Of a stretch of DNA of 64,000 bases, positions 1 through 64,000 are shown one piece after another (positions within the stretch are counted from its first letter, which is position 1; each line of letters begins with the position of its first letter). Where the stretch lies: positions 20,687,762 through 20,751,761 of the forward strand of contig CM049887.1 in assembly GCA_027474245.1 (NCBI GenBank), written 5' to 3'. The notes beneath the pieces are model-generated. The model saw only the letters and a program-made list of their open reading frames with translations, was not told the DNA's origin and ran no database searches. The DNA is from Spheniscus humboldti. Taxonomy: Eukaryota. Both the position numbers and the translations under genes were made by a program.

Positions 1-620
1 CTGGGGACAGCTACAGTCAAACTGCTGGAGGCAAATCCCCTGCTGGCTTAGAGAGAGGCAACTTTACATCAGCAGGACAAGAATCTGCTCCCGGTGGATT
101 GTCTTCTGTACAGCCTTGATCTGACAATATTTTGCATATCTCTGTGCATTGCACACTTTTCTAAAGGGCAGTGGTTAGTTCCTGAGTGGTTGGTAGCCTC
201 TGGTAGACCCAATGTTTCCAGAACTTTTTCACCTTCATACAGTAAAAAGTATGCTACTCCATTTGGAATTAATTTCTTTATGCTTCTACAGTTACTACTT
301 AATGTCACTTGCCTGGCATTACAAGGATTTATACTGAATCTTCTGTTTATTCACTTTTCTTCCTGAACCTTCTCTCTCTCAGCCCTGTGTTCATTTTTTA
401 GCATGAATAAAACAGTTTCACGTGAGTTAGGTAAGATGACAAAAGATATCATAGAGAATAGAATATAGGAAATCTCTTAGTAGAACAAGAAAAATTAATC
501 CAAAACTTTTTGGCAATAACAGTGGTCTTCTCCTTACTCAGTCCATCCTTGCATGCTTGATATTGTCACAGTAAAGGTAATTTTCTTCCTCCCATTTTTT
601 AAATGAAAAATCCATGTTAA

Positions 621-660
621 AGATTAGATTAGATTAGATTAGATTAGATTAGATTTGATT
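621..660. repeat. (AGATT)n pentanucleotide microsatellite, ~7.5 units
   Basis: AGATTAGATTAGATTAGATTAGATTAGATTTGATT. Confidence 0.95.
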
Positions 661-3575
661 TTGCTAGCTGCTACACTTTTTCTGTATAAGTGAGAGAATG
701 CATTTATAAAAACTCATCTCCTTGTGCATTGGTTCCCTCTCCTGCAATGAGCTGAGTGCTGTAAAAGCCCTCTGCCATAGTGTACAGCAACATAACTGTT
801 TAAACCAGCTCCCAGAGGAAAGGCTGTCAAAGGGGCAATTGTTCAAAAGGGCAAAATCGTTCTGACTTTTTTTTCTCCACAGAGACATAGTGGAATGCGT
901 TCTTCTCAGTTTTTTAAAATAAAGCTGTTAAAGGGAAAAAAAGTGGGTTAATTCTCACTGCTGGTCCCTCCTAACCTATTCTACCTCCCAGTTAGCCTAA
1001 AAAGTCTTCTCTTCACAAGGGTCTCCTCCAGAATTCTTAGGGTATGCAGTGCACCTTCCTGAACTACAAGAGCATACAGAGTACCTCCTATGCAAGCCCT
1101 GTCAGCTCTGACAGCAGGTGCTAGCATGTTGTTGGACCTGGGCGTGCTCTCCCCTTCTCTCCATCACAGCAGGCCAGCCTTCATGCTCAGTCCAAGCAGC
1201 ACAGCTCCCACGGGGAAGGCTATTGCAGTGGAGATGCTGAGAGGTGCTTTCTGACCTTCTCCATATAGACACAGCAGGATAGTTACTCAAACCCTTCCGT
1301 GTCCCTTACGCTGGAAATATCCATCTGCTTGAACTCCATGACACATGGGAAAGCTGTGCTCCCTGCACACTCTTCATCTTTCTAATTTACAGCTCAGCAG
1401 ACTCGTGAAGGGGCAGGGGGAGCAGAAAGGGGAGTGGAGGTAGTGCTCTTAGTGCTCTGTGGCTCAGCAGGACATTGGGTTACCACCTCTGTGTCTGGTT
1501 TTGGCTATTGTGTATGTACCTCACCCCTTTGTTAATGCAATGCAGGCAAAGCTTTTCACAGGAAATGTTCCTAATCCCAGTTCCTCTGATTCTGTAGTTT
1601 ATGCTAGTTAAACCTCTTTCTCCAAAGCTGCCTCTATGGACATTTTAATGTCATGAGTGGACTGTATTAATGTTGAAGTGCAGTGTTTGAACACATGCTC
1701 AATCTTATTCTAGAGTAACTTTCTCACATAGACAAGCCCTTCTGCCTTTCTTTCCATTGGCCTCAAAGCGACTAGAACTAGCACGTCTGGATATAACAAG
1801 GAGGGAGGTGAGGCAGGTCTGGTGTCATACCTGCAGCCCAACTCGTGGCACCATAAACAGCCAGCTGAGACAATCATATGGGGACAGTTAGGGAAACCTA
1901 CAATTTCATACAAAGCAAAATGGCTTGAATCACACAGGCCCATGAGAGCTGTGGCTAAAGAACCGTGCCTGAGCTAAAGGCCAAATGAGTAGATTTAACT
2001 TCCTCAGCCAGCCATGCACCTCCCACATAATGAATTGAACTTATTCAGAATCCAGACTTTCTAGCGTTATTTCTCCGTCTTGCTCTATTTCACGCCTTTG
2101 TTTCTTATTTTTCTAATTTTTTTCTAAAATTCAGGTAATATCAAAATTACCTGAAAAGAACTGGAGTACTTTGTAACTCATTAAATTAAAAAAAGAAAAA
2201 AAAAAACAACTTAGGAAACATTTGTCCCAAAAAGTTCTTTGAGAAATGAGGTAAGATTTGTATCTTTTAAGTAGTCTAACATTATAATGTTCCAAACTAG
2301 TGAAGAGAAAAGCAAGAATTTCAGTTCACAATGGTAACTCATTTTAAAAAACAATATGGATAGCATCCAATATAACTCAAGTTAATCCTCAACCAGGTTC
2401 TTTCACACAAAAACAATCTTTACTTCAACTGGATCAGAACCAGTTACAAAGCTTTGTTATTTTTGGTAGTGATAGCAGTAACCATAGCAGTAAAAAAACA
2501 GCTTTAGTAATTTAAATGGCATTTTAAGCATTTTTAAAAGCACAGTTTATTTTTTACATTATTGAAAATTCATTAGTCATTCATTTTGTATTGTTTGAGG
2601 AAAGCTTTAAGGGTAGTTTTCTAAGATTGTAACTCAATATATGACTTAAATAATGCTGTCAAAGTATAAACATATTCTAATATTAGTCTTCGCACTGTAT
2701 TCTTTTAAATTCACATGGCTTTACAGAAAGGCTTTCAAATGTGTGAGATAGCACAATAGATTTACATAGCCATAGATATATAAAGAAATCCACCTATCAC
2801 CTTTTTTTACGTGTTAGCCTCTCTCATGGTTGCAGAGACCCTTACAAGCATGAGGCAAGTTCATCCAACATTATCTGCCCAAGTACACAGTTGTAAGTCC
2901 CCCTTTGCTGGATTATCTGCTTTAAAGCACATAGAAGTCATCTGGAATCAAAACTATCTCATCAAGAAGCAATCATATTAGTGGTTCAGATAGGGTAGGC
3001 ACTGGACTGAAAATAGCTCCGTTAGGAGTTGAGAGTTGCACCATGGAGGGAAATGTTACAAAAAAAAGACAGAAGCCTTTCAAAGACAGGAGAGGGAAAG
3101 AAGGAGCAGAGTGATAAAAGTGAACAAAATACAGTAGCAGCCTAGAGCAGACCAGATTTTCTTAGTGCATTGCAAATGTAAACAAAAAGCACTGAATATA
3201 TCATAAGGACCTAAGTGTTTAGTTACCACAGAAAGTCACGTTCTCCCTCTGATCCCCACGCAACCTTCCTACCGATATCAATGGCTAAGAGCTTTGTGCT
3301 TTGGGGAATTCACTGGCCTGATTTTATAGTCCTGGCTGCATGAACTATGTTATGCCTAATCAAATTGTGACATTCATTATCACAACAGGCCAGAGAAATT
3401 ATATGCATAAATAGGTTTAAAATAATTAAACAGATTTATGCAGAGATCTATCAATGACTATTAAAGAGGATTAATATTTAACCTACTGACTCCAGAAGCT
3501 AGAAGGACAAACCAGAGGAAGGAGCAATCTGTACCTCTACTGTTTCTCGATGCATCCACTGTCTACCACTGCTTG

Positions 3576-4110
3576 ATAGAATCCCAGATTCACTGAGATT
3601 CAAAGGGACCTCTGGAGATCATCTACTCCAACACCTTTGCTCAAAGCAGGATCACCTAGAACAGGTTGTTCACAGCTGGGTCTTTAATATCTTCAAGGAG
3701 GGAGACTCCACAGCCTCTCTGGGCAACCTCTTCCAGTCTTTGATCACCTTTACAGTAAGAAAGCTTTTTGTTATATTCAAACAGAATTCCCCATTTTTCC
3801 ATTTGTGCGCATTGCCTCTTGTCCTGTCACTGGACACCACTGAGAAGCCTCTGGCTCCATCTTCTTTACTCCCTCCCATCAGGTATTTATAAACACTGAT
3901 ACGGACCCCTGAGTCTTCTCCAGGATAAACAGTCCCAGCTCTCTAAGCCGCTCCTCATATGGAAGATGCTTCAAGCCCTTAATCATCTCCATGGCCCTTT
4001 GTGGACTTGTTCCAGTACGTCCATCACATTCTTGTACTCCCCCTCCTTGTCTTCCCAGCTTATGGTTCCAATCCACTGCAGCTATCCTACCATGTTGCTG
4101 TGATCATAGT
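3576..4110 (-). mobile_element. CR1 LINE fragment (3' portion of ORF2 plus 3' end), minus orientation
   Basis: Minus-strand ORFs 3670-3879 and 3879-4076 encode the CR1 ORF2 C-terminal motifs (..FSVVSSDRTRGNAHKWKNGEF.LNI.K.FLTVKVIKDWKRLPREAVESPSLKILK; ..HLPYEERLRELGLFILEK). The 3'-end signature (GATAGAATC..) lies at the left edge. Confidence 0.7.
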
Positions 4111-4261
4111 GAGACTGTAACCCTGCAGATACATGCAGACCTGTAACTCCTCCTGTTTGCTCCCCATGTGGCATGCACCAGCATATAGGAACTCCAAAGA
4201 GGTACTTGGTCATGCTGATTTAGTGGTTTAGTTCAATCTTTGGTCTGATCCTGTAAGGCTA

Positions 4262-4872
4262 CTGTGGTGGTTTAACCCCAACCAGCAACTAAGCACGACA
4301 CAGCTGCTCACTCACTCTCCCCCCTGGTGGGATGGGGGAGAGAATCAGAAGGGTCAAAGTGAGAAAGCTCATGGGTTGAGATAAAAACAGTTTAATAATT
4401 AAAAAGAAATAATAATAATAACAACAATAACAACAGTAGAAGTAGTAGTAGTAAGGAAAAAAGGAAAAAAATAACAGAGAGAAAAATAAAACCCAAGAAA
4501 GACAAGTGATGCAAATGAAAACAATTGCTCACCACCAACCAATTGATGCCCAGCCAGTCCCTGAGCAGCAGCCCTGTTGCCAGCCTCCCCCTAGTTTTTT
4601 TGCTGAGCATGACGTCATATGGTATGGGACATCCCTTTGGTCAGTTGGGGTCAGCTGTCCCAGCTGTGTCCCCTGCCAACTTCTTGTGCACCCCCAGCCT
4701 ACGCACTGACAGGGCAGTGTGAGGAGCAGAAAAGGCCTTGACACTGCTCAGTAAGCACTGCTCAGCAGTAACTAAAACATCAGTGTGTTATCAACACTGT
4801 TTTCAGCACAAATCCAAAACATAGCCCCATACAAGCTACTATGAAGAAATTTAACTCTATCCCAGCCAAAAC
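4262..4872 (+). repeat. LTR-like interspersed repeat, copy A (contains an internal AAT/AAC/AGT microsatellite at 4410-4455)
   Basis: Its reverse complement matches 6062-6658 along the whole length, for example CACAGCTGCTCACTCACTCTCCCCCCTGGTGGGATGGGGGAGAGAATCAGAAGGG...CTCATGGGTTGAGATAAA and ..TGCTGAGCATGACGTCATATGGTATGG.. The short ORFs 4529-4744(-) and 6122-6325(+) encode the same VGWGCTRSW.GTQ.GQL peptide on opposite strands. Confidence 0.55.
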
Positions 4873-6061
4873 CAGTACAGCTACTCTTATAAACTGGTGC
4901 TCTGAGCTTTTACCTTTTCAAGGTCAATATTGTAGGTAGTTACCATAAAATCATAGGCAATAGGTAGGGAAGGAACATTTTAAGGTCATGTCCAACACCT
5001 TACTCTAAGCCAGGGTCAAATATTGTTCCTGAGAGATGTTTTTTGAATATATTCTTAAGGTGTGCAGTAGTTTCAAATATCAATTATCTCATTAAGTGCT
5101 TATCTCTCCGTAACATTTGAACACTTTTCTATACTATTTAACCTAACTAGTCTTTGCTTCAGCTAAAGTCCAAACTTTGTTCACCTAAAGCTCCCAGAAG
5201 GAGCTTCTATTCCTTCTTCAGTGAACATGGAGGGCAGTCTATTGACTTCTTCCTTTCTGATATCTTTTATATATTCCAAGACAACCCATCTCACTGTTAT
5301 TCACGTTCCTTTAATTTTCTTTTCATTGGCTATGCTTTCCTGTCCCCTGACAAGTCTGGCTGCTTTCCCTGGAACACTATCCAACCAGTCCACCTTCTTC
5401 TTTACATGCTTCCCCAAAACTGGCATAATAGAGCAGTGAGGTCTGCCAAACAGAAAAAGTACACTAAGTATCTTTCAGATGATGCTTGCCTTGTTCACAA
5501 TAACATACTGTTATGGACTCCCATTTACTTTGCGACTTCTAAACTACAGAATTTCAACATCCTTTCATAGAACATACACAGGCCCAGTTTACATCTTAGT
5601 TGAGGACATCCACAACACAATGTCTGATGGAAGAAAGTGGCACTAATGGTCTTGGGACATGACCTTCCCTCCTAACAACATCTGAAAAAGGCTGCCACTC
5701 AGATAACAGGTGGGTTAGCAGTCACAGAGGAGATATGGCAAAGGCAGGTGAGGATGTGTTACTTCTATACAGCAAAGCATTTGTCTTTCCCAGAAACCTA
5801 TAGCACCATTAAGCATCCAACCCTGAAGACTTCCTGCCTTTCTCTGAAGTGAAGGTGAAACTATCACCTTGCATGAACACAGTGTAGAATATCTATTATC
5901 TTCTATGTTATTGTTGAAGATAAAGGCTGCAAGAGCCACCCCTGTGAAATAAACCCTGTATGTCCTCACGTGTTTGTCACAAATTAGCGCAAACAACTTG
6001 TCATTATGAATAACCTGCTTTTTGCATGACTCCTTACTGATGAGGCAGTTCCTCTGTTTCT

Positions 6062-6658
6062 TTCTGTGCTGGTTTTGGTTGGGGTAGAGTTAATTTTCTT
6101 CACAGTAGCTAGTATGGGGCTATGTTTTGGATTTGTGCTGGAAACAGTGTTGATAATACAGGGATGTTTTCGTTACTGCTGAGCAGTGCTTACTCAGAGT
6201 CAAGGCCTTTTCTGCATCTCACACCACCCCACCAGCGAGTAGGCTGGGGGTGCACAAGAAGTTGGGAGGGGACGCAGCCGGGACAGCTGAACCCAGCAAC
6301 CAAAGGGATATTCCATACCATATGACGTCATGCTCAGCATATAAAGCTGGGGGGAAGAAGAAGGAAGGGGGGGACGTTCGGAGTGATGGCATTTTGTCTT
6401 CCCAAGTAACCGTTACGTGTGATGGAGCCCTGCTTTCCTGGAGATGGCTGAACACCTGCCTGCCCATGGGAAGGAGTGAATTAATTCCTTGTTTTGCTTT
6501 GCTTGCGTGCACAGCTTTTGCTTTATCTATTAAACTATCTTTATCTCAACCCATGAGTTTTCTCACTTTTACCCTTCTGATTCTCTCCCCCATCCTGCTG
6601 GGGGAAGTGAGTGAGCAGCTGTGTGGTGTTCAGCTGGCTGCTGCGTTAAACCATGACA
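6062..6658 (-). repeat. LTR-like interspersed repeat, copy B, inverted relative to copy A (roughly 85-90% identical)
   Basis: The reverse complement of 6540-6625 equals 4290-4385 with few mismatches. The GACGTCATATGG core is present at 6318-6332. The spacer between the two arms is ~1.19 kb. Confidence 0.55.
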
Positions 6659-9235
6659 CTTTCAAAGAGAAAATGCGTTCAGTCGCTCTACTTTCTCTGG
6701 CCCAAACTCCCACTAATTCAGGCTAAGAGCAATGTGAATCACAGACCTTGTATCACTCACTCAGTAGCATGCAGTGATCATGTAGTTTCCCAAATGGGAG
6801 AAGCCAAGGGGACGCCTTTGATACAAAGGCAGGTTCACACTAGAAGAAAATGCATGGAAGTGGTGCTCCTTACTTCAAGGGTTTCAAGCACAAGAACTGA
6901 CAAAAACCAAGGATGTAACAACATCTCTTGAACTTTGTTTAAAAAGGTCTTCAAGTGGCTTTGTTTATTAAGTAGATCGAGTTTATGAGACCAGAGGGCA
7001 AGATAAATATTTAAAAGTATAGAAATGTATATAGCTCCATAGGAGCTGTCAAAAGCTTCTGTTCCCACATGCATATGGGCATAGGAATTGTTTTATGGAA
7101 GTGCTACTGCCACTGTCTTCTACTAGCCTTCTGGAAGTGTAGCACTTCTGAAAACCAGACATGTCTAGGCTATTTTTAACATGGTAGATTAATTACATTA
7201 AATTAGGTCACCTTGTCATTTAATGATCATTTTCACTTCATCCTTTGATGCAGCATATATCTCAAACTTTCCTTCTGGGCAGAAGCTCAGATGAGTATTA
7301 GCATTATAGTCAGAGCAAGGATAAAAGAAATAAATAAAGGGGAATGTCAGCTACATTTGGATTCTGAAGGGAATTACGAATATTACAAAGACACTGTATT
7401 ATTCAAGCCTGGAACCTGGAACTGAGTAGCTCTGTTCCCCCTAATGATTAGGTAGGTGACCAAGGTAAGATGTTTACAAATTCAGGGGATCTTGGAGGGA
7501 AATCCTTCTATGAAATTAGGTCCTTCGCTCCCTCTAGTTTACTCTTTCCAATAAGAGCTATTACAGACTGCCAAAGTCTTATTATTTATTATCAGCCACC
7601 TGCAGATTTCTCTGTTGTGGACACAAAAAAACCCCAAAGCTAATTTTAAAGTATTACAGTTGATATTTTATCCTAGGAAGAGAACAGACAGCAATATCCA
7701 TCAGTCTTTAAATCCCCTTGTTTACTGTACCACTAGACTTTATGTAATGTTGTTTTTCTTCCTGAAATGCGTCTGCCAGTGATATGAAATGATCGCAATG
7801 TAATATCCTAAATGTTTTCATCGTGTGTAATTATTTATTTTCATGCCATTCTGAAATCCTAGGCAGATTGCCAACTCGATGATCATGTTTTCCCCCCACA
7901 AAATACTTAACAGACAAGAGACAAAAGCCTTAGAAGGATCAGAAATAGAAATGTTTACATAACCTGCCACTTGAATCATGAGAAAGCAAATGCTATATCT
8001 TATTGGAAAAACACAAACAAGCTTTTCTTGTCCATGGTTTTTTATTAATTGTTTGCCATAAACTTTTATCAATTAATTACAGTAATAATTACAAACAGAA
8101 ATTACAATAAAACAAAGAAACAAAGAAAATAAGTAAAAGCCAAGCTGACTGAACTAATTTGTACCATCTTTGCAACACCTGGCAAAAGGCCGACATGTAA
8201 TTCCAGTTAATGGTATTAATTTAATTGAATGCCTCTAGAACTGCAGTTATAGTAATTCAATTCATGGCAATCTGCAAATAAATTTACAGTGTAGGCCCTA
8301 GTTTTTAAACTGGATGGAGAGAAACCAGTAATAGCATTGCAATCCCTTTTATTTTTTTTTTAAAGTAAGATATTATGTGAATCTTTCAAAAGATAATGTT
8401 CAGTAAATTCTCATACCAGATGGACAATTCTGAAGCCTGCCATCAGGATAAAAACACATGACTTCAGGAGCATGGGGATGGTCTCTTTAATACAGCAGCA
8501 TGAAAAATGCACTTTTAGCTACTCTGCTACAAGAAAGATACCCTGTAAGTATGTTCCCTGTGGTCAGATTATTTTACCGTTTGGGTTGAATTAATTCGAC
8601 TTTGAAAAGTCAGTTGCTGCATGAGCATAAAATGAAACCTTTGCTTTTTTCCTAGGGACTGAGAGTTCAGGCACTCTTGGCACTTCTGGACACTTCTTCA
8701 AAGTTTCACTTGCAGTAAACAATTGCACTTTGGTCTTCTCTCAGTCGTGCTTGAAAGCATTAATAAATCCCAAACCCAGGACATGGCTAATATGCATGAA
8801 CAGAATGCAAGAGAACTTTACAGGTTGGAGAGAAGAGAAAACTCTTCCAGACACATTACTAGATAGCAGAATCATTTGGACGGGATTCATCTCAGTGAAA
8901 GGTTGTAATGTAGATGTCTCGATCTCAGCTAGACTCTCCAAGTTCCCTTTATGCTCAATAGAGAAATATAGGCACTTGTAAGTGTGATTCATCTGTTTTG
9001 CTTTAAACATCTCCATGAGAATGCAAAGGCTGGTATTCTAAAAGTGCCTATTCCTCTTCATTAATTACAAGAGGGTGGTCAGATCCCCGTTGCAAAGATC
9101 CAGGAATCCATATGCTTATGAACTGACCCTTGAGGTGACATAGCAAATGCCTGTTATGGTTGCAGACATGATAGTTCTTCATCACAAGAAGCAGAGAGCT
9201 GGTTTTCTCCACTTCTCTGGGTCCCATGTCATTCT

Positions 9236-9290
9236 TGTCAGCTTATTCACAAGTAATGGTTAGGAAAGTCAGCTTATTCACAAGTAGGGC
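9236..9290. repeat. Local tandem duplication, ~32-bp period (GTCAGCTTATTCACAAGTA x2)
   Basis: GTCAGCTTATTCACAAGTAATGGTTAGGAAAGTCAGCTTATTCACAAGTAGGG. Confidence 0.8.
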
Positions 9291-10015
9291 TAAACAAGGG
9301 CTGAAACTGCACTCACGGAGTGTTTGCAGGGAACCAGCCCCACCTAGAAAATGTTATTCTGCATGGTCTTCTGGCCCTGGCTTTCTTTAGATGGTGTCAG
9401 CTGGGTGACAGGAGGGAGAAGAATAAGTTAGCCAGACACAACATGTTTTCAAACCTTTTCTTGTGATGTCTTTGGAAATCTTCCAAGAAGAATCCAGTGA
9501 AACCATGTTGCTGTTTTGCCATCTTCACTTCTTCCCAGCCTGAGAGAACTGTTATAATGGTGAGCAACATAGCTTAACAATATTCTGTATAAGCTTTGGA
9601 ACTCCTTTTGAATCTGTACCTTTTAACAATACTACAGGAAACCTGGAAAATACAATGTTTTTCTTAGCCTCAAGAATTAGTAGAACTTATGGGCTCTCCT
9701 CAGTCCTAAGAAGAGCTTCTACTGCTACATCAGCAGAAAACAAAAAACAAGGTAAATAAAACCAGGTAAAATCTTCAGCAGAGTATTTTGGGCTGGGATG
9801 AATACACTTTTTATCAAGCTTTCTCTCCTTAAGTCCTTTCTTCCCACCAACACTTTCACAAACACCATAGCTCTTTTCTTCTACATTCTCAAGTAATCTC
9901 CCTTTAAGTCCACACCCAGAAGCTGCTGAACCAACCTGTCTTACTTAATGACATTCCTCAACTGCAAACTCTACACAGAACCCCATCTGAGAGGGATGTT
10001 TTTTTAAAAGTGCTT

Positions 10016-10046
10016 GACAAAAACAAACAAACAAACAAACAAACAT
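10016..10046. repeat. (CAAA)n microsatellite, ~6 units
   Basis: AAACAAACAAACAAACAAACAAACA. Confidence 0.9.
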
Positions 10047-13000
10047 ACACTTTCAAACCAACCTGTAGGCTATTTCCTGGACTCATTAGCAACTCCAGGA
10101 TAAGAACAACTTGATTTGGGCTTCTAAACATGTGTCCAGGACTCTTGGACCTATGACCTGCTTGGAAAGACCAAAAACAACTGGCCAGGGATGAAGTGAT
10201 CAACTTTGCCTGGAAATGTGACTGAGCTCCCCTTTGTAAATACATAAAATACACTCAGAGGAATTTCTAGCATTTCTGATTCTATCCGAGTATTTTCCAT
10301 TATTTTAATTGAAGTCTGCTTGAAAAGTTTGGATTTGTTTTTCTCCTTGTTCCAGCCACTGCTCTACTGCTCCAATCTGGCTATGTACATCGTTCAGTTT
10401 AGAAGAACAGGTTTCACATTTTCCATTGAGAACTCCAGTGATTCCTGGAATATATGTAATTTACAAGGAAGAGCTTCCACACATTATTTCAGCCTGAAAA
10501 GTGTGACTGAAGAAATGGAGAAAGCAACATGGAGAAAAAAATCCAGCAAAGCCCTTCCTTCACAGAAGACAAACAGACACTTGGAAATGCTCAAGTTTTT
10601 TGTCCCTTAATTAATACATTTCTGGTTCTACATTAATACCTTCTGGTTCTTATGTTACTTAGAAGGAATGAACAACCATGCCTGTCCATGTTCTTACAGA
10701 AAACTCTATCATATAAGCTGTTCTTCAGCAACATCCATCCTAAGGGTTATAGCCCATGTAAGCCTTTTCCTATGGAAATCTCTGCATATTTCTAATAATT
10801 CACAGTGATTTTTATCTCCACCTTCAAATGCAAAGAACAAAAGTGAATGCTCTTGTAAGTGATTTGGAGTCATTTTTCCTTACATGATTATCAACCTCAA
10901 TTTTATGCTCAGCATTATATGAATGTACTAAAAAATAGCTGTTTCACCAATAGAAGTTATTAACTACATATTTCAATTATTATTCCAGAAAAAAATCAGA
11001 AAGACGGATAAGTACATAAGAAGCAGCCAAGGTAAACCAAAAGACTTCACATTCATGATATTTTCTAGTATTTTGAAAGGAAGTGAAACTTAAAATACAG
11101 ATTTTTTTTTTGATTCAACAAAAGCTCTGGGTGTATTAAATCTCATATGCTGTATACATAGCAACAACAGTTTACACTTTCTCAAATAGCAGATGTGCAC
11201 CCAAAAAAATGAACAATACAAAGATAATTTCTGGAAACAGTAGGTACAAGAGGCATACAATCATAGCTTTCTTTGGGACCACAAACATTGTGGTTCTTGG
11301 ATTTTTAATATTATACCTTGTGTAGAGAGTGATAGATTTAAAATTAAAATACTCACAGTCCTGGGAATGTGCCCCACTTGCTTAGCAGTCTCTTTAAATT
11401 CAGATTCTCCAGTTGTCATTGATTCCATTCCTTTTTCTTTATGCATGAAGAACACAAAAACCTTAAGACATAGAGTACCTTCTAGTAAGATACTTAAATA
11501 TCTTTCCTAGAATAGGCAAAGTTAATTTGATAGTAATTACAATGCCAGGGATTGGAATGGGTGTGCCACAGGGCGGTAATCCTGTTCATCTTAAACATCG
11601 CTTTTATCAGTAAAGCAAAAGAATTCAGAACCAACGGTATGTGATATTTCTCATGGGCATTACAACCCCTAATAACTGTCCAACTCCTTTGTCTACAGTT
11701 TTGGACAAAACATCACAAAACAACCAAAATAGACATGGGGAATTGATGACCAAGTAACTAATTAGCTCAAATCATACAATGAGTTAGTGGAGGATTACGG
11801 TACTAAACAGTCGTTTCATCAGTTTCAATATCCAAGCTCATAACCATCAGACAAAGTGTTATTAACCATAGGAATAATCCATACTCTCCCTTCAACAATC
11901 CCCATTTTCAATGCATTATGAAGAATTCTAACTAGTAAATCCTCTAAATGCCTTCTCAAGAAATCAGCTATTTTCTATATATTGGTTATAAAAGACAAAG
12001 AAGCTAGCGGTTTTGTCTTACAGAGAGGTCCAGTAAGGGACACCAAAGCTGAGCAGCACAGTGGGATGCTGAGAGGCTTATACAGACACACATGGTAAAC
12101 TGTATTTTCAACAATCTGCTGTGAGGGGAATCTCATTGCATATTTGCATCATGAACTGCTGAAACTTCATGTACAGGCACTGAAAGAATACTGCTGATCT
12201 TCTCACTTTCATCTTGCACAGGTGATTCCAACAAATTTTCTAATAAATTTGGTTCTTAACAAAAGAAGATGATTTGTTGGGAGTACTCTTTATCATAGGA
12301 CCAGATCACTGCATTTATCTCAGCATCCATCATGGCATACAGTGCATAGCTGTTGACTTAGAAAGACCCCAAAGGAGAACTGAGAGAAGAAATGTCTTCT
12401 CTGTCCATTTCAGGTGAGGCATTCTGGCTACCCATAGCCTTTGCAAACAAACTTCAATGTAGGTCATGAGCCAAATCTCCCTTCAGCACGTTTTCCATAT
12501 GTAATCTCTATGGATACAAGAAGAGACCATGCCTGTTTTCCAGAGAGGTTATGCCTTTCCTAAGCCTTCACATCCACCACCTCCATTTGTGACTGGCAAA
12601 TAATTTTCATCTTTGTCCCTGAATAATAAACATACTACAGCAAGGGATGCAGTTGCAATATGCGTATAATTACCTTGGATCCAGTTAGTTCGGACAGTAA
12701 TACATGAAAAGACGGCACTGCAAGCCTCAATGTGCATCGTGAAGCTTACTGGGGAGTCTGGTTGCCCAGGTTACCACGTCTTCACTCTCTTGCAAACAAG
12801 CTCCATAAAACATAGCTGGAGTTGTTCTTTCCATGCATGAGCAGAAATATGGCAGTCAAAACCACATGCAGCCTTTACAGAACAGTGTATTATACTACTT
12901 TGTGCAATATTATATTCCACAGACTACAGAATCGCTATTAATATAGTCTATAATCTCATTTGGTTTCTGAAAGCAGTGGCACAGAGAGCCATTCTGTTTT

Positions 13001-16000
13001 TTTCCTGGAGAGGTTATAGCAATTCTGGACTACACAAGCATGTATGCAGTTGAAATATTTGCTTCCAAAAAGCACTGCTTAGCATTTGTCAGTATTGGGT
13101 TCACGTGTTATTCACATACTGCTATTCCTTAGGCTCTAATAAAGTATCCTGAAGGCTCCATGTACCTTCAGTATTTTTGAAGCTGTGTTTTAAAATTGCC
13201 TAAGCAATAAAGGATGAGCTTAAAGTTACATTACATGATAGGGTAAAAACAAATAACAAGCCCGCTCACCAGCATGTTCCTCTCAGCTATGTGTTTAGAC
13301 CCTAAAAACCTAGACTTTTTTTCCCCCTGTTGTACTAATTAAACAATAATTTATGCTCCAAAGATTTGGACTAGAAAGAATATTTCATGAAGAAGAAATT
13401 CAGATGGAATTTCATCTTCAACGAGCCTAACAGTGGCTGATCTACAACACGCATTTCGGAAAGATGTCAACATCTTTTATACATCTCCATACACACAAAT
13501 ATAATTGAAAGACCGCCAAACAGACTTCAGTGCCTACACAGAGCCTTCAGTCAGACTCCGCAGGATATCGCAGTCTATCTCTTTGATACTAATTTCTGCA
13601 TTAGGGCCCAAATCTGTGCCTTGCTACAGACATACTGAGTTTCAGAGGTTGAAAGCTGAAGTCAGATGAAGATTTTCTGCTTGTTTAACAAGTCTTTATT
13701 TCCAGGTATCCCTATTTATACTATGTGGTCAAGGTGCATCGTAGCCTTTTCAATAGTAAATTAAAATTGGGAATACATGCTCAGCCTTGCTACTGGCTGG
13801 ACCTGGAGAGATGGAGCTGCAACAGCCTCACCTCTGTCAGGCTCCCAGATTCGGCAACTGAGCACAACGGACAAGGCTAACTCACAGTCCAACCTCTGGC
13901 TTCTGTTTCCCTACATGCTAAAAAAAGACAGAATTTAAACAAAAAGTACTGTGCTATGCTCATAGTAAAAAGCTTGTAAGAGAAATTTTAAAGGATGAAA
14001 GCTTGATTCAAGCATTAAAGGTGTCTTATAAAAATCACAGCAACATTTTAAATGGTTTTATACCTATGAATTTTCATGTCATATTTTTACTATTAATATA
14101 CCTAAAGACACACTCAGCAAATTTGTTACACTGTGCTTCAGACAGAAAAAAGATTCTGTAGAGGAAAGAAAGTAGTGTGAGTTCGGCACCAAGGCCACAG
14201 AAGTACCTAGGACCGAACTGTCCACCATTACATTTACAGATAGTTTGTTGGTTTTAACCAACAGTGGATAAGAAAAAAGTATCTGGCATACTTTGCAACT
14301 AATTTCATTAGTGGAAAATTAGATAAATAATAGCTACTGAATATAAGCTCCCAATAACCACTACCATGCAAGGACATAAATATTATGAGCTAGGAACTGT
14401 GGGTGAGGAGTTGAGATTAAGTACAACATTTTCTTCAGGTATCAGTGCCTCTCTGTTAGACCACCAGAATGTTTTGAGATTACTTGTCTAACTCCTGTAA
14501 ACCTTAGAAACAGGATAATTCAGCTGTTAATGCTACACAATCACTGATGAAATCATACTTCCTATACACCTGCACATCCCATACCTATGAACTTTTCTGA
14601 ATAGTTGTATTTGGCCCTGTCTGCAGTAACACAACGGGGTCTCCTTCCTCCTCTGAACACACATGCAGCCCCTCACATAACATTTAGGGGAAAACTATTT
14701 TTCTGCTTAGCATGTAATCACATGGCCATACTACAGAAAAAAATCCAATAGTGATTACATACCAAATAACCAAGATATACATTTGCAGAATCTATCATTC
14801 TAAATGACAAAAAAAAACAAAGGGAAAAAAAAAACAGAACTAAACCAAAACAAACCAAAACACTGGCCAGTTTTAGGGCATTCGGTCATTAAATTTTGAA
14901 AGCAGAAATTCTTGCTGGAAAAAGGCAAGATGATGAGAAAGGAGGATGCATTTGAAGAAATAACAACTGCTACATGTTCCTGGCTAGAAAGATGATCTAG
15001 ACAATATATATGTTTTCAACCTACATTTTACTATGATTTTAAATACAACTACATTGTTCACACCAAAACCAACAGTCTGTTCAATATTATCTTTCTCCTA
15101 CAGTGTACTTTCTACCACAGACAAAGCTAGTGAAATGGCTGAGATCACACTTGTCTAAGTAGAAGCCAGCAGGACGAGTGAGTCCACCCAGGGTTAATCC
15201 ACGCTGCCATCTCGTGGTTATCCACGTTAGAAACACTGATTTTTACATTGCCTGCATTTTAAATACTATCGTATAAAATTATGAAACATCAGTAATGTTC
15301 TCTGAGTAGCTAATGGAACAGACAGGAGGTGTTCCTTCTTCTCTGGAAAATTACTGTTGTCTTTTCAGAAATAATAAACCAAGTTGCCGGTTTTGTCTTC
15401 AGATTTTGAGAGTGGTATGAGCGCAAAACTGAAAGGGTGCAGTGTATGTTTATTTATTCTTTCATGTATAGGCTGACAGAACTACAAACAAATATAACAT
15501 ATGCATGATATATAACATAACATGTATGTATATCTTTTATAATTCTTTGGAAAGGCATAGAGAACAGAATCTGTAGCTATATTTTTATGAATTTTGGCAA
15601 ATTCATAAGCAGAAAATGGTAACATGAGCATTTGTTGCTATTGTTCAGTTATTTATTAAATGGAGCTAAAGTTGAAATAAAAGCAAGGATGAGCTGTCTT
15701 CTCACCAAAGAGCTAATTAGGCCTAATTAGGCTTCTCATCAAAGAGCTAGTTAGGCTACTTTTTAGACAACTTGGTACACTGCTGGTTTAAAATTACATT
15801 CAGACAATGTTGCCTGTGGAGCATGGGGTAGCTGAAGATGGGGCAATGATAATGTGCCATAGAACCAGTGTCTAACTTGAGTCTGTAAGTTTTCATGTCA
15901 AGGAGAAATAAGAATTTCAGTTCCCAGACGTCTTTTGGCAGTATTTTGTAGGACTCCATTGCAGGTTGTTTCTGAAAAACACACTACTGATAACGGGAAG

Positions 16001-16984
16001 TTCTATTATATGTGCGAGTTCAGCCTGGTTCATACCGATTTTTAGTCTCACAAACAGGGTTTCCTACAAACTTTCCATAAGCCAAACCACACCAGAAGGA
16101 ACCAGACTGGGCATGAGGCACAGCTGTAAAATTTGGCAACAGATCTCCACAAGGATTCTATACAAAGTCGAGTCTAATCAGGTCCTGGTTAACAACAAGG
16201 GCTTCTGAGGAAAATTATTTACAAGCTGAATCAGTTTGAAGATAACTTCTGGAAAGTTCTGCCCCTCACAACCAAATCATGCACATTCAAGTGTTGATAA
16301 ACGAAACCAATGCAAGCTTGCCTGATTTGGGTATTTTACCAAAAAGTAGGTGAGGACCTAGCTCCATAGAATTGGCTAATTTTTGAACTTTACCGCTCCT
16401 TTCTTCATGCTTTCTTCCCCATTACTCCTGAAATTCTTCTGCCCTTCCAGCAGACAGGACTGTAGTCTTCCCCTTTGGCTCTTTTCTCAACAGTTACTGT
16501 TTGCCTTGGCCACACCACTGAAGTACTCCCTATTGTTAAGAAAACCTAGAATAGAGTTTGTGTGACCTTTCGAACTCTGCCTTGTTATCTGAGTCAAAAT
16601 CCCAGCCTAACACTTAGTACATTTAAAACAAAAGGTTTGGGGTAGAACCTAGTTTTACTGTGTGAACAGTACAAAAATATGAATAATCTAGGTTTTGTTA
16701 GGAAACTTGCCTCTTGGAAAGCTGGCTCAGTTCATGATTTGGCAAGTGTCTGAAAGTTGCAGGGGAAAATCAGTGTATTTTTAATCTTAAAATTTAACTG
16801 CATTTTACTAGAGGTGATTTAAACACAAATCTGGAGAGTATCATGCTAAATTTATGACAGCCAAAACAGAAGCGGTAAAACACTGCAAAAACATCTCTTA
16901 GGTGTTCTGCAAATAATGAGAATGCATGTAGAATAAAGTAACCCCAAAGCATGGACTTAATGGCTTCTAGCCCAGGAAACACCC

Positions 16985-17420
16985 TGCCTTCCCAACAGGA
17001 CCTCTGGCCTCCCGGCAGGGGCGAGGAGGGGTCAGGCTAGGCAGCGCCTCGCCGATCGCTGCAGCCCAGCCGCGCCTCAGGGTGGCGAAAGCTGTCCGCG
17101 CGGGCCACAGCAACCACCGCCCTCCCCCTCCCGCCTCGCCGTGATTGGCTGCGATGGGAACAAGGGCCGACGAAGCGCCCGGTGATTGGGGGTTGGGGTG
17201 GCTGTTTTGGCGGGCGATGGGCGCCGTGAGGCTGTCGTTCTTCCCTCGTGACGAGGGGAGTTGTGTCCCGTCCCGTCCCGTCCCGTCCCCGGCGGTCTCG
17301 GTATGTCCCTGCTTCAGCCTCTTCACCGGCGGCCTCGTGGCACTTGCAGCGGCAGTGGTGCTCTGGGCGCCGGCTGGGGGGAAAGAGCACCTCTCCCATA
17401 GAGTAGCAAAAAAAATAAAA
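16985..17420 (+). promoter_or_regulatory. RNF17: CpG island / putative RNF17 core promoter
   Basis: A sharp rise in GC and CpG density sits in otherwise AT-rich DNA. Two inverted CCAAT boxes (ATTGG) lie at 17144-17148 and 17185-17189, and a (TCCCG/CCGTC)x5 repeat at 17266-17290. The island lies ~400-600 bp upstream of the first RNF17-like spliced exon. Confidence 0.6.
17150..17300 (+). other. RNF17: Candidate non-coding exon 1 (5'UTR) of RNF17, ending at the GTATGT donor at 17301
   Basis: A donor-like GGTCTCG|GTATGTCC lies inside the CpG island. If this exon were read in frame 0 into the next exon it would hit a TGA, so it is presumed non-coding. The 5' boundary (TSS) is unknown. Confidence 0.3.
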
Positions 17421-17789
17421 TAAAAAGCCAGATAGCAGGCCTTAAGGAAAGGAGTCGGGCTCAGTATACATGGTGCATCGCAAACAGGGCGTGAACTTAC
17501 AGTGTTGAGATACTGCAGAAAAGAGAAATAATCATACTGATACATAATAAGGAAGGAGGTCTGAAGACTAGTAGTGGTGTCTCCTGCAGTCTGGTACTGG
17601 TAAGGTTAGGGGTGGAGTAGCTGGATAGTGCAAAACAGGCTAGTGTTTTGCTGCATTTAAAGGATTTCGCTTTTTAAGGAAAAAATAGATGCATGTTTCC
17701 TATGAATTTTATGTCTTCATTTTACTCTGTGCCAAGTGATGTAAGTAACCTGCAGCGTTTGCTCAAGTGATGAAATGTGTATGTTGTAG

Positions 17790-17899
17790 AGAATTTGTCA
17801 CCTTTTAAAGTCAGACACCATCATGAGTAGAAAGAAAGAGTTCTCCTTGGTGGATGACAGTAATGAAGAGCTTAATAGAAGGAAAATGAAAGCTGTAAG
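17790..17899 (+). CDS. RNF17: Candidate exon 2 with putative start codon ATG at 17822 (MSRKKEFSLVDDSNEELNRRENESCK), donor GT at 17900
   Basis: Acceptor TGTTGTAG| at 17788-89 and donor AAG|GTATGT give 26 open codons after the ATG. The Kozak context is weak (C at -3), and the peptide does not resemble the mammalian RNF17 N-terminus, so this may instead be 5'UTR or a uORF. Confidence 0.35.
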
Positions 17900-19362
17900 G
17901 TATGTGAATGGTGAGATTACTCCAGTGACTTTATAATTTTTAAGTTCTGAAAATATAACTATCAGGCAATAGTATTGAGGAAATGTAGAAAATAATATTT
18001 GTATTCTGCAGTGTTGTAAGTGAGTCCATTCTTATGTATGTGTGTAAAACATGCAGTTTGTGGAAAGTTTTAGCATTTGGAGTAGGTTCAGGGAAAAAGA
18101 CATTTTAAATGCATCGTAGGATGTTGTCAAATACTGAGTTATTAGGCTACCAATATCTCGTATTGATCTGTGTGTATATTTTACAAGTAAATGAATGACT
18201 GTTGATCTAGTCAATATATTTTTAGTTAAATAACTATAGAATGAATGTGATGAAAATTGATTATATAACCATCTATTAATGCTGGTTCTAGTTACCTTAA
18301 ATGCTGGTTCTCCATACCTAAAAGCTCTAGTGCCACCTTTACAGATGATGAATTCAGTATCCTAGAGGTAAATTGCTTCTGTTCCAGTTAAAAGGGGGTA
18401 ACAAAATTTTTGTGTGTGTGGTGGTGTGTGTTTCATTACCTGCGCCACCTTCTGCATAAAGTCATTTGGTAAAAAGTGGGCAAGCTTAGTTCTGAGGGAG
18501 CTGGAAGTCAGAATTCATGGTTGGTTGATATCCCTAATGATCTTAAACCTTTACTTTTACTTCTGAAGGCAATGTCTTAAGATACTAGAAGAGGATTTTA
18601 TAGAACCAAATTGGAGAAACAGTGACTTGTGTCATATGTCAAAAGCTATGAGTATGAAAGGTAAGGCTTTGGATCTTGACTTTTATTTCCAGCAGTTTTG
18701 TGGTGTGCAGTATTCACTGTTAATTTATATTTTATATGGCCTGTTAAAGACAACAGATGGGCTGCCGGATTTGATTAACGCATTGTTTGTTTACTACATT
18801 TCTAGTACTCGGCAAGAATGACCAATACCTTTCTTTTCTCCTCCTGCTGTTTTTCTTGACGAAACTACTGGAAAGTTTGTTTTAAAAGAAACCTCACTTT
18901 TCTGGGATTTTCTGCTTGATTATCTTTTTTCCAAGAATTGTAAAATTGTGTTGAGTACATAGTATTTATGGATGCTTTATGAAACATTTTTTTTCCTGTC
19001 CAATAGGTACACATTTTGAATGTGTGTTTTCTTTTGGTTTTTTGCCTTCCCTTTCATGTATTTATCCTCTCCTGAATGTAGCAGCAACCTAATATAGCTA
19101 ATCATGCAGATAATACCCTAATCATTAAATGCAAGTAAGTTTTCCTAATTCCCAGATAACTTCTGTATCTATTTATCTGGACTTCTATTCCTAGTTTTCA
19201 AATTTTGTCACTACAGAAGTCAATGTCCAAATTCCTGTTGACCTGATGAATACTATGTAGAAAATTACTCCAGTGATCATGTATTCCTCTGTTTCATTAA
19301 GATGCCCACCAGTTAACAACATTTGCAGTTTCCTATGCAGTTTTCTATGCTTGTTTTTACAG

Positions 19363-19421
19363 CGTTGCATGATGATGTGAAGGATGAAGACACTGATTTT
19401 TTTTGTTTGTCTTCTACAGAA
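19363..19421 (+). CDS. Weak candidate micro-exon (LHDDVKDEDTDFFCLSSTE)
   Basis: Acceptor TTTTTACAG| and a strong GTAAGT donor; only one frame is open. The phase (2+57 nt) does not connect to the flanking candidates without an undiscovered exon on each side. Confidence 0.15.
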
Positions 19422-21939
19422 GTAAGTTGGTCTAAAGCTTTCTGTTCAGTAGTCATTGTGGTGATCTGAAATAGTGATATTACAGCATCTTTTGCATTTT
19501 CGTTGAAAGTGATTAAAGCAAGGTCAGATCCTCTCTGAGGTAAGGGCCTGCACTTTATAACCATCTGCTCCCCAGCAGGTCTTAGCTACATTGCGTAATG
19601 AGAAATGCTAGCAATGTAGTGCGCATCTGATGTCCAAAGTCTGGTTTTAGGACAGTTTAATTCACAGTTCTCATTAGTGCCCCATGTGGCCAACTCTGTT
19701 CCACCCTCTCATCTGCACATGATGTAAAGAAAGCAAGTGGTGCATATGCACCTTTTTTAAAAAAAAACAAAACTCTTTCCCTGTCAGCTCCCAAATAAAA
19801 GGACTGAAAAGATTTTTTTTTTAAAAAAAAACAGCTTCACTTTGCATGGTAGTGCATAACTTAAGAATATATTTCTGTTTCTGCGTTTAAAGAAAAAAAA
19901 ATTGCTCTGCTTGTGAATCTTTTCTGTGTTATGACATGCTAATGCGATTTGTTTCACAGAAATCTGTATTTTGGACAAACGTTAAGTGCTTTTTTTAATT
20001 TTTAATTTATGCAAAAGATAGGATGTGGCCATTCTGTTTTTTCTGTTGTGGAATTCAGATTTAGCTTTTATTGCAAAATACAAATAAGTCTTTGGAATTA
20101 AGCCCCGTCATTAAACTTTATTGAAAAAAATAACTTGTAATCAGGTTCACTAATGCAGTGTGTTAGAAGTTTTGCATAATAGTGGGAAAAATGGTAAGAG
20201 CAAACAGAAAATCAGTATTCCTTTTACTAGAAACACACTTCATTTACCACAAAGATACACTGATGGCTACAGAGCTTTGGCTTGGAAGCTGTTTTCTTAT
20301 ACTTCTTTGTTGCTCAATTGAACAGCACTTGCTTTGAAGCTTGGTCTCATTGAAATGAGGGTGAGGGGGTACTGAAGATGAAAACAGGCTTATAGAACAT
20401 TTTTTTCACTGGGACTTGGATTTAGCCCTGTATTTGAACTTGCTTTACTTCTTCCCTCTGAATTTAGACCAAAACTGATTTTAAACTTGGGCTGTGCAGT
20501 GGCAACTCACAAAGGCTAGCAAGGTAAGCCTTTATTAACTCAACTGTTTTTTATGTGTCTAAACACATCTAAATGCCAGACTGGGGGAGGACTTGACTGA
20601 GCAAGCATTTCCAGCCATTTTTGTTGGGCTGACTTTTTTTTTTTTTAAATATGTTCTTTAAACTTTACTAATGTGTTCTCAGTATGGGCGTCTAGTACTG
20701 TGAGAAAACAACTTGCTTGACACGAGTACAAATGACGCGTTATTGAAAAGCAACAAGAAACAGATTGTTTGGCTTGAAAATGTTTGGAACTGAAAGTTTT
20801 AAACACTGTGGTAACTCCCTGATAAGGGTTCAGAGGGAGAGTAGAGAACTCCTGAAATGCCAGGCTGTGGTAGGAAGGACTATATCATTGAAACGCCTCC
20901 TTCCCCCCATCGCCCTGCTGCTCCCATTGTACTTTCTGCTTAGATAACCAGTCACAGCTATAAAGATTAGATGCCAGCAACATTCTGTGGTATTGTCATA
21001 TCTAAATTACATTAACTTGCTTATTTGTCTAGCCTATGTGAACTTGAAGGAAGTCTTAAAGTGGATGTCTTTCCCCCCACTGCTCTTGCTATGGCATTAT
21101 ATGCTCATCACAAATGAGAACCGGGCCAGATAATTCTTACAGATGTGTTACGTAAGGAATCTGTTCTATACATACCTGTTCTGTAAGGGAGGTATAGGAA
21201 ATTTATCTTCTGAGATTGGTCCACGTAAAGTGCATCGCTAACACTGCCCAAGGTAAAATAGAAACTTAGGATTTCATGTATGGCTGTCAGTCTCTGCAGC
21301 AGTGTTCTCCAAGTCCTCTCACAGTCCCATCAGAAACAACAAACAGCACAGGAAGAACAACACAGTGCTGCCTTCCTGTAATTAGGCTAGTTTATGCAGA
21401 CTGCTTTTGTGAGAGTCTTGACTGCTATTTGGATCATGTGTACTTTGCAGAAGAGCAGGCATGGGTGACCATACGGCAGAATTTAAGAGTCTTCCTAACA
21501 GGTTGTCAGTAGATGGTTTTAGTATAATCTGTCATGTATCATGGATTTTAACAGCCTAATCAATATCTGATGGGATATCTAAAGGAAAATACTTGAGCAA
21601 CAAATGAAAAATGAATCCTGGAATGTTAATAGTCATGCATTTTACTCTCATTGAGGATAAAAATCACTACCACCTACTAAGGTTTTGTTCAGCCTTGCCA
21701 AAATTGTCAGATGAAAAATAGTTACTGAAGATTAATTTTAAGATGATGCTAGTAGAAAGGAAACTTTTTGAAAAATGAGGTATCTGTAGTATATCACAGT
21801 GTGAAGAAGTCTACTGTTTTAAAAATAGGTGTGTATGTATTTAATGACATTTTGAAAAACGGTGTCTGAAGTATTTGTGGGAAGTTTGATATTTTATTTA
21901 AAATGTGTAGGTTTTTTCCTTAGAAGTTTTGTTTTGCAG

Positions 21940-22039
21940 GCCCTTTAGTCACAGTACTGAAGAGAAAAATGCTCAGTACCCAGTTTCTTCAAATGGTGGG
22001 CTGAGGGATAAACCAGCTCTAGCTCCGTCAGCAGACATG
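21940..22039 (+). CDS. RNF17: RNF17 N-terminal region exon (..PFSHSTEEKNAQYPVSSNGGLRDKPALAPSADM)
   Basis: Acceptor TTTTGCAG| at 21938-39 (an alternative is TTAG| at 21922-23, in the same frame) and donor ATG|GTGTGT. The translation resembles mouse ..NQGHYPVDGFIEEDSSLEALPPK. It starts in phase 2 and ends in phase 0. Confidence 0.45.
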
Positions 22040-24255
22040 GTGTGTTAATATGGAATTTCCTTATATTCTCACTCGTTATTTTTGTATATGCATAGTTAAT
22101 ATTGCGCTTCTTAAAACACAAAAACTTGCAGCCTTAATAGTTATGTGCTGTTGTGCCATCTTATCATAGAATTGATGTGCAGCTACAGTGTTAATAAAAT
22201 AACTTGACAAAATGAATGCTGCTCGAACCCAACCAAATCATAGGTGAGGAGGGCTATTGTATTCAGCTGGCTGTGAAACTGTGTATTTTGAATTCAGCTT
22301 TTTAAAAAACACCTGAGGCTTCACAATGTTTGGGTTTGGGGCTTTTCTATTTCTTTCTAAAGTTGAGAGAACTGCAAGGCTCGTGCAACACATCTTTAAA
22401 GTAGTCATTCAGGGCAACAAGGTTGTTAGACAAATGGATTTCTCTTGAAACACTCCATTAAGTTTTCTAGTCTTATCTTTCTGAATGAGGTTTGTGAAGT
22501 CTTAGATCAGGTGAACTAATGTGGATATTTTAAAATGACAGAATAAAATGGAAATGAATGATACATCCTGTGCCAGTCCTGTTTCCTTCTATGGAGATTG
22601 TCCTGTACAGTTACTTTGAAAGAATCGTAACTTGCAAACGTCTGTCTTGGTTTCTTAGGTAGTTTTGTTGTAGTGGCCGTTAAAGTTCGAAAATGTTTAT
22701 TGTTTTTTTTAACTTTTTTTTGAAAAGCCTATTTGAAATAAAGCCATGTCATGTTATCTTAAACTTCAGTATATTACTGTTGACAAAATATTAAAGGAAA
22801 CAGCCTGAGGTTATCTTCAAAGTGTCTTGAGTTTGAGGTCATAAGTAATATTTTGATGGCAGTCACCTGTTGAGAGAATATTTTCTTTTTTTGGAGAAAG
22901 TTGTTGAGAACGACCTCCTGTGAAAACCCACATTTATTGAGATCCTAGTCCAACTGCTACTTCTGTTTCTTAAGTTTTTTTCAGTCTTTTGTTTTGTGGC
23001 TGGTGATTACTAGATCTTTGGCAATATCGTTTCTTAAATCATTGAATGAGTATATCCATGTCTTTTGAGTTTTGGAAGGATTTTTATTACTGCATCATTG
23101 ATCATAATGAGAACCACGAAGTACAGAGGGAGCAATGTAATTCCATGACATTTTTACCTATTATGTCTCCTTGCATCTGCTCAAAACAGAGTGGGAATAG
23201 TTGTCATAGGGAAGTATTCCTAACACAGTTAACATCCAAGTCATAATAGGAGGAGGGTTTTCTTTCCTTTTTCTGCTCCTAGGAAGGAGACATAATCAGT
23301 CTGAGATGTTCAGATACATGAATTGGAAAGTTCTAGAGATGAAGGTGACAACAAACATCTTTAATAAACTCCATAATGATGTGTGTGACTAACAGGTCTC
23401 TGGCAGCACTTCCTTTCACTTACACCAGTGTCTGGTCAGAGGCAGAACTATTTCAGGTTTTTGTAAGCTTTAATTTCTCTCTAGTTTGTGTTTGTTCTCC
23501 TTAACGCTAGTGAGGAAACCTTTAGAAATTGGAGATGTTTGCATGTTAGTTAAGTTGCCTTTTGGCAAGGTGAACTGGTTGCCTCATAGTGACAGACTTA
23601 GACAGCACCATCCCTGACTTTTCAGGGCATCCCCAGCTTATGATGTTCTCATTTTGTTTTTATCAAAATACCAGCACTCTAACCAGTACTTCTAACTCTA
23701 GCTTTAGTAGTGCCAGTGAGAAAATAAGACATTTCTGTATGTACATTTGCCTCTGTGTCAATTCATATGCAAGTATTTTTTTGGCTTTTCTTGCATCAAC
23801 ATAACACTGGGAGCTTATTACATTTTTTCTTTTTTGTTGGTTTTCCCCAAATGATATTCGTAAATATTTTCCTTTTTTCTAGGCTGCAGTATTCCCATTC
23901 TTCAATCTAGCGTGTTTTCTTTCCTCTGTATTAGTAACTTTATTTTGATTTTCCTTCTTGTACTATCTTTTCCTTTTTTTTGTGTGTGTATGTGTCTGTG
24001 CAAATAAATTGCATGTATTTAACAAACAAAATTTAGAATCCATGTTTCAGAAATACTACAATGTAAATCTTCTCAGTGTAATTCAGGTGAGCTAAGTATT
24101 TTGGACCTGTTCGCAGCTATAGAGCTGCTCAGAGCCTTACACAGATCATCAGTCACCCACATCAAGTACCTCTGTCAAAATGGCAAATGAGTATAGCCCA
24201 TCTTGTCTTCCAGTCATACAAGCAACTTTATATTCATTGGCAAATCTTTCCCCAG

Positions 24256-24336
24256 GACAGCAAAACTATGGAAGATATTGATGAAGCTTTGTGCATAGCT
24301 ATTTGTAACCTCAGCCACTTACATGATGCAGACGAG
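24256..24336 (+). CDS. RNF17: RNF17 exon (DSKTMEDIDEALCIAICNLSHLHDADE)
   Basis: Acceptor CTTTCCCCAG| and donor GAG|GTGGGT, 27 codons, phase 0/0. It aligns to human [27 protein letters not shown]. An alternative in-frame upstream acceptor at 24212-13 would add SYKQLYIHWQIFPQ. Confidence 0.75.
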
Positions 24337-25394
24337 GTGGGTGAAAATAAGTTAAATAAATCATGAAATATTAAACCCTATCCTTGATTGAAGCTTTTTG
24401 TTATGAGTAGTCATGCATTAACATGCTATTTAAACATGCTTTTACTCCCTTCATTTTGACATCTCTTCTGTCCTTCAACTGTTTGTGCTATTTCTGTGAA
24501 TCTACAGCTTTAAACTCCAGGCTATAGTCTGGAGTTTACAGAATATAGGAGTAGTCTGTAAAGGAGTACATGAGCCTGTGCATAATTTAAAGTTACCAGG
24601 TCAATCCATGTATTTAGCAGAACCATATATAAGCCAGTCTTTAAGTACTAAGCTTGTGGTTCCTTGGATCAGGGTAAAATTAGCATTTGTTTTTGCTCTA
24701 GCAACTATGCTAACTTCCTAGTTTTCAGATGCCTCTTTCTGGATTTAAAGGTGGAAAAGAAATTATATGGGCAACCGAAGTAATAATTTTAACAGAAACA
24801 ATATGCAAAACGTGTAAAATAAATAATTTTTTATGCACAGTATAAAATACAGGAAGAATCCTAAAATACTGGATAATGCTGTCAATAGGTTTTACTGAGT
24901 AACCTATGAACTTCGTCAATGATAATTATTTTATTTAAACTTTAACTCTTATAAAATGTGCTGTGGAAAAGCTTGCAGTTCTGTCTTTGACATTTGTTTA
25001 CATTTTACATGTATTCTAAGATACCCAGGCATAGAAGTGTTTAATGATCAAAAAGCTTACAGCAAATTCATTCTAGTAAATGCAGCATGAAGTGTCCTTA
25101 AAACCTGTTTCCATTCCCTTTCTAACTTGTTTTGTTGCAGTGGCCGATCTGTCAGTTAAGCAAAGTTACGTTAAATACCTAATTCATGTACTAATAGCAT
25201 CTTGTAAAAACCTACCATTTCAGCAGCTCTAATACAATAACTCTACTCGTGCATACAACTGTGGTCTTCCAACAGCTTTTCGACAAAGATTGAGAATTGC
25301 CACAGCAGTGTTGCATTACTGAGATTTTTTTTCCATAGTCTCTTCATTAAATGTAACTATACCGACAAAACTGTTGCTTAGCCAGAGGAAGAAT

Positions 25395-25418
25395 CCCCCC
25401 CCACCCACCCCCCCCGCC
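25395..25418. repeat. C-rich homopolymer tract (C8AC3AC8GCC)
   Basis: CCCCCCCCACCCACCCCCCCCGCC. Confidence 0.9.
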
Positions 25419-25881
25419 TTTTTGCTCACAATGAGTTTAAAAAAGACAGGAGAAATCTTAGTGTGCTAGTTATCTGTGTACAGATAACAGTGCTATATTA
25501 GAATGTCAAGTAAGGAAAGTGAGGCAGTCAGCCCAAGATCTATGTGTTTCTTGCCTCATAGAGCTAAAGGCTTCAGTTGGCATGAGGATCCAGACAGTGT
25601 GGGCTGACTAGAAGTTAGAGAAAACAAAGGGATTAATGACTACATAACATAATAGAGGAAAAATTATAGCTCATCTTCTGATTTGCCTTTTTTTTTTGGT
25701 TTTTTTTTAACCAACCATGGTGTGGTTTAGTGTCACTCTTTCTGCTGAAGTATTGATCGCTGTCTTACTGTTCATTGCTTCTGTTCTGAATTTAAAAAAA
25801 AAAGTAATGTGAAAATAATGAAATAATGATAATGAATAATGAAATACTAAATTCATGTTTATTCAATACTGAATGAAATAG

Positions 25882-25982
25882 ATGCTGAAATACTTGGACT
25901 TGAAAGTGAAGCAGGAAGGAGACAAAGTTGCAGAAACTGTAGACAGAACGTTTGATGAACTTATTACTTCTCTCCTGTCAAG
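25882..25982 (+). CDS. RNF17: RNF17 exon (MLKYLDLKVKQEGDKVAETVDRTFDELITSLLSR)
   Basis: Acceptor AAATAG| and donor TCAAG|GTAGTA. It aligns to human [35 protein letters not shown]. It ends with 2 nt, and the next exon supplies 1. Confidence 0.8.
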
Positions 25983-26425
25983 GTAGTAATCTGGTTTGTA
26001 GGATGGTGGGGGTGAGTTGTTTTATCAAGAAGCTGTTTCTAATTCAGATAAAAGAATTCTAGTTCAGATAAAGAATAAAATTTCAGTCTTCCTCATAGCA
26101 GTATTTCATAATACCCGTCTTTAATTTTATGCAATATTTTGCCCTTTCATAGTGGCATCTTGCAGCTGGTTTGCATGGTTGAAAAACACACGCGTATGCA
26201 ACTTCTGCTCTTTAAAAAAAGAAAAAACTTAGAGTACTCTTTAATGATGTTAGTTTTCTGAAATAGCTCAATTATGACAGTTTTTTGATATTGCCATTAG
26301 TGGATGATCAGTTTAACAGCAAGAATAACTTTTAAAAGAATTGACTTGCTGCAAATTTCCAAGCTGATAGAAGCCCAAGGACACTTCATTTCTTCATTTT
26401 CAAAAATATTTGTATCTTCAGATTT

Positions 26426-26455
26426 GGGGGGGGGGGGGGGTGGGGGGGGTGGAGG
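26426..26455. repeat. G-rich homopolymer tract (G15TG8TGGAGG)
   Basis: GGGGGGGGGGGGGGGTGGGGGGGGTGGAGG; this is a G-quadruplex-capable sequence. Confidence 0.9.
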
Positions 26456-26839
26456 TGTATCAAAGCTTAGGATTCTAGAAGAGCCTGCGAGAGGGGGACC
26501 TTATACCTTAATAGACTGAATTGCAAAATCCAACGGTTTAGTTTTCAGTTGGATGTGTATGGAAATATCAGGAAGCTTGAATGGAGGAGTGCTTTAAACA
26601 TTTAATAAAAAGTTTCTCCAAACAAAGTGGCTTTTCGGTGTGAACTCTTAACTTTTGTGGTTCTTCCTACTATTAAGTGAGCTTTCCATGCTTTTCACTG
26701 TTGGAGGAAAATGATACTTCTGTATGAGATGTATCCACTTTGTATTGTGGTATAACTGGCAATTGTGTGTTAGAGTTGAAGTTTGAATCTGTACGCCTGA
26801 GTGCTTATTAAATTCTGAAAAGTAATGTTTTTAATATAG

Positions 26840-27011
26840 GAAGAGGAAGTTGTGTGCAGAATTAGTGAAGAGCATCAACAACTACAGTGCTGGTATTGCA
26901 AAAGCTAAGGAAGTCATTGAAGAGAAGAAAAAGTGCTTGATTGGTGCCATTAGGATTGCAAAGGAATTAAAAATTACACCTTCTGTAAGAACCTATTGTG
27001 ATCTTGCTCAG
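26840..27011 (+). CDS. RNF17: RNF17 exon (KRKLCAELVKSINNYSAGIAKAKEVIEEKKKCLIGAIRIAKELKITPSVRTYCDLAQ)
   Basis: Acceptor AATATAG| and donor CAG|GTAGTT. It shows strong similarity to human KKNLCEEFARTTDDYLSNLIKAKSYIEEKKNNLNAAMNIARALQLSPSLRTYCDLNQ. The open frame continues 13 codons past the donor (VVTFLHC..), so a slightly later donor is possible. Confidence 0.85.
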
Positions 27012-28453
27012 GTAGTTACATTCTTGCACTGTGAAATAATTTATTTTTAATGAATACATTCAAATTTGGATTGAAAGTTTCTGTGACCTGTCTTTCAGTT
27101 TGCTGACTTCAATATTGAGATATTTGCAGTAATGCATTCTTACCCCACCTCTGCACACACCCCCAGTTTATATTTGGTCTTGGTCACAAATTAGTGTCTG
27201 GTGACTGACATGAAACAAAAAAGATGGTCCTTGCTTTGAAGAGCTTGCCATCTGAAACAGCAAATGGAGGGGGAGGACAGGAAAACTGTGACACAGTACT
27301 GATCAGTGAAAGTACAGTGTTTTCAGCACTTTGGAAGCCTCTCAAGCCTTTCCCATTCTAGAGCTCTCCAAACTTCTCACTGAACTACTCCAGCATTAAT
27401 AGCCACACTCTCCTGATCCTCTTGGTCCCAGGCCTTTACTTCCATTCTTCCTCCCCATCATATCTGCTGCTCATAGAAACTCATGCTGCCTGCCATGCTG
27501 TATCAGACCAAAGGTCCATCCTGTGAAGTCTCCTGTCTCTGACAACAGAGAGGAAAAGATGCTTGGAAGAATCTAAGAACCTGGGCACTTAGTGAGTATA
27601 GGAGGTTGAAGGTTAAGGATTTTATAATCAGTAGGATACATCACGGTCATTACACTGAGTAAACATTACCTCATTGTGTCATAAGCTTGTGTAACACTTC
27701 CTTGAATGTCCTCATAATGCTTGTGGCAGTGTGTATGTGGGTGTACCTGTGTGCATTATATGTATGTATTCATATGCAGTGGCAGTGAGTTTTATTATTT
27801 AAAATAATAAATTAACACCTCATTTTAATATTTAAAATGAGGTGTTTATAAAATAGCTCCCTCTGTTCTTTGTAAATGTGCTACCCAGTTATTTCATTTG
27901 GAGCCTTTGTAGTCCTTGTGTTGAGAAAAATAATGAATAACTGGTCTTGTCGTTCTTTGAAGTAGTGTGATTTTTTTTAATTTTTTTTTTTTAAGACTGT
28001 CATGTTCTCTGCATCCAGTTGTCACTTTCCATATGAAGAAACTTAAGTCTTTCTCATCTGACCCAGAAAAGAAGTCTGATCCCTCCTTTTTTCTGTCATT
28101 TGCCTCCATCTTGCCCAATGTGACTTTTGGGAGCTGGCACCCACCGCTGTCCTCCCATAGGCCTACCTTCTTACTTAGAAGTCACCTGCTGAGTAGCTGT
28201 TCATACAAAAGGAAAATCTGACTCCTGCTTCTATTAACATGCTAACAATACAAAATCCCCAACCATTAGGTCTTAGCAATGTAAGAAGACATAATTGAGA
28301 ATTGGCTATTGGCAGTTAATGAGTAAACTCTTGGGGGTTTTTTCTGTAAAATTAAAGATGTCATACTCTGGCTTTGTCATGTTGTAGATAATAAGTGCCT
28401 GCGTAATCTGCTTTTTGTATAGTAGAAGCTAAGACTGTACTTCTTAATTTCAG

Positions 28454-28530
28454 GTTATTTATAATTTAAAGTTGCCGGTTGAGGCTGAGCTCTCAAGAGT
28501 GAGTGGTTTGAAGGAAAAAGTATCTCCAAG
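28454..28530 (+). CDS. RNF17: RNF17 linker exon (VIYNLKLPVEAELSRVSGLKEKVSPR)
   Basis: Acceptor TAATTTCAG| and donor CCAAG|GTAAAT. It aligns to human IIRTLQLTSDSELAQVSSPQLRNPPR. Phase 0 in, 2 nt out, which matches the neighbouring exons. Confidence 0.7.
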
Positions 28531-28860
28531 GTAAATGACTGGAGCAGGAGGTATATTGGGAGGTAAATGGATGGACTGGTTATCTTAATTACAAAAACTG
28601 TTCATATAACAGTTAAACAGCAGAAATCAAGCTGCTTCACTTGCATTTTACTAAAAAACTACTAGTTCAGATGTATATAAACTCATCACTAACAATGTGC
28701 AGTTAGCCTTCATCTAAGGCATCAGGGAGAAAGCACATAAAATTTGCTGCTATGTAAACAAATATATATGCATTTAAAAAATTCTTGACAGACTTTTGCC
28801 GCTTTTAAACTTCTCCTTCCCTTATAAGTAAAAATAAATAGGGGAAATAATGGCTTAATT

Positions 28861-28874
28861 TTTTTTTTTTTTTA
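28861..28874. repeat. poly-T (24 nt including flanks)
   Basis: A T-homopolymer run. Confidence 0.9.
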
Positions 28875-29284
28875 ATTAATCTGTTTCTCACCTTCAGGAA
28901 AGATTAAATGCATTTTGGGGCACTGATGTCTGTTTCCTCTGATGTGGAAAATCCCATTTATACCACGTTGCCCTCATTGGACGTGACAAATATGATTTCT
29001 ATACCAGAAATGAGCAAGAAAATGTGTCATGATTGTGATACAGCTGACCCTACGCAGCTTGGTCATAAGGCTGGTCAGAGTACTGTAATCCTAGTGTATA
29101 AAGGCCACATTCAGGAACAATGAAGGAGGGGCAGAACAAAGTTGGTGTTAGGCTGGAACATCTTGGGGATCCCATTATATTTCAGGACATGGAACCACTC
29201 TGGGGATAGAGTCGTGTGCCATCAGATTCTGACTGGCACAGAGGAATGAAGCTCAAAGTTGATTGCTTGCATACAAAGAGTGAA

Positions 29285-29865
29285 AAATTATCATAGAATC
29301 ATTTAAGTTGGAAAGACTTAACATCACAGAGTCCAACTGTTAACCTGACACTACTAAATCCACCACTAAACCATGTCCCTAAGTGCCATGTCTGCACATC
29401 TTTTAAATCATAGAATGGTTTGGGTTGGAAGGGACCTTTAAAGGTCGTCTAGTCCAACCCCACTGCAATGAGCAGGGACATCTTCAACTAGATCAGGTCG
29501 CTCAGAGCCCCGTCCAACCTGACCTTGAATGTTTCCAGGGACGAGGCATCCACCACCTCTCTGGGCAACCTGTGCCAGTGTTTCACCACCCTCAGCATAA
29601 AAAATGTCTTCCTTATATCTAGTCTGAATCTACCCTCTTTTAGTTTAAAACTGTTCCCCCTTGTCCTGTTGCAACATGCCCTGCTAAAAAGTCTGTCCCC
29701 GTCTTTCTTATAAGCCCCCTTTAAGTATTGAAAGGCTACAATAAGGTCTCCCTGAAGCCTTCTTATGTCCAGGCTGAACAACCCCAACTCTCTCAGCTGA
29801 ATGCCTCCAGGGATGGTGACTCAACCACTTCCCTGGGCAGCCTGTTCCAATGCTTGACAAAAATT
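29285..29865 (-). mobile_element. Cluster of 2-3 juxtaposed CR1 3'-terminal fragments, minus orientation
   Basis: The CR1 3'-end signature (ATCATAGAATCAT.., the reverse complement of the ATTCTRTG repeat) occurs twice, at 29288 and 29407. The minus-strand ORF 29488-29787 encodes the CR1 ORF2 C-terminus (GLFSLDIRRLQGDLIVAFQYLKGAYKKDGDRLFSRACCNRTRGNSFKLKEGRFRLDIRKTFF..VVKHWHRLPREVVDASSLETFKVRLDGALSDLI). A further CR1-like piece lies at 29795-29860. Confidence 0.75.
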
Positions 29866-31249
29866 ACGATTCTTCTTGTCATGTGTTAGTTGAGTCATTA
29901 GAATATGGATAAAGGAATCTTTAAAATAATCTTGGTGAACTTAGTGACTTGGTAGGTAGGGCCTATTTTGAAGATGTCAGTGGTGAATGAGAACTTCAGA
30001 GAAGCCTATTTAAACACACAATGGCAAACTCTACCAACCTAGAAGAAAGCTAAAACATGACAAAATCAAATTTGTTTGCATTGGAAGACCTTGTAAGAAC
30101 TTGAACAAAACAGGGGAAAAAGGAGATCTGATGAAGGATGAGTATAAAGGCTTCATGTGCTGGTGCCACTCCCAAAATAACACAAAAGGTGAAAAAATGG
30201 CAGCTAGGAGGTGCATAGGAGTTGAGGCACATTCTGTAGACATAAAATACTGTAGAATGAAGGATAGATACGTTCCTGAAGGGGCAGGGGGGAGAAGAAA
30301 AGATGGGCTGTTCAATACTGCTTACGCTTCAGCTTTCACAAATTGTTCATTATAACTGGACAGCAAAGCTAAGGATTTGATTGAATGAAGTTATATTTAC
30401 AGTTCTGTTAGCCTAACTGTAAAAGCACTTAAAAGATTTTCCTAGCTTTCATTGATAAAGGAAACAGCTGTTTATTAGTGTAACAATAAACAGAACAAAA
30501 CATACATTTTGGACTTCAGTTATTGTTTTGTTCTTCAGGACTGTTGGAGAATTCTTTTTCTCCATGCAGAATAATTTATTGAACTAAACTGGGTATAGGT
30601 ATGAAAATTCAGTTGAGTGGATGTTGGAGTACTCTGTGCCTGAGAGAAAGCAAAAGGCAAGAGAGTGTTTAAGTATGAATGTGAAGATAAATGGTCAACC
30701 AAATCTGTTGTTAATAGGAGTGGAAGAATGAAACTGGAGCAGGTAATTAATCTCTTATTTTGCCCCCCCATGATATTGTGCTGAAAAATATCGTACATCT
30801 TAAACTGTCAGAGTGATTTAGGTATCATGTCACCTTCTGTAATGTTTCTTCTCTCGAGATTCTTCCTAAACACTGATGAGATTACATCTTTGTTAAAAAA
30901 TTTGGGCAAGATTGAATGGGGAACAACAGGGCAGTAAGTATTTTTTTTAATAAAGGGGATAGGTACAGTAACTTACCTGTTCTTCTAATGGTTAAATATT
31001 GGAGAATACATTTTAAAATATTTTAAAAAATCTGTATATGCTTATGGGTTTGTAAGAGTATAATGAAACAAAGCAAAACTTCAGATGCTGGTATTTCAAT
31101 TAGCATTCCAGTTAATCCAGTTAGTGTTTCAGTTTTGGCATTTCAGTTTTACTGGTGTTTCACCCAACTATATTTCACTCTATCACTTAAGTTATCAAGA
31201 TCTTTTTATGCTGTGTGCTTTTCAGCTTTGGCTGACATTTAATGATACA

Positions 31250-31378
31250 ATCATAGAATCATAGAATCATTTAGGTGGGAGAAGACCTTTAAGATCATCG
31301 AGCCCAACCATTAACCTAACACTGCCAAGTCCACCACTAAACCATGTTCCTAAGCACCACGTCTGCACGTTCATAGTA
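31250..31378 (-). mobile_element. Short CR1 3'-end fragment, minus orientation
   Basis: AATCATAGAATCATAGAATCATTTAGGTGGGAGAAGACCTTTAAGATCATCGAGCCCAACC..CCACTAAACCATGTTCCTAAGCACC matches the CR1 terminus seen in the other copies. Confidence 0.6.
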
Positions 31379-32076
31379 CGTGTAATAGAGATGTTTATCA
31401 TTTCAGCATATGAAAATTGCTTCATGTAAGTGTAAATAAATCTCTAAAATCAAAAGCAAATACTGAAATTTATAGTATTTCCACTTCACAGTCTAAATAC
31501 TGATTGCATCAAATGCCAAAAGAAATTACTTAAGATGAACTTGAACCAGAAAAAAAACTTACTTCTATTTTAAAAACTACAATTGCTTTTAATTTATTAG
31601 TCCCCTTTATTTATTTTTCCCCGCAGTCTTTGACAAAAACTTGAGAAAATGGAATTGCTGTTAGAGCTGTTGTAGTTAGCACTGGTTATGTTAAAAAAGG
31701 CTTATTGCATACTGTAATATTTGAAAATCCTGCAGATTACAGTGAAGAGTAACTGTTACTACAAAAGCATCTGACATGCCTTTTATTTTTAACATGAACT
31801 ATCTATCACATTATTAAATTTTTTTTCAAATAGTTTGTATTTGTACCTGTGGTCTCTGTTTGATCATTTAAGCTTGTACTGAGCTGTGCCCAAGAATATG
31901 TGCCATTTCTGTGCCAATCCTTTTTAGGTTTCAGAAATCATGTTACTGTTTTTGTTGTCTTGGTATTCAAAAACATAACATAGTTTATTTCAACGAGCTC
32001 TTATGAGGTGTTTTCTTAACATAGTGATATGTTCTTAATAAAACCCCTGCTTTGACTCGTGCTTTTCTGAAAACAG

Positions 32077-32399
32077 ACTGGATTATATCAATTGGTCTCC
32101 AAATAAATGTTTTCCCAAATACAGTGAAGATAGTGGACAACACACTCTCATCCTTGATGACAAAGAAGAAATGCCAGGCTGTGATTCTCAATCATCTGTA
32201 GAGAATATGTTTCCAGCACTTAGCAGAGAAAGTAAAATAAAGGCTCTTGGAAATAAACTCAGTGTTCACAAAGAAGTGAAAAATACTCAAGTACAAGAAA
32301 CACTTCTTATGCTACGTCATCAGAGTACTCCTGCTCTATTCAAGTCTCCATCCAGCCCTGATGTCATAATAGAAGAAATACTTGAAGATGACCTGGAAA
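32077..32399 (+). CDS. RNF17: RNF17 linker exon (..LDYINWSPNKCFPKYSEDSGQ...KSPSSPDVIIEEILEDDLE)
   Basis: The 3' end is secure: the SPDVIIEEI motif and a GTAAGT donor at 32400. The 5' acceptor AAAACAG| at 32075-76 was chosen for phase; an in-frame TAA at 32039-41 limits any 5' extension. It aligns to human ..STKCYPQENEIRQ...GSSPDVIIEEIIEDNVE. Confidence 0.7.
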
Positions 32400-34564
32400 G
32401 TAAGTTTCTTAATACTTGATGCTTTCAGTGTTCCATTGTTGAGCATGATGTTATTTATGTGTTTTGTGTTACGTTTTGTGTTTGTAGTTATACTCGGCTC
32501 ATATGAATTCTTTAATGATGTCTGTCTTTCCCTTTATCTTCCTTTGAGCTAGCATTGTTTCTTTTTTCTTCTCCTTCAGCTTAGCTTAGTGAAAAGTTTC
32601 TCACAAGTTCTCTCAAAGAGGGCTCATAAGTTCCTGTGTCTGCCTGGATGATTCTCTTTGACTCTTAGTGATTACAGTCCCCCTCAGAGTTTCTGACTTT
32701 GAGTCCTGGAGGATGCTTTTCTGGCAGTTCCCTTGGCTTCCTGAATCTTCTCCCAGGGCATTGTCCTACGTTAATTGGCAATAACAATTAAGTTCTTCAG
32801 CTTGTCAGGTTTTCCCTGGACTGTATTAGTAAGGGTGTAGCTAACGGGTCCAGGAAGTGATCCTTCCCCTCTGTTCGGCTCTTAGAGAGCCGAATCTGGA
32901 GACTGAATCTGGAGTACTGTGTCCAGTTTTGGACGCTGCAGTACTGAAAGTCACTGTCGTACTGGAGCGAGTCCAGCAGAGCCTACCAAGCTGGTGTCCA
33001 GGAGGTGCTCAGGGATAGGGCTGAAGGCGTTAGGAACAAGTTGGAATATGGAAATTCCAATTAGATAATAGGGGGGGAATAGATAGATGTGTCCCACGGT
33101 ATAATTAAGATGCTTAACTTCAGAGTGTGCTATGTCCACAACATACCTAGAAAATCCCTATGATTAGTAATGCTTGGGGAGGATGAGGGACAGGGTAGGG
33201 GTAGTATGTGAGAGTAATTGTGGTAGCATATAGCTGTGATCAAGGTGAAGTAACTTTCAGAGCTTGGGCGTGACTCTCTATAATAGCGTATTCAGAATCC
33301 CATTGGACTTCACAAAACTCTTGTCAGAACAAAATTCCTTCAAACTGCAGTGTTAAATGAGTTTTGCATATCTTGAATCTAAAAATTTTAATGATAGTTT
33401 TGTAATCTTGGAATTAGCGTGTGGGCTGGCCATGTGCACATAGTCACTGTGTGTGCATCTGTTTCAGTCACATCAGATATGAGAATTTTTGCCTTTGCAG
33501 TACCCTTACAATACATGTAATTTCTCTTCACTGTGTTTGCTGCTTTACTACATATGTTTAAATAACTAACTGAATTCATTAAACTTTTCTCCTAAACCAA
33601 TAAACAAACAAGAGTTTCCCACAGAATATCATGCTGATGAACAGAGGAAGAAACTCTTCAAGAAGGAAACACCTTTTCAACACAAAGCTGGTTAGTGGTT
33701 TTCCTATCTGGTAAATGGTTCGGTTTGCTAGAAGTGACCCATCCTCTAAGCAGTGAGAGCAGACACTAGAATTTGTTGGAGAGTTGGACACATACGTTAG
33801 CATTCTAGTTGGGATCAGGAATGTACTAAGAAGCAGATCTCCTGACCATCCCTAGTTAGCATGTATTTGCTCACATGTAAGAGCAAACTTGGGGCACATG
33901 AATTGATTTCCTTCCAGTTAAAACTAGTCTGGGAGGTGCTTACAGTGCAGATGTCATTCTTAGCACCAGCAGTTCTGCTCTGCAAAAACACTCCCTGGTC
34001 TGCTCTTCTTGCTATGTAAAGACTATACAATCTTTTAAGATTTACCATAAAACCACTTAGTTGGAAGATGCAATACAGGAAGTCCCAAGCAACTTTCAGA
34101 AACAACATTGGCAGTGTTTCTCAACACCTGGCAGATATTTGACATAATGATAGCAGTGCTTGCTGTGAACGGTGGGACCCATTTCTTAGGTCAGTAGTTT
34201 ATATACTGAATTTTGAACTGTTGTCTTGTTCTCCCTCCATCTATGTTTGGTTTTCTGAATTATGAATGAAAAGAAAAATGTACAAAACAGTTTTCTAAAA
34301 ACTTCTGACCCATCCACCACCTTTGGTGAGTAGCTTCAGAAAGAGAAACCTGCATTTTGGATCCCAAATCAAGGGAGGTACCTGCAGTACAAAGGATTTG
34401 GATGCTTAGTCAGAAGTAGTGTCTTACATAGGGTCTTGTCAGATTAAAAGCTATTTGAGGTAATGTTATCATGATTAATGTAACATAAACCTAATCACAT
34501 GTCTAATAATATCTGTTGGAGTCACTTCGAGAGTGTTTGATAATCTGTTTTATGTCTTACTCAG

Positions 34565-34726
34565 GTTCGACAGAACTAGTGTTTGTAAGCCATGTTATAA
34601 ATCCATGCCACTTCTATATTCGGAGATACTCACAGAAGAAAGAAGCAGGGATTTTGGAGAAGAAATTGAAAAACTTCTGTTGTAATAAGAGTTCGTATCT
34701 CTTGCCTTCAGATGTTTTGGAACTAG
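34565..34726 (+). CDS. RNF17: RNF17 exon, start of Tudor 1 ([53 protein letters not shown])
   Basis: Acceptor TTACTCAG| and donor CTAG|GTAAAT. It is near-identical in pattern to human [51 protein letters not shown]. Confidence 0.9.
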
Positions 34727-35595
34727 GTAAATTATTAATTTCTAAAGGTCTACATTAGCTTAAAATACTATGTTAACAGTATGTCTTCCTTAGTATAGTT
34801 TGTTTTTTTGATGTCCCCTACCCCCATAGTAAAGCAGTCCTTATATGTTCTGGAATCTACAATTAATGCTTTTTGGGAAACATTGTATGCATTGTTCGGT
34901 AAAGTACACTTCTATTAAATCATACAAATTAAAATGGTAGAAGTAAAAAAGTGCTTAGAGTAACCAGCAGTTGAAACACCTGGCTGTAAAGTTAATGTTT
35001 TCCAGCATTAGGTGTTAATTGTTAACTGGTAGTTTTTAAAGTATACTGATTTTAATGACTAGCCTAGTTCTTTCATTACTTCGGTAAATCAGCTTTCTCT
35101 CCTGCAAGCAACATTCCCTTTGAGTGGATAGATGATTTTTTTTAAAGTTCACTGACTGGAAGTAAAAATGAAAGACAATAATACATTGCTAAATCATTAA
35201 AATTATTTTCTAGCCCGCATGTTGACAAAGTTACTCACTTCTAGAAGGTGTTTAGAAAACTGATGAAAAGTATGTAATAGCCCTCAACTTCAATTTTTTT
35301 TACCACTTTACTAAGAGAGATAGAAAGTTTGCCAGAAATTACTACTTAATACAAGCCAAACACCTCCTAACCTTATAGACATTGTGTAAATGAATGTGGG
35401 GAGAAAACTTCTGGTGGCTGTTGAGACAAGGTTTTTAAAGTCTTCGTGTCTTTATTTTAGCAGTAGCGCTCTTATTACCTGTGTGGAAGATAGGCAACAA
35501 TGGAACATTATGCAGAACTGTAATAATACTTCCAGTGTGAAATATCTACAAATACTGAATTTAGTCTTTCTTTTTTTTTATTTGCTTCTGTATAG

Positions 35596-35785
35596 GTGCT
35601 AGAACTTTTATTAAGAGTAAGGAGACTGGAATGTGGTGCCGTGGAACTATCACTGAACTAATTCCCCTAAAAAGTAAAAATGAGAGGAAGCATTGTGGTC
35701 CAATAAGATACAAAGTTTGTGATATTGCACTGCTGGAAGTATTCCTGATTGATTTTGGGAGCTCTATAGTTCTAATTTTCTCAGG
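35596..35785 (+). CDS. RNF17: RNF17 exon, Tudor 1 core ([64 protein letters not shown])
   Basis: Acceptor CTGTATAG| and donor TCAGG|GTATGT. It matches human [24 protein letters not shown]...IFMVDFGNSEVLIVTG. Confidence 0.9.
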
Positions 35786-36051
35786 GTATGTTTACAGAGA
35801 GAGGTTTTTGTCTGCAATTATTGTCCTTGACTGTTGTTACTCAAGAGGATCTCTACTAAGAAACAAGTCCTCCATCAGCTTCACACAAGCAGATAACCAG
35901 ATATCCAAATGACACTAATGTTCTGTACGTAGGTATTTCCCACAGGAAAAGTGGCTGTGTATGTAAGTACACAAGCGTACAAGCCTTCACATGTTAAAAT
36001 GTTTAACTTAGACTTGCATTGCAAAAGAGAACATGTGAGTCCTCAATGTTT

Positions 36052-36069
36052 AAAAAAAAAAAAAAAAAA
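36052..36069. repeat. poly-A (18 nt)
   Basis: An A-homopolymer run. Confidence 0.9.
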
Positions 36070-36244
36070 GAAATATATTTCATTGAGACTTTCTAGTTTT
36101 GTTTCAGTGACATGACATTATACCAATTCTTGCAATAATGACCTTTATTTTAAGTCTGGTTTGGGTTTGGGGGTTTTTTGTTGTTGTGGGGGTTTTTTTG
36201 CTTTTCTTTTAAGCTAGTACTGCTTTTATTCCCATTGACAATAG

Positions 36245-36410
36245 ATACGTTCCCGCTGAAAGGCCTGAACCTGCTACTCTGCAAACTATTGAAACAGATG
36301 ACATTTGTTTGTTTGTAAGGAAGCCTGATCAGCATATTGAGGCAGAACTTGCAGCTGTTCCTCCTTTAGCAGTACAGTGTTCATTGAAGGATGTTGTTCC
36401 CAAAAATGCA
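36245..36410 (+). CDS. RNF17: RNF17 exon (YVPAERPEPATLQTIETDDICLFVRKPDQHIEAELAAVPPLAVQCSLKDVVPKNA)
   Basis: Acceptor GACAATAG| and donor GCA|GTAAGT. It aligns to human ..[42 protein letters not shown]. Confidence 0.85.
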
Positions 36411-37737
36411 GTAAGTAGAAGCTGTTTGTACTATTTCAGGAGATTTTTTTCTTCCTAAGATTTATATTAAAGAACATAAATACATAGTTTACAATGACCT
36501 TATTCCAGTATAAACAGAAGGAAACTCGAGAAGTTAAATCATCTCTTGTAAAAAGATGGGTTGCATTGCTTTCATTGGAAAGGAAACAAGCTTATAGCAG
36601 TCTGTCTTAAAAAGCCTCTGTGTTTACAAATACATATTTCAGGCTTAAATCTCACTACTCTTACTCTAGACATGTTCTTTTGTCAAATTTAAAAACAAAT
36701 TACAGAGCTGATATTCTTATTTCATGGCTGTCTGATAACTTTATGCAAGTAGTAACTTTCAACAGTCATCCAAACAGAGAAGAAATGGCTTCAGAATTTT
36801 TAATAGAATCTTTTCAGGGATTGTCCTTTGTTACTTAAATTTTTTTGCTGTGTATTGAAAAGTGTTATTTGTTCTCTTTCAGTATAACAACAAATAAAGT
36901 ACTGTCACCCTTTATTCCCTTAGAAAAAGGACATATATTGCAGCGTTTTCTTCTTCAATATTCACTTATTTATTAGCCTTCCTTTATTTTTGCCACATTC
37001 ACATGGGAATGAACTATGTCCAATGCAGATGTGCATTTCTGACAGTATAACTGCTGGTTGGTTTTGGGTTTTTTTACTAGTCTGACATTGTCTGAAATAG
37101 CTTTAAATTGGAAAGATCTGGAACAGTTTTCATAGGTGTGGGTAAAATGCCTTCCTTCTATGTGCTTTCATTTTTTCACATCTAAAAAGCACATATTTGC
37201 AGTATCAAATGAGAAATGCATTAACTTGATCCAAGAGAAATAAATTCAGACAGGCTTTCTCAAGGTAGATAAAACATCAAGAAGGATGTTGTGGAGAGGA
37301 GGAATGTGTAAATTGACTAAACTATGTTACACATTTGTATAAAGACACAAAAAGATGAGAATAAACTTTCAAATGAATTGGGAGAGCAGAAATGTAAGTA
37401 ATGAGATGAAACAGCATATGACAATTGGTTTATCTATCAGAACAACCAGAGGGGATGAAATCTTGAATCTTTACCAGAAACGTGATGGAAACTGCAGCCC
37501 TTTGATCTGACTCAGTTTTATACAGTTAAAAACACTTACAACTCCATCATAGAAGAATACGGTTTAGTGCTGTCCTGGCTATGGACTAGACAGTCTAACA
37601 GTGTGTTCACTATTTCATCCATTCAGATGCGTCTGTGCTCCTGCCCTTGCTTCTATTTTATTTTTAATTACTATTTGTATTTTTTGTTTTAACATGCTCT
37701 GACATCTTCAGTAACTTTTTCTTTCTTTCTAACACAG

Positions 37738-37928
37738 AGTGAAGGTTGGGGAGAGGAAGCAAAGACAAAATTTTTAGGAATGGTAAATAATAAAGTTGTT
37801 TTAATGACCATATTTAGAGAAGAGGATGGTGTTCTCATTGTGGATTTGAAAAAGCCGCCATTTAATAAAATAAGCAGTAATATGCCAGTGTCTCTCAAGG
37901 ATGCATTAGTTTTTTTAGACTTGGCAAG
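37738..37928 (+). CDS. RNF17: RNF17 exon ([63 protein letters not shown])
   Basis: Acceptor TAACACAG| and donor GCAAG|GTATGT. It is highly similar to human [63 protein letters not shown]. Confidence 0.9.
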
Positions 37929-38947
37929 GTATGTGTTTTCCTTTATTTTACACTTTTATGCCATAAATGATAACAGCATAATGCTTATAAAGTGAAGTTT
38001 ACCAAGCAAGTTGTTTTTGCAGTGTTTGGTATATTAATGTGTGATGTATTAATCGTCAGCAATATCTGTTGACTTCCTTTTTTCGCTTTCACTAATAAGC
38101 ACTGTGGCATACTCATGTGCACTAGTCAGGGCTTTATTTCCATAATGAACTTTGTTTTAGAAAATGACAAAATTTAAATTTCTGTACAAGTTTGAATAAC
38201 AAGGGGGTGAAAGGAGACGCCCTTAGTGTCCACCACAGACAGAAAAACATACAGAAATCAGCCTTGTATCTGTTTGATTTGATGGTAGGCAGTGACAGGC
38301 TAATCAGCACATCTGAACCAGTCACATGATGTGATGCATATAGCACAAAGAATAGGAGCTGCTTTGGAGGGACCAGTGGAAGAGGCAGGAGATAGAGAAC
38401 AACATCAGCATTTTGGTGTTTGGGTACAGGGGTACGGCATGCAAATCCGTAGGAAATTGTAGTTCATTTTGCTGCACACAGAGAAAAGTCTTCATTTATA
38501 TTTGAACATAACTAGTTATGGTGGTGAGAACAGTGGGAAATAATTTTTTACTGCATCTGTGTTCCTCAGGTAATTGCTTTTTCTCGTGAGGAAAAGGAAA
38601 TCTAAAAGAAAATGTTTTTGTCAATGTAGTGGATTCTAGCCTTTTACTTTATTTTTTTAACAGTTTAAATGTACGCTACTGCATCCCAAATAACAAAATC
38701 TTTTTAGGAGCCAGCTGCCATGTATCATTCTTCATGTGTTACATTTGTGACGGGAGAAGCGTAAGAGAAAATTGGCTGCACCAACTGCAAGAAGGAAAGT
38801 TCAAGCTATTCATACAAACATGAATCAAGCTATTTTTATAAGACCGTTCTGCGTTTTTTATGGGAAACTTGACATTTGAATATAAAAGGGTTCCTTCTCA
38901 GTTAATTTTGACAGAATTTATTCAAAATTTCATTTTGTTTACCTTAG

Positions 38948-39086
38948 GTTTAGATCACAGCTTCCCAGTCAGTTAGAAAATAATACCATCTTACAGTATT
39001 GTCCACCTAAGATTCCACAAGAAAGAGAAGAAGTCTCTGTTGTAGTTTGCCATGTTAATAGTCCAAGTGATTTCTATCTCCAGTTG
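38948..39086 (+). CDS. RNF17: RNF17 exon, start of Tudor 2 ([47 protein letters not shown])
   Basis: Acceptor TACCTTAG| and donor TTG|GTAAGT. It aligns to human [48 protein letters not shown]. Confidence 0.85.
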
Positions 39087-39184
39087 GTAAGTTTAGAAAT
39101 AAGGTCTATTTAAATAAAACTCTGAACAAACATTTTACTGTTGAGCTACTTGTAGTTCACGTTAAATAAGCTACAATTTCCATT

Positions 39185-39345
39185 AACTTCTGTCACTTGA
39201 TACCAGTTTTAGGATTCCTAGAATTAATAGATGAGATTAATTCCTACAATCCTAGATTAGTCCTAGATTAATTCCAGGAATTCTTAGAATTCCAGAAAAT
39301 TAACATTTTTTTATCAGTTTTGTTACATGGTTAATTCCTATGTGG
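39185..39345. repeat. Degenerate tandem/low-complexity repeat built from ATTAATTCC / CCTAGATTA motifs
   Basis: The motifs recur: ..GATTCCTAGAATTAATAGATGAGATTAATTCCTACAATCCTAGATTAGTCCTAGATTAATTCCAGGAATTCTTAGAATTCCAG.. Confidence 0.6.
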
Positions 39346-39566
39346 GTATGTAGTGTTTTACTGTTTAGAGTGGTGATTGAACAGGGCAATATTCAACAAT
39401 TGTTAGGCTCTTTAATTCACTTTACGTATTCAGAACCACTGTTTAATTTGTGGGGGAAGACTAGGAAGTATGCTACTAGAAAAAATGTCCCTTAAAAGAG
39501 CAAAAATACCATTAAAAAAAAAAAGAACATCTGGTGTGTATGTATGTTTTGTTTTTCTTATTTTAG

Positions 39567-39720
39567 AGAGGTAGCCTGGATTCTTTAGATCTTCCAAAGA
39601 AAATTCAGGAGGTATATAAACATGAGTATGGGAAAAACTTAGAAATTGTCTGCCCAGTTGAAGGCCAAGCTTGTATTGCAAAACAGGAAGATGGGAATTG
39701 GTACAGAGCACAGATTATAG
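39567..39720 (+). CDS. RNF17: RNF17 exon, Tudor 2 ([51 protein letters not shown])
   Basis: Acceptor TTATTTTAG| and donor TATAG|GTGAAG. It aligns to human ..[39 protein letters not shown]. Confidence 0.9.
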
Positions 39721-40417
39721 GTGAAGTATTGATTCTTTCACTCTAATGCTAGGTTGCAAAATCAGATGTGGTACTAGGTCAGTCACACACTGGATATGAA
39801 TAGTCACAAACAGCCATTATTTTTACTAGGCATTCTTATACTAACAAGTAGGTTCATAAAGTCAGTAACACTAATTCATGTTCTATTCTTTTGCTATTAA
39901 TGGAGTGTTTTATACTTTTTTTTTTAAATAGAAGCAGTATACTTCATTTTCTATATATTATTGAAACTCTATAATATAATTATCTTAAATGTTTCACTTA
40001 CTATTACAGTTTGAACTACAGATTTGTCTATTATAGCCAACCTCTGGGTGTAACTAGTGTGGGTTAATGATTCCCCATAGTAATTCTGAAGGGGGTGGGG
40101 GGTGTACCTGTGCTGACCTCTATGTTGCCTGTATGGGCAGTGTAGCATGCCTGTATGCTGACATGTCTACTTGGCATGTATTTAATATGCCAGTGTCTCA
40201 TACAGTGATTAGATGGAAGGGGACTCTGTCATTTCAGGAACCCAAAAGAGCTGGCTTTTAAAGAATATAGCTTTTTAATTGGGTTATAGAACATTTGAAA
40301 ATTTGATATTTTATGATTACATGGTGTAAATGTGGATTTTACTCTGAAATTCTGGTGCTTTAACCTGTATCAGATACTCATTTTTTGTTTTAATAACTTG
40401 GGTTGTTTTTCTTGAAG

Positions 40418-40533
40418 GGCTGCCAAGTTGTCAAGAAGTTATGGTAAAATATGTTGACTTTGGCAACATTGCTAACTTAACTCTTAAAGACATACGCAGA
40501 GTAAAAAAGGAGTTCCTGAGCTTTCCAGAAAAG
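40418..40533 (+). CDS. RNF17: RNF17 exon, Tudor 2 ([39 protein letters not shown])
   Basis: Acceptor TCTTGAAG| and donor AAG|GTAAAT. It aligns to human [38 protein letters not shown]. Confidence 0.9.
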
Positions 40534-40778
40534 GTAAATTAGTGCTTGCCTGGATTAAATACTCAAAATTAATAGACTCTCAATGGATGGAAGGGGAAAG
40601 AGAGGGTTGTTAACATTCTGAAGTAAATAAAATGTTAAGCAAGTTCCTTTTCACATGGGTTTATGATGTGACTTATTTAATATGTTATGGGTGCACACTG
40701 AAAACTCTTAATTTTTTTGTATCATTCAGTTTTAAATGAAATCTAATGTTACCTTGGAGTGAGGAGGTGTATATACTC

Positions 40779-40791
40779 TGTGTGTGTGTGT
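40779..40791. repeat. Short (TG)n dinucleotide run
   Basis: CTGTGTGTGTGTGTG. Confidence 0.8.
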
Positions 40792-41475
40792 TTAATTCAA
40801 ATACCTTCTTTTACTCCACAGTAAGCCAAATTAATTTTTACACTCCTTCATTTTCAAATGATGATCTAATAATGGTCTTTTTTAAAAATTACATTTTTGT
40901 TTGTTTTATGGCATTTAAAGTTTGGTGTTTTCCTAACTTTAGGTATTGTAGGACTTTCCCTCTTCTGACAAGGAGAAAAACTGAGTGGGAAAGGAAATGG
41001 CAAAGTATTTCTGTCAAATAAAAAAAGCACATAAGTAGAAAATAATTCTTTTTCTTAAGCTGTTCTTTCGATAGTTCTGGTTGCCAACCATAATTATGCT
41101 AAACTTTAGAACTTTATATGTTGATAGGGGTTTTTTTAACCGATTGTAGGCACCAGAAGTAGTGATTGTTGTAACTAAGGTTGGCCAGCATCTTTTACTA
41201 AAAATAGGATTTAATTGTTTATGTTTTGAGCAGATGTTTCTGGGGGAAGTTTCAGCCAAAATAATTGAGCCTTTTTTAACAGCAAGGGAGAGGAAACATT
41301 CTGAAAATGGCAGAATGTATTTGCAGTTGCAATGTCTTAATGCTTCAGATCAGAGCAGCTAATGAATAAGGATGTTGGGATTTTTTCTGTGTGTTATCCC
41401 ATCGTTCCAACTGATAGCTTGTGACCAAATATAAATCCTCAGAAAAATCAGTTAAAGAGTTTGTCAGCTCTTAGA

Positions 41476-42935
41476 ATCATAGAATCATTAAGGTTGGAAA
41501 AGACCTCTAAGATCATTGAGTCCAACCGTCAACCCAACACTACCATGCCCACTAAACCATGTCCCTGAGCACCTCATCTACAGGTCTTTTAAATACCTCC
41601 AGGGATGGTGACTCAACCACTTCCCTGGGCAGCCTGTTCCGATGTTTAATCACTCTTTCAGTAAGGAAATTTTTCCTCACATCCAATCTAAACCTCCCCT
41701 GGCACAACTTGAGGCCATTTCCTCTCATCCTATCGCTTGTTACTTGGGAGAAGAGACCAACACCCACCTTGCTACAACTTCCTTTCAGGTAGTTGTAGAG
41801 AGCGATAAGGTCTCCCCTGAGCCCCCTTTTCTCCAGGCTAAACAACGCCAGTTCCCTCAGCCGCTCCTCTTAAGACTTGTTCTCCAGACCCCTCACCAGC
41901 CTCGTTGCCCTTCTCTGGACACGCTCCAGCACCTCAACATCCTTCTTGTAGTGAGGGGCCCAAAACTGAACACTGTATTCGAGGTGCGGCCTCACCAGTG
42001 CCGAGTACAGGGGGACGATCACTTCCCTACTCCTGCTGGCCACACTGTTTCTGATACAGGCCAAGATGCCATTGGCTTTCTTGGCCGCCTGGGCACACTG
42101 CCGGCTCATGTTCAGCCGGCTGTCAACCAGCACCCCCAGGTCCTTTTCAGCTGGGCAGCTTTCCAGCCACTCTTCCCCAAGCCTGTAGCGCTGCATGGGG
42201 TTGTTGTGGCCGAAGTGCAGGACCCGGCACTTGGCCTTGTTGAACCTCATACAGTTGGCCTCGGCCCATCAATCCAGCCTGTCCAGGTCCCTCTGCAGAG
42301 CCTTCCTACCCTCGAGCAGATCAATACTCCCGCCCAACCTGGTGTCGTCTGCAAACTTGCTGAGGGTGCACTCAATCCCCTCATCCAGATCATTGATAAA
42401 GATACTGAACAAGACCGGCCCCAAAACTGAGCCCTGGGGAACACCGCTCGTGACCGCCCGCCAACTGGATTTCACTCCATTCACCACAACTCTCTGGGCC
42501 CGGCCGTCCAGCCAGTTTTCGACCCAGCGCAGAGTACACCTGTCTAAGGTGTGAGCCACCAGCTTCTCTAGGAGAATGCTGTGGGGGACAGTGTCAAAGG
42601 CCCTACTGAAGTCCAGGTAGACCACATCCACAGCCTCTCCCTCATCCACCAGGCGGGTCACCTGGTCATAGAAGGAGATCAGGCTGGTCAGGCAGGACCT
42701 GCCTTTCATGAACCTGTGCTGGCTGGGCCTGATTCCCTGGTTGTCCCGCTCATGCCTTGTGAGCGCCCTCAAGATGAACCGCTCCATAATCTTCCCCGGC
42801 ACCGAGGTCAGGCTGACAGGCCTGTAGTTCCCCGGATCCTCCTTCCAGCCCTTCTTGTAGATGGGTGTCACATTGGCAAGCCTCCAGTCGTCCGGGAGCT
42901 CCCCTGTTAACCAGGACTCTTGAGCACGTACTACT
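41476..42935 (-). mobile_element. CR1 LINE, 5'-truncated (RT domain to 3' end), minus orientation, in an RNF17 intron; reading frame broken by frameshifts
   Basis: Minus-strand ORFs 42269-42871, 41870-42250 and 41552-41845 together encode the CR1 RT (..[51 protein letters not shown]..) and the C-terminus. The 3'-end signature AGAATCATAGAATCATTAAGGTTGGAAAAGACC is at 41476. The copy is ~95% amino-acid identical to the copy at 60420-62925. Confidence 0.9.
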
Positions 42936-44356
42936 AGGCCTCCTCACTTTGAACATAAAGGAGAAGGGGCTGAAGAGTTACAGGTACAGGTGGCTATATG
43001 ACTACTAGAGAATGGTCTGAAAAAACTTGAAGCCATCAGTTATTCTCAAATTTCAGTATTCTTATGCCATATATTGGTTATGGTGAAACACTCTGGCAAG
43101 GTGTTTACACCTGAAGTTTGCGTAAGAAATAACTTCCTGTTGCTATTAGTTTTAATGCAAGTAATAGAAAGATCAGCAGGCTTCAGTCTGCTTATGTGTT
43201 GCTATGGTTTCAAATCTTTTCTATTTCAAAAAAAAATTTTAAGAATTTAAAATTCTTTGAAGCATGAATGAACACAAGGTTGCAAAATCAAGCATTCAGA
43301 AGGTAGGTTGTTTGTGCAACCTATTCTGTTGCATGTAAGCATTGGTAAGTCTTCACACATGATCACATATTGCATTGCCTCAAATGTAAGTTGGCTATTT
43401 AAGAGATTTGAATTAGGCTGTTACAAGAGAGGTCGGACTTTTTTCAGCCCGTTAATACAGTTTGCAGGCATTGTAATGGACTTGGATGGTGCAGAAATCT
43501 TGGCCAAAACTGGAATGAGCAGTGCTTAAGATGGTGTTGGTTTTGCATTCCACAGCCCTTTCTTTTAATGGTTATTTAACCTGTCAGTCAGTCTTACTTT
43601 CATATTCCCAACTGCCTGTATCCTAAGAATGTCTGCACAAAACATTCTTATTTCTATTGTCTTTATTTCCTTTCTCTCCCTTTACCCCCACCTGTGGTAC
43701 TCTTTCTTTTGATGCAATAAACAAGAAGGAGGAAACAATAACATTCACAGTTACTTTAAAATTGAGCCATAGTGTAACCACCAAAGTTTGCAATGAAGGT
43801 GCTAAACAGAAATTCTTTTAATCAAAGCACTTAATCTCATCTGATTTCCTGTGTGTCTCTTTTTTTATGTCTCCTAATCAATACCTTTCAAAAATCTGGC
43901 AGGAATTTTCTGACATAGGTACTGTGGTGCTCTGGTGTCTCTGTGTTTAGTCCTTCAGACTTCTACAATGGTATAGTCATGTTAATCTTAGATGCTTTGA
44001 TTCTGGGTTATTACATCATGATAAGCAAAACAGGATGAAGACTTTATTTACCACCTCTCTGCAGTAATCTTTCCTGATCTCTGCAGCCAATTCTATGCCT
44101 ACCCATAAAAGGAGGCAAGGAGAAGTAAGCTCTTTCTATTTCAGCAAGAATGTATCTGAATTTGAGGTTCATGCTCAGCTGCCGGCAGGGAGGGGGGATC
44201 ATCTGAAGGCAAATCAAATAATGGTAATGTGGAACGACAAGCCGAGGTCATGCTGTCTTGCTGTCCTGCATGAGTGCAAAGCAAAGGCTGTGATTTGGCT
44301 GTAATGAGATGGTCTTGATATGTGATGGTAGATACATAATTTGAGTTATTCTTTAG

Positions 44357-44477
44357 GCAATCAGGTGCAGGCTGGCTTTCATTGAGCCTTATAAAGGGGC
44401 AAATGAGTGGAACAGAGAAGCCAAGGAAAGATTTGAAGAAATGACTGAAGATAAACTTATGCTGTGTTCAGTTGTTG
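44357..44477 (+). CDS. RNF17: RNF17 exon (AIRCRLAFIEPYKGANEWNREAKERFEEMTEDKLMLCSVV)
   Basis: Acceptor TTCTTTAG| and donor TTG|GTAAGT. It aligns to human [40 protein letters not shown]. Confidence 0.9.
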
Positions 44478-45232
44478 GTAAGTTATCGAGAGTGTATTAA
44501 TTTATATTTAAATATTATTAAATTAATTCAGATGTAGAAACATGCACTTTCATATTTTAAATAGTATTTATTTGAAATGCCTATGTTCATGCTTATAACA
44601 GGTAGCCTGGAGCGAGAATATCTAAACATGAACTAATTGGAGGAGACATAACAGATATAACTTCTGACAAAAGCTCTGTTTATGTCTTCTCTTGCAGACC
44701 ACTCTAGCTTTACATGATACAAATATCCTAGTTTATTAAGATGGGCTTGTTTCCAAAAGTACTAGCTATCCTTGACTCCTTCTGACTTTATTGGTATCTG
44801 GGAGTGTGATTGCTGCTGCTTTAAAACATCGGGGGGGTGGGGGGGAAGTCAGCTAACACATACATGCCTTAGTAGGATTTTTCTCAATACCATTTATTGT
44901 TAATATGCAGCTAGTTATTTTTCAACACCTGTGGAATGGTCTAATAAATGACCATCTAATAAATTTCATCTAATAAATGAAATACATGTAGCAGTTGGTT
45001 TCTTTGTACAAAAATATTTTGTAATTGTTGGTGTATTTTAAGTTAATTTTATAGGTATGTGCAAAGCTAAGCCTCTACATATCGTTGATGTTCAGAATCA
45101 ATTATCTTATAAATCAAATGTAGTTTTACAAAATTCTGTCTCTTAGTACCATTTGCTGTGTCTCCAAAACCATAAATAGTCTTTATACTGTCATTGATTG
45201 GCACTAATTATGTTTATATTATTTATTCACAG

Positions 45233-45350
45233 AAATTTTAGATAATAACATCTTATCTGTTGAACTCTCTGACTCCTCTGCTGTTCATGGAAGAAGCTTT
45301 AGTATTAACTGCCAGCTAGTTAAAGAAGACTTAGCATCCTACATACCTGG
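45233..45350 (+). CDS. RNF17: RNF17 exon (EILDNNILSVELSDSSAVHGRSFSINCQLVKEDLASYIPG)
   Basis: Acceptor TTATTCACAG| and donor CTGG|GTAAAT. It aligns to human [41 protein letters not shown]. Confidence 0.85.
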
Positions 45351-46199
45351 GTAAATAAGCTGTGCATAACTTAAGCATTTAGAAATACTGAATTTGTGTA
45401 ACAAAATTACTGGCTTTAGTATGTCACCTCCAATGACTGGAATTTACCACATTTGTGATAAATTCATTACAAATCACATCCATCTACTGACATAAGTTAC
45501 AGAGTATAACTCTGCAGTTTGGCATACTTGAGTTCTCAAACAAAATCTTGACTAACATAATTTATTGAAATTGATTCAAAAGTTGATGAAATGTTTTGCA
45601 TCATACTTGTAATGTGGTTAAGTGCCAAATCTTCCCAAACTGATAATAGTTAAGGTTCCCGTTCTTTGTAATAAGAAAAGAAATATCACTTGTGTATTTA
45701 ACCTGCACCTAAGGTAAGTCATGTCTTTGGAAGGTCTGTTACTAGAAAACAGATACTCAGATAACCAGCTACAACAGTGACAGACAGAAGAATTGGGAAG
45801 CCTGCTGGGGGACATGAGGCTGGGAAGGAGATAACACTGCTGCATTTAATTTGCTGGCTTTTTAAAAAGATAATCCATGGGCTGTATTAATGAAAATCAG
45901 TAATTATTGTTTCATTAATAATTTTTGAATACTGATAAAAATAAAAAGATTGTTAAATAGAAAGTTTTGATTCCAAAAGGAAATGCCTGAATTTGCTTTT
46001 TTCAGGAGGAAGCAAATAAGTGGATTTTCATCTCTTAGCTCAGAAATATAACTAAACCCTAGTAACGCTTTTCTTGTACTAGTCACAATTTTTAGTAAGA
46101 TTTTCATAAAGTTAAGCAGCTTTATTTAAACCTGAACAGCTGAATTGTTTTGTCACTGTCAGTAGGGTATTTTGTTGTGTTGCAGCTATACTTAGATGC

Positions 46200-47130
46200 C
46201 TGCTTGCGGCCTGCAAACAAGTGGGTATGTTAACTTGAATAGAAGTTGCTGTGTAACACTGATAACTTTACTAATGTGGATTTTTTGGTCACTCGCTCAC
46301 TCCCACTCCCCCTTCTTTTGTTGGACTGGGAAGAAAATAGAAGAAACAGGAGCAAGAAAACTCATGGGTCAAAATACAGACAGGGAAATCGCTTACGAAG
46401 CGGCAAAACAGACTTAATTTAATTAAACGTAATTAATTACTAATTAGCATAAATATTTAATTACCGATTCAGGCATTGGGACACACAAGACAAACATTTA
46501 TAGCACCTACCCTCCCCCTTTCCCGGGCTCAACTTCACTCCAAGCACCCCTCCTCCCCCCTACTCTGCGGTTAACACTCAGTCCCTTCAGTGAGGCAGTG
46601 AGCAGTGCAGGGGGTTGGGGTCAGGACACAGCAATTCCTCCCCACTCCTCCTTCCTTCTTGCTCTTTTCTTCCTGTGCTCCGGCGGGCCCTCCACGGGCC
46701 TCAGTCCCCTCAGGAGTGTGCCTCTTCCTCCACAAAATACCGTCTACTCTTCTGACCTTGGTGTTCCTTATGTTATTTCTCTTCTGTTCCCTCCTCTTTC
46801 TCCCTGGCGTTTTCTGCCCTTCGTTAAATTAGAGGTGCCACCAGCTTCACTGAAGGGCTCAGCCATGTCCTGTGGAGAGTTTGTTGCAGAGACGGCTGAA
46901 ACAGGCTGTGTCCACCATGGGGCAGCACCTGGCTTCTCTCAGAGGTCACCCCTGCAGCCCCTCTCCCCGGCTACCAACATCTTGCCATTTACACCCAGTG
47001 CGCCGTGTCTTTTAGTTGGAGTGATGTTTCCATTTGGAGGGGGGGGAGGAGGGCTTGTTTTGGGGGGGGGTTTGGGGGGTTTTGGCTTGCTTTGTTCTCC
47101 AGTGTGCATAGGTCTGTAGCCCTCCAGAGC
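46200..47130 (+). repeat. Related LTR-like or unclassified repeat, copy C, inside an RNF17 intron; proline/glycine-rich low-complexity interior with G-rich homopolymers
   Basis: 46290-46440 (CTCACTCCCACTCCCCC...GGGAAGAAAATAGAAGAAACAGGAGCAAGAAAACTCATGGGTCAAAATACAGACAG...TTAATTTAATTAAAC) is homologous to copy A at 4300-4400 in the same orientation. The sequences diverge downstream. Confidence 0.35.
47036..47084. repeat. G-rich homopolymer cluster (GGAGG G8 AGGAGGG..T4 G9 TTT G6 TTTTGG)
   Basis: GGAGGGGGGGGAGGAGGGCTTGTTTTGGGGGGGGGTTTGGGGGGTTTTGG, inside repeat copy C. Confidence 0.9.
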
Positions 47131-48641
47131 TCATTTGTCACACTTTCTCACTGAATTTCCCATTTGTGAAGATGTCTGCAAAAAGGCAAGAGACGGGTGA
47201 ATAATTTAAACCTGTTTTAGGTCATTTAGAATCACATTTGGGTTATGATTACTCTTCCATGTTTAATGCTGTTGAGGGATACCCAGGCCAGCTCTAAACT
47301 AGTATAAGACAATATAAGCAGGAGAGCACAGTGCTCCATTGAAGCTGACTTGCTGACACACAAACTTCAGTAACCTTACTCTTGCATTGGGATAGGAGGT
47401 AGTCCATACAGAATTCCAGGAAAAACCTCGGAATCTGAAGTTCATTCCAAATTGATTGTTTTTTCTGATGGATCTGCAATGATAATGCTATACTGGAGTT
47501 ACTAGAGACGGGGTTGTAAGACATTAACATGTATTTCACTTGGGAGAACGCTCCATGGCAGATTGCCTCTGTCCATTTCATAGTTCAGACTAGTTGTATG
47601 CAAGGTAAGCATATTCATGAGCTATGGTTCTACAAGTTAGCTGTTTTACCCAGCAGTTTCCAAATATCTGTATCAGAAAGGTTTGCATAAATAATTTTGT
47701 AGCAGTATGTAGTAGATGATTCAATACTTTACGGAATTTTCTCTCTGACAGAGCAGTTTGTTTCCTTCCCGTGAAGGAAAAGACAGGTGGTAGATCTCTG
47801 GAAACAGAAGAGTTTCTTCCTGGAGGCCCAGAAATGGCCAGCAGTTAAACTCATGCTTGCTGTCTCCTTTAGTCAGTGATGTTTACAAGAAGCCAGTTCT
47901 TCTGCATTAACAGGTGGTTTTTCAAGCTGCAATCTCTTAGTCTAGTTGGCACAATTCACGCAGACTTATACTAAGCTGGGCTGTCGCTCAAAATACATAC
48001 CAGCCAACTCTTGATTGCTGGTGGGCTTTATTCTATCCAGGTCACACAGTTTAAACAAGTTTTCATCAGGGTATTATCATGACCATACTTCATTCAGTAC
48101 TCTACTTAGGAAAGTGCTAGCACCAGTTGTGTTTGTATCCGCAGGGAATGCTAGAAAGGTAAATGTTTCACTAATGTTAATATTCTTTACTTCTGAAAGG
48201 AATATTTACACATCTTAGAAGTTGAATGTTGCAGCTTTCACCCAGAGGCAACATTGATTTCCAGAAGCATGGTATTAGTAATTTGCTGTCTTTTAAGCCA
48301 GATACAAAGATTAATGTTCAGCAGCCCATTTGTGTCAGGCTTGCTTTTCTGCTGGCAGCCTATATTGTGTAGTGCTTTCACCTATCAGTAGAATGTGCAA
48401 GGATACCTTCTGAAGGAGAATAAAAATAAGTTATGATCTTGAGTGTTTCAGAAGTAGCATTTAGAAATATTTTTGTCTTTTGTTGGGATTTTTTTTCTGC
48501 TTTTCTAAGTTATTGGTTATTCTTCACTCATCTTCATGTTGAATGATTCCTGTCATGTTGAACTGTGATTATTGAGCTCTTTTTCACTTCGTTTAAAATG
48601 TGTTTAAACTTTCCATTCTAATTATTTTATGCTCTTTACAG

Positions 48642-48863
48642 GTACGCTGAAAGTACTGTTGTAAGGCCCAATGAAATATGGGATGTTCCTCTAGAAGACA
48701 TTCCTGAATCCTCGGAAGCTTTAAATCCTATAGACATGGAATATGTGGATGAAGGAGATTTCAAATCACTTTCTAAGAAAGAGCTACAAGTGAGAATTAG
48801 TCATGTTGTGTCTCCCAGTAAGATTTTTATACAGTGGCTGTCATCAGAAAGTATACTGAAAAG
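48642..48863 (+). CDS. RNF17: RNF17 exon, start of Tudor 3 (..IWDVPLEDIPESSEALNPIDMEYVDEGDFKSLSKKELQVRISHVVSPSKIFIQWLSSESILK)
   Basis: Acceptor TCTTTACAG| and donor AAAAG|GTACTA. It aligns to human ..[64 protein letters not shown]. Confidence 0.85.
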
Positions 48864-49837
48864 GTACTAAAATTCAAAGAACTTTTCTCGAGTTAAGGCA
48901 TTCTTACTACAAACTGGTGAAGTACAAGTAGAACAAACTCTGATTAGGGTTGCATTTGGCACTGGGTACTCACTTGAATGCTGTTGACTTACCTTGCTTT
49001 GTTGAGGAAAGTATAGGAACAGAAGACAGATTGGGACTATGTTGTGGTTTATTAAATATTTGTGATTCCAAATTAAGTACATGATCTAACTTCTATTTCA
49101 AATCAGTTTTAATGTAGTAAGTATTGGGGCCTGATAAACGCAACGCTGCCCAGAAAGATTAAATCTTTCTGCTCTTTCTTCCTATTCTTTCATTAGAAAT
49201 CGTGTTAAATAATACTAGTATCCTAAGTCATAGAACTTCAAGCAAGTTATTTCTTTCAACATGATTCTAATATGCTGTTAGGAAAGTTTGCAGGCAATTT
49301 CTAGACATAGAGTTATCAACCTTCCTTTGGTTACCTAAGTATCTACTTAGGTAACATTTAGGTAATAGTGCGTACTGTTTGAAGACACTTCAATGGAATT
49401 ATCATTGCTTAGTGCAAGTTGGGTGTTTTCTGCCTCTTACTTCTTTCTTTCTTTCATGTTTTTACCTTCTTGCATGTAGCTACCTAGAGTCCCATTGAAT
49501 TAGTCATGACACTAAATGAGTACCACGCTCTCAATTTGTCGAGAGAAAATAGTGCATCTTTCAAATAGTGCTATACAGAAGGGTCAGGATCGCTCAGATT
49601 AATTCTGTTGTTTAAGAAAACATGATAGTTTTACAGAATGTTAATCAGATTGTATGTGTTTTGAAGCTCCATTTCATGCATTTCTAACATGACATGTAGA
49701 AAAACTACAATACTGTATGTCGGTTTAAACAGTTCCTAAAACTTCACTGTATGCTAGTTAAGCAGTAATGGACTAAATAAACAGTGTATTCACGGGATAA
49801 AATTTTATCACTAGAAAAGTGTTTTTTTGAATGTTAG

Positions 49838-49988
49838 TTTACAGGAGAAGATGGCTACCATCTACAAAGAATCCCAGCCACAGTCCATGAAGTGGGAAGA
49901 TAGTATGCACTGTGCTGTTTACGTACGTGATTTGAAACAGTGGCAAAGAGGTCAAATAAGCAGGATTGTCTCTGAAACAAGTGCAGAG
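49838..49988 (+). CDS. RNF17: RNF17 exon, Tudor 3 (SLQEKMATIYKESQPQSMKWEDSMHCAVYVRDLKQWQRGQISRIVSETSAE)
   Basis: The acceptor is GAATGTTAG| at 49836-37; this upstream AG is the one that keeps the frame, because the AG 7 nt downstream would create a stop. The donor is GAG|GTAAAC. It aligns to human [51 protein letters not shown]. Confidence 0.8.
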
Positions 49989-51124
49989 GTAAACCTGTTA
50001 TCATAAGAGGGTTCATACTTTTATTTCTAAAATTTGTAAGCATTCATTGATTAAAATAATGTCAAATCTTTGCTTCTTACTTCTGTGTTAATATTTTCTC
50101 ATACAGCCTTTTGCTTTTGTTGAGAGTTTAAGTTATGTTGTACATTGCTGCAAATAAGATTACTGTCTCATCAAAGCTCAGATGCCGTTAGCAGGGAACT
50201 TGGTAGTTGAGGAAGGCTCATGAGACTTTGTGTATGTTTATACTACACTTTGCAGCATAGCACAGATTCCCAAGCTATAGCCTAACAGTTTAGCTTAAAT
50301 TCCAGAAGCTGTATGAACCTGACGGTCACGTTAATTCAAACTTAATGATCCTTGCTAAAAGATGGAGCCAGTTGAACTGAGTGCAGCACCACAGCCACAC
50401 AGGTAGTCAAGCTGTTGCTTAAACCCTAAACTGATGGTGATGCACTGTGCCATGTAGGTGTAACATTTTCCACTGTAACTTCTCACACAGTGCTGCTTTA
50501 AACATGCGTTTTGTTACACTCACTTGAAAAGGGGAAGGAACATTAGAAGTGGCATTTTGTGAATAGATAACTACTTACCGCAAAAGTAAGAGTGGCTTTT
50601 TAATCATACAGATAATCCAGGACTGGATTACCATTGGTTCTCTCCACCATCATCAGATTATGCCCATGGGTCTTGTTAGTAGGAAGCAGAAGTGGGACTT
50701 TCTATACTTCTGGTTTGCATCATCTGCTTTCTAAAGCTAAGAGCTCTCAAACAGCTATTTAACCATGTCAGAATAAAAAGCAAGGGGTGGAGAGGAGCTA
50801 TTTCAGCATTTCTAGGTTTACAAATTTAAATGCACCAACATAACTGATGCAGGGGAAAAGAAATTTTCTTACTCAAGTAACAGCCTCTGTAAAGTTGTTT
50901 AACCCCCTTTGAGCACATTTGTGTGTTTTGTCCTCTTGGTACGCTGTGGTAGTCATTTGCGCTGTGTGACGGAGTACTTCAGTGCAAAGGCCATTCATTG
51001 AATCCTGGTGATGTTTGTTTGAATTTTGTTTACCTATTCAGGCATGCTTTGAATTACAGTTGGTTACAGATAACACTAAGAGTGTGTAGGGGGTCTGTTC
51101 CATTGTGTTTCTTGTCTGTAACAG

Positions 51125-51243
51125 GTGATACTTTATGATTCTGGAGCTGAAAAAACAGTGGATATCAGCTGTCTAAGAAAACTTGAGGAAAATATGAAGA
51201 TAATTAGGACATTAGCAATAGAATGTTCCTTGGCAGATATAAG
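51125..51243 (+). CDS. RNF17: RNF17 exon, Tudor 3 ([39 protein letters not shown])
   Basis: Acceptor TCTGTAACAG| and donor TAAG|GTAGCC. It aligns to human [39 protein letters not shown]. Confidence 0.85.
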
Positions 51244-52024
51244 GTAGCCTTTCCCTTATACTGAGTAGCAGTATTAGAAACCTAATAATTACATAACTTA
51301 ATATTTTCCTGTCTTAGCACTGATTATCTAAGATTTGGATGTGGTTTGCTTTTTGAATAAAGAAGAAATGGGATGGTGGCTGTGATTTGTTTTATAAAGG
51401 CTTTTTTTTCTAAGGATTATGCTACATACTAGTAAAGCAGAAACCATGCTATAGAAAGAAAGAATATTTATAGGATGAATTATAAAATACTGGACAGATG
51501 ATAGAGGTTTTTCTTATTTCACTGAATGCTTTTTTCCTTGGCTCAGAATTTGAGATTAATTAAATCTCATGAAAATGCACAGGAGGTCTCTCTTTTCTAG
51601 ACTGTAGAAAAGAAAGAGAACCAGGGTATTCGCCTGTGCATTTGTTTGTGTGCTGTCTATACTGTGAAGAAAAAATAATCATGTTTGTAATACCTATTCC
51701 CTGAATGAATATAAAAAGCCCAATTTGCAGATGAAGTATGGATTTTCCTTTGTTCTGCTAAGACAGGTGTCATATTTCCAGAACTCATGATCCTTCTCAG
51801 TTTTGAAGTTTTGGGGTTATATTTTTGAATTCTTCCTGTTGTATGGATCCAGAGATGAATAACCATTTCTTTTTACTGTTGACTGTAATGGAGATTCTTT
51901 TTTCCCTGACAGTACAGGCAGTTTCAAAAAAATCAAAGCTCAGTAAAGGGAAGGGTTTGTGGTTAAGCTCAGGAGATGCCAACTTCTGTTGTACTAAAGG
52001 AGATTATAATTTGTTCTATGTTAG

Positions 52025-52115
52025 ACCAACAGGTGGAAGCACGCAGTGGACAGCAACAGTGTGTGAATGTTTATCCTATTACTTAACGGGGGCACAAGTA
52101 AAAATAATGATACAG
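52025..52115 (+). CDS. RNF17: RNF17 exon (RPTGGSTQWTATVCECLSYYLTGAQVKIMIQ)
   Basis: Acceptor TATGTTAG| and donor CAG|GTTTGT. It aligns to human [31 protein letters not shown]. Confidence 0.85.
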
Positions 52116-52968
52116 GTTTGTAATCAAAATTTACAAATACCAGCGGTATTTGTAAAATTTCTGTCAGGTTGTCTGTTAATTTAATTTTTTTCTGAATATT
52201 TTGACTCTTCAAAAAAGTCTGAGGTGGAACTTGCTTAGATTGCTATTTGCTGTAAGGAAAAAGATGCTTTTTCTTTTTTCTGCTTTATTTTCATTATTCA
52301 CTGGAGCGTTAGAGCAGTTTGGCTACCCAGTGTGGAAAGAACACAGTCTTAGATATATTTAGTTACTGAAGAATAATATTTACATCTTTGGGATCACTTG
52401 ATGCTGACAGCTTTTATGGACAGATGAGCAAGATGCTCATGTTCTCGATGAGAATAACTTCAGCCACTATTACATTAGTTTTCAAGCCTCAGAAACTGAA
52501 AGAACAAGTCCGATGTTGTACGAACTTCATTAGTGATTTCTTCCACTAGTAAAAAAAAAAGGGAATTATTATGAGGGTTTGATTTGTTTAGTGTATGCTG
52601 GCAGCTGCAGTGAGGTTTTACAATGTGTCTGGAAATAAAAGCACTGATCAGCAAAGTTATTTATGAGTGGGTTTGAAGCTCCTGCTAGAAGAAAATAAGT
52701 ATTTGGCAGTTCATTCTAATAAAACAGCTAAGGGAAGAAGCAAGGTTTTATTCTGCTACCTTTTTTTAATGTCATGTTTAGAACAGTTGGTAAAATGATG
52801 GGAACTGTGACATGGATTAAATTAAATTTTGTGTCTTCTGATGTGGGCATCAGTTGTTCAACAACATCTGATTTGCAGTCAGTACCAATAAAATGAAAAA
52901 TATGCCTTTAGTTTAGAGGAAATGTATATTGTAATGTGTTGTCCAGCGCGCTCTTTTTTTTTTTCCAG

Positions 52969-53084
52969 GAAAGTGATGTGGCTTGTGCATTGCCTGTGAA
53001 AATCCTTTGCAAAGATGAAACAGGACAATTGATTGATATTTCAGAACACCTTATTAAAAAGGGCTTGGCTTTTAGAAACAGAAG
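52969..53084 (+). CDS. RNF17: RNF17 exon (ESDVACALPVKILCKDETGQLIDISEHLIKKGLAFRNR)
   Basis: Acceptor T11CCAG| and donor GAAG|GTTTGG. It aligns to human ..[37 protein letters not shown]. Confidence 0.85.
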
Positions 53085-53406
53085 GTTTGGATACTTTCAT
53101 TTTTATATTCTTTCAGACTCTCATATTCACATCTTGATAAGCTAGTAAGTAAAACAAAAACTTGGATTGTCCTTTACAACATGTAGCATCAGAACTCCAT
53201 CTTCAGTGAACTTATTTAACATTATTAATTGTATCCACTGCACGTTTCAGTTCTCTTAAGTTGGTAGATGAGATGATTGACAATATTTTAACAAGCATTT
53301 GCCATCTTTGTGTGTTTGGTTTTTTACTTGCTATTATTTTATTCTTCTGCATTTTCCAAGTTCTTTATCAGTTAATATGTTGATGTGATTTGATTGAATC
53401 TGCTAG

Positions 53407-53711
53407 AACTGATAAAGCTGGTGTGGCTTGCTCAGTCTCCAAGGAACATCTTAAAGTACATTTAGAGCAAGAGAACACACAACTGGATGGTTGTAATTCA
53501 GAAACACGTGCAAAAACCAGCGCTGCTCCAGAAGAAAACATCACTGTTTCAGAGAGTGAACAAAAATCATTGAAAACATATAAGGCACTGCTTCATTCAG
53601 GAATGGATGAAATATATAAATCCCCCATTATACCTGAAGCGAAAATTTTTCAAGCTGTAGTAAGTTGCGTTGGACGTGATGGAACTATTTATATAATACC
53701 AAAATCATTTG
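53407..53711 (+). CDS. RNF17: RNF17 exon, linker plus start of Tudor 4 (RTDKAGVACSVSKEHLKVHLEQENTQ...PIIPEAKIFQAVVSCVGRDGTIYIIPKSF)
   Basis: Acceptor TCTGCTAG| and donor TTTG|GTAAGA. It aligns to human ..LEVPLEQEDSV...[30 protein letters not shown]. It is the largest exon in the window, at 305 nt. Confidence 0.85.
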
Positions 53712-54960
53712 GTAAGATTACATAGAAGAAAATATGTTTATGTCTATGAATGTGATAGGTTTGGTATATCAAAAGACACCAGATACATGGTCCAGTATAC
53801 ATGTTCTGTATCAGATCACAATTCTGGAATATTCCTGTTGGGAGGATTGCTGTTGGGAGGGAATGAGGCCTTTGGCCTTGGGGGGCGAGGGGTGCGTGCC
53901 CGTACACCCCTTTCTCTGCAGCAGTGGGGAGAGGTCCCGCAGCTTCCCGGCAGAGGAAACCCAAATCCCCAGGAGGTGGTGCCCTGTCCTTAAGCCCATC
54001 AAAACCAGCTCTCCTGTCCTTCCACCTGCCCAAGAAACCAAAAAACCCCAAGCACTTGGATGGGCAGGTTACCTGCCTCTCTTCTCTAGGCAGTATTGGG
54101 TAAAGCAGCAAGTGCTTTATTTTACAATGTTGAGATTGTGATACATTTTACTAATAATAACGAAGATACAGTCCTAAAGATTCTTAGAAATTAGCCTGGT
54201 TCTCAAATATTACTGGATTTTTTTCCTTCAGTGTGAGCTCAGTACCCAGTTTCCTTGGGCTCTTTATTTGTACTATGATAGATTAAGAAATATTCTCTTA
54301 ATATTTTCTGTTTATACTGTCCGAAAGAGGTACATTTGCATCAGAGGTACACTGCACAGATGCAGTGTCAGTCTTCAGTACCATGATCATATATTGTGCT
54401 TTAGAGAAATGTTTCCATATGAGAACATTTTATTTTTTTTTTTTACTCTACAAGTGCATTCAACTTAGATCATATCATGAAACTTTGAAATTCAAAGTAC
54501 AGTAACCCCACTTGCCCAAGACTGTATTCTTCTTCCAGTTGTTGCTGTAGACCGTACCCATAGCAGAAGAGGGTCTTCCGGACACCTGTTTTGTGTTATT
54601 TTATGGTGTCCTACCACTGTCTCTGGGAATCTGTTGTCTTGTTCAGGGGGAGGCTTTTGTGTTAGTGCTGCCAAGGTGTCAACTGCAAAATTTATAGACC
54701 CTTCTTCACTGAGATTAGAATCCAGAATTACTAATGGCTTCACAACGGGAAGTGCAGTTTACTTTTTGTTTAAGAAGTAACTTGTTTGCATATACTAGAA
54801 GTTGAACATACATATTCTATCAGTATTGGAAAACATTGTTTTGGAGCAGCACATGTATTTTATGTTTATACATGTCTGCATCTGAATCTGCTGGGTTTTA
54901 GTGATTGAAATAGTTTGTGCTAATATGTTACAGGCTATTTTGAATTTTTTGTATTCTGCC

Positions 54961-54972
54961 CCCCCCCCCCCC
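54961..54972 (+). repeat. RNF17: C12 homopolymer forming the polypyrimidine tract of the exon-54975 acceptor
   Basis: TTCTGCCCCCCCCCCCCCAG|AAATCG. Confidence 0.9.
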
Positions 54973-54974
54973 AG

Positions 54975-55138
54975 AAATCGAACTAAACAAATTGATGACT
55001 GAAATACAAAGTAACTTCAAATGCCTTGGTCTTCTGGAACCCTACTGCTGGAAAAAGGGAGAAGCTTGTGTTGTAAGAGGATCAGATACCATGTGGTATC
55101 GAGGTAAAGTTGTAGAACCTGGTGGTAGTACTCTCCAG
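54975..55138 (+). CDS. RNF17: RNF17 exon, Tudor 4 ([55 protein letters not shown])
   Basis: The acceptor is preceded by a C12 homopolymer (54961-54972), and the donor is CAG|GTAAGT. It is near-identical to human [55 protein letters not shown]. Confidence 0.9.
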
Positions 55139-55155
55139 GTAAGTTTGATTATATG

Positions 55156-55170
55156 GTGTGTGTGTGTGTG
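55156..55170. repeat. (GT)n dinucleotide microsatellite, ~8 units, 18 nt downstream of the exon-55138 donor
   Basis: GGTGTGTGTGTGTGTGCATG. Confidence 0.85.
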
Positions 55171-55961
55171 CATGAACATGTGCACATGTATGTAAAAAAA
55201 AGGGGGGGGAGGGGCGAATAATCTAATCCTCTAAAATAAACTTATGATCACACCTACTTTTGTTCAGCTGACCTGACTGTCCAGATGCTCATTCTGCTTA
55301 AAAGTGTGATAACTGTCCTGATTTTTACGTTTATTTTAAAGATGAATTCTGTCTGCCTATTTCAGTTGTCACAATTTTTCCCATAGTTTTCCTCATGATG
55401 ATAAATGTTCTTAAGTAAAAAGCTACCCTTGATCACCTGTAAGTAATCCCTTTTAGGTTTTTTCTTCTTTTGTTGTTGTTGTTATTGTATGTGGAATGCT
55501 TTGAAAATACTTAAGTTAACTTCCCCCCACTCTAGCTCCACCCAGAAAGTAATGACTGTTTGGTTTAAATTCTTTCTGCTGCACAGGTATAGAGCTACTT
55601 TTTCTAATTAGCAGTTAATCTTATGTAAACTCTTGAGTCTGCTCATGCTTTTTGAATGTAGATTTGCAAGTCTGACACTGTCCTAGTTCACAAATGTTTT
55701 ATTTCTTTCAATTTTAAACTGCTGTAGGTTATTACACAAAAGGTAGGTTCTCTTGCAAGACAAGTTTAGAAACCGAACTTCTAATCTGCCATACCAGTTC
55801 TTGAATCCTTTCCTTCATTTCCCCTTTGTCACATCACCTACTTATCAGCAAACCGTTATTTTTTCCTCCAGAAAAGTGAATGCTGTAAATGGATGCTTTC
55901 TCTTATTAAACTTGACTTGAAAAACAGGAATTATTTCAGGAAAGCTTTTCTTTTCATACAG

Positions 55962-56081
55962 GTACAGTACATAGACCATGGTTGCATAGAGAGGATTCCT
56001 CAGTGTCATCTGTATCCAACTACATTGTATACTGCTGTTCCTCCGTTTTGCATACCATGTCAGCTCTACAAGACAGTACCA
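55962..56081 (+). CDS. RNF17: RNF17 exon, Tudor 4 ([40 protein letters not shown])
   Basis: Acceptor TTTTCATACAG| and donor CCA|GTGAGT. It aligns to human [40 protein letters not shown]. Confidence 0.9.
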
Positions 56082-57142
56082 GTGAGTAATGGGAAATTTG
56101 AAGACGTTTTAGTAGGTAGTTACTCAAATCGATACACTGGTCATACAAAGGTTGAGACTAGTTGCTGGTATTTTTTCTTGCCTATGAGGATTTAGAGAGT
56201 AGCTGATGAGGATCATTTCACCAAGGCAGCCTTTTATCAGGAAATGCCAGATTGCTTTATGAAGTGACCATGCTTCTAAAGCAGCTGTCATTGGAATTAA
56301 ATCTTTGTAAGACAGGACACTGCAGTAGTTGGCAGGATGATACTCTGAAGTGGTAGTTTGTTGTGCAATAGCAGCAACAAGAAGTAAGGCCTGGATTTCT
56401 TAATGCAAAATGGCCAGAAAATTGTAAATCTTCAAGTCCTGCAAAAGTGTTTCTATCATTCTGAACTTAGCTGTGTGGGAAACACTCTGTTATGCTAAAC
56501 TAATACAAGTGAATTGTTTTAGGGGGTTTTTTTAGTAAGTAATTGATACCTGAATAACATCTTCACATATCATCGCATCTTATTCAAATTTGAATGCTGC
56601 GTTTAGTAAATGTGAATTACTGGAATGACTAGCTTACTTTTAAACTTATTTTTAAATAAAACCTTTTTATTGCTCGAAGCAGTTCAACTGATAGAATAAG
56701 AAAGACAGGCTTATAAGCCTGCGGGTTGGGAAGCAAACAGATACTGCAGGGAATAAAAGTAGTATTTAAAGTATCCTGTGTTTTCTGATGTCTGTTAAGT
56801 TATCTTCAAGTGTAATTCTGTATCTTTGGGTTATGCTTCAGGTAATTGTGCACACATACATTATTATGTATATAGTAAAGATTAGACTTGGCAAGCAGCA
56901 TCTCTTTCTAAGCCACTTCAAGATCTTGAAATTGTTGGTCGGCTTTGTCACACAGTAAGTTTTAGTGTACCAAATAGCAGATAATGTTTAAACTGTTGTA
57001 GACAAATCAAACTAATGCTGTGTGTTTTCAAATAAGTTTTTCAATGATAGGCACATGTTTTCATCTTACTATGTTAAGAATAGTAAGACTATTACTTGTC
57101 AGCATCTTAATGTGTGGGGGTTTCTTGCTTTTCACCAAATAG

Positions 57143-57223
57143 ATTGGAAATTTTTGGCAGCAGGATGCAGTAGATTGCCTTCAAGAACTACTTACAAATG
57201 AAGAGGTTGAAATACATGTTCAG
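57143..57223 (+). CDS. RNF17: RNF17 exon (IGNFWQQDAVDCLQELLTNEEVEIHVQ)
   Basis: Acceptor CACCAAATAG| and donor CAG|GTAGCT. It aligns to human [27 protein letters not shown]. Confidence 0.85.
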
Positions 57224-57880
57224 GTAGCTTAATTTATTCATAGATGTGGAATGAGGCTTACTTTTTGTTCTCTTTTTTTTTTTTTTCCTTGCATTAAGAA
57301 TCACAGGTGAAGGAGTATAGCAGTAAATATATTTCTTAGACAAAACAAAATCCAAAGCTATAGTTGTTTCTCCTGTGACTTTACCTTTATTATATTTTTC
57401 AGGCCTTAAGCATGTCCTTTAGAGGTATTAATATTTTTTGGTCCTGTTTGTATTCTTTGTTGTCATTCTGAGAAGCAACCTATCTACTAACAGCATAAAT
57501 TCTTCTAAATTCAATTTTAAGTTACTAAAATCTGGCATAATTAAGTATGGACATGCTTAAATTAATATATTAACATTATTGGGAAACACATAATCTGTAT
57601 TTTCTGAAAACCTGCAGTTTCAGATAGTTTAATTTCTAATGATAAATTGTGAAAGAGAAGGGTTTATTGTTAAGTGAGTAAACATGGGATAATGTGCTGC
57701 CATTTCAGAGATATATTCCCATTTGTGTCATAACTGATGTTAATAGCCACCCTTACTGGTTTTGTATCTTTGATGAATATGGTGCATATAGGAATGACAG
57801 GTTTGAATTTCCTGGTCACTATTTCTAAAATCTCAGTCACGCTATTACTGTTAGAATCTTATTTTGTCTTGTGTAAGTAG

Positions 57881-58006
57881 GAATTGCCAGATAACCCATG
57901 GGGCAAATTGTCCATCAGCCTGTATTTTGGTGGAATGTCGCTTTCTTCTTTCATGGCATACCAGAAGTACTGTGTTGCTGAAGATTGTCAGGACATATCA
58001 GAGCTG
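57881..58006 (+). CDS. RNF17: RNF17 exon ([42 protein letters not shown])
   Basis: Acceptor GTGTAAGTAG| and donor CTG|GTGAGA. It aligns to human [40 protein letters not shown]. This is the last exon I could place; the gene continues past the window. Confidence 0.85.
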
Positions 58007-60419
58007 GTGAGATTTTTTGTGCGTGTGTGCGTGTCTTTTGCTGTTGTTATTCTGACATTAAAAAGATTACTCAGTTGCTTGTTGTGACCTTTGAGGATTT
58101 ATTTCTTTTTGTATTTCTGTACAGTTTTGTGATATAAACAGCAGTAAGACTAAGTACACAGCTCTGTAGTGTAACAAGTGTAGATACAATGTGTTGATAA
58201 GATTGTATGGAATAGCAAATTGCCAAGAGTTTGTTCTTGGACTCCTTACTGAAAAGAGATTTTTGCATTTCTATTTAAAGTCCAATTAGTTTTTGTGTTC
58301 CTCTAAAATTTAAAAGGACAGGAATAGGTAATGTTTTTATCACTTGAAGGGATTACTTAATCATAGAAATATATCCAAGGATGGAGATACTCAAAAGTAA
58401 AGTTAATCAAGTATTTCAACATAAACCTAGTGATTTCTAAGGGAGTTACCTAGGTTCTTCATTCCAAGTGTCTGGGATATTCATGTGGTGCTGGTGTTCT
58501 TTAGAGGAGGATTGAAATTTTCACCAAACTTCATTGTCTTACCACAAAAAAAATTAGATAAGTAATTTCTCTGTTGTTTTTTTTTTTTTTTCCTTGAAAT
58601 CTGAGGATCAGGTTTCTGTAAATTACTAAGGCTTTGTTGTTGTGTTTTTCTCTTTAATTCTGTTTAAGCCTGCCAATGTATTTTTCTTTCCAACATGAGT
58701 TTCTGCTTCAGAAAATAATTTTACAATACAGAGTACGCTGCTGCCACTGCTGATGTAAGTCTTGGCATGTATACCAGCGGACTTGTGATGCAGTTACAAA
58801 AATCTCTCAGTGTGTATTAGAACTGAGTAACCATGGAAAACCTAACTGTAAATCAGTGTCTTCTTGCATTTTCATAAAGTCAGCACATGACACACAACTT
58901 CCAGTGAACTAAATATGGATCTTGAAATGAGATTGTACCCTTAAAAGAAAAATGAAATTTGGAAAACAAAAATAAAGCCATGTAAGAAGGTTGTAAGCAA
59001 GAAGCATTGAGGAAAACCTGGAATGCTTTCAGCAAGGAATATAGCATTAAGCAGATCCATTCCAGGAATAAGTGGCTCAGAACAATTCATAAGACAATGA
59101 ATATTGGAGGTGTTCAGATGTGGACCAGAAAAGGAGCAAGGGGTCCAGAGCTCAAGCTGGTTCCAGGAGCAGAACCTCTGGAATAGCAGAAGTAGGAAGC
59201 ATGCAGCTCTGAGAACATTGAAACATAATCAGCTCTGGGTTTAGCTGTAGAGGCTAAGCAGCCATCCTCACAAGCCAACTGATACACTGCATTGACTAAA
59301 GGATACTATTATTATACAAAGTATAGCCATTATATATTTTATTATTTTATAGTTTTGTAACTTTATTTCATTACTTCAGATCTGTGTTTTCAGGTAAGTA
59401 ATCTGATAAGGACTGTATTCTGTTTCTGTGAGTGTTGTAATTCTGTTAATAGTGGTAATAAGCTGCTTATGCAGAGCCCACTACACCTGTGTCTTGCTGC
59501 AGAGTGTATTATTGTCTTTGAGATGCAGTTCTGCTGAGCTGCGCAGGTGAGTTTAGGAGCTGGCCTTGGTTACCATATGACAATCCTAGCTTAGTCATTA
59601 GCTAGAAAATTCCCTAGTGGACAGTAGGATATTGGAGAGTATACCAGAACCCCAAATGTGGTGAGCTTACAGCAATGAATCTCATTCTAGGTGTATGTGT
59701 ACATATATGTGTGTTCATGTGTATACACATACGCACTTGCATACTTACCTATATATACAACACCATTATACTGTGGTATTTTTTGATTCGGCTTTTTGGG
59801 AGATGGGGTTGTTTGTTTGTTTTCGTTTGTTTCTCTGCCACTGTGAGTCAGAACCAAGTAGGCAGGTGCTGCCTTGTGCTCACACATTCAGGCATGGGGG
59901 ACTATGACCTTGCTTCATTTGACAGACAAGTTTTTAATCTCTTCATTCTGAGCTCAGGCTTAACTAACAATAATTTTTAGAATTACTTTTTCTACAGCAG
60001 TTGACTACAAAGCATTTCCAAACATCTGAACCAAAATCAGTTAAAAATTCCTTATACAGGCTATTTTTTTGTATTTAACTGCATTGCATATCAGCCCCTT
60101 TACAGTGAGGTACTTGAAGTCTTCAGTTTTTAAGCTCATAATCTAAGCGAACACTTGGCCAGACTGCTCCACCTTAATCCACCCCGGGAAATGCCAGTGC
60201 TGTTTTTTTGGAATATATTAGTTTGGGTCAGAGGAGAGATGCACTTCAAACTGCTGTTGACATACCAGCCATATTCATTCAATTAGCACCTGCCTTCTGA
60301 ATGACAGCAAAGACAATGCTGAAAAGACTTCATGCAAAGCCATTTTGTAGTCATCTGAACACTTTCAGCATCACCAGGAGCTGTTCAACCTGCCAGCAAT
60401 TCTAGAGAGAGATCACTGT

Positions 60420-62925
60420 CTTTTCAAGCAGAGAAATCTTTAGGCAGAAGCAGCAGCGTACAAAGGGCTAATTCCTCCTCCTCTGATTTCAACTTCCTGG
60501 ACATCTGCTGGAAATACAACACAGCAGAGAGGAAGCAGGCTAGGAGGTTCCTGGGGTGTGTGGAAGACAACTTCCTGACGCAGCTGGGAAGTGAGCCTAC
60601 CAGGGGAGGTGCCTCGCTTGATCTACTGTTTACAAACAGAGAAGGACTGGTGGGAGATGTGGTGGTTGGAGGTCATCTTGGGCTTAGCAACCATGAAATG
60701 GTAGAATTCTCGATTCTTGGTGAAGTAAGGAAGGGGGCCAGCGAAACCGCAACCATGGACTTCCGTAGGGCGGACTTTGGCCTGTTCAGGACGCTGGTTG
60801 AGAGAGTCCCTTGGGAGACGGTCCTGAAGGGCAAAGGGGTCCAGGAAGGCTGGACATTCTTCAAGAAGGAAGTCTTAAAGGCGCAGGAGCAGGCTGTCCC
60901 CATACACCGTAAGAAGAACAGGCAGGAAAGGCGACCGGCCTGGCTGAACGGGGAGCTCTTGCTGGGACTCAGGAAAAACAGGAGAGTTTACCACTTGTGG
61001 AAGAAGGGGCAGGCGACCCAAGAAGAGTACAGGGATCTCGTTAGGTCGTGCAGAGAGGAAATGAGAAAGGCAAAAGCCCAGCTAGAATGCAGTCTGGCCG
61101 CTGTCGTTAAGGACAACAAAAAAAGTTTTTACAAATATATTAATGACAAGAAGAGAGCCAAGGAGACTCTCCATCCTTTATTGGATGCGGGGGGGAACAT
61201 TGTCACCGAGATTGAGGAAGAGGCTGAGGTACTCAATGCCTTCTTTGCCTCAGTCTTTAACAGGCAGACCAGTTATCCTCAGGGTACTCAGCCCCCTGAG
61301 CTGGAAGACAGGGACAGCGAGCAGGATTAACCCCCCATAATCCAAGAGGAAGCAGTTAACGACCTGCTACGCCAACAGGTTGCTCATAAGTCTATGGGGC
61401 CAGATGGGATCCACCCGAGAGTGCTGAGGGAGCTGGCGGAGGAGCTCACCAAGCCACTCTCCATCATTTATCAGCAGTCCTGGTTAACGGGGGAGGTCCC
61501 GGACGACTGGAGGCTTGCCAATGTGACGCCCATCTACAAGAAGGGCCGGAAGGAGGATCCGGGGAACTACAGGCCTGTCAGCCTGACCTGGGTGCCGGGG
61601 AAGATTATGGAGAGGTTCATCTTGAGGGTGCTCACAAGGCATGTGCGGGACAACCAGGGAATCAGGCCCAGCCAGCACAGGTTCATGAAAGGCAGGTCCT
61701 GCTTGACCAACCTGATCTCCTTCTATGACCAGGTGACCCGCCTGGTGGATGAGGGAGAGGCTGTGGATGTGGTCTACCTGGACTTCAGTAGGGCCTTTGA
61801 CACTGTCCCCCACAGCATTCTCCTAGAGAAGCTGGCGGCTCATGCCTTAGACAGGTGTACTCTGCGCTGGGTCAAAAACTGGCTGGACGGCCGGGCCCAG
61901 AGAGTTGTGGTGAATGGAGTTAAATCCAGTTGGCGGGCGGTCACGAGCGGTGTTCCCCAGGGCTCAGTTTTGGGGCCGGTCTTGTTCAATATCTTTATCA
62001 ATGACCTGGACGAGGGGATCGAGTGCACCCTCAGCAAGTTTGCAGATGACACCAAGTTGGGTGGGAGTGTTGATCTGCTTGACAGTAGGAAGGCTCTGCA
62101 GAGGGACCTGGACAGGCTGGATCGATGGGCCGAGGCCAACTGTATGAGGTTCAACAAGGCCAAGTGCCGGGTCCTGCACTTCGGCCACAACAACCCCATG
62201 CAGCGCTACAGGCTTGGGGAAGAGTGGCTGGAAAGCTGCCTGGCGGAAAAGGACCTGGGGGTGCTGGTTGACAGCCAGCTGAACATGAGCCAGCAGTGTG
62301 CCCAGGCGGCCAAGAAGGCCAATGGCATCTTGGCCTGTATCAGAAACAGTGTGGCCAGCAGGAGTAGGGAAGTGATCGTGCCCCTGTACTCGGCACTGGT
62401 GAGGCCGCACCTCGAATACTGTGTTCAGTTTTGGGCCCCTCACTACAAGAAGGACGTCGAGGTGCTGGAGCGTGTCCAGAGAAGGGCAACGAGGCTGGTG
62501 AGGGGTCTAGAGAACAAGTCTTATGAGGAGCAGCTGAGGGAACTGGGGTTGTTTAGCCTGGAGAAAAGGAGGCTGAGGGGAGACCTCATCGCTCTCTACA
62601 GCTACCTGACAGGAGGTTGTAGCAAGGTGGGTGTTGGTCTCTTCTCCCAAGTAACAAGCGATAGGACGAGAGGAAATGGCCTCAAGTTGTGCCAGGGGAG
62701 GTTTAGATTGGACGTGAGGAAAAATTTCTTTACTGAAAGAGTGGTTAAACATTGGAACAGGCTGCCCAGGGAAGTGGTTGAGTCACCATCCCTGGAAGTA
62801 TTTAAAAGACATGTAGATGAGGCGCTCAGGGACATGGTTTAGCGGGCATGGTGGTGTTGGGTTGACGGTTGGGCTCGATGATCTTAGAGGTCTCTTCCAA
62901 CCTTAATGATTCTATGATTCTGCAT
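60420..62925 (+). mobile_element. CR1 LINE, 5'-truncated (EN C-terminus, linker, full RT, 3'UTR), plus orientation, in an RNF17 intron
   Basis: A continuous frame runs from ~60360 to 62842. It encodes the CR1 ORF2 motifs (..SDFNFLDICWKYNTAERKQARRFLGCVEDNFLTQ..LDLLFTNREGLVGDVVVGGHLGLSNHEMVEFSI..) and is interrupted only by a single in-frame TAA at 61328-61330. The 3'UTR ends with the ATTCTATGATTCT repeat at ~62911-62925. The 5' boundary is approximate. Confidence 0.9.
61394..62842 (+). CDS. Intact 482-aa reverse-transcriptase plus C-terminal segment of CR1 ORF2 (pol-like)
   Basis: A 482-codon ORF with RT motifs ([16 protein letters not shown]; [13 protein letters not shown]; FADDTKL; the C-terminal [17 protein letters not shown]) and no internal stops. 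It lies in the same frame as the upstream EN-linker segment 60560-61330, separated from it only by the TAA at 61328. Confidence 0.85.
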
Positions 62926-64000
62926 GGACTTCCATGATAGATGAGGGCAGATACTGCAGTTGGTGTTAGAGTACTGCATGCATCATTACAAATTCTAGCA
63001 CTGAGATTGCTATGTATCCTGTCCCTGTTACCCATTTTTAAATAGAAAGTTAATTTCCTCTAAAACCAATGATCTGTATGACTAAAAGACCTGTCGGATA
63101 CCCTAAGCTGTTGTTTTCTTGTTAGGAATTTATCAGGATAAGTCTGGATGAAGGACGGGGGTGTCAAATGGCTGTGGACATATATTGAAGGCCAGCCATG
63201 TGGGCTGAAGGCCAGCTGTGTGGGTCAGAAGTCCCACCATCTCTGACAGCAAGAAGACCTGTTCTGTCACTGGTGTTTGCAACAAGACTAGTGGAAAAGC
63301 ATTCTGCAAACACTGAGATAGAAAGCCCTTTCTGCTTTCCTTTTGTCAATATGAGAGTAAAGTCTAAGATATCCTGTCCATTTCAGGGAAATACAGAATC
63401 TGAGACTTGCCAGACTATCACTTCGGTCTTCATCATCCTAAAGATGTCTTTAATGCCTCACACTACTTGGTGGGCTCATGTAGGCTGTTCACAAACAAAG
63501 CTCTGCATGTGGTAGAGAAGGAAGTACAACATAACACCCTGCACTGCAGCCTACTGTTTACTTAGTTGGGATTAAATTCTTCATGCTGGCAAGCACTCTT
63601 GGGTTGCCTCATTAAGTGTGCAGTGTTATGTGATGTGTAAATTATATATTAAAAATACGTAATTTCTGCTACGGCTTTAGAGATGTAATAAGGAATGTAA
63701 GCCATTTTTAGATTTTTAAAGAATAGGCACAAAGGTAGAAAGGATGGGGGATAACTCTTTGAAATAGGTAACTCCTAAAGATGTCTTGGTAGAACATCGT
63801 AGTATCAGTATTCACAACTGGACTGTCTATGCCTAAGTGTGGTAGATCTAGTAGTAACCAATCTACAGGCAATAAAAAAAGACTGTTAACATGAACAACA
63901 AAAATGCGAATGCAGTTTTTCTTTCAAAGACATGCACAAGAGCTGACTAAGATACCCAGCTGAGCTATGTGCAGTGCTCAGTTGGGAATGAGCTGGAATT

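Follow-up and report, generated by a model that had tools for sequence, protein, structure and literature searches.

The RNF17 (TDRD4) locus of a Spheniscus penguin and its multi-Tudor product without a RING finger

Promoter, exons and splicing of the locus

The window analysed here, a stretch of 64,000 nucleotides, almost certainly contains the RNF17 (TDRD4; fly Qin) orthologue of a Spheniscus penguin, a single-copy gene, from its promoter through exon 32, judging by its predicted product. The species would be the Humboldt penguin or a congener with almost no difference from it. This RNF17 locus is an ordinary gene that was annotated before now, and the window encodes 1,365 of its approximately 1,595 codons (the 5' 85%), all on the + strand. 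By base composition, a CpG-island promoter region lies at 17000..17400 (GC 0.70, CpG observed/expected 0.83, 41 CpGs; flanks 0.13-0.29). It contains ATTGG motifs (CCAAT-box-like) and aligns to ostrich sequence upstream of RNF17, and GC skew becomes positive from about 17 kb onward. Homology to bird gene models places exon 1 at about 17041..17181, with the donor CCG/GTGATT at 17181/17182 (donor score 7/9). In the gannet, flamingo, frogmouth and kiwi models the CDS reaches sequence mapping to 17085-17181 and then splices to the SDTIM... exon. No in-frame ATG was found in penguin exon 1, which is probably non-coding (5' UTR).

Exon 2 is the first coding exon (17811..17899; ATG at 17823, coding 17823-17899, phase out 2). 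It encodes MSRKKEFSLVDDSNEELNRRKMKAV, which agrees with the start of the RefSeq RNF17 protein of Aptenodytes and of those of many other birds, and its acceptor (ttttaaag/TCAGAC) sits at the ancestral intron position directly 3' of the RING-core exon. Coding exon 2 (18569..18660, phase 2 to 1) has an alternative in-frame donor at 18651, 9 nt upstream, which is used in the Aptenodytes, stork and eagle models; the long form is found in ibis, tropicbird and ostrich. Coding exon 3 (19363..19421, phase 1 to 0) encodes ALHDDVKDEDTDFF... and matches bird RNF17, coding exon 4 (20468..20523, phase 0 to 2) encodes TKTDFKLGLCSGNSQRLA, identical in Aptenodytes, and coding exon 5 (21940..22039, phase 2 to 0) encodes PFSHSTEEKNAQYPVSSNGGLRDKPALAPSADM. 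A helical, coiled-coil-like region begins in coding exon 6 (24256..24336, phase 0 to 0), from which point no residue differs from S. humboldti RNF17, and coding exons 7 (25882..25982, phase 0 to 2), 8 (26840..27011, phase 2 to 0), 9 (28454..28530, phase 0 to 2) and 10 (30859..30933, phase 2 to 2) follow. The acceptor of coding exon 11 (32125..32399, phase 2 to 1) yields the protein sequence known from S. humboldti and Aptenodytes; an alternative in-frame acceptor at 32077 (+48 nt) is used by the Pygoscelis model and retains a KCFPKYS motif, which ostrich also has in its coding sequence. Coding exon 12 (33613..33690; 78 nt, phase 1 to 1) is symmetrical, of cassette type, with a weak acceptor. 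It encodes KFPTEYHADEQRKKLFKKETPFQHKAG, occurs in the proteins of penguins and other birds but is missing from the marmot protein, and its skipping preserves the reading frame. The boundaries at these places (donor 18651 or 18660, acceptor 32077 or 32125, inclusion of exon 12) are predicted from homology and the annotations of others.

The first Tudor domain starts in coding exon 13 (34565..34726, phase 1 to 1), where marmot has the same intron position and phase, and has its core in coding exon 14 (35596..35785, phase 1 to 2). After coding exons 15 (36245..36410, phase 2 to 0) and 16 (37738..37928, phase 0 to 2), Tudor 2 starts in coding exon 17 (38948..39086, phase 2 to 0), with its core in coding exons 18 (39567..39720, phase 0 to 1; ...NWYRAQII) and 19 (40418..40533, phase 1 to 0; VKYVDFGN). 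Coding exons 20 (44357..44477, phase 0 to 1) and 21 (45233..45350, phase 1 to 2) lead to Tudor 3, which starts in coding exon 22 (48642..48863, phase 2 to 2) and has its core in coding exons 23 (49838..49988, phase 2 to 0) and 24 (51125..51243, phase 0 to 2). Coding exons 25 (52025..52115, phase 2 to 0) and 26 (52969..53084, phase 0 to 2) are followed by coding exon 27 (53407..53711, phase 2 to 1), which holds a linker and the start of Tudor 4; the core of that domain lies in coding exons 28 (54975..55138, phase 1 to 0) and 29 (55962..56081, phase 0 to 0). Coding exons 30 (57143..57223, phase 0 to 0) and 31 (57881..58006, phase 0 to 0; donor CTG/GTGAGA) are the last in the window.

Together the 31 coding exons (17823-58006) splice to a 4,095-nt ORF of 1,365 codons with zero stops, a result with a chance probability of about 3.5e-29 in random codons. 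All 30 introns between them are GT-AG with continuous phases. Their exon-intron structure is the one common to RNF17 genes: ostrich has the same position and phase at 30/30 introns, and marmot has the same residue and phase at all six introns that were testable. The first-pass annotation had described a multi-exon + strand gene at 17.1-58.0 kb with GT-AG boundaries, continuous phases and intron positions conserved with mammals, all of which the spliced ORF and the marmot comparison bear out, and its end of the last in-window exon (58006) was exact. Its count of 24 exons was too low, given 31 coding exons and a probable non-coding exon 1, and its start at 17150 falls inside the CpG-island first exon, in the 5' UTR.

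The gene continues past the 3' end of the window, as had also been proposed: the C-terminal 230 aa of penguin RNF17 have no match within 58007-64000. Coding exon 31 is followed by 6 kb of intron to the window end, with a CR1 LINE; in ostrich the exon after its equivalent lies about 4 kb downstream, and five further coding exons are found there for the remaining ~230 aa. Completeness of the locus beyond the window is inferred from the identical GenBank protein. The 31 coding exons span about 40 kb here, and the bird gene is compact compared with the mammalian one; the whole gene covers 55 kb in ostrich and 116 kb in a canid.

Identity and orthology of the gene

In a database search the best matches to the spliced product were more than 100 proteins named RING finger protein 17 at source (birds, turtles, alligator, mammals), and among the 120 matches listed all informatively named top matches were RNF17, colinear over the full length. 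Pairwise identity with S. humboldti RNF17 was 100%, with lower values for Aptenodytes (97%), ostrich (76%), chicken (69%), turtle (61%) and dog (53%). Residues 129-1365 are identical at 1237/1237 positions to the GenBank S. humboldti protein (KAM6283465.1), a model that starts at MDSKTMEDIDE and lacks the five N-terminal coding exons that are intact in the window. The Aptenodytes proteins XP_019327643.1 and XP_076184763.1 give their 97% over the whole model, these five exons included, and over the first 128 aa the window model departs from Aptenodytes RefSeq RNF17 only by a few substitutions and the 9-nt alternative donor. Annotated bird RNF17 proteins otherwise differ from the window model in minor ways, at the donor of exon 2 and in the region of exon 12. 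When chicken RNF17 was compared with the window by TBLASTN, 27 of the 31 coding exons were matched in order; turtle RNF17 matched 23 and dog RNF17 20, again colinear. Searches of this kind with distant proteins miss the short N-terminal exons (56-100 nt) and the 78-nt exon 12. The earlier reading of the gene as an avian RNF17 (TDRD4) was therefore correct, and the avian origin agrees both with the bird identities and with CR1 LINE insertions (RVT_1).

The chance that the gene is instead another multi-Tudor paralogue (TDRD1, TDRD6, TDRD15 or TDRKH) is negligible. Tudor 2 does match TDRKH and TDRD1 structures well (E 1e-17 to 1e-16), aligning over the entire extended Tudor, and Tudor 1 as a lone query returns only a weak TDRD1 match. 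However, coding exons 23 and 24 together place 2EQK, 'Tudor domain-containing protein 4', at the top of the PDB matches (E 4.5e-21), and TDRKH and TDRD1 rank below it as generic extended-Tudor matches. Like SND1, they share most aromatic-cage residues with Tudor 2, but these are separate genes with other architectures, which score lower than TDRD4 and cover one domain. The RNF17 names of the top matches and the identity to the annotated penguin protein also refute the paralogue reading; a better match to TDRD1, TDRD6 or TDRD15, which would have refuted the earlier reading, was not found. Synteny in ostrich agrees with RNF17: the penguin window stops short of the 3' end, and in the ostrich locus an opposite-strand gene whose CPAP/Tcp10_C domains mark it as CENPJ-like, the expected neighbour, lies downstream of RNF17, tail-to-tail. 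An ATP12A-like exon upstream of RNF17 was not found in the window with the one probe used. By descent the gene belongs to the RNF17/TDRD4 group.

Tudor domains and selection on the gene

Four Pfam TUDOR matches were found in the spliced product (aa 415-489, 676-794, 912-1028 and 1176-1292), and a fifth was found in the identical penguin protein, within the C-terminal 230 aa that are encoded beyond the window. This agrees with the five Tudor domains of mouse and human RNF17 (PMC4511215), to which the penguin protein is orthologous, with colinearity that starts at the linker and coiled-coil region and extends through the Tudors. Colinearity with mammalian RNF17 through the fourth Tudor had been proposed earlier and stands. 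The expectation of at least five more Tudor-encoding regions downstream fails for domains, of which there is one more, and holds for exons, as in ostrich. The proposed split of each Tudor over 2-3 exons was approximate: a 120-aa Pfam Tudor takes up 3-4 exons and a full extended Tudor 4-5.

Cage residues were read by motif against SND1 F740/Y746/Y763/Y766 and N768, which we take to be the reference positions. Tudor 5 has Y-Y-F-Y-S, with its aromatics complete and retained in all species examined. Penguin Tudor 2 reads Q-Y-Y-F-N (4/5), its first residue being Q rather than the F of mouse and human; elsewhere this cage is Y-C-Y-F-N in ostrich, H-Y-Y-L-S in chicken and F-Y-Y-F-N outside birds. The cages of Tudor 1 (K-C-L-F-S) and Tudor 4 (G-Y-Y-H-C) are non-canonical, as is that of Tudor 3, whose core (WQRG ... 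ILYDSGAE) was read by eye after the motif scan returned no Tudor 3; in none of the species examined do these three have a canonical cage. Tudor 3 is nonetheless close to the solved TDRD4 Tudor 2EQK. Judged by these residues, Tudor 5 is most likely the methyl-arginine reader, with Tudor 2 as a weaker candidate.

Between penguin and ostrich, dN/dS was 0.41 with all regions taken together, ranged from 0.28 to 0.40 in the Tudor regions and was clearly below 1 in every region, N-terminal exons included, which shows that RNF17 is under purifying selection. It is very improbable that this is a decaying or non-functional copy with RING loss as its first sign. The missing RING, the eroded Tudor 2 cage of birds and the fairly high dN/dS might be read in that way. 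Against this are the 1,365 codons without a stop or frameshift, the canonical splice sites of 30/30 introns, selection in all regions, an architecture that is the same from ostrich to passerines and a Tudor 5 cage that is intact throughout. As far as sequence alone can show, the pseudogene reading is refuted.

Absence of the RING in birds and proposed function

One curiosity of the locus is that bird RNF17, a 'RING finger protein' by name, has no RING finger. This absence is already known. The first-pass annotation described a RING plus multi-Tudor protein, which is true for mouse; the multi-Tudor part applies here, but no RING is encoded in the bird gene. None of about 90 bird RNF17 proteins examined contains a C3HC4 RING. 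Neither C-x-H-x2-C-x2-C nor full C3HC4 occurs in six frames of the whole 64-kb window, both are also absent from the ostrich locus, where the + strand was scanned over the first 17 kb, and Pfam RING has no match in the penguin or ostrich N-terminus. The RING is retained in turtles, mammals, coelacanth and whale shark, and alligator RNF17 has 2/8 zinc ligands left by alignment. A single 95-nt exon encodes the RING core on a genomic contig from a mammal (rodent-like), and the ATG-bearing exon of birds begins at the ancestral intron position directly after it. Proposed RING 'relics' in birds were tested and rejected.

There is a low probability that a bird RING exon exists and was missed, being split into tiny exons, more than 17 kb upstream or too diverged. 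The GC-rich 5' exons of birds are frequently mis-annotated, several bird models carry the ORF into exon 1 in differing frames, and inspection at the DNA level covers two bird loci. Pfam RING-family matches were obtained for turtle, dog and opossum N-termini only, and scores were below threshold even there. However, the penguin and ostrich sequences are both free of N gaps, and a core on a single 95-nt exon should show as a single ORF in the sequence where the pattern was absent. The bird models without a RING are independent of one another, exon 1 joins ancestral exon 3 directly in the models of several species, and the alligator protein is an intermediate. The penguin gene is a RING-less orthologue, a member by descent and not by full architecture, since the N-terminal C3HC4 RING (E3 ligase) of RNF17/Qin is lacking.

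The function of RNF17 is known from mouse and fly studies (PMC4511215, PMC9114089, PMC10040813, PMC10359003), from which all functional statements for the penguin are transferred by inference. Drosophila Qin/Kumo, reported as the fly homologue, has an E3-ligase domain and five Tudors and acts in ping-pong control (PMC4511215, PMC9114089). Compared by sequence, its relation to the bird protein, which lacks the E3 domain, is distant; the fly Qin structure 7OC3 is among the weak PDB matches (E 0.002). By analogy, penguin RNF17 would be expressed in germ cells during and after meiosis and would assemble into granules with ADAD2. Its Tudor modules would bind PIWI proteins and piRNA-precursor complexes, and this binding would restrain inappropriate ping-pong amplification and direct the transcripts of pachytene clusters into piRNA production. 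In birds, the 95-nt RING-core exon lies outside the predicted transcript and translation starts 13 nt into the ancestral third exon, in the exon after the one that carries the RING core in mammals, and any piRNA role would have to proceed without an E3-ligase RING. Because the RING is lost and the Tudor 2 cage is eroded, bird RNF17 may work differently from that of mouse.

Identity and structure of the gene

The window is AT-rich, with a vertebrate-type composition and ORF content, a single GC-rich island near 17 kb, reverse-transcriptase ORFs and, from 32 to 58 kb on the + strand, numerous short open segments that resemble Tudor sequence. Strand asymmetry associated with transcription is an established phenomenon, and here the GC skew changes sign, from negative at 1-14 kb to positive between ~17 kb and the window end; this switch fits + strand transcription beginning near 17 kb. 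No Rfam families or tRNA genes were detected when the window was scanned for them. When the spliced product was searched against the database, over 100 of the proteins matched carried the name RING finger protein 17 in their source records. The top match was from Spheniscus humboldti itself, and residues 129-1365 of the product are identical to that protein (1237/1237). Identity was 97% to Aptenodytes, 91% to fulmar, 76% to ostrich, 69% to chicken, 61% to turtle and 53% to dog. The best PDB match, obtained with the product of a preliminary 25-exon model, was 2EQK, "Tudor domain-containing protein 4" (E 4.5e-21); TDRKH and TDRD1 scored lower. The first-pass annotation had named the gene RNF17, and the named top matches, the 1237/1237 identity and the PDB result bear this out; by orthology, the locus is RNF17 (TDRD4). 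As such the gene is ordinary and already in public annotation, including a 100% identical penguin protein, and its re-discovery carries little weight by itself.

The preliminary model was guided by a human RNF17 sequence, which in TBLASTN was colinear with the window in more than 20 blocks between 26.8 and 58.0 kb. Junction enumeration found strong GT-AG sites with consistent phases, and the resulting 25 exons, beginning at 24256, had no stop codon and four Pfam TUDOR matches. That model used the acceptor at 32077 and did not include exon 12 or five N-terminal exons, and it was superseded by a model built on retrieved proteins, with the ibis protein as reference over the N-terminus and that of Humboldt penguin elsewhere. 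The final model has 31 coding exons, numbered from the ATG at 17823 and extending to 58006, with an ORF of 4,095 nt (1,365 codons, 0 stops) and GT-AG boundaries in 30/30 introns; the probability that 1,365 random codons would be free of stops is ~3.5e-29. The last exon in the window ends at 58006, the end given in the first-pass annotation, which junction enumeration confirmed. That annotation was also right about a multi-exon gene, but its count of 24 exons was too low, as there are 31 coding exons and a probable untranslated first exon. The TBLASTN check it had proposed was run, and exons were matched in order by chicken RNF17 (27/31), dog (20) and turtle (23). Three boundaries are ambiguous, and each alternative keeps the reading frame: the donor of coding exon 2 (18651 or 18660), the acceptor of coding exon 11 (32077 or 32125) and the inclusion of coding exon 12, which is 78 nt long and symmetrical.

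The GenBank S. humboldti RNF17 protein, KAM6283465.1, differs from this model in that it starts with "MDSKTMEDIDE" and is without the five N-terminal coding exons (128 codons). However, these short exons are intact at 17823-22039, are included in the Aptenodytes RefSeq models and are confirmed by the corresponding proteins. The practical value of the analysis is a cleaner gene model, in which the N-terminal exons are restored, a CpG-island promoter and 5' UTR exon are placed, and three alternative boundaries are flagged.

Intron positions were compared by exact threading of annotated ostrich and marmot proteins onto their own loci. Phase and position were identical to ostrich in 30/30 window introns and to marmot in 6/6 testable introns, and the latter supports the earlier claim that intron positions are conserved with mammals. 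Between penguin and ostrich, overall dN/dS was 0.41, with values of 0.28-0.40 for the Tudor regions, which indicates purifying selection and that the gene is not a pseudogene. Downstream of RNF17 in ostrich is an opposite-strand gene with CPAP/Tcp10_C domains, like CENPJ. The turtle and canid RNF17 genes are each more than 100 kb long. The marmot locus also carries, just past the first RNF17 fragment (23031-23534 of that locus, - strand), a 167-aa cold-shock-domain ORF that is probably a retrocopy; nothing comparable to it was found in the penguin window.

Promoter, upstream region and repeats

The GC-rich island is a CpG island at 17000-17400 (GC 0.70, CpG observed/expected 0.83). In the gannet, flamingo, frogmouth and kiwi models the CDS reaches into sequence that maps to 17085-17181 and then splices to the acceptor at 17811; the penguin ATG (17823) follows 12 nt later. 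The gene start at 17150 in the first-pass annotation thus plausibly falls within exon 1, but it is not the coding start, as exon 1 is 5' UTR in penguins. An out-of-frame upstream ATG is found in exon 1 at 17154, and this may be the start that had been chosen. Spliced together, 17154-17181 and 17811-17829 give a short uORF (MGTRADEAPVRHHHE*) that would overlap the main start codon at 17823; the first peptide of a low-quality sandgrouse model resembles the peptide of this uORF.

In the 14-16 kb upstream of the gene (window 1-16000) the skews run counter to those of the RNF17 body, with GC skew below zero and AT skew above it. This could reflect divergent, - strand transcription from the same CpG island. 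When open segments in the upstream 17 kb were judged by eye no conserved coding exon was recognised, and a P-type ATPase probe found no ATP12A-like exons upstream. In ostrich, no gene is called in the 10 kb that precede RNF17.

Two CR1-type LINE copies with RVT_1 ORFs lie in RNF17 introns in opposite orientation, at 41473-42918 (- strand) and 61476-62921 (+ strand), and are 95.9% identical across 1,446 bp. The second has a 482-aa open RT ORF and an (ATTCTRTG)-like 3' end. The near-intact ORF and the high identity suggest that these copies were recently active. Short CR1 3' fragments are present at 29290-29408, 29800-29858 and 31251-31370. Upstream of the gene, 4268-4880 and 6064-6653 form the arms of an inverted repeat (~600 bp, 85-87% identical, ~1.2 kb apart). 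The initial peptide of the snowy-owl RNF17 model matches this repeat, which is thus an interspersed element contaminating some annotations.

Tudor domains and predicted function

The family architecture is an E3 domain and five Tudor domains (PMC4511215). Tudors 1-4 are encoded in the window, and the 230 aa of the protein that lie beyond it contain exactly one further TUDOR match; in ostrich there are five further coding exons, for a total of 36. The expectation that at least five more Tudor-encoding regions would follow downstream therefore fails if domains were meant, since there is one more, and holds only if exons were meant, as in ostrich. Tudor domains are split across exons as had been described, but comparison of the Pfam matches with the exon table gives 3-4 exons per Pfam-length Tudor rather than 2-3.

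Aromatic cages were read by motif, at positions corresponding to those of SND1 structures. All aromatic cage residues of Tudor 5 are kept in every species examined, and the cages of Tudors 1, 3 and 4 are non-canonical in all of them. The Tudor 2 cage (window 39567-40533, model aa ~737-775) is complete, F-Y-Y-F-N, in dog, opossum, turtle and alligator by this motif reading, and reads Q-Y-Y-F-N in penguin, Y-C-Y-F-N in ostrich and H-Y-Y-L-S in chicken. On this reading, the Tudor 2 cage for methyl-arginine is eroding in birds, in a different way in each of these three species. The cage residues point to Tudor 5 as a likely methyl-arginine reader and to Tudor 2 as another, which is less sure in birds.

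Mouse RNF17, a testis-enriched protein, interacts with MIWI (PMC4511215), and together with ADAD2 it forms granules (PMC10359003, PMC10040813). It is required in spermiogenesis and blocks promiscuous PIWI ping-pong activity (PMC4511215, PMC9114089). By orthology, penguin RNF17 would most likely have these functions too.

The RING domain in birds

The one unexpected point, which might deserve follow-up, is that avian RNF17 appears to be RING-less. All frames of the window were searched for a C3HC4 pattern, as was the + strand of the ostrich locus over its first 17 kb; none was found, and both sequences are gap-free. When all retrieved homologues were searched by regex, every full-length turtle and mammal protein had a full RING, and none was found in ~90 bird proteins or in alligator (proteins P0007-P0138 of the retrieved set). 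Pfam RING-family matches, near threshold, were obtained for the turtle, dog and opossum N-termini and not for those of alligator, ostrich and penguin. The presence of the RING in coelacanth and whale shark indicates that it is ancestral.

In a rodent-like genomic contig the RING core is a discrete 95-nt exon that ends directly after "CPDCE" in phase 0, and the ATG-bearing exon of birds starts at the position and phase where that exon ends. This suggests that exon 2 of birds, the first coding exon, is the ancestral exon 3. Since a length of 95 nt is not divisible by three, absence of the ancestral RING-core exon would lead one to expect a downstream start codon, and that of birds is located 13 nt into the next exon (window 17000-17899; ostrich locus 9400-10080). 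The alligator orthologue still has the RING-core exon spliced in, and in this single gene model the segment is recognisable but retains only 2/8 zinc ligands; this points to the archosaur stem for the loss of E3 function. A word-indexed search with the turtle N-terminus gave no matches, and an exhaustive search of representative sequences gave 11 matches with no further crocodilian or squamate among them. The whole bird lineage is without a functional RING, and apparently crocodilians as well.

Two candidate remnants of the RING were considered and rejected. One, at 21435-21590 (CVLCRRAGMGDH...IIC...YLMGYLKEN), falls in the intron that separates coding exons 4 and 5, a long way from the expected RING site, with no usable splice sites and no single significant match. 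The other, at 17745-17810 just upstream of the ATG (TCSVCSSDEMCML*RIC), was rejected because Smith-Waterman scores of intron 1 against RING-core peptides (turtle, dog, opossum, rodent-like contig) did not exceed those of 1000 shuffles, with p values of 0.3-0.96 in penguin and ostrich alike; its tblastn E of 0.03 is explained by a part of the match that is genuine exon. In the same stretch of intron 1, a block at 17745-17790, close upstream of the acceptor of the first coding exon, is conserved with ~9915-9955 of the ostrich locus (CTGCAG.TTTGCTCAAGTGA.GAAATGTG), and the sequence around it has non-triplet indels between penguin and ostrich. The block is not a detectable RING relic and may act in splicing or regulation.

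We hold with modest confidence that avian RNF17 is RING-less as a whole, with the RING-core exon gone without detectable trace, exon 1 now 5' UTR, E3 function lost in the archosaur stem, and the Tudor 2 cage eroding. No comment on a RING-less avian RNF17 was found in a limited literature search. If it is real and previously unremarked, birds would be a natural experiment in which the E3 module of RNF17 and its fly homologue Qin is dispensable for the role of RNF17 in the amniote germline. The role of the RNF17/Qin E3 domain has long been unclear, and it would become testable by comparison: if ping-pong is restrained normally in birds, then the RING would be unnecessary for that restraint.

Follow-up and report, generated by a model that had tools for sequence, protein, structure and literature searches.

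The first coding exons of RNF17/TDRD4 in Spheniscus humboldti encode no RING, very probably through loss of the domain in the bird lineage

Mouse RNF17 is a Tudor scaffold that serves PIWI proteins in the granules of germ cells. To our knowledge, the role of the RING in the piRNA pathway is unclear. Descriptions of RNF17/TDRD4 (Qin in flies) always pair an E3 ligase with Tudor domains (PMC4511215; PMC12147562): the mouse protein carries an E3-ligase domain together with five Tudor domains (PMC4511215), and the invertebrate counterpart, Drosophila Qin/Kumo, is a multi-Tudor protein of the piRNA pathway (PMC4511215; PMC12147562). In vertebrates other than birds, exon 1 encodes the Met and the first C-x2-C pair, exon 2 the remainder of the C3HC4 RING, and exon 3 the segment that follows. 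From teleosts to mammals the ligands of the RING are conserved, and the domain is retained in a turtle and in fish, coelacanth, frogs, a newt and mammals.

We analyzed a 64-kb window (the whole stretch of 64,000 nucleotides from Spheniscus humboldti), whose + strand carries an RNF17/TDRD4 orthologue running from a CpG island at 17.0-17.4 kb to past 58 kb. Residues 36-1376 of Athene noctua RNF17 gave ~29 collinear tblastn blocks in the window (55-94% identity), and an approximate human N-terminal probe (residues 172-1064) likewise gave collinear blocks. Two window-encoded domains matched Pfam PF00567 (TUDOR) at 43.7 and 78.4 bits (cut-off 23), and further Tudor-bearing exons were placed downstream by homology to the A. 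noctua protein. In the helical/coiled-coil region between the N-terminus and the first Tudor domain (EEIDEAL...TYCDL), exons F and G and positions 26838-27017 are conserved with mammals. The owl and anole loci have a CPAP-domain gene downstream on the minus strand (CENPJ/CPAP, convergent), and the window stops before the 3' end of RNF17; an Rfam search of the window found no RNA family. Collinear homology, multiple Tudor domains and the conserved helical region, three features of this orthologue group, are all present. The N-terminal C3HC4 RING is part of the canonical RNF17 architecture, yet it is not what defines orthology, and it is absent from the window. We conclude that the interval 17790-24336 very probably contains coding exons one to six of an avian RNF17/TDRD4 gene that has lost its RING-coding sequence in evolution.

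Comparison among birds revealed seven phase-compatible exons, A to G (Table 1), with canonical and conserved splice sites and a single open frame, which together encode MSRKKEFSLVDDSNEELNRRKMKAVR/QCLKILEED…. The splice sites and ORFs are kept in Colinus and Willisornis, and the RefSeq Athene proteins are built of the same seven exons. An initial annotation, made from the letters of the window, had reported no RING exon here and had called the N-terminus unresolved; the first observation stood, while several of its exon, frame and Kozak details did not. It had placed the ATG of exon A at 17822 with a C at -3, a position that is in fact occupied by an A in a good Kozak context (Table 1), and its reading of the exon A peptide was one base off (ending ...NRRENESCK instead of ...NRRKMKAVR). 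It had recognized a single supported exon between 17.9 and 24.2 kb, where exons B, C and D also lie. Exon C, set aside there as a phase-incompatible candidate, is a genuine exon that is in phase after exon B, which had been missed. Exon E was correctly identified as real and was paired with the wrong mouse segment: mouse GHYPVDGFIEEDSSLEALPPK matches exon A (FSLVDDSNEELNRRKMKAVR), and exon E matches mouse ...HSSSIHRNVSNPSAVM just before EEIDEAL. Exon B is also found in Willisornis and in the Athene models, with its AG and GT sites conserved, and exon C falls within a block whose identity climbs to 84% in 50-nt windows in each of the three other birds.

Table 1. Features of the 5' part of RNF17/TDRD4 in the window
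Feature	Position	Strand	Remarks
RNF17 CpG-island promoter region	17000..17400	+	GC 0.70, CpG observed/expected 0.83
Two inverted CCAAT-type GATTGG motifs	17143-17148 and 17184-17189	+	spacing kept in all four birds
Candidate coding part of exon 1, MGTRADEAP	17154..17181	+	donor G/GTGATT at 17181/17182
Exon A	17790-17899	+	peptide MSRKKEFSLVDDSNEELNRRKMKAV(R); conserved start ATG 17823-17825, A at -3 (17820)
Exon B	18569-18660	+	(R)QCLKILEEDFIEPNWRNSDLCHMSKAMSMK; tblastn with Colinus protein E 3e-4
Exon C	19363-19421	+	(A)LHDDVKDEDTDFFCLSSTE; in phase with exon B
Exon D	20468-20523	+	TKTDFKLGLCSGNSQRLA; 94% protein identity to Athene noctua
Exon E	21940-22039	+	(R)PFSHSTEEKNAQYPVSSNGGLRDKPALAPSADM; matches mammalian segment directly before EEIDEAL
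Exon F	24256-24336	+	DSKTMEDIDEALCIAICNLSHLHDADE; conserved long helix begins here
Exon G	25882-25982	+	MLKYLDLKVKQEGDKVAETVDRTFDELITSLLS; first exon a mammalian query detects

By comparison, exons A to G resolve the N-terminus, apart from which 5' exon and which exon A acceptor are used. Three AG acceptors are present there, so that exon A, placed here at 17790, may instead begin at 17809 or 17813. Upstream, the CpG-island region matches the promoter regions of Colinus, Willisornis and A. noctua in collinear order, and its pair of GATTGG motifs may be a promoter element. The ATG at 17154, between these motifs, occurs in the window and in A. noctua and is missing from Colinus and Willisornis; the counterpart of its candidate peptide in the A. 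noctua RefSeq model is MGTVADEAL. This ATG is in frame with the main ORF only through one of the three acceptors (17812/17813), and an alternative long form, joining a donor at 17300/17301 to the acceptor at 17789/17790, is also in frame. Neither form of exon 1 contains RING ligands. We also considered the CpG-island string EGSCVPSRPVPSPAVS as a relic of turtle LCVGCSRRGTVVSQ and rejected it, as it stems from a (GTCCC)5 microsatellite and its ORF is not conserved in other birds.

Searches for a RING found no RING-encoding ORF on either strand of the whole window, and the C3HC4 eight-ligand pattern (C-x2-C-x(n)-C-x-H-x2-C-x2-C-x(n)-C-x2-C) does not occur in 17790-24336. We built a profile specific for the vertebrate RNF17 RING, with mammalian genomic exon-2 fragments as positive controls (38-58 bits). 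In six frames, this profile scored no higher than 9.9 bits in the gap-free window and in the bobwhite (Colinus) and antbird (Willisornis) loci, and no higher than 12.4 bits in the little owl and anole loci. Given these controls, the earlier suggestion that small RING exons had escaped reading is ruled out. A Pfam scan of the three + frames of 16900-24780 returned nothing at E ≤ 10, and bird N-termini likewise matched no Pfam RING family at that threshold. Even the RING of mammalian RNF17 is hardly seen by generic Pfam RING models (E 0.017-0.05, short of the gathering score); on its own the Pfam negative is thus weak, and our argument depends on the custom profile. Another profile, of mammalian N-terminal residues 1-150, found nothing among the six-frame ORFs and missed the true exons A to E as well, because mammals and birds have diverged too far here for that profile.

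Individual Cys pairs in the interval do not build up to a RING. There is no stop-free C-x2-C...C-x2-C pair in 17790-24336, and it has 12 single C-x2-C strings, slightly more than block shuffles give (6.7 ± 2.6), in sequence that is rich in TG. Stop codons close the strings at ~18627 and in the (GT)n region, just as first described. The former, an ORF reading TVTCVICQKL up to its stop (18604..18648, + strand), is exon B in the wrong frame, and its RING-profile score (6-7 bits, E 2-3) is at chance level. A conserved intronic block at ~20030 (...GCGHSVF...) is also a chance resemblance, since its position is downstream of the post-RING exons and the profile gives it no score.

RING exons could nonetheless be real and lie beyond the sequence examined, either behind a distant upstream alternative promoter or in DNA missing from the assemblies. 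GC-rich first exons are known to go missing from bird assemblies, runs of N occur close to the promoter in the Willisornis locus, and more than one form of exon 1 is possible in the window. However, the promoter-to-exon-G interval is free of assembly gaps in the window (as is the window throughout), in the owl locus and in Colinus (stretch 1397-14361), and the profile found no match in the upstream sequence scanned, which extends over 17 kb for the window and 10 kb for the owl. Moreover, the read-through flanks of mammalian exon 2, which encodes the RING core, are rich in Phe, Leu and Ile, suggesting AT-rich rather than GC-rich DNA, and independent bird models all begin in exon A or at the CpG island. 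We therefore regard RING exons outside the examined sequence as improbable.

It is also conceivable that exons A to E are untranslated or decaying and that the protein starts downstream, for example at the exon G Met (MLKYL...). Disorder is predicted for the first ~125 residues, which show poor conservation with mammals, and dN/dS is 0.50-0.52 across exons A to E, a value that indicates no strong constraint. Yet the downstream exons, Tudor-encoding ones among them, give much the same value (0.48-0.52), neither stops nor frameshifts interrupt the ORF of exons A to F in three genomes and in four additional annotated proteins, the start Met is conserved along with every splice phase, and the segment is still 48% identical to turtle. 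We thus give little credence to a downstream start and retain exon A as the first conserved coding exon.

The turtle also revealed that the bird protein is truncated rather than divergent. BLASTP aligned window residues 7-247 collinearly with residues 79-326 of painted-turtle RNF17 (48% identity, E 6e-60), and the turtle RING is intact, with its ligands (C18...C67) N-terminal of the region matching the bird; because the bird residues align past it, the bird protein has been shortened. Exon B is homologous to turtle residues 96-125, C-terminal of the turtle RING. Mammalian exon boundaries, taken from genomic read-through ORFs, agree with this arrangement, since the RING occupies exons 1 and 2 (in keeping with the initial statement that the first coding exons encode it) and exon 3, the first exon past the RING, is the orthologue of bird exon A. 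An AlphaFold model of residues 1-264 predicted a short helix (12-34), disorder (37-122, pLDDT <50) and a long helix (127-234, pLDDT 90-98); it contains no zinc-finger-like fold, beta-hairpin or zinc-knuckle and, given its low confidence in the disordered part, serves as supporting evidence.

The alternative of a RING (also raised in the first reading) or U-box-like domain so divergent in birds that its Cys/His pattern has gone had some support from a first MAFFT alignment made without turtle, which set QCLKILEE under mammalian CELCLLMTEE and brought two window Cys to ligands C6 and C8, as though exon B (QCLKILEE...LCHM) were a decayed second half of the RING; it is scarcely credible and effectively ruled out by turtle collinearity, as turtle has both a RING and this segment (QSLQTLQDN...YLCHM, ~30 residues past the intact RING), the Cys residues vary among birds (RSRK and LYDM in Willisornis, SSHVN in Colinus), the predicted structure is one helix followed by disorder, and Pfam RING families give no match.

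Together, these data indicate that the absence of the RING is a real, lineage-specific domain loss and not a failure of reading. Among the interpretations offered at first, RING loss thus held, and the divergent domain and the overlooked small exons fell away. The window, Colinus, Willisornis, two Athene species, Buceros and Melospiza share the exon A Met and are RING-less, as were all annotated bird N-termini that we compared (owls, hornbill, sparrow and bobwhite). These bird gene models are computational predictions. The loss is already implicit in public RefSeq bird models, to which the window adds another species; we found no paper stating it in the literature searched. Protein searches returned few vertebrate RNF17 sequences, none longer than 654 aa, and the turtle N-terminus as query gave no match.

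We propose that the RING was lost by deletion. The CpG-island promoter lies ~0.6 kb upstream of exon A (the exon 3 orthologue). Translation would probably start at the Met inside exon A (17823), judging from its conservation, and exon 1 would contribute at most a non-conserved extension of ≤12 residues. The predicted product would lack the E3-ligase module and would begin, as modelled over its first 264 residues, with ~125 largely disordered residues and then a long helix. Two of its Tudor domains are confirmed, and the others are suggested by collinearity with the owl protein. By analogy with mouse, avian RNF17 presumably retains its role as a PIWI-protein Tudor scaffold in the granules of germ cells. 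Because crocodilians, palaeognaths and tuatara lie outside our sampling, the timing of the loss is only bounded.

Birds may not be alone in this. The gap-free 86-kb Anolis sagrei locus contains no RING exon, a gecko fragment is RING-less, and Xenopus tropicalis models also lack the domain. A RING with eight ligands, kept from teleosts to turtles and mammals, may therefore have been dropped independently at least twice in sauropsids (birds and squamates), and perhaps also in Xenopus, although we consider the chances of this about even. If true, birds would be a natural RING-deletion experiment, and ubiquitin-ligase activity would be dispensable for the conserved germ-line role of RNF17/Qin, or that role would have been rewired in those lineages. 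The bird gene has been kept at dN/dS ~0.5 throughout, yet its RING is deleted, which argues that the conserved function resides in the helical and Tudor parts. The avian loss makes a concrete prediction for a mouse RING-deletion allele. For annotators and domain-based orthology pipelines, it is a warning that the avian protein called "RING finger protein 17" carries no RING; mammalian queries miss the exons of its first ~125 residues, and the turtle sequence bridges the gap.

Among known systems, mammalian RNF17/TDRD4 (human Q9BXT8, mouse Q99MV7) is the orthologous gene, with exons collinear from EEIDEAL onward, and it resembles the bird gene in its long helical region, multiple Tudor domains and germ-cell expression; it differs in its C3HC4 RING, neither exon part of which the bird gene has, and the exon B-C segment of birds and turtle aligns only against gaps in mammals. 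Painted-turtle RNF17 (Chrysemys picta bellii XP_042711080.2) has the exon B-E segments in common with birds but keeps ~75 N-terminal residues with all eight RING ligands, and the start of the bird protein coincides with the end of the turtle RING. Among public avian models, Athene cunicularia XP_026713927.1, A. noctua XP_074788274.1, Buceros rhinoceros XP_010131433.1 and the Colinus virginianus and Melospiza melodia predictions all have the start Met and N-terminal sequence of the window and are RING-less. Both Athene models hold all seven exons, and the A. noctua model has an extra MGTVADEALEDTI from the CpG-island exon. Drosophila Qin, as described, has an E3-ligase (RING) domain that is absent from the bird protein, a distinction drawn from description and not from sequence. 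By domain content, bird RNF17 would resemble the RING-less multi-Tudor scaffolds TDRD6 and TDRD1; however, these are not orthologous, and the bird protein still has the long helix specific to RNF17 as well as the RNF17 order of Tudor domains.

The window DNA is avian genomic sequence with no assembly gaps, and the gene that it carries is RNF17 (TDRD4), as the initial annotation had assumed. Full-length RNF17 of the owl Athene noctua (XP_074788274.1) gave ~29 tblastn blocks, collinear and 55-94% identical, between 18.6 and 58.0 kb; the translated exons have RNF17 proteins as their database homologues, and two domains encoded in the window passed the Pfam threshold for TUDOR; together, these results establish the identity of the gene. 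We also used the N-terminal 1,064 residues of human RNF17 as a tblastn probe. Residues 172-1064 matched collinear exons from 25.9 kb onward, and residues 1-171 had no match in the window.

The predicted RNF17 of Colinus virginianus (bobwhite; P0007) has a RING-less N-terminus whose segments map one by one onto positions 17790-24336. This mapping, extended by one exon, defines a chain of seven N-terminal coding exons, A-G, all bounded by AG and GT splice signals and compatible in phase, which when joined form a single open frame, MSRKKEFSLVDDSNEELNRRKMKAVRQCLKILEEDFIEPNWRNSDLCHMSKAMSMKALHDDVKDEDTDFFCLSSTETKTDFKLGLCSGNSQRLARPFSHSTEEKNAQYPVSSNGGLRDKPALAPSADMDSKTMEDIDEAL... The window is collinear with the loci of bobwhite (L001) and of the antbird Willisornis (L002), both of which keep the start codon, splice sites and open frame of each exon, and exons B-G stood out as distinct conserved blocks in the three-bird comparison. 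An exhaustive profile search covering 1.8 billion representative proteins recovered full-length RNF17 models starting at the same Met in Athene cunicularia, Buceros rhinoceros and Melospiza melodia; all seven exons are used in the two Athene models, and some are skipped in the Buceros and Melospiza models. The dN/dS of exons A-E (0.52 vs Willisornis, 0.50 vs Colinus) matched that of downstream exons (0.48 and 0.52, respectively), and exons A-E are therefore coding sequence evolving like the remainder of the gene. With dN/dS ~0.5 over N-terminal and Tudor-encoding exons alike (17.8-40.5 kb vs both loci), RNF17 is fast-evolving in birds; an rnf17 paralogue has been reported on the zebra finch germline-restricted chromosome (PMC6884545).

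Features of the RNF17 locus in window coordinates
Feature	Position	Strand	Remarks
Exon A	17790-17899	+	ATG at 17823
Exon B	18569-18660	+	overlooked initially
Exon C	19363-19421	+	initially a "micro-exon"
Exon D	20468-20523	+	overlooked initially
Exon E	21940-22039	+	found initially
Exon F	24256-24336	+	long helix begins here
Exon G	25882-25982	+	beyond 17790-24336
CR1-type LINE	60560-62842	+	RNF17 intron; long ORFs of 256 and 482 aa
CR1-type LINE	41552-42871	-	RNF17 intron; fragmented, inverted relative to + copy
Conserved intronic block	19080-19149		bobwhite, antbird, owl
Conserved intronic block	20030-20219		bobwhite, antbird, owl
Conserved intronic block	20330-20389		bobwhite, antbird, owl
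Conserved intronic block	20770-20829		bobwhite, antbird, owl
Conserved intronic block	22480-22689		bobwhite, antbird, owl
Conserved intronic block	24160-24209		bobwhite, antbird, owl

This chain resolves the N-terminus that the initial annotation had left unresolved, and it revises several details. What had passed for the single moderately supported exon of the interval is exon E; the supposedly phase-incompatible candidate, exon C, is in phase once exon B is recognised, and the string "TVTCVICQKL*" is a wrong-frame reading of exon B. The start codon had been placed at 17822 in a weak Kozak context with C at -3; it lies at 17823, and the base at -3 is A. A one-base slip had given the exon A peptide the ending ENESCK in place of KMKAVR. 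The mouse segment GHYPVDGFIEEDSSLEALPPK, formerly paired with exon E, has its true counterpart in exon A (FSLVDDSNEELNRRKMKAVR), as revealed by BLASTP and by MAFFT alignment with turtle.

The central earlier observation, that no exon encodes a RING, was right. Pfam gave no match at E <= 10 in the three + frames of 16900-24780; however, in a control the mammalian RNF17 RING itself fell below threshold with the Pfam RING models (E 0.017-0.05). The Pfam scan is therefore a weak test, and we built RNF17 profiles of the whole RING and of each of its two exon-wise halves. The underlying alignment took in RNF17 N-termini of teleosts, sturgeon, bichir, coelacanth, newt, frogs, painted turtle and mammals, and conserves the eight ligands C-x2-C...C-G-H-x2-C-x2-C...C-x2-C throughout. 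The positive controls, read-through ORFs in mammalian genomic sequence of the database, also define exon 1 (Met...C-x2-C...SG), exon 2 (HHxxQCGHxFCxxCL...CPxCE) and exon 3 (VATTINTKQxYxPxDGYIKED...KLQPKK). The exon-2 controls scored 38-58 bits, whereas the whole window, L001 and L002, read in all six frames, reached at best 9.9 bits, and the best score was 12.4 bits in the gap-free loci of Athene noctua (73 kb, 10 kb upstream included) and Anolis sagrei (86 kb). These scans dismiss the suggestion that small RING exons had been missed. Within 17790-24336 there is no stop-free C-x2-C...C-x2-C pair; single C-x2-C strings are in mild excess (12 vs 6.7 +/- 2.6) in this TG-rich interval.

A very divergent RING had also been proposed. 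Painted-turtle RNF17 (XP_042711080.2, P0019) has an intact RING (C18...C67) followed by ...TVNTNQGFYPVDDYVEEELYTRKLQAVKQSLQTLQDNPTRSYRGNNYLCHM..., and window residues 7-247 align without rearrangement to turtle residues 79-326 (48% identity, E 6e-60; BLASTP). MAFFT, when given the turtle sequence as well, puts all bird N-termini directly after the RING. The bird N-terminus is thus truncated rather than divergent, and exon A is the orthologue of mammalian exon 3; of the alternatives raised initially, the one that stands is an avian gene that lacks a RING. Exons B-C are common to turtle and birds, and in mammals they face only gaps in the alignment. An alignment without turtle had made QCLKILEE look like a relic of CELCLLMTEE; that reading is wrong, as the turtle-inclusive alignment places it post-RING. 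In an AlphaFold model of residues 1-264 (nine-sequence alignment), residues 12-34 are helical, 37-122 are disordered (pLDDT below 50) and 127-234 form a long, confident helix; the model contains no zinc-finger-like element.

The 5' end lies in a CpG island (GC 0.70, CpG o/e 0.83), where a pair of GATTGG motifs (inverted CCAAT) at 17143 and 17184, ~41 nt apart (17143-17189), is kept in 4/4 birds. An ATG lies between the motifs in the window and Athene noctua and is absent from Colinus and Willisornis. In the owl RefSeq model this ATG opens the peptide MGTVADEAL, which is joined to exon A by a splice at G|GTGATTGG; there, the second motif also serves as the donor site. The corresponding short exon of the window (17154-17181, MGTRADEAP) needs acceptor 17812|17813 to be in frame; acceptor 17808|17809, 1 nt from the owl-model acceptor, puts it out of frame. 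A long form (donor 17300|17301, acceptor 17789|17790) is in frame but not conserved. No RING ligands occur in any 5' form considered, with short or long exon 1. Only ~0.6 kb separates the second motif from the exon A start codon; most economically, exon 2 would have been deleted along with the 3' portion of ancestral exon 1 and the greater part of the flanking introns. A perfect (GTCCC)5 microsatellite in the island (17265-17289) mimics a coding relic in one frame (VPSRPVPSP).

Among the birds sampled, RING-less RNF17 occurs in Galliformes (Colinus), Strigiformes (two Athene), Bucerotiformes (Buceros), Passeriformes (Willisornis, Melospiza) and the neoavian window species, whose aligned 5' exon region (16.9-26.1 kb) is 81% identical to owl, 75% to antbird and 71% to bobwhite. 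The RING is present in teleosts, sturgeon, bichir, coelacanth, newt, several frogs, painted turtle and mammals. Outside birds, a gecko fragment is RING-less, as are the Anolis sagrei model and its 86 kb gap-free locus (L003), where the RING exon is absent (best profile score 12.4 bits; anole/gecko entries P0031, P0074, P0023). Turtles stand beside archosaurs; with the RING kept in turtle, the squamate loss would be independent of that in birds. Ascaphus, Mixophyes and Leptobrachium keep all eight ligands, in a Pelobates fragment Ser replaces ligand C6 (CGHLLCAESS), and Xenopus tropicalis isoforms X1 and X3 (P0087, P0033) lack the C3HC4 motif. These patterns may reflect repeated erosion of the RING among tetrapods or incomplete models.

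The six conserved intronic blocks reach 76-84% identity in 50-nt windows, equal to coding exons, and hold no ORF conserved among bobwhite, antbird and owl; they may be splicing or regulatory elements. The 482-aa ORF of the + CR1 copy matched Pfam RVT_1 (121 bits), and the two copies account for the GC-rich patches. Upstream of the gene, ORF-bearing segments at 4392-4744 (-) and 6219-6726 (+) have a common peptide motif, ...QRD(V/I)PYHMTSCSA.... They probably represent one interspersed repeat, copied in opposite orientations, which may be a fragment of an LTR or ERV.

RNF17 is described as restraining ping-pong piRNA amplification and acting in spermiogenesis (PMC9114089). We found no statement in the literature searched that avian RNF17 is without a RING, and its absence is already implicit in RefSeq bird models. 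A well-studied germ-line gene has thus genuinely lost a domain across a whole lineage. The loss is of value above all as a natural test of the importance of the RNF17 RING. RNF17/TDRD4 and fly Qin are described as combining a RING (E3-ligase) domain with five Tudor domains (PMC4511215; PMC12147562); the window carries an RNF17 orthologue without the domain that gave the gene its name, and by domain content its product is a helical, Tudor-only scaffold.

Follow-up and report, generated by a model that had tools for sequence, protein, structure and literature searches.

In one gene of the Humboldt penguin, Spheniscus humboldti, two introns each contain a copy of a CR1 retrotransposon. The copies are closely similar and oppositely oriented, and the locus raises the question of how such a pair arose and whether it affects the RNA of the gene that carries it. 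In the window, the whole stretch of 64,000 nt analysed here, the host gene is identified by its exon matches as RNF17 (TDRD4), on the plus strand. The joined exons matched “RING finger protein 17” of many birds, with 71% full-length identity to Apaloderma, the exons within 53642-58006 were 100% identical to RNF17 of Eudyptes filholi and E. chrysocome, and the exons 49838-49988 and 51125-51243 matched PDB 2eqk (Tudor domain-containing protein 4) with E = 2.7e-23. The named RNF17 proteins were retrieved with a 589-aa concatenate of exons, and a 115-aa query of two exons returned only Logan fragments. The exon map was made by tblastn with the RNF17 proteins of Apaloderma (P0130) and Eudyptes filholi (P0157), followed by placement of GT-AG and frame-consistent boundaries. 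Twelve coding exons were mapped on the plus strand between the two CR1 copies (44357-44477, 45233-45350, 48642-48863, 49838-49988, 51125-51243, 52025-52115, 52969-53084, 53407-53711, 54975-55138, 55962-56081, 57143-57223, and 57881-58006), which span 44357-58006 and total 1,734 nt, in frame. Both the host gene and the enclosed exon block named in an earlier note on this DNA were borne out by this map.

The pair is by far the strongest repeat in a self-BLAST of the whole window. BLASTN aligned 41473-42918 (minus) with 61476-62921 (plus) as a single ungapped inverted match of 1,446 nt with 95.85% identity (60 mismatches, 0 gaps, E = 0), and an inverted-repeat search returned arms at 41473-42923 and 61471-62921, each 1,451 nt long, 96% complementary and 18,547 nt apart. 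The identity of the arms is accordingly about 95.7-95.9% over about 1,450 nt. The pairing arm of copy B (61471-62921, plus strand), reverse-complementary to copy A, shows 62 differences over 1,451 nt, comprising 47 transitions and 15 transversions, with 27 of the 62 at CpG. The earlier note had described two inverted CR1 copies of about 95% similarity in RNF17 introns, which this match confirmed, and identity and length both lay well above the values, 85% and 300 bp, below which it had regarded pairing or recombination as implausible. Its separation of 17.5 kb was right when measured from element to element (17.6 kb), and the homologous arms are 18.5 kb apart. The peptide quoted there from the antisense ORFs of both copies was found at 42581-42910 (plus) and 61484-61813 (minus).

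Copy A (41473-42918, minus strand) is a LINE truncated at the 5' end, about 1,446 nt long as defined by BLASTN and by empty sites, which runs from the reverse transcriptase (RT) to the 3' end and lies antisense to RNF17 inside the intron 40534-44356; the empty site corrected its earlier limits of 41476-42935. Pfam RVT_1 was detected in its ORF 42269-42871 (E = 8.5e-31), and its 5' end falls inside RT. Copy A had been taken as frameshifted, which proved wrong, since it is collinear with copy B with zero indels and what interrupts its frame is a pair of stop codons, both nonsense substitutions. The long antisense ORFs opposite the RT frame, such as the one of 262 aa at 41642-42430, are probably a composition by-product of the GC-rich coding strand. 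The sequence contains a 3' microsatellite tail of ATGATTCT in two units (41473-41488, minus), and the alignments of older CR1 3' fragments at 29290-29408 and 31251-31370 to copy A end at 41469-41476, thereby marking the same element end as the tail. The orthologous site was found without copy A in three birds (L004, L002, and the trogon Apaloderma vittatum, L008). In L004 the empty site reads GCAGTTCTT followed directly by GAGCAC, whereas the window reads AGCTCTT, the CR1 copy, and then GGACTCTT before GAGCAC, and the L004 BLAST segments flanking copy A overlap by 4 nt (L004 5276-5279). This empty-site comparison placed the left copy of TCTT, a 4-bp target-site duplication or microhomology, at 41469-41472 and the right copy at 42918-42921; the latter shares one base with copy A as delimited here, an overlap due to an uncertainty of about 1 nt in the boundary.

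Copy B (60489-62921, plus strand) is likewise a LINE truncated at the 5' end, about 2,433 nt long as defined by homology and by its empty site, and lies sense to RNF17 inside the intron starting at 58007; its presence in this intron stood, and its start moved from 60420 to about 60489 with the end at 62921. It carries one reading frame at 60489-62839 with a single stop at 61328-61330, the open stretch starting upstream at 60359, and within this frame lies a 482-aa ORF (61394-62842). Pfam RVT_1 was detected with E = 5.8e-35, and a Pfam search of 60359-61327, the 5' part, found no domain; the 5' end of the copy falls within or after the endonuclease region. At the amino-acid level copy B is 86-88% identical to CR1 ORF2-like proteins of Mycteria and Grus. 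The 3' microsatellite tail, again ATGATTCT in two units (62906-62921, plus), is preceded by a GGTTGG...CCAACC hairpin region. Copy B is absent in the diving petrel Pelecanoides urinatrix (L007), in which the empty site reads CTCTGATTCT followed directly by TCATGGAC; since GATTCT at this target site matches the octamer, up to 6 nt of ambiguity attach to the 3' junction of copy B. The copy is present in Eudyptes filholi (L006). The corresponding Apaloderma intron is too diverged for alignment past window position 58358.

By their sequences, both copies are assigned to one subfamily of CR1 LINEs. They are 96% identical to each other versus about 88-90% to the nearest CR1 nucleotide copies retrieved, from Mycteria americana and Grus japonensis, and the proposal of a single subfamily is upheld by this difference. 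At E <= 1e-30, 7,981 protein matches were obtained, headed by Mycteria americana and Grus japonensis RT-domain proteins (86-89% identity), the closest proteins being CR1 ORF2-like ones from stork and crane. Both copies finish with CCAACCTTAATGATTCTATGATTCT, which consists of two octamers of the ATTCTRTG type. The reverse transcriptase, the octamer tail, the kinship to CR1 ORF2, and the hallmarks of target-primed reverse transcription (a fixed 3' end, 5' truncation at differing points and an unoccupied site in relatives) were all found. A GGUUGG/CCAACC-based 3' hairpin was predicted in both copies with z = -0.3 and -1.05 relative to shuffled sequences, an energy no better than that of shuffled sequence, and it was not retained as a significant structure. 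A full-length or intact, potentially active CR1 was rejected too, as no intact ORF with endonuclease and RT is present and both copies are truncated and carry stops.

Among the repeats of non-passerine birds CR1 dominates (Galbraith et al. 2021, PMC8665684). It is the dominant transposable element of birds in general, and its copies there are mostly 5'-truncated (PMC8665684, PMC4700946), with more than 90% of chicken CR1s under 1 kb (Kuramoto et al. 2015, PMC4700946). The two copies resemble bird CR1 in the RVT_1-bearing ORF2, the octamer microsatellite with the 3' hairpin region and the 5' truncation (PMC8665684, PMC4700946), as well as in the minimal target-site duplication and the clean presence or absence between related lineages. 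At 1.4 and 2.4 kb, copies A and B are longer than most CR1s and otherwise show no material difference from them. Their closest known relatives appear to be the CR1 subfamilies of the waterbird and penguin lineages, including, as far as that source indicates, those of Watanabe et al. (2006, Gene 365:57).

How the two copies came to resemble each other is very probably explained by two independent retrotransposition events of one CR1 subfamily on the penguin lineage, which left 5'-truncated products in opposite orientations in two RNF17 introns. Their insertion is considered independent because the truncation points, the flanks and the empty sites all differ. Target-primed reverse transcription from the 3' end would have made each copy, which would account for the common 3' terminus, the unlike 5' truncations and the very short microhomologies at the target sites. 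Two copies could also be made alike by a segmental duplication in inverted orientation or by gene conversion, and the 96% identity with no indels across 1,446 nt agrees with such an origin; it is nevertheless highly improbable, given that the homology stops exactly at the shared CR1 3' end and at the truncation point of copy A (B 61476), with copy B reaching about 1 kb further, and that other birds show a clean empty site for copy A and, separately, one for copy B. No homology was seen between the flanks of A and B beyond the element ends, and the 5' truncation points are not identical. Nor were gene-conversion tracts seen in the A/B alignment, in which the mismatches are spread evenly (4-10 per 145 nt) and the longest runs of perfect identity are 125 and 117 nt, the former within random expectation (P = 0.20).

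The distribution of the independent insertions among birds bears on their dates. The E. filholi locus is 97.6% identical to the window and collinear over 43631-61166 and 62715-64000, with an intronic divergence of 2.4%. For copy B, presence and absence date the insertion directly: it followed the petrel split and preceded the separation of the window species from Eudyptes. Since copy B is shared with E. filholi, it predates the split of these two penguins, and a species-restricted or polymorphic insertion was rejected for this copy. Copy A presumably inserted on the penguin lineage, the comparison loci beginning at window positions 43631 (E. filholi, about 700 bp past copy A) and 46156 (petrel, about 3 kb past it). 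The subfamily had been called recently active, a description that did not hold, since copy B is common to a species 2.4% diverged and both copies are truncated with stops.

Polarisation of the A/B differences with the stork and crane CR1 copies assigned 29 derived changes to copy A (20 nonsynonymous, including both stops, and 7 synonymous) and 19 to copy B (7 nonsynonymous and 9 synonymous). The nonsynonymous share was 59% overall, as compared with about 70% expected under neutrality. Copy A shows a neutral pattern in its substitutions and, judging from the 29 versus 19 counts with 14 sites left unpolarised, is probably the older one; the source element of copy B was probably a slightly later one. 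Both copies appear to have decayed since as non-functional intronic DNA. The alignment of the two copies contained zero indels in 1,446 nt, versus about one gap per 11.5 substitutions in the flanking introns against E. filholi. This lack of indels fits the account less well; part of the divergence may have accumulated in a selected source lineage, the non-repetitive indel rate may be low, or errors in the draft assembly may contribute.

At the RNA level, since both arms lie in one pre-mRNA, pairing of these 1.45-kb stretches over the 12 exons between them is possible in principle. The predicted energy of the A/B duplex was -3071 kcal/mol, compared with -475 and -581 kcal/mol for the separately folded arms. 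The long dsRNA stem proposed earlier is thus thermodynamically plausible, but its formation goes beyond the prediction. If the arms pair, the likeliest outcomes would be low-level back-splicing, giving a circular RNA in which 58006 is joined to 44357, and A-to-I changes within the duplex; we only infer this circularisation or editing step.

The pair might go further and serve as a working cis-element: pairing of the two introns would bring donor 58006 next to acceptor 44357, giving a penguin-specific circular RNF17 RNA of 12 exons (1,734 nt) or skipping of these exons in frame, so that RNF17 output in the testis would be modulated. The arms do lie in both flanking introns, copy A 1.4 kb upstream of the acceptor and copy B 3.5 kb downstream of the donor, their duplex is predicted to be far more stable than either arm alone, and a search of window positions 38-64 kb found no rival inverted repeat of at least 40 nt. 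Such a mechanism has been established for mammals, and in chicken CR1-overlapping reverse-complementary matches have been reported to promote circRNA formation (reviewed in PMC12658333). As in circularisation by human IRAlu and by the CR1-overlapping matches of chicken (PMC12658333), long reverse-complementary repeats occupy the introns on both sides of an exon block whose splice sites are canonical, and the duplex is very stable. Typical short-range pairs are more favourably placed, for in the penguin the block contains 12 exons over a genomic span of 13.6 kb, with 18.5 kb separating the arms. RNF17 pre-mRNA of human can itself back-splice, since several circRNF17 isoforms occur in testis with circles of exons 2-6, 3-6 and 4-6 (Dong et al. 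2016, PMC5153637); these exons are other than the mid-gene, Tudor-domain exons enclosed in the penguin, and the repeat families are unrelated. Against a working element, 11 normally spliced introns lie in the 18.5 kb between the arms and co-transcriptional splicing would usually win. A nearer partner could compete for copy B, since the 3' end of a minus-oriented CR1 abuts an assembly gap of the E. filholi locus, 3.9 kb past copy B in the next intron and beyond the window. There is also no sign of constraint on pairing, with 62 mismatches and neutral-looking decay, and petrels do without copy B. A working element is doubtful on these grounds, and it is likewise unlikely that the CR1 pair, brought together on the penguin lineage only, gives this lineage a circular RNF17 RNA of its own with 12 exons in frame, an isoform that skips these exons, or hyper-edited dsRNA in the testis. 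There is no indication of selection on the arrangement; it is what old insertions, independent of each other, ordinarily leave behind, and it shows no sign of function.

Such a pair had also been put forward as a substrate for inversion by ectopic recombination. This is possible in principle, as inverted repeats of 1.45 kb with 96% identity can serve as substrates for non-allelic homologous recombination; yet about 130-230 bp of uninterrupted identity is the length usually cited for efficient recombination in mammals, and the longest run here, 125 nt, falls below this. The E. filholi locus is collinear with the window over both aligned intervals. An inversion would flip 12 RNF17 coding exons, and as male Rnf17 mutant mice are sterile (PMC4511215), it should be quickly removed by selection. 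Non-allelic homologous recombination is thought to shape avian genomes (PMC8665684), but an 18.5-kb inversion segregating or fixed in some penguins is hardly to be expected.

The tie once drawn between the pair and the role of RNF17 in transposon control found no support in the data. RNF17 works in the piRNA pathway in mouse testes (PMC4511215), and its penguin pre-mRNA holds both CR1 strands, from which it might be supposed that the sense/antisense intronic pair is a germline source of dsRNA for CR1-directed small RNAs, linking transposon control to a piRNA-pathway gene. We give next to no credence to this supposition, which is purely circumstantial: introns are nuclear and short-lived, CR1 fragments occur throughout the window, and the subfamily gives no sign of current activity here, with both copies truncated and carrying stops. 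Since CR1 is dominant in non-passerines (PMC8665684), inverted intronic copies in long genes would be unsurprising.

The locus is of little wider import; it reveals no new mechanism, and nothing ties the pair to transposon control by RNF17. Copies A and B are clean, datable CR1 insertions usable as presence/absence markers, copy B being penguin-specific relative to petrels. The locus may also offer a test, supplied by nature, of back-splicing driven by repeats in birds. If the pair did drive a circular RNA, penguin and petrel, which lacks copy B, would stand to each other as natural knock-in and knock-out in a test of how transposons give rise to circRNAs in birds.

BLASTN comparison of the two CR1-bearing regions gave a sole match, inverted and ungapped, between 41473-42918 and 61476-62921, with 95.85% identity over 1,446 nt (60 mismatches, 0 gaps). 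The same pair was recovered by a repeat search as arms at 41473-42923 and 61471-62921, which were 96% complementary over 1,451 nt and separated by 18,547 nt. In a self-comparison of the whole window, no pair of similar strength was present, and apart from each other the arms matched only short remnants of old CR1 3' ends, located at 29.3-29.9 kb and at 31.25-31.37 kb. The repeat formed by copy A (minus strand, 41473-42918) and copy B (plus strand, 60489-62921) is genuine and well above chance expectation. The two highly similar inverted CR1 copies described in the earlier note were thereby confirmed, and the peptide it quoted was found in the antisense ORFs of both; its coordinates held in substance, with small corrections to the copy limits.

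Translation of each copy in a single frame gave the reverse transcriptase and the C-terminal part of CR1 ORF2, with the Pfam domain RVT_1 matched at E = 5.8e-35 in copy B and E = 8.5e-31 in copy A, while no endonuclease domain was recognisable in either copy with Pfam. Among database proteins, the best matches, at 86-89% identity, were annotated as reverse transcriptases from Mycteria americana and Grus japonensis. Both copies ended at the 3' side in ...CCAACCTTAATGATTCTATGATTCT, which represents the amniote CR1 octamer twice, and a GGUUGG/CCAACC hairpin was predicted before the octamers in both, with a stability not significantly above that of shuffled sequence. In copy B a single frame could be followed from the 5' end at 60489 as far as 62839, interrupted only by the stop codon at 61328-61330. 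No indel separated copy A from copy B, so what interrupted the frame of copy A was a pair of nonsense substitutions rather than the frameshifts of the first reading. Both copies are 5'-truncated and dead. At least three further CR1 fragments were present in the window, older, short and more weakly related to copies A and B (52-65% amino-acid or 77-83% nucleotide identity), at 3673-4001 and 29406-29858 on the minus strand and at 31251-31370.

Exon-like ORFs on the plus strand encoded Tudor domains, and two neighbouring exons matched a Tudor domain of known structure from human TDRD4, an alias of RNF17 (E = 2.7e-23). The concatenated peptides of 12 exons matched "RING finger protein 17" in dozens of birds in a protein search; the partial Eudyptes filholi and E. 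chrysocome proteins were 100% identical, and the Pelecanoides urinatrix protein 96%. RNF17 begins at about 17.8 kb and extends past the window end. The sole CpG island of the window (GC >= 0.55, CpG observed/expected >= 0.6), located at 16801-17600, a short distance 5' of the first coding exon of RNF17 (17805-17900), is probably the RNF17 promoter. Protein-guided GT-AG boundaries placed copy A within the intron 40534-44356 and copy B within the intron starting at 58007; in E. filholi, the exon that follows is reached about 7 kb downstream. The 12 exons between the copies (44357-58006) total 1,734 nt (578 codons) in frame, so skipping or circularising them would preserve the reading frame; an in-frame total has a one-in-three likelihood by accident.

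Other features were observed around and within the gene. A second inverted repeat, upstream of RNF17, paired 4268-4880 with 6064-6653 in five collinear blocks of 84-91% complementarity; each arm measures about 600 nt, and about 1.2 kb separates the two. This repeat could represent a foldback element or a different transposon present twice in inverted orientation. A GC-rich block at 53700-54150 in an RNF17 intron was open on both strands over 140-150 aa; neither the petrel nor another bird locus, L001, aligned to a portion of it (about 54420-54815), and the block may be another lineage-specific insertion.

Comparison with orthologous bird loci showed that the copies inserted separately. The E. 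filholi locus (L006) was 97.6% identical to window 43631-61166, which indicates that the source was a penguin of a species other than E. filholi. Homology between A and B stopped on one side exactly at the common CR1 3' terminus and on the other at the truncation point of copy A, with copy B running about 1 kb further 5'. The empty site of copy A in locus L004 read ...GCAGTTCTT followed by GAGCAC..., and in the window copy A stood between ...CTCTT and ...TCTT followed by GAGCAC, a 4-bp duplication; copy A was also absent from locus L002 and from the trogon Apaloderma vittatum. For copy B, the diving petrel (P. urinatrix) showed the empty site, ...CTCTGATTCT followed by TCATGGAC..., and the window the filled site, ...CTCTGATT[copy B ...ATGATTCT]GCATGGAC, from which the limits 60489-62921 were set. 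The target site of copy B resembled CR1's own octamer, which would fit microhomology-assisted target-primed reverse transcription. E. filholi carried both ends of copy B with an assembly gap between them, and since the petrel site was empty, copy B was inserted after the penguin-petrel split and before the split of the window species from Eudyptes. Penguin-petrel intronic identity was about 88-89%.

The copies differed at 62 of 1,451 sites (47 transitions and 15 transversions, 27 at CpG). When stork and crane CR1 copies were used to polarise the differences, 29 proved to be derived in A (7 synonymous; 20 nonsynonymous, among them both stops) and 19 in B (9 synonymous, 7 nonsynonymous), and 14 could not be assigned. 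Nonsynonymous changes made up 59% of differing codons, where neutrality would predict about 70% (P about 0.02-0.03). These small numbers suggest that copy A is older and decayed neutrally and that copy B descends from a source element of somewhat later date, in which case part of the divergence may have arisen under selection in the active lineage. Such selection would help to explain the total absence of indels among the 60-62 substitutions, compared with about one gap per 11.5 substitutions in the flanking introns against E. filholi, and the missing indels are accounted for only partly. Gene conversion between A and B left no sign in the mismatches, which were evenly distributed, with a longest uninterrupted identical run of 125 nt that was unremarkable (P = 0.20). 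Given the dating and divergence of the insertions, "recently active" was not an apt description of the subfamily.

Recombination between the copies had been proposed to invert the interval. The E. filholi locus, from the only other penguin assembly examined, was collinear with the window on either side of copy B, indicating no inversion between the two penguins. Unbroken identity between the arms reached 125 nt at most. Rnf17 mutant mice are sterile (PMC4511215), and an inversion would flip 12 RNF17 coding exons; an inverted allele should therefore be lost.

Pairing of the arms is thermodynamically possible by prediction: the inter-arm RNA duplex was modelled with 1,411 base pairs at -3071 kcal/mol, compared with -475 and -581 kcal/mol for the arms folded singly and about -800 kcal/mol for shuffled controls. 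Back-splicing driven by intron pairing is established in mammals. With arm A 1.4 kb upstream of acceptor 44357 and arm B 3.5 kb downstream of donor 58006, the layout has the geometry that this process would use. In chicken, the same mechanism is reported in a review for reverse-complementary matches overlapping CR1 (PMC12658333), and human testis contains circRNF17 isoforms made from other exons (PMC5153637). Several observations speak against a meaningful effect of pairing: the arms span 18.5 kb with 11 ordinary introns inside, both copies show neutral-looking decay, copy B is missing from petrels, and in E. filholi copy B has a possible nearer partner in the next intron. There, 3.9 kb past copy B and outside the window, the intron that follows the next exon (21524-21637) contains a minus-oriented CR1 3' end (L006 23175-23433), 94% identical to copy B and abutting an N gap (23434-25244); this end may belong to a third long member of the subfamily and offer copy B a closer pairing partner. 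An effect of the paired arms is physically possible but unsupported, as are the functional suggestions of the earlier note generally, while its identity, orientation and genic context stand.

RNF17 restrains PIWI activity (PMC4511215, PMC10040813), and nothing in the data supported a tie between this role and the CR1 arrangement. In non-passerine birds the dominant repeat is CR1 (PMC8665684), and copies A and B are two old CR1 insertions of an ordinary kind that arose independently.
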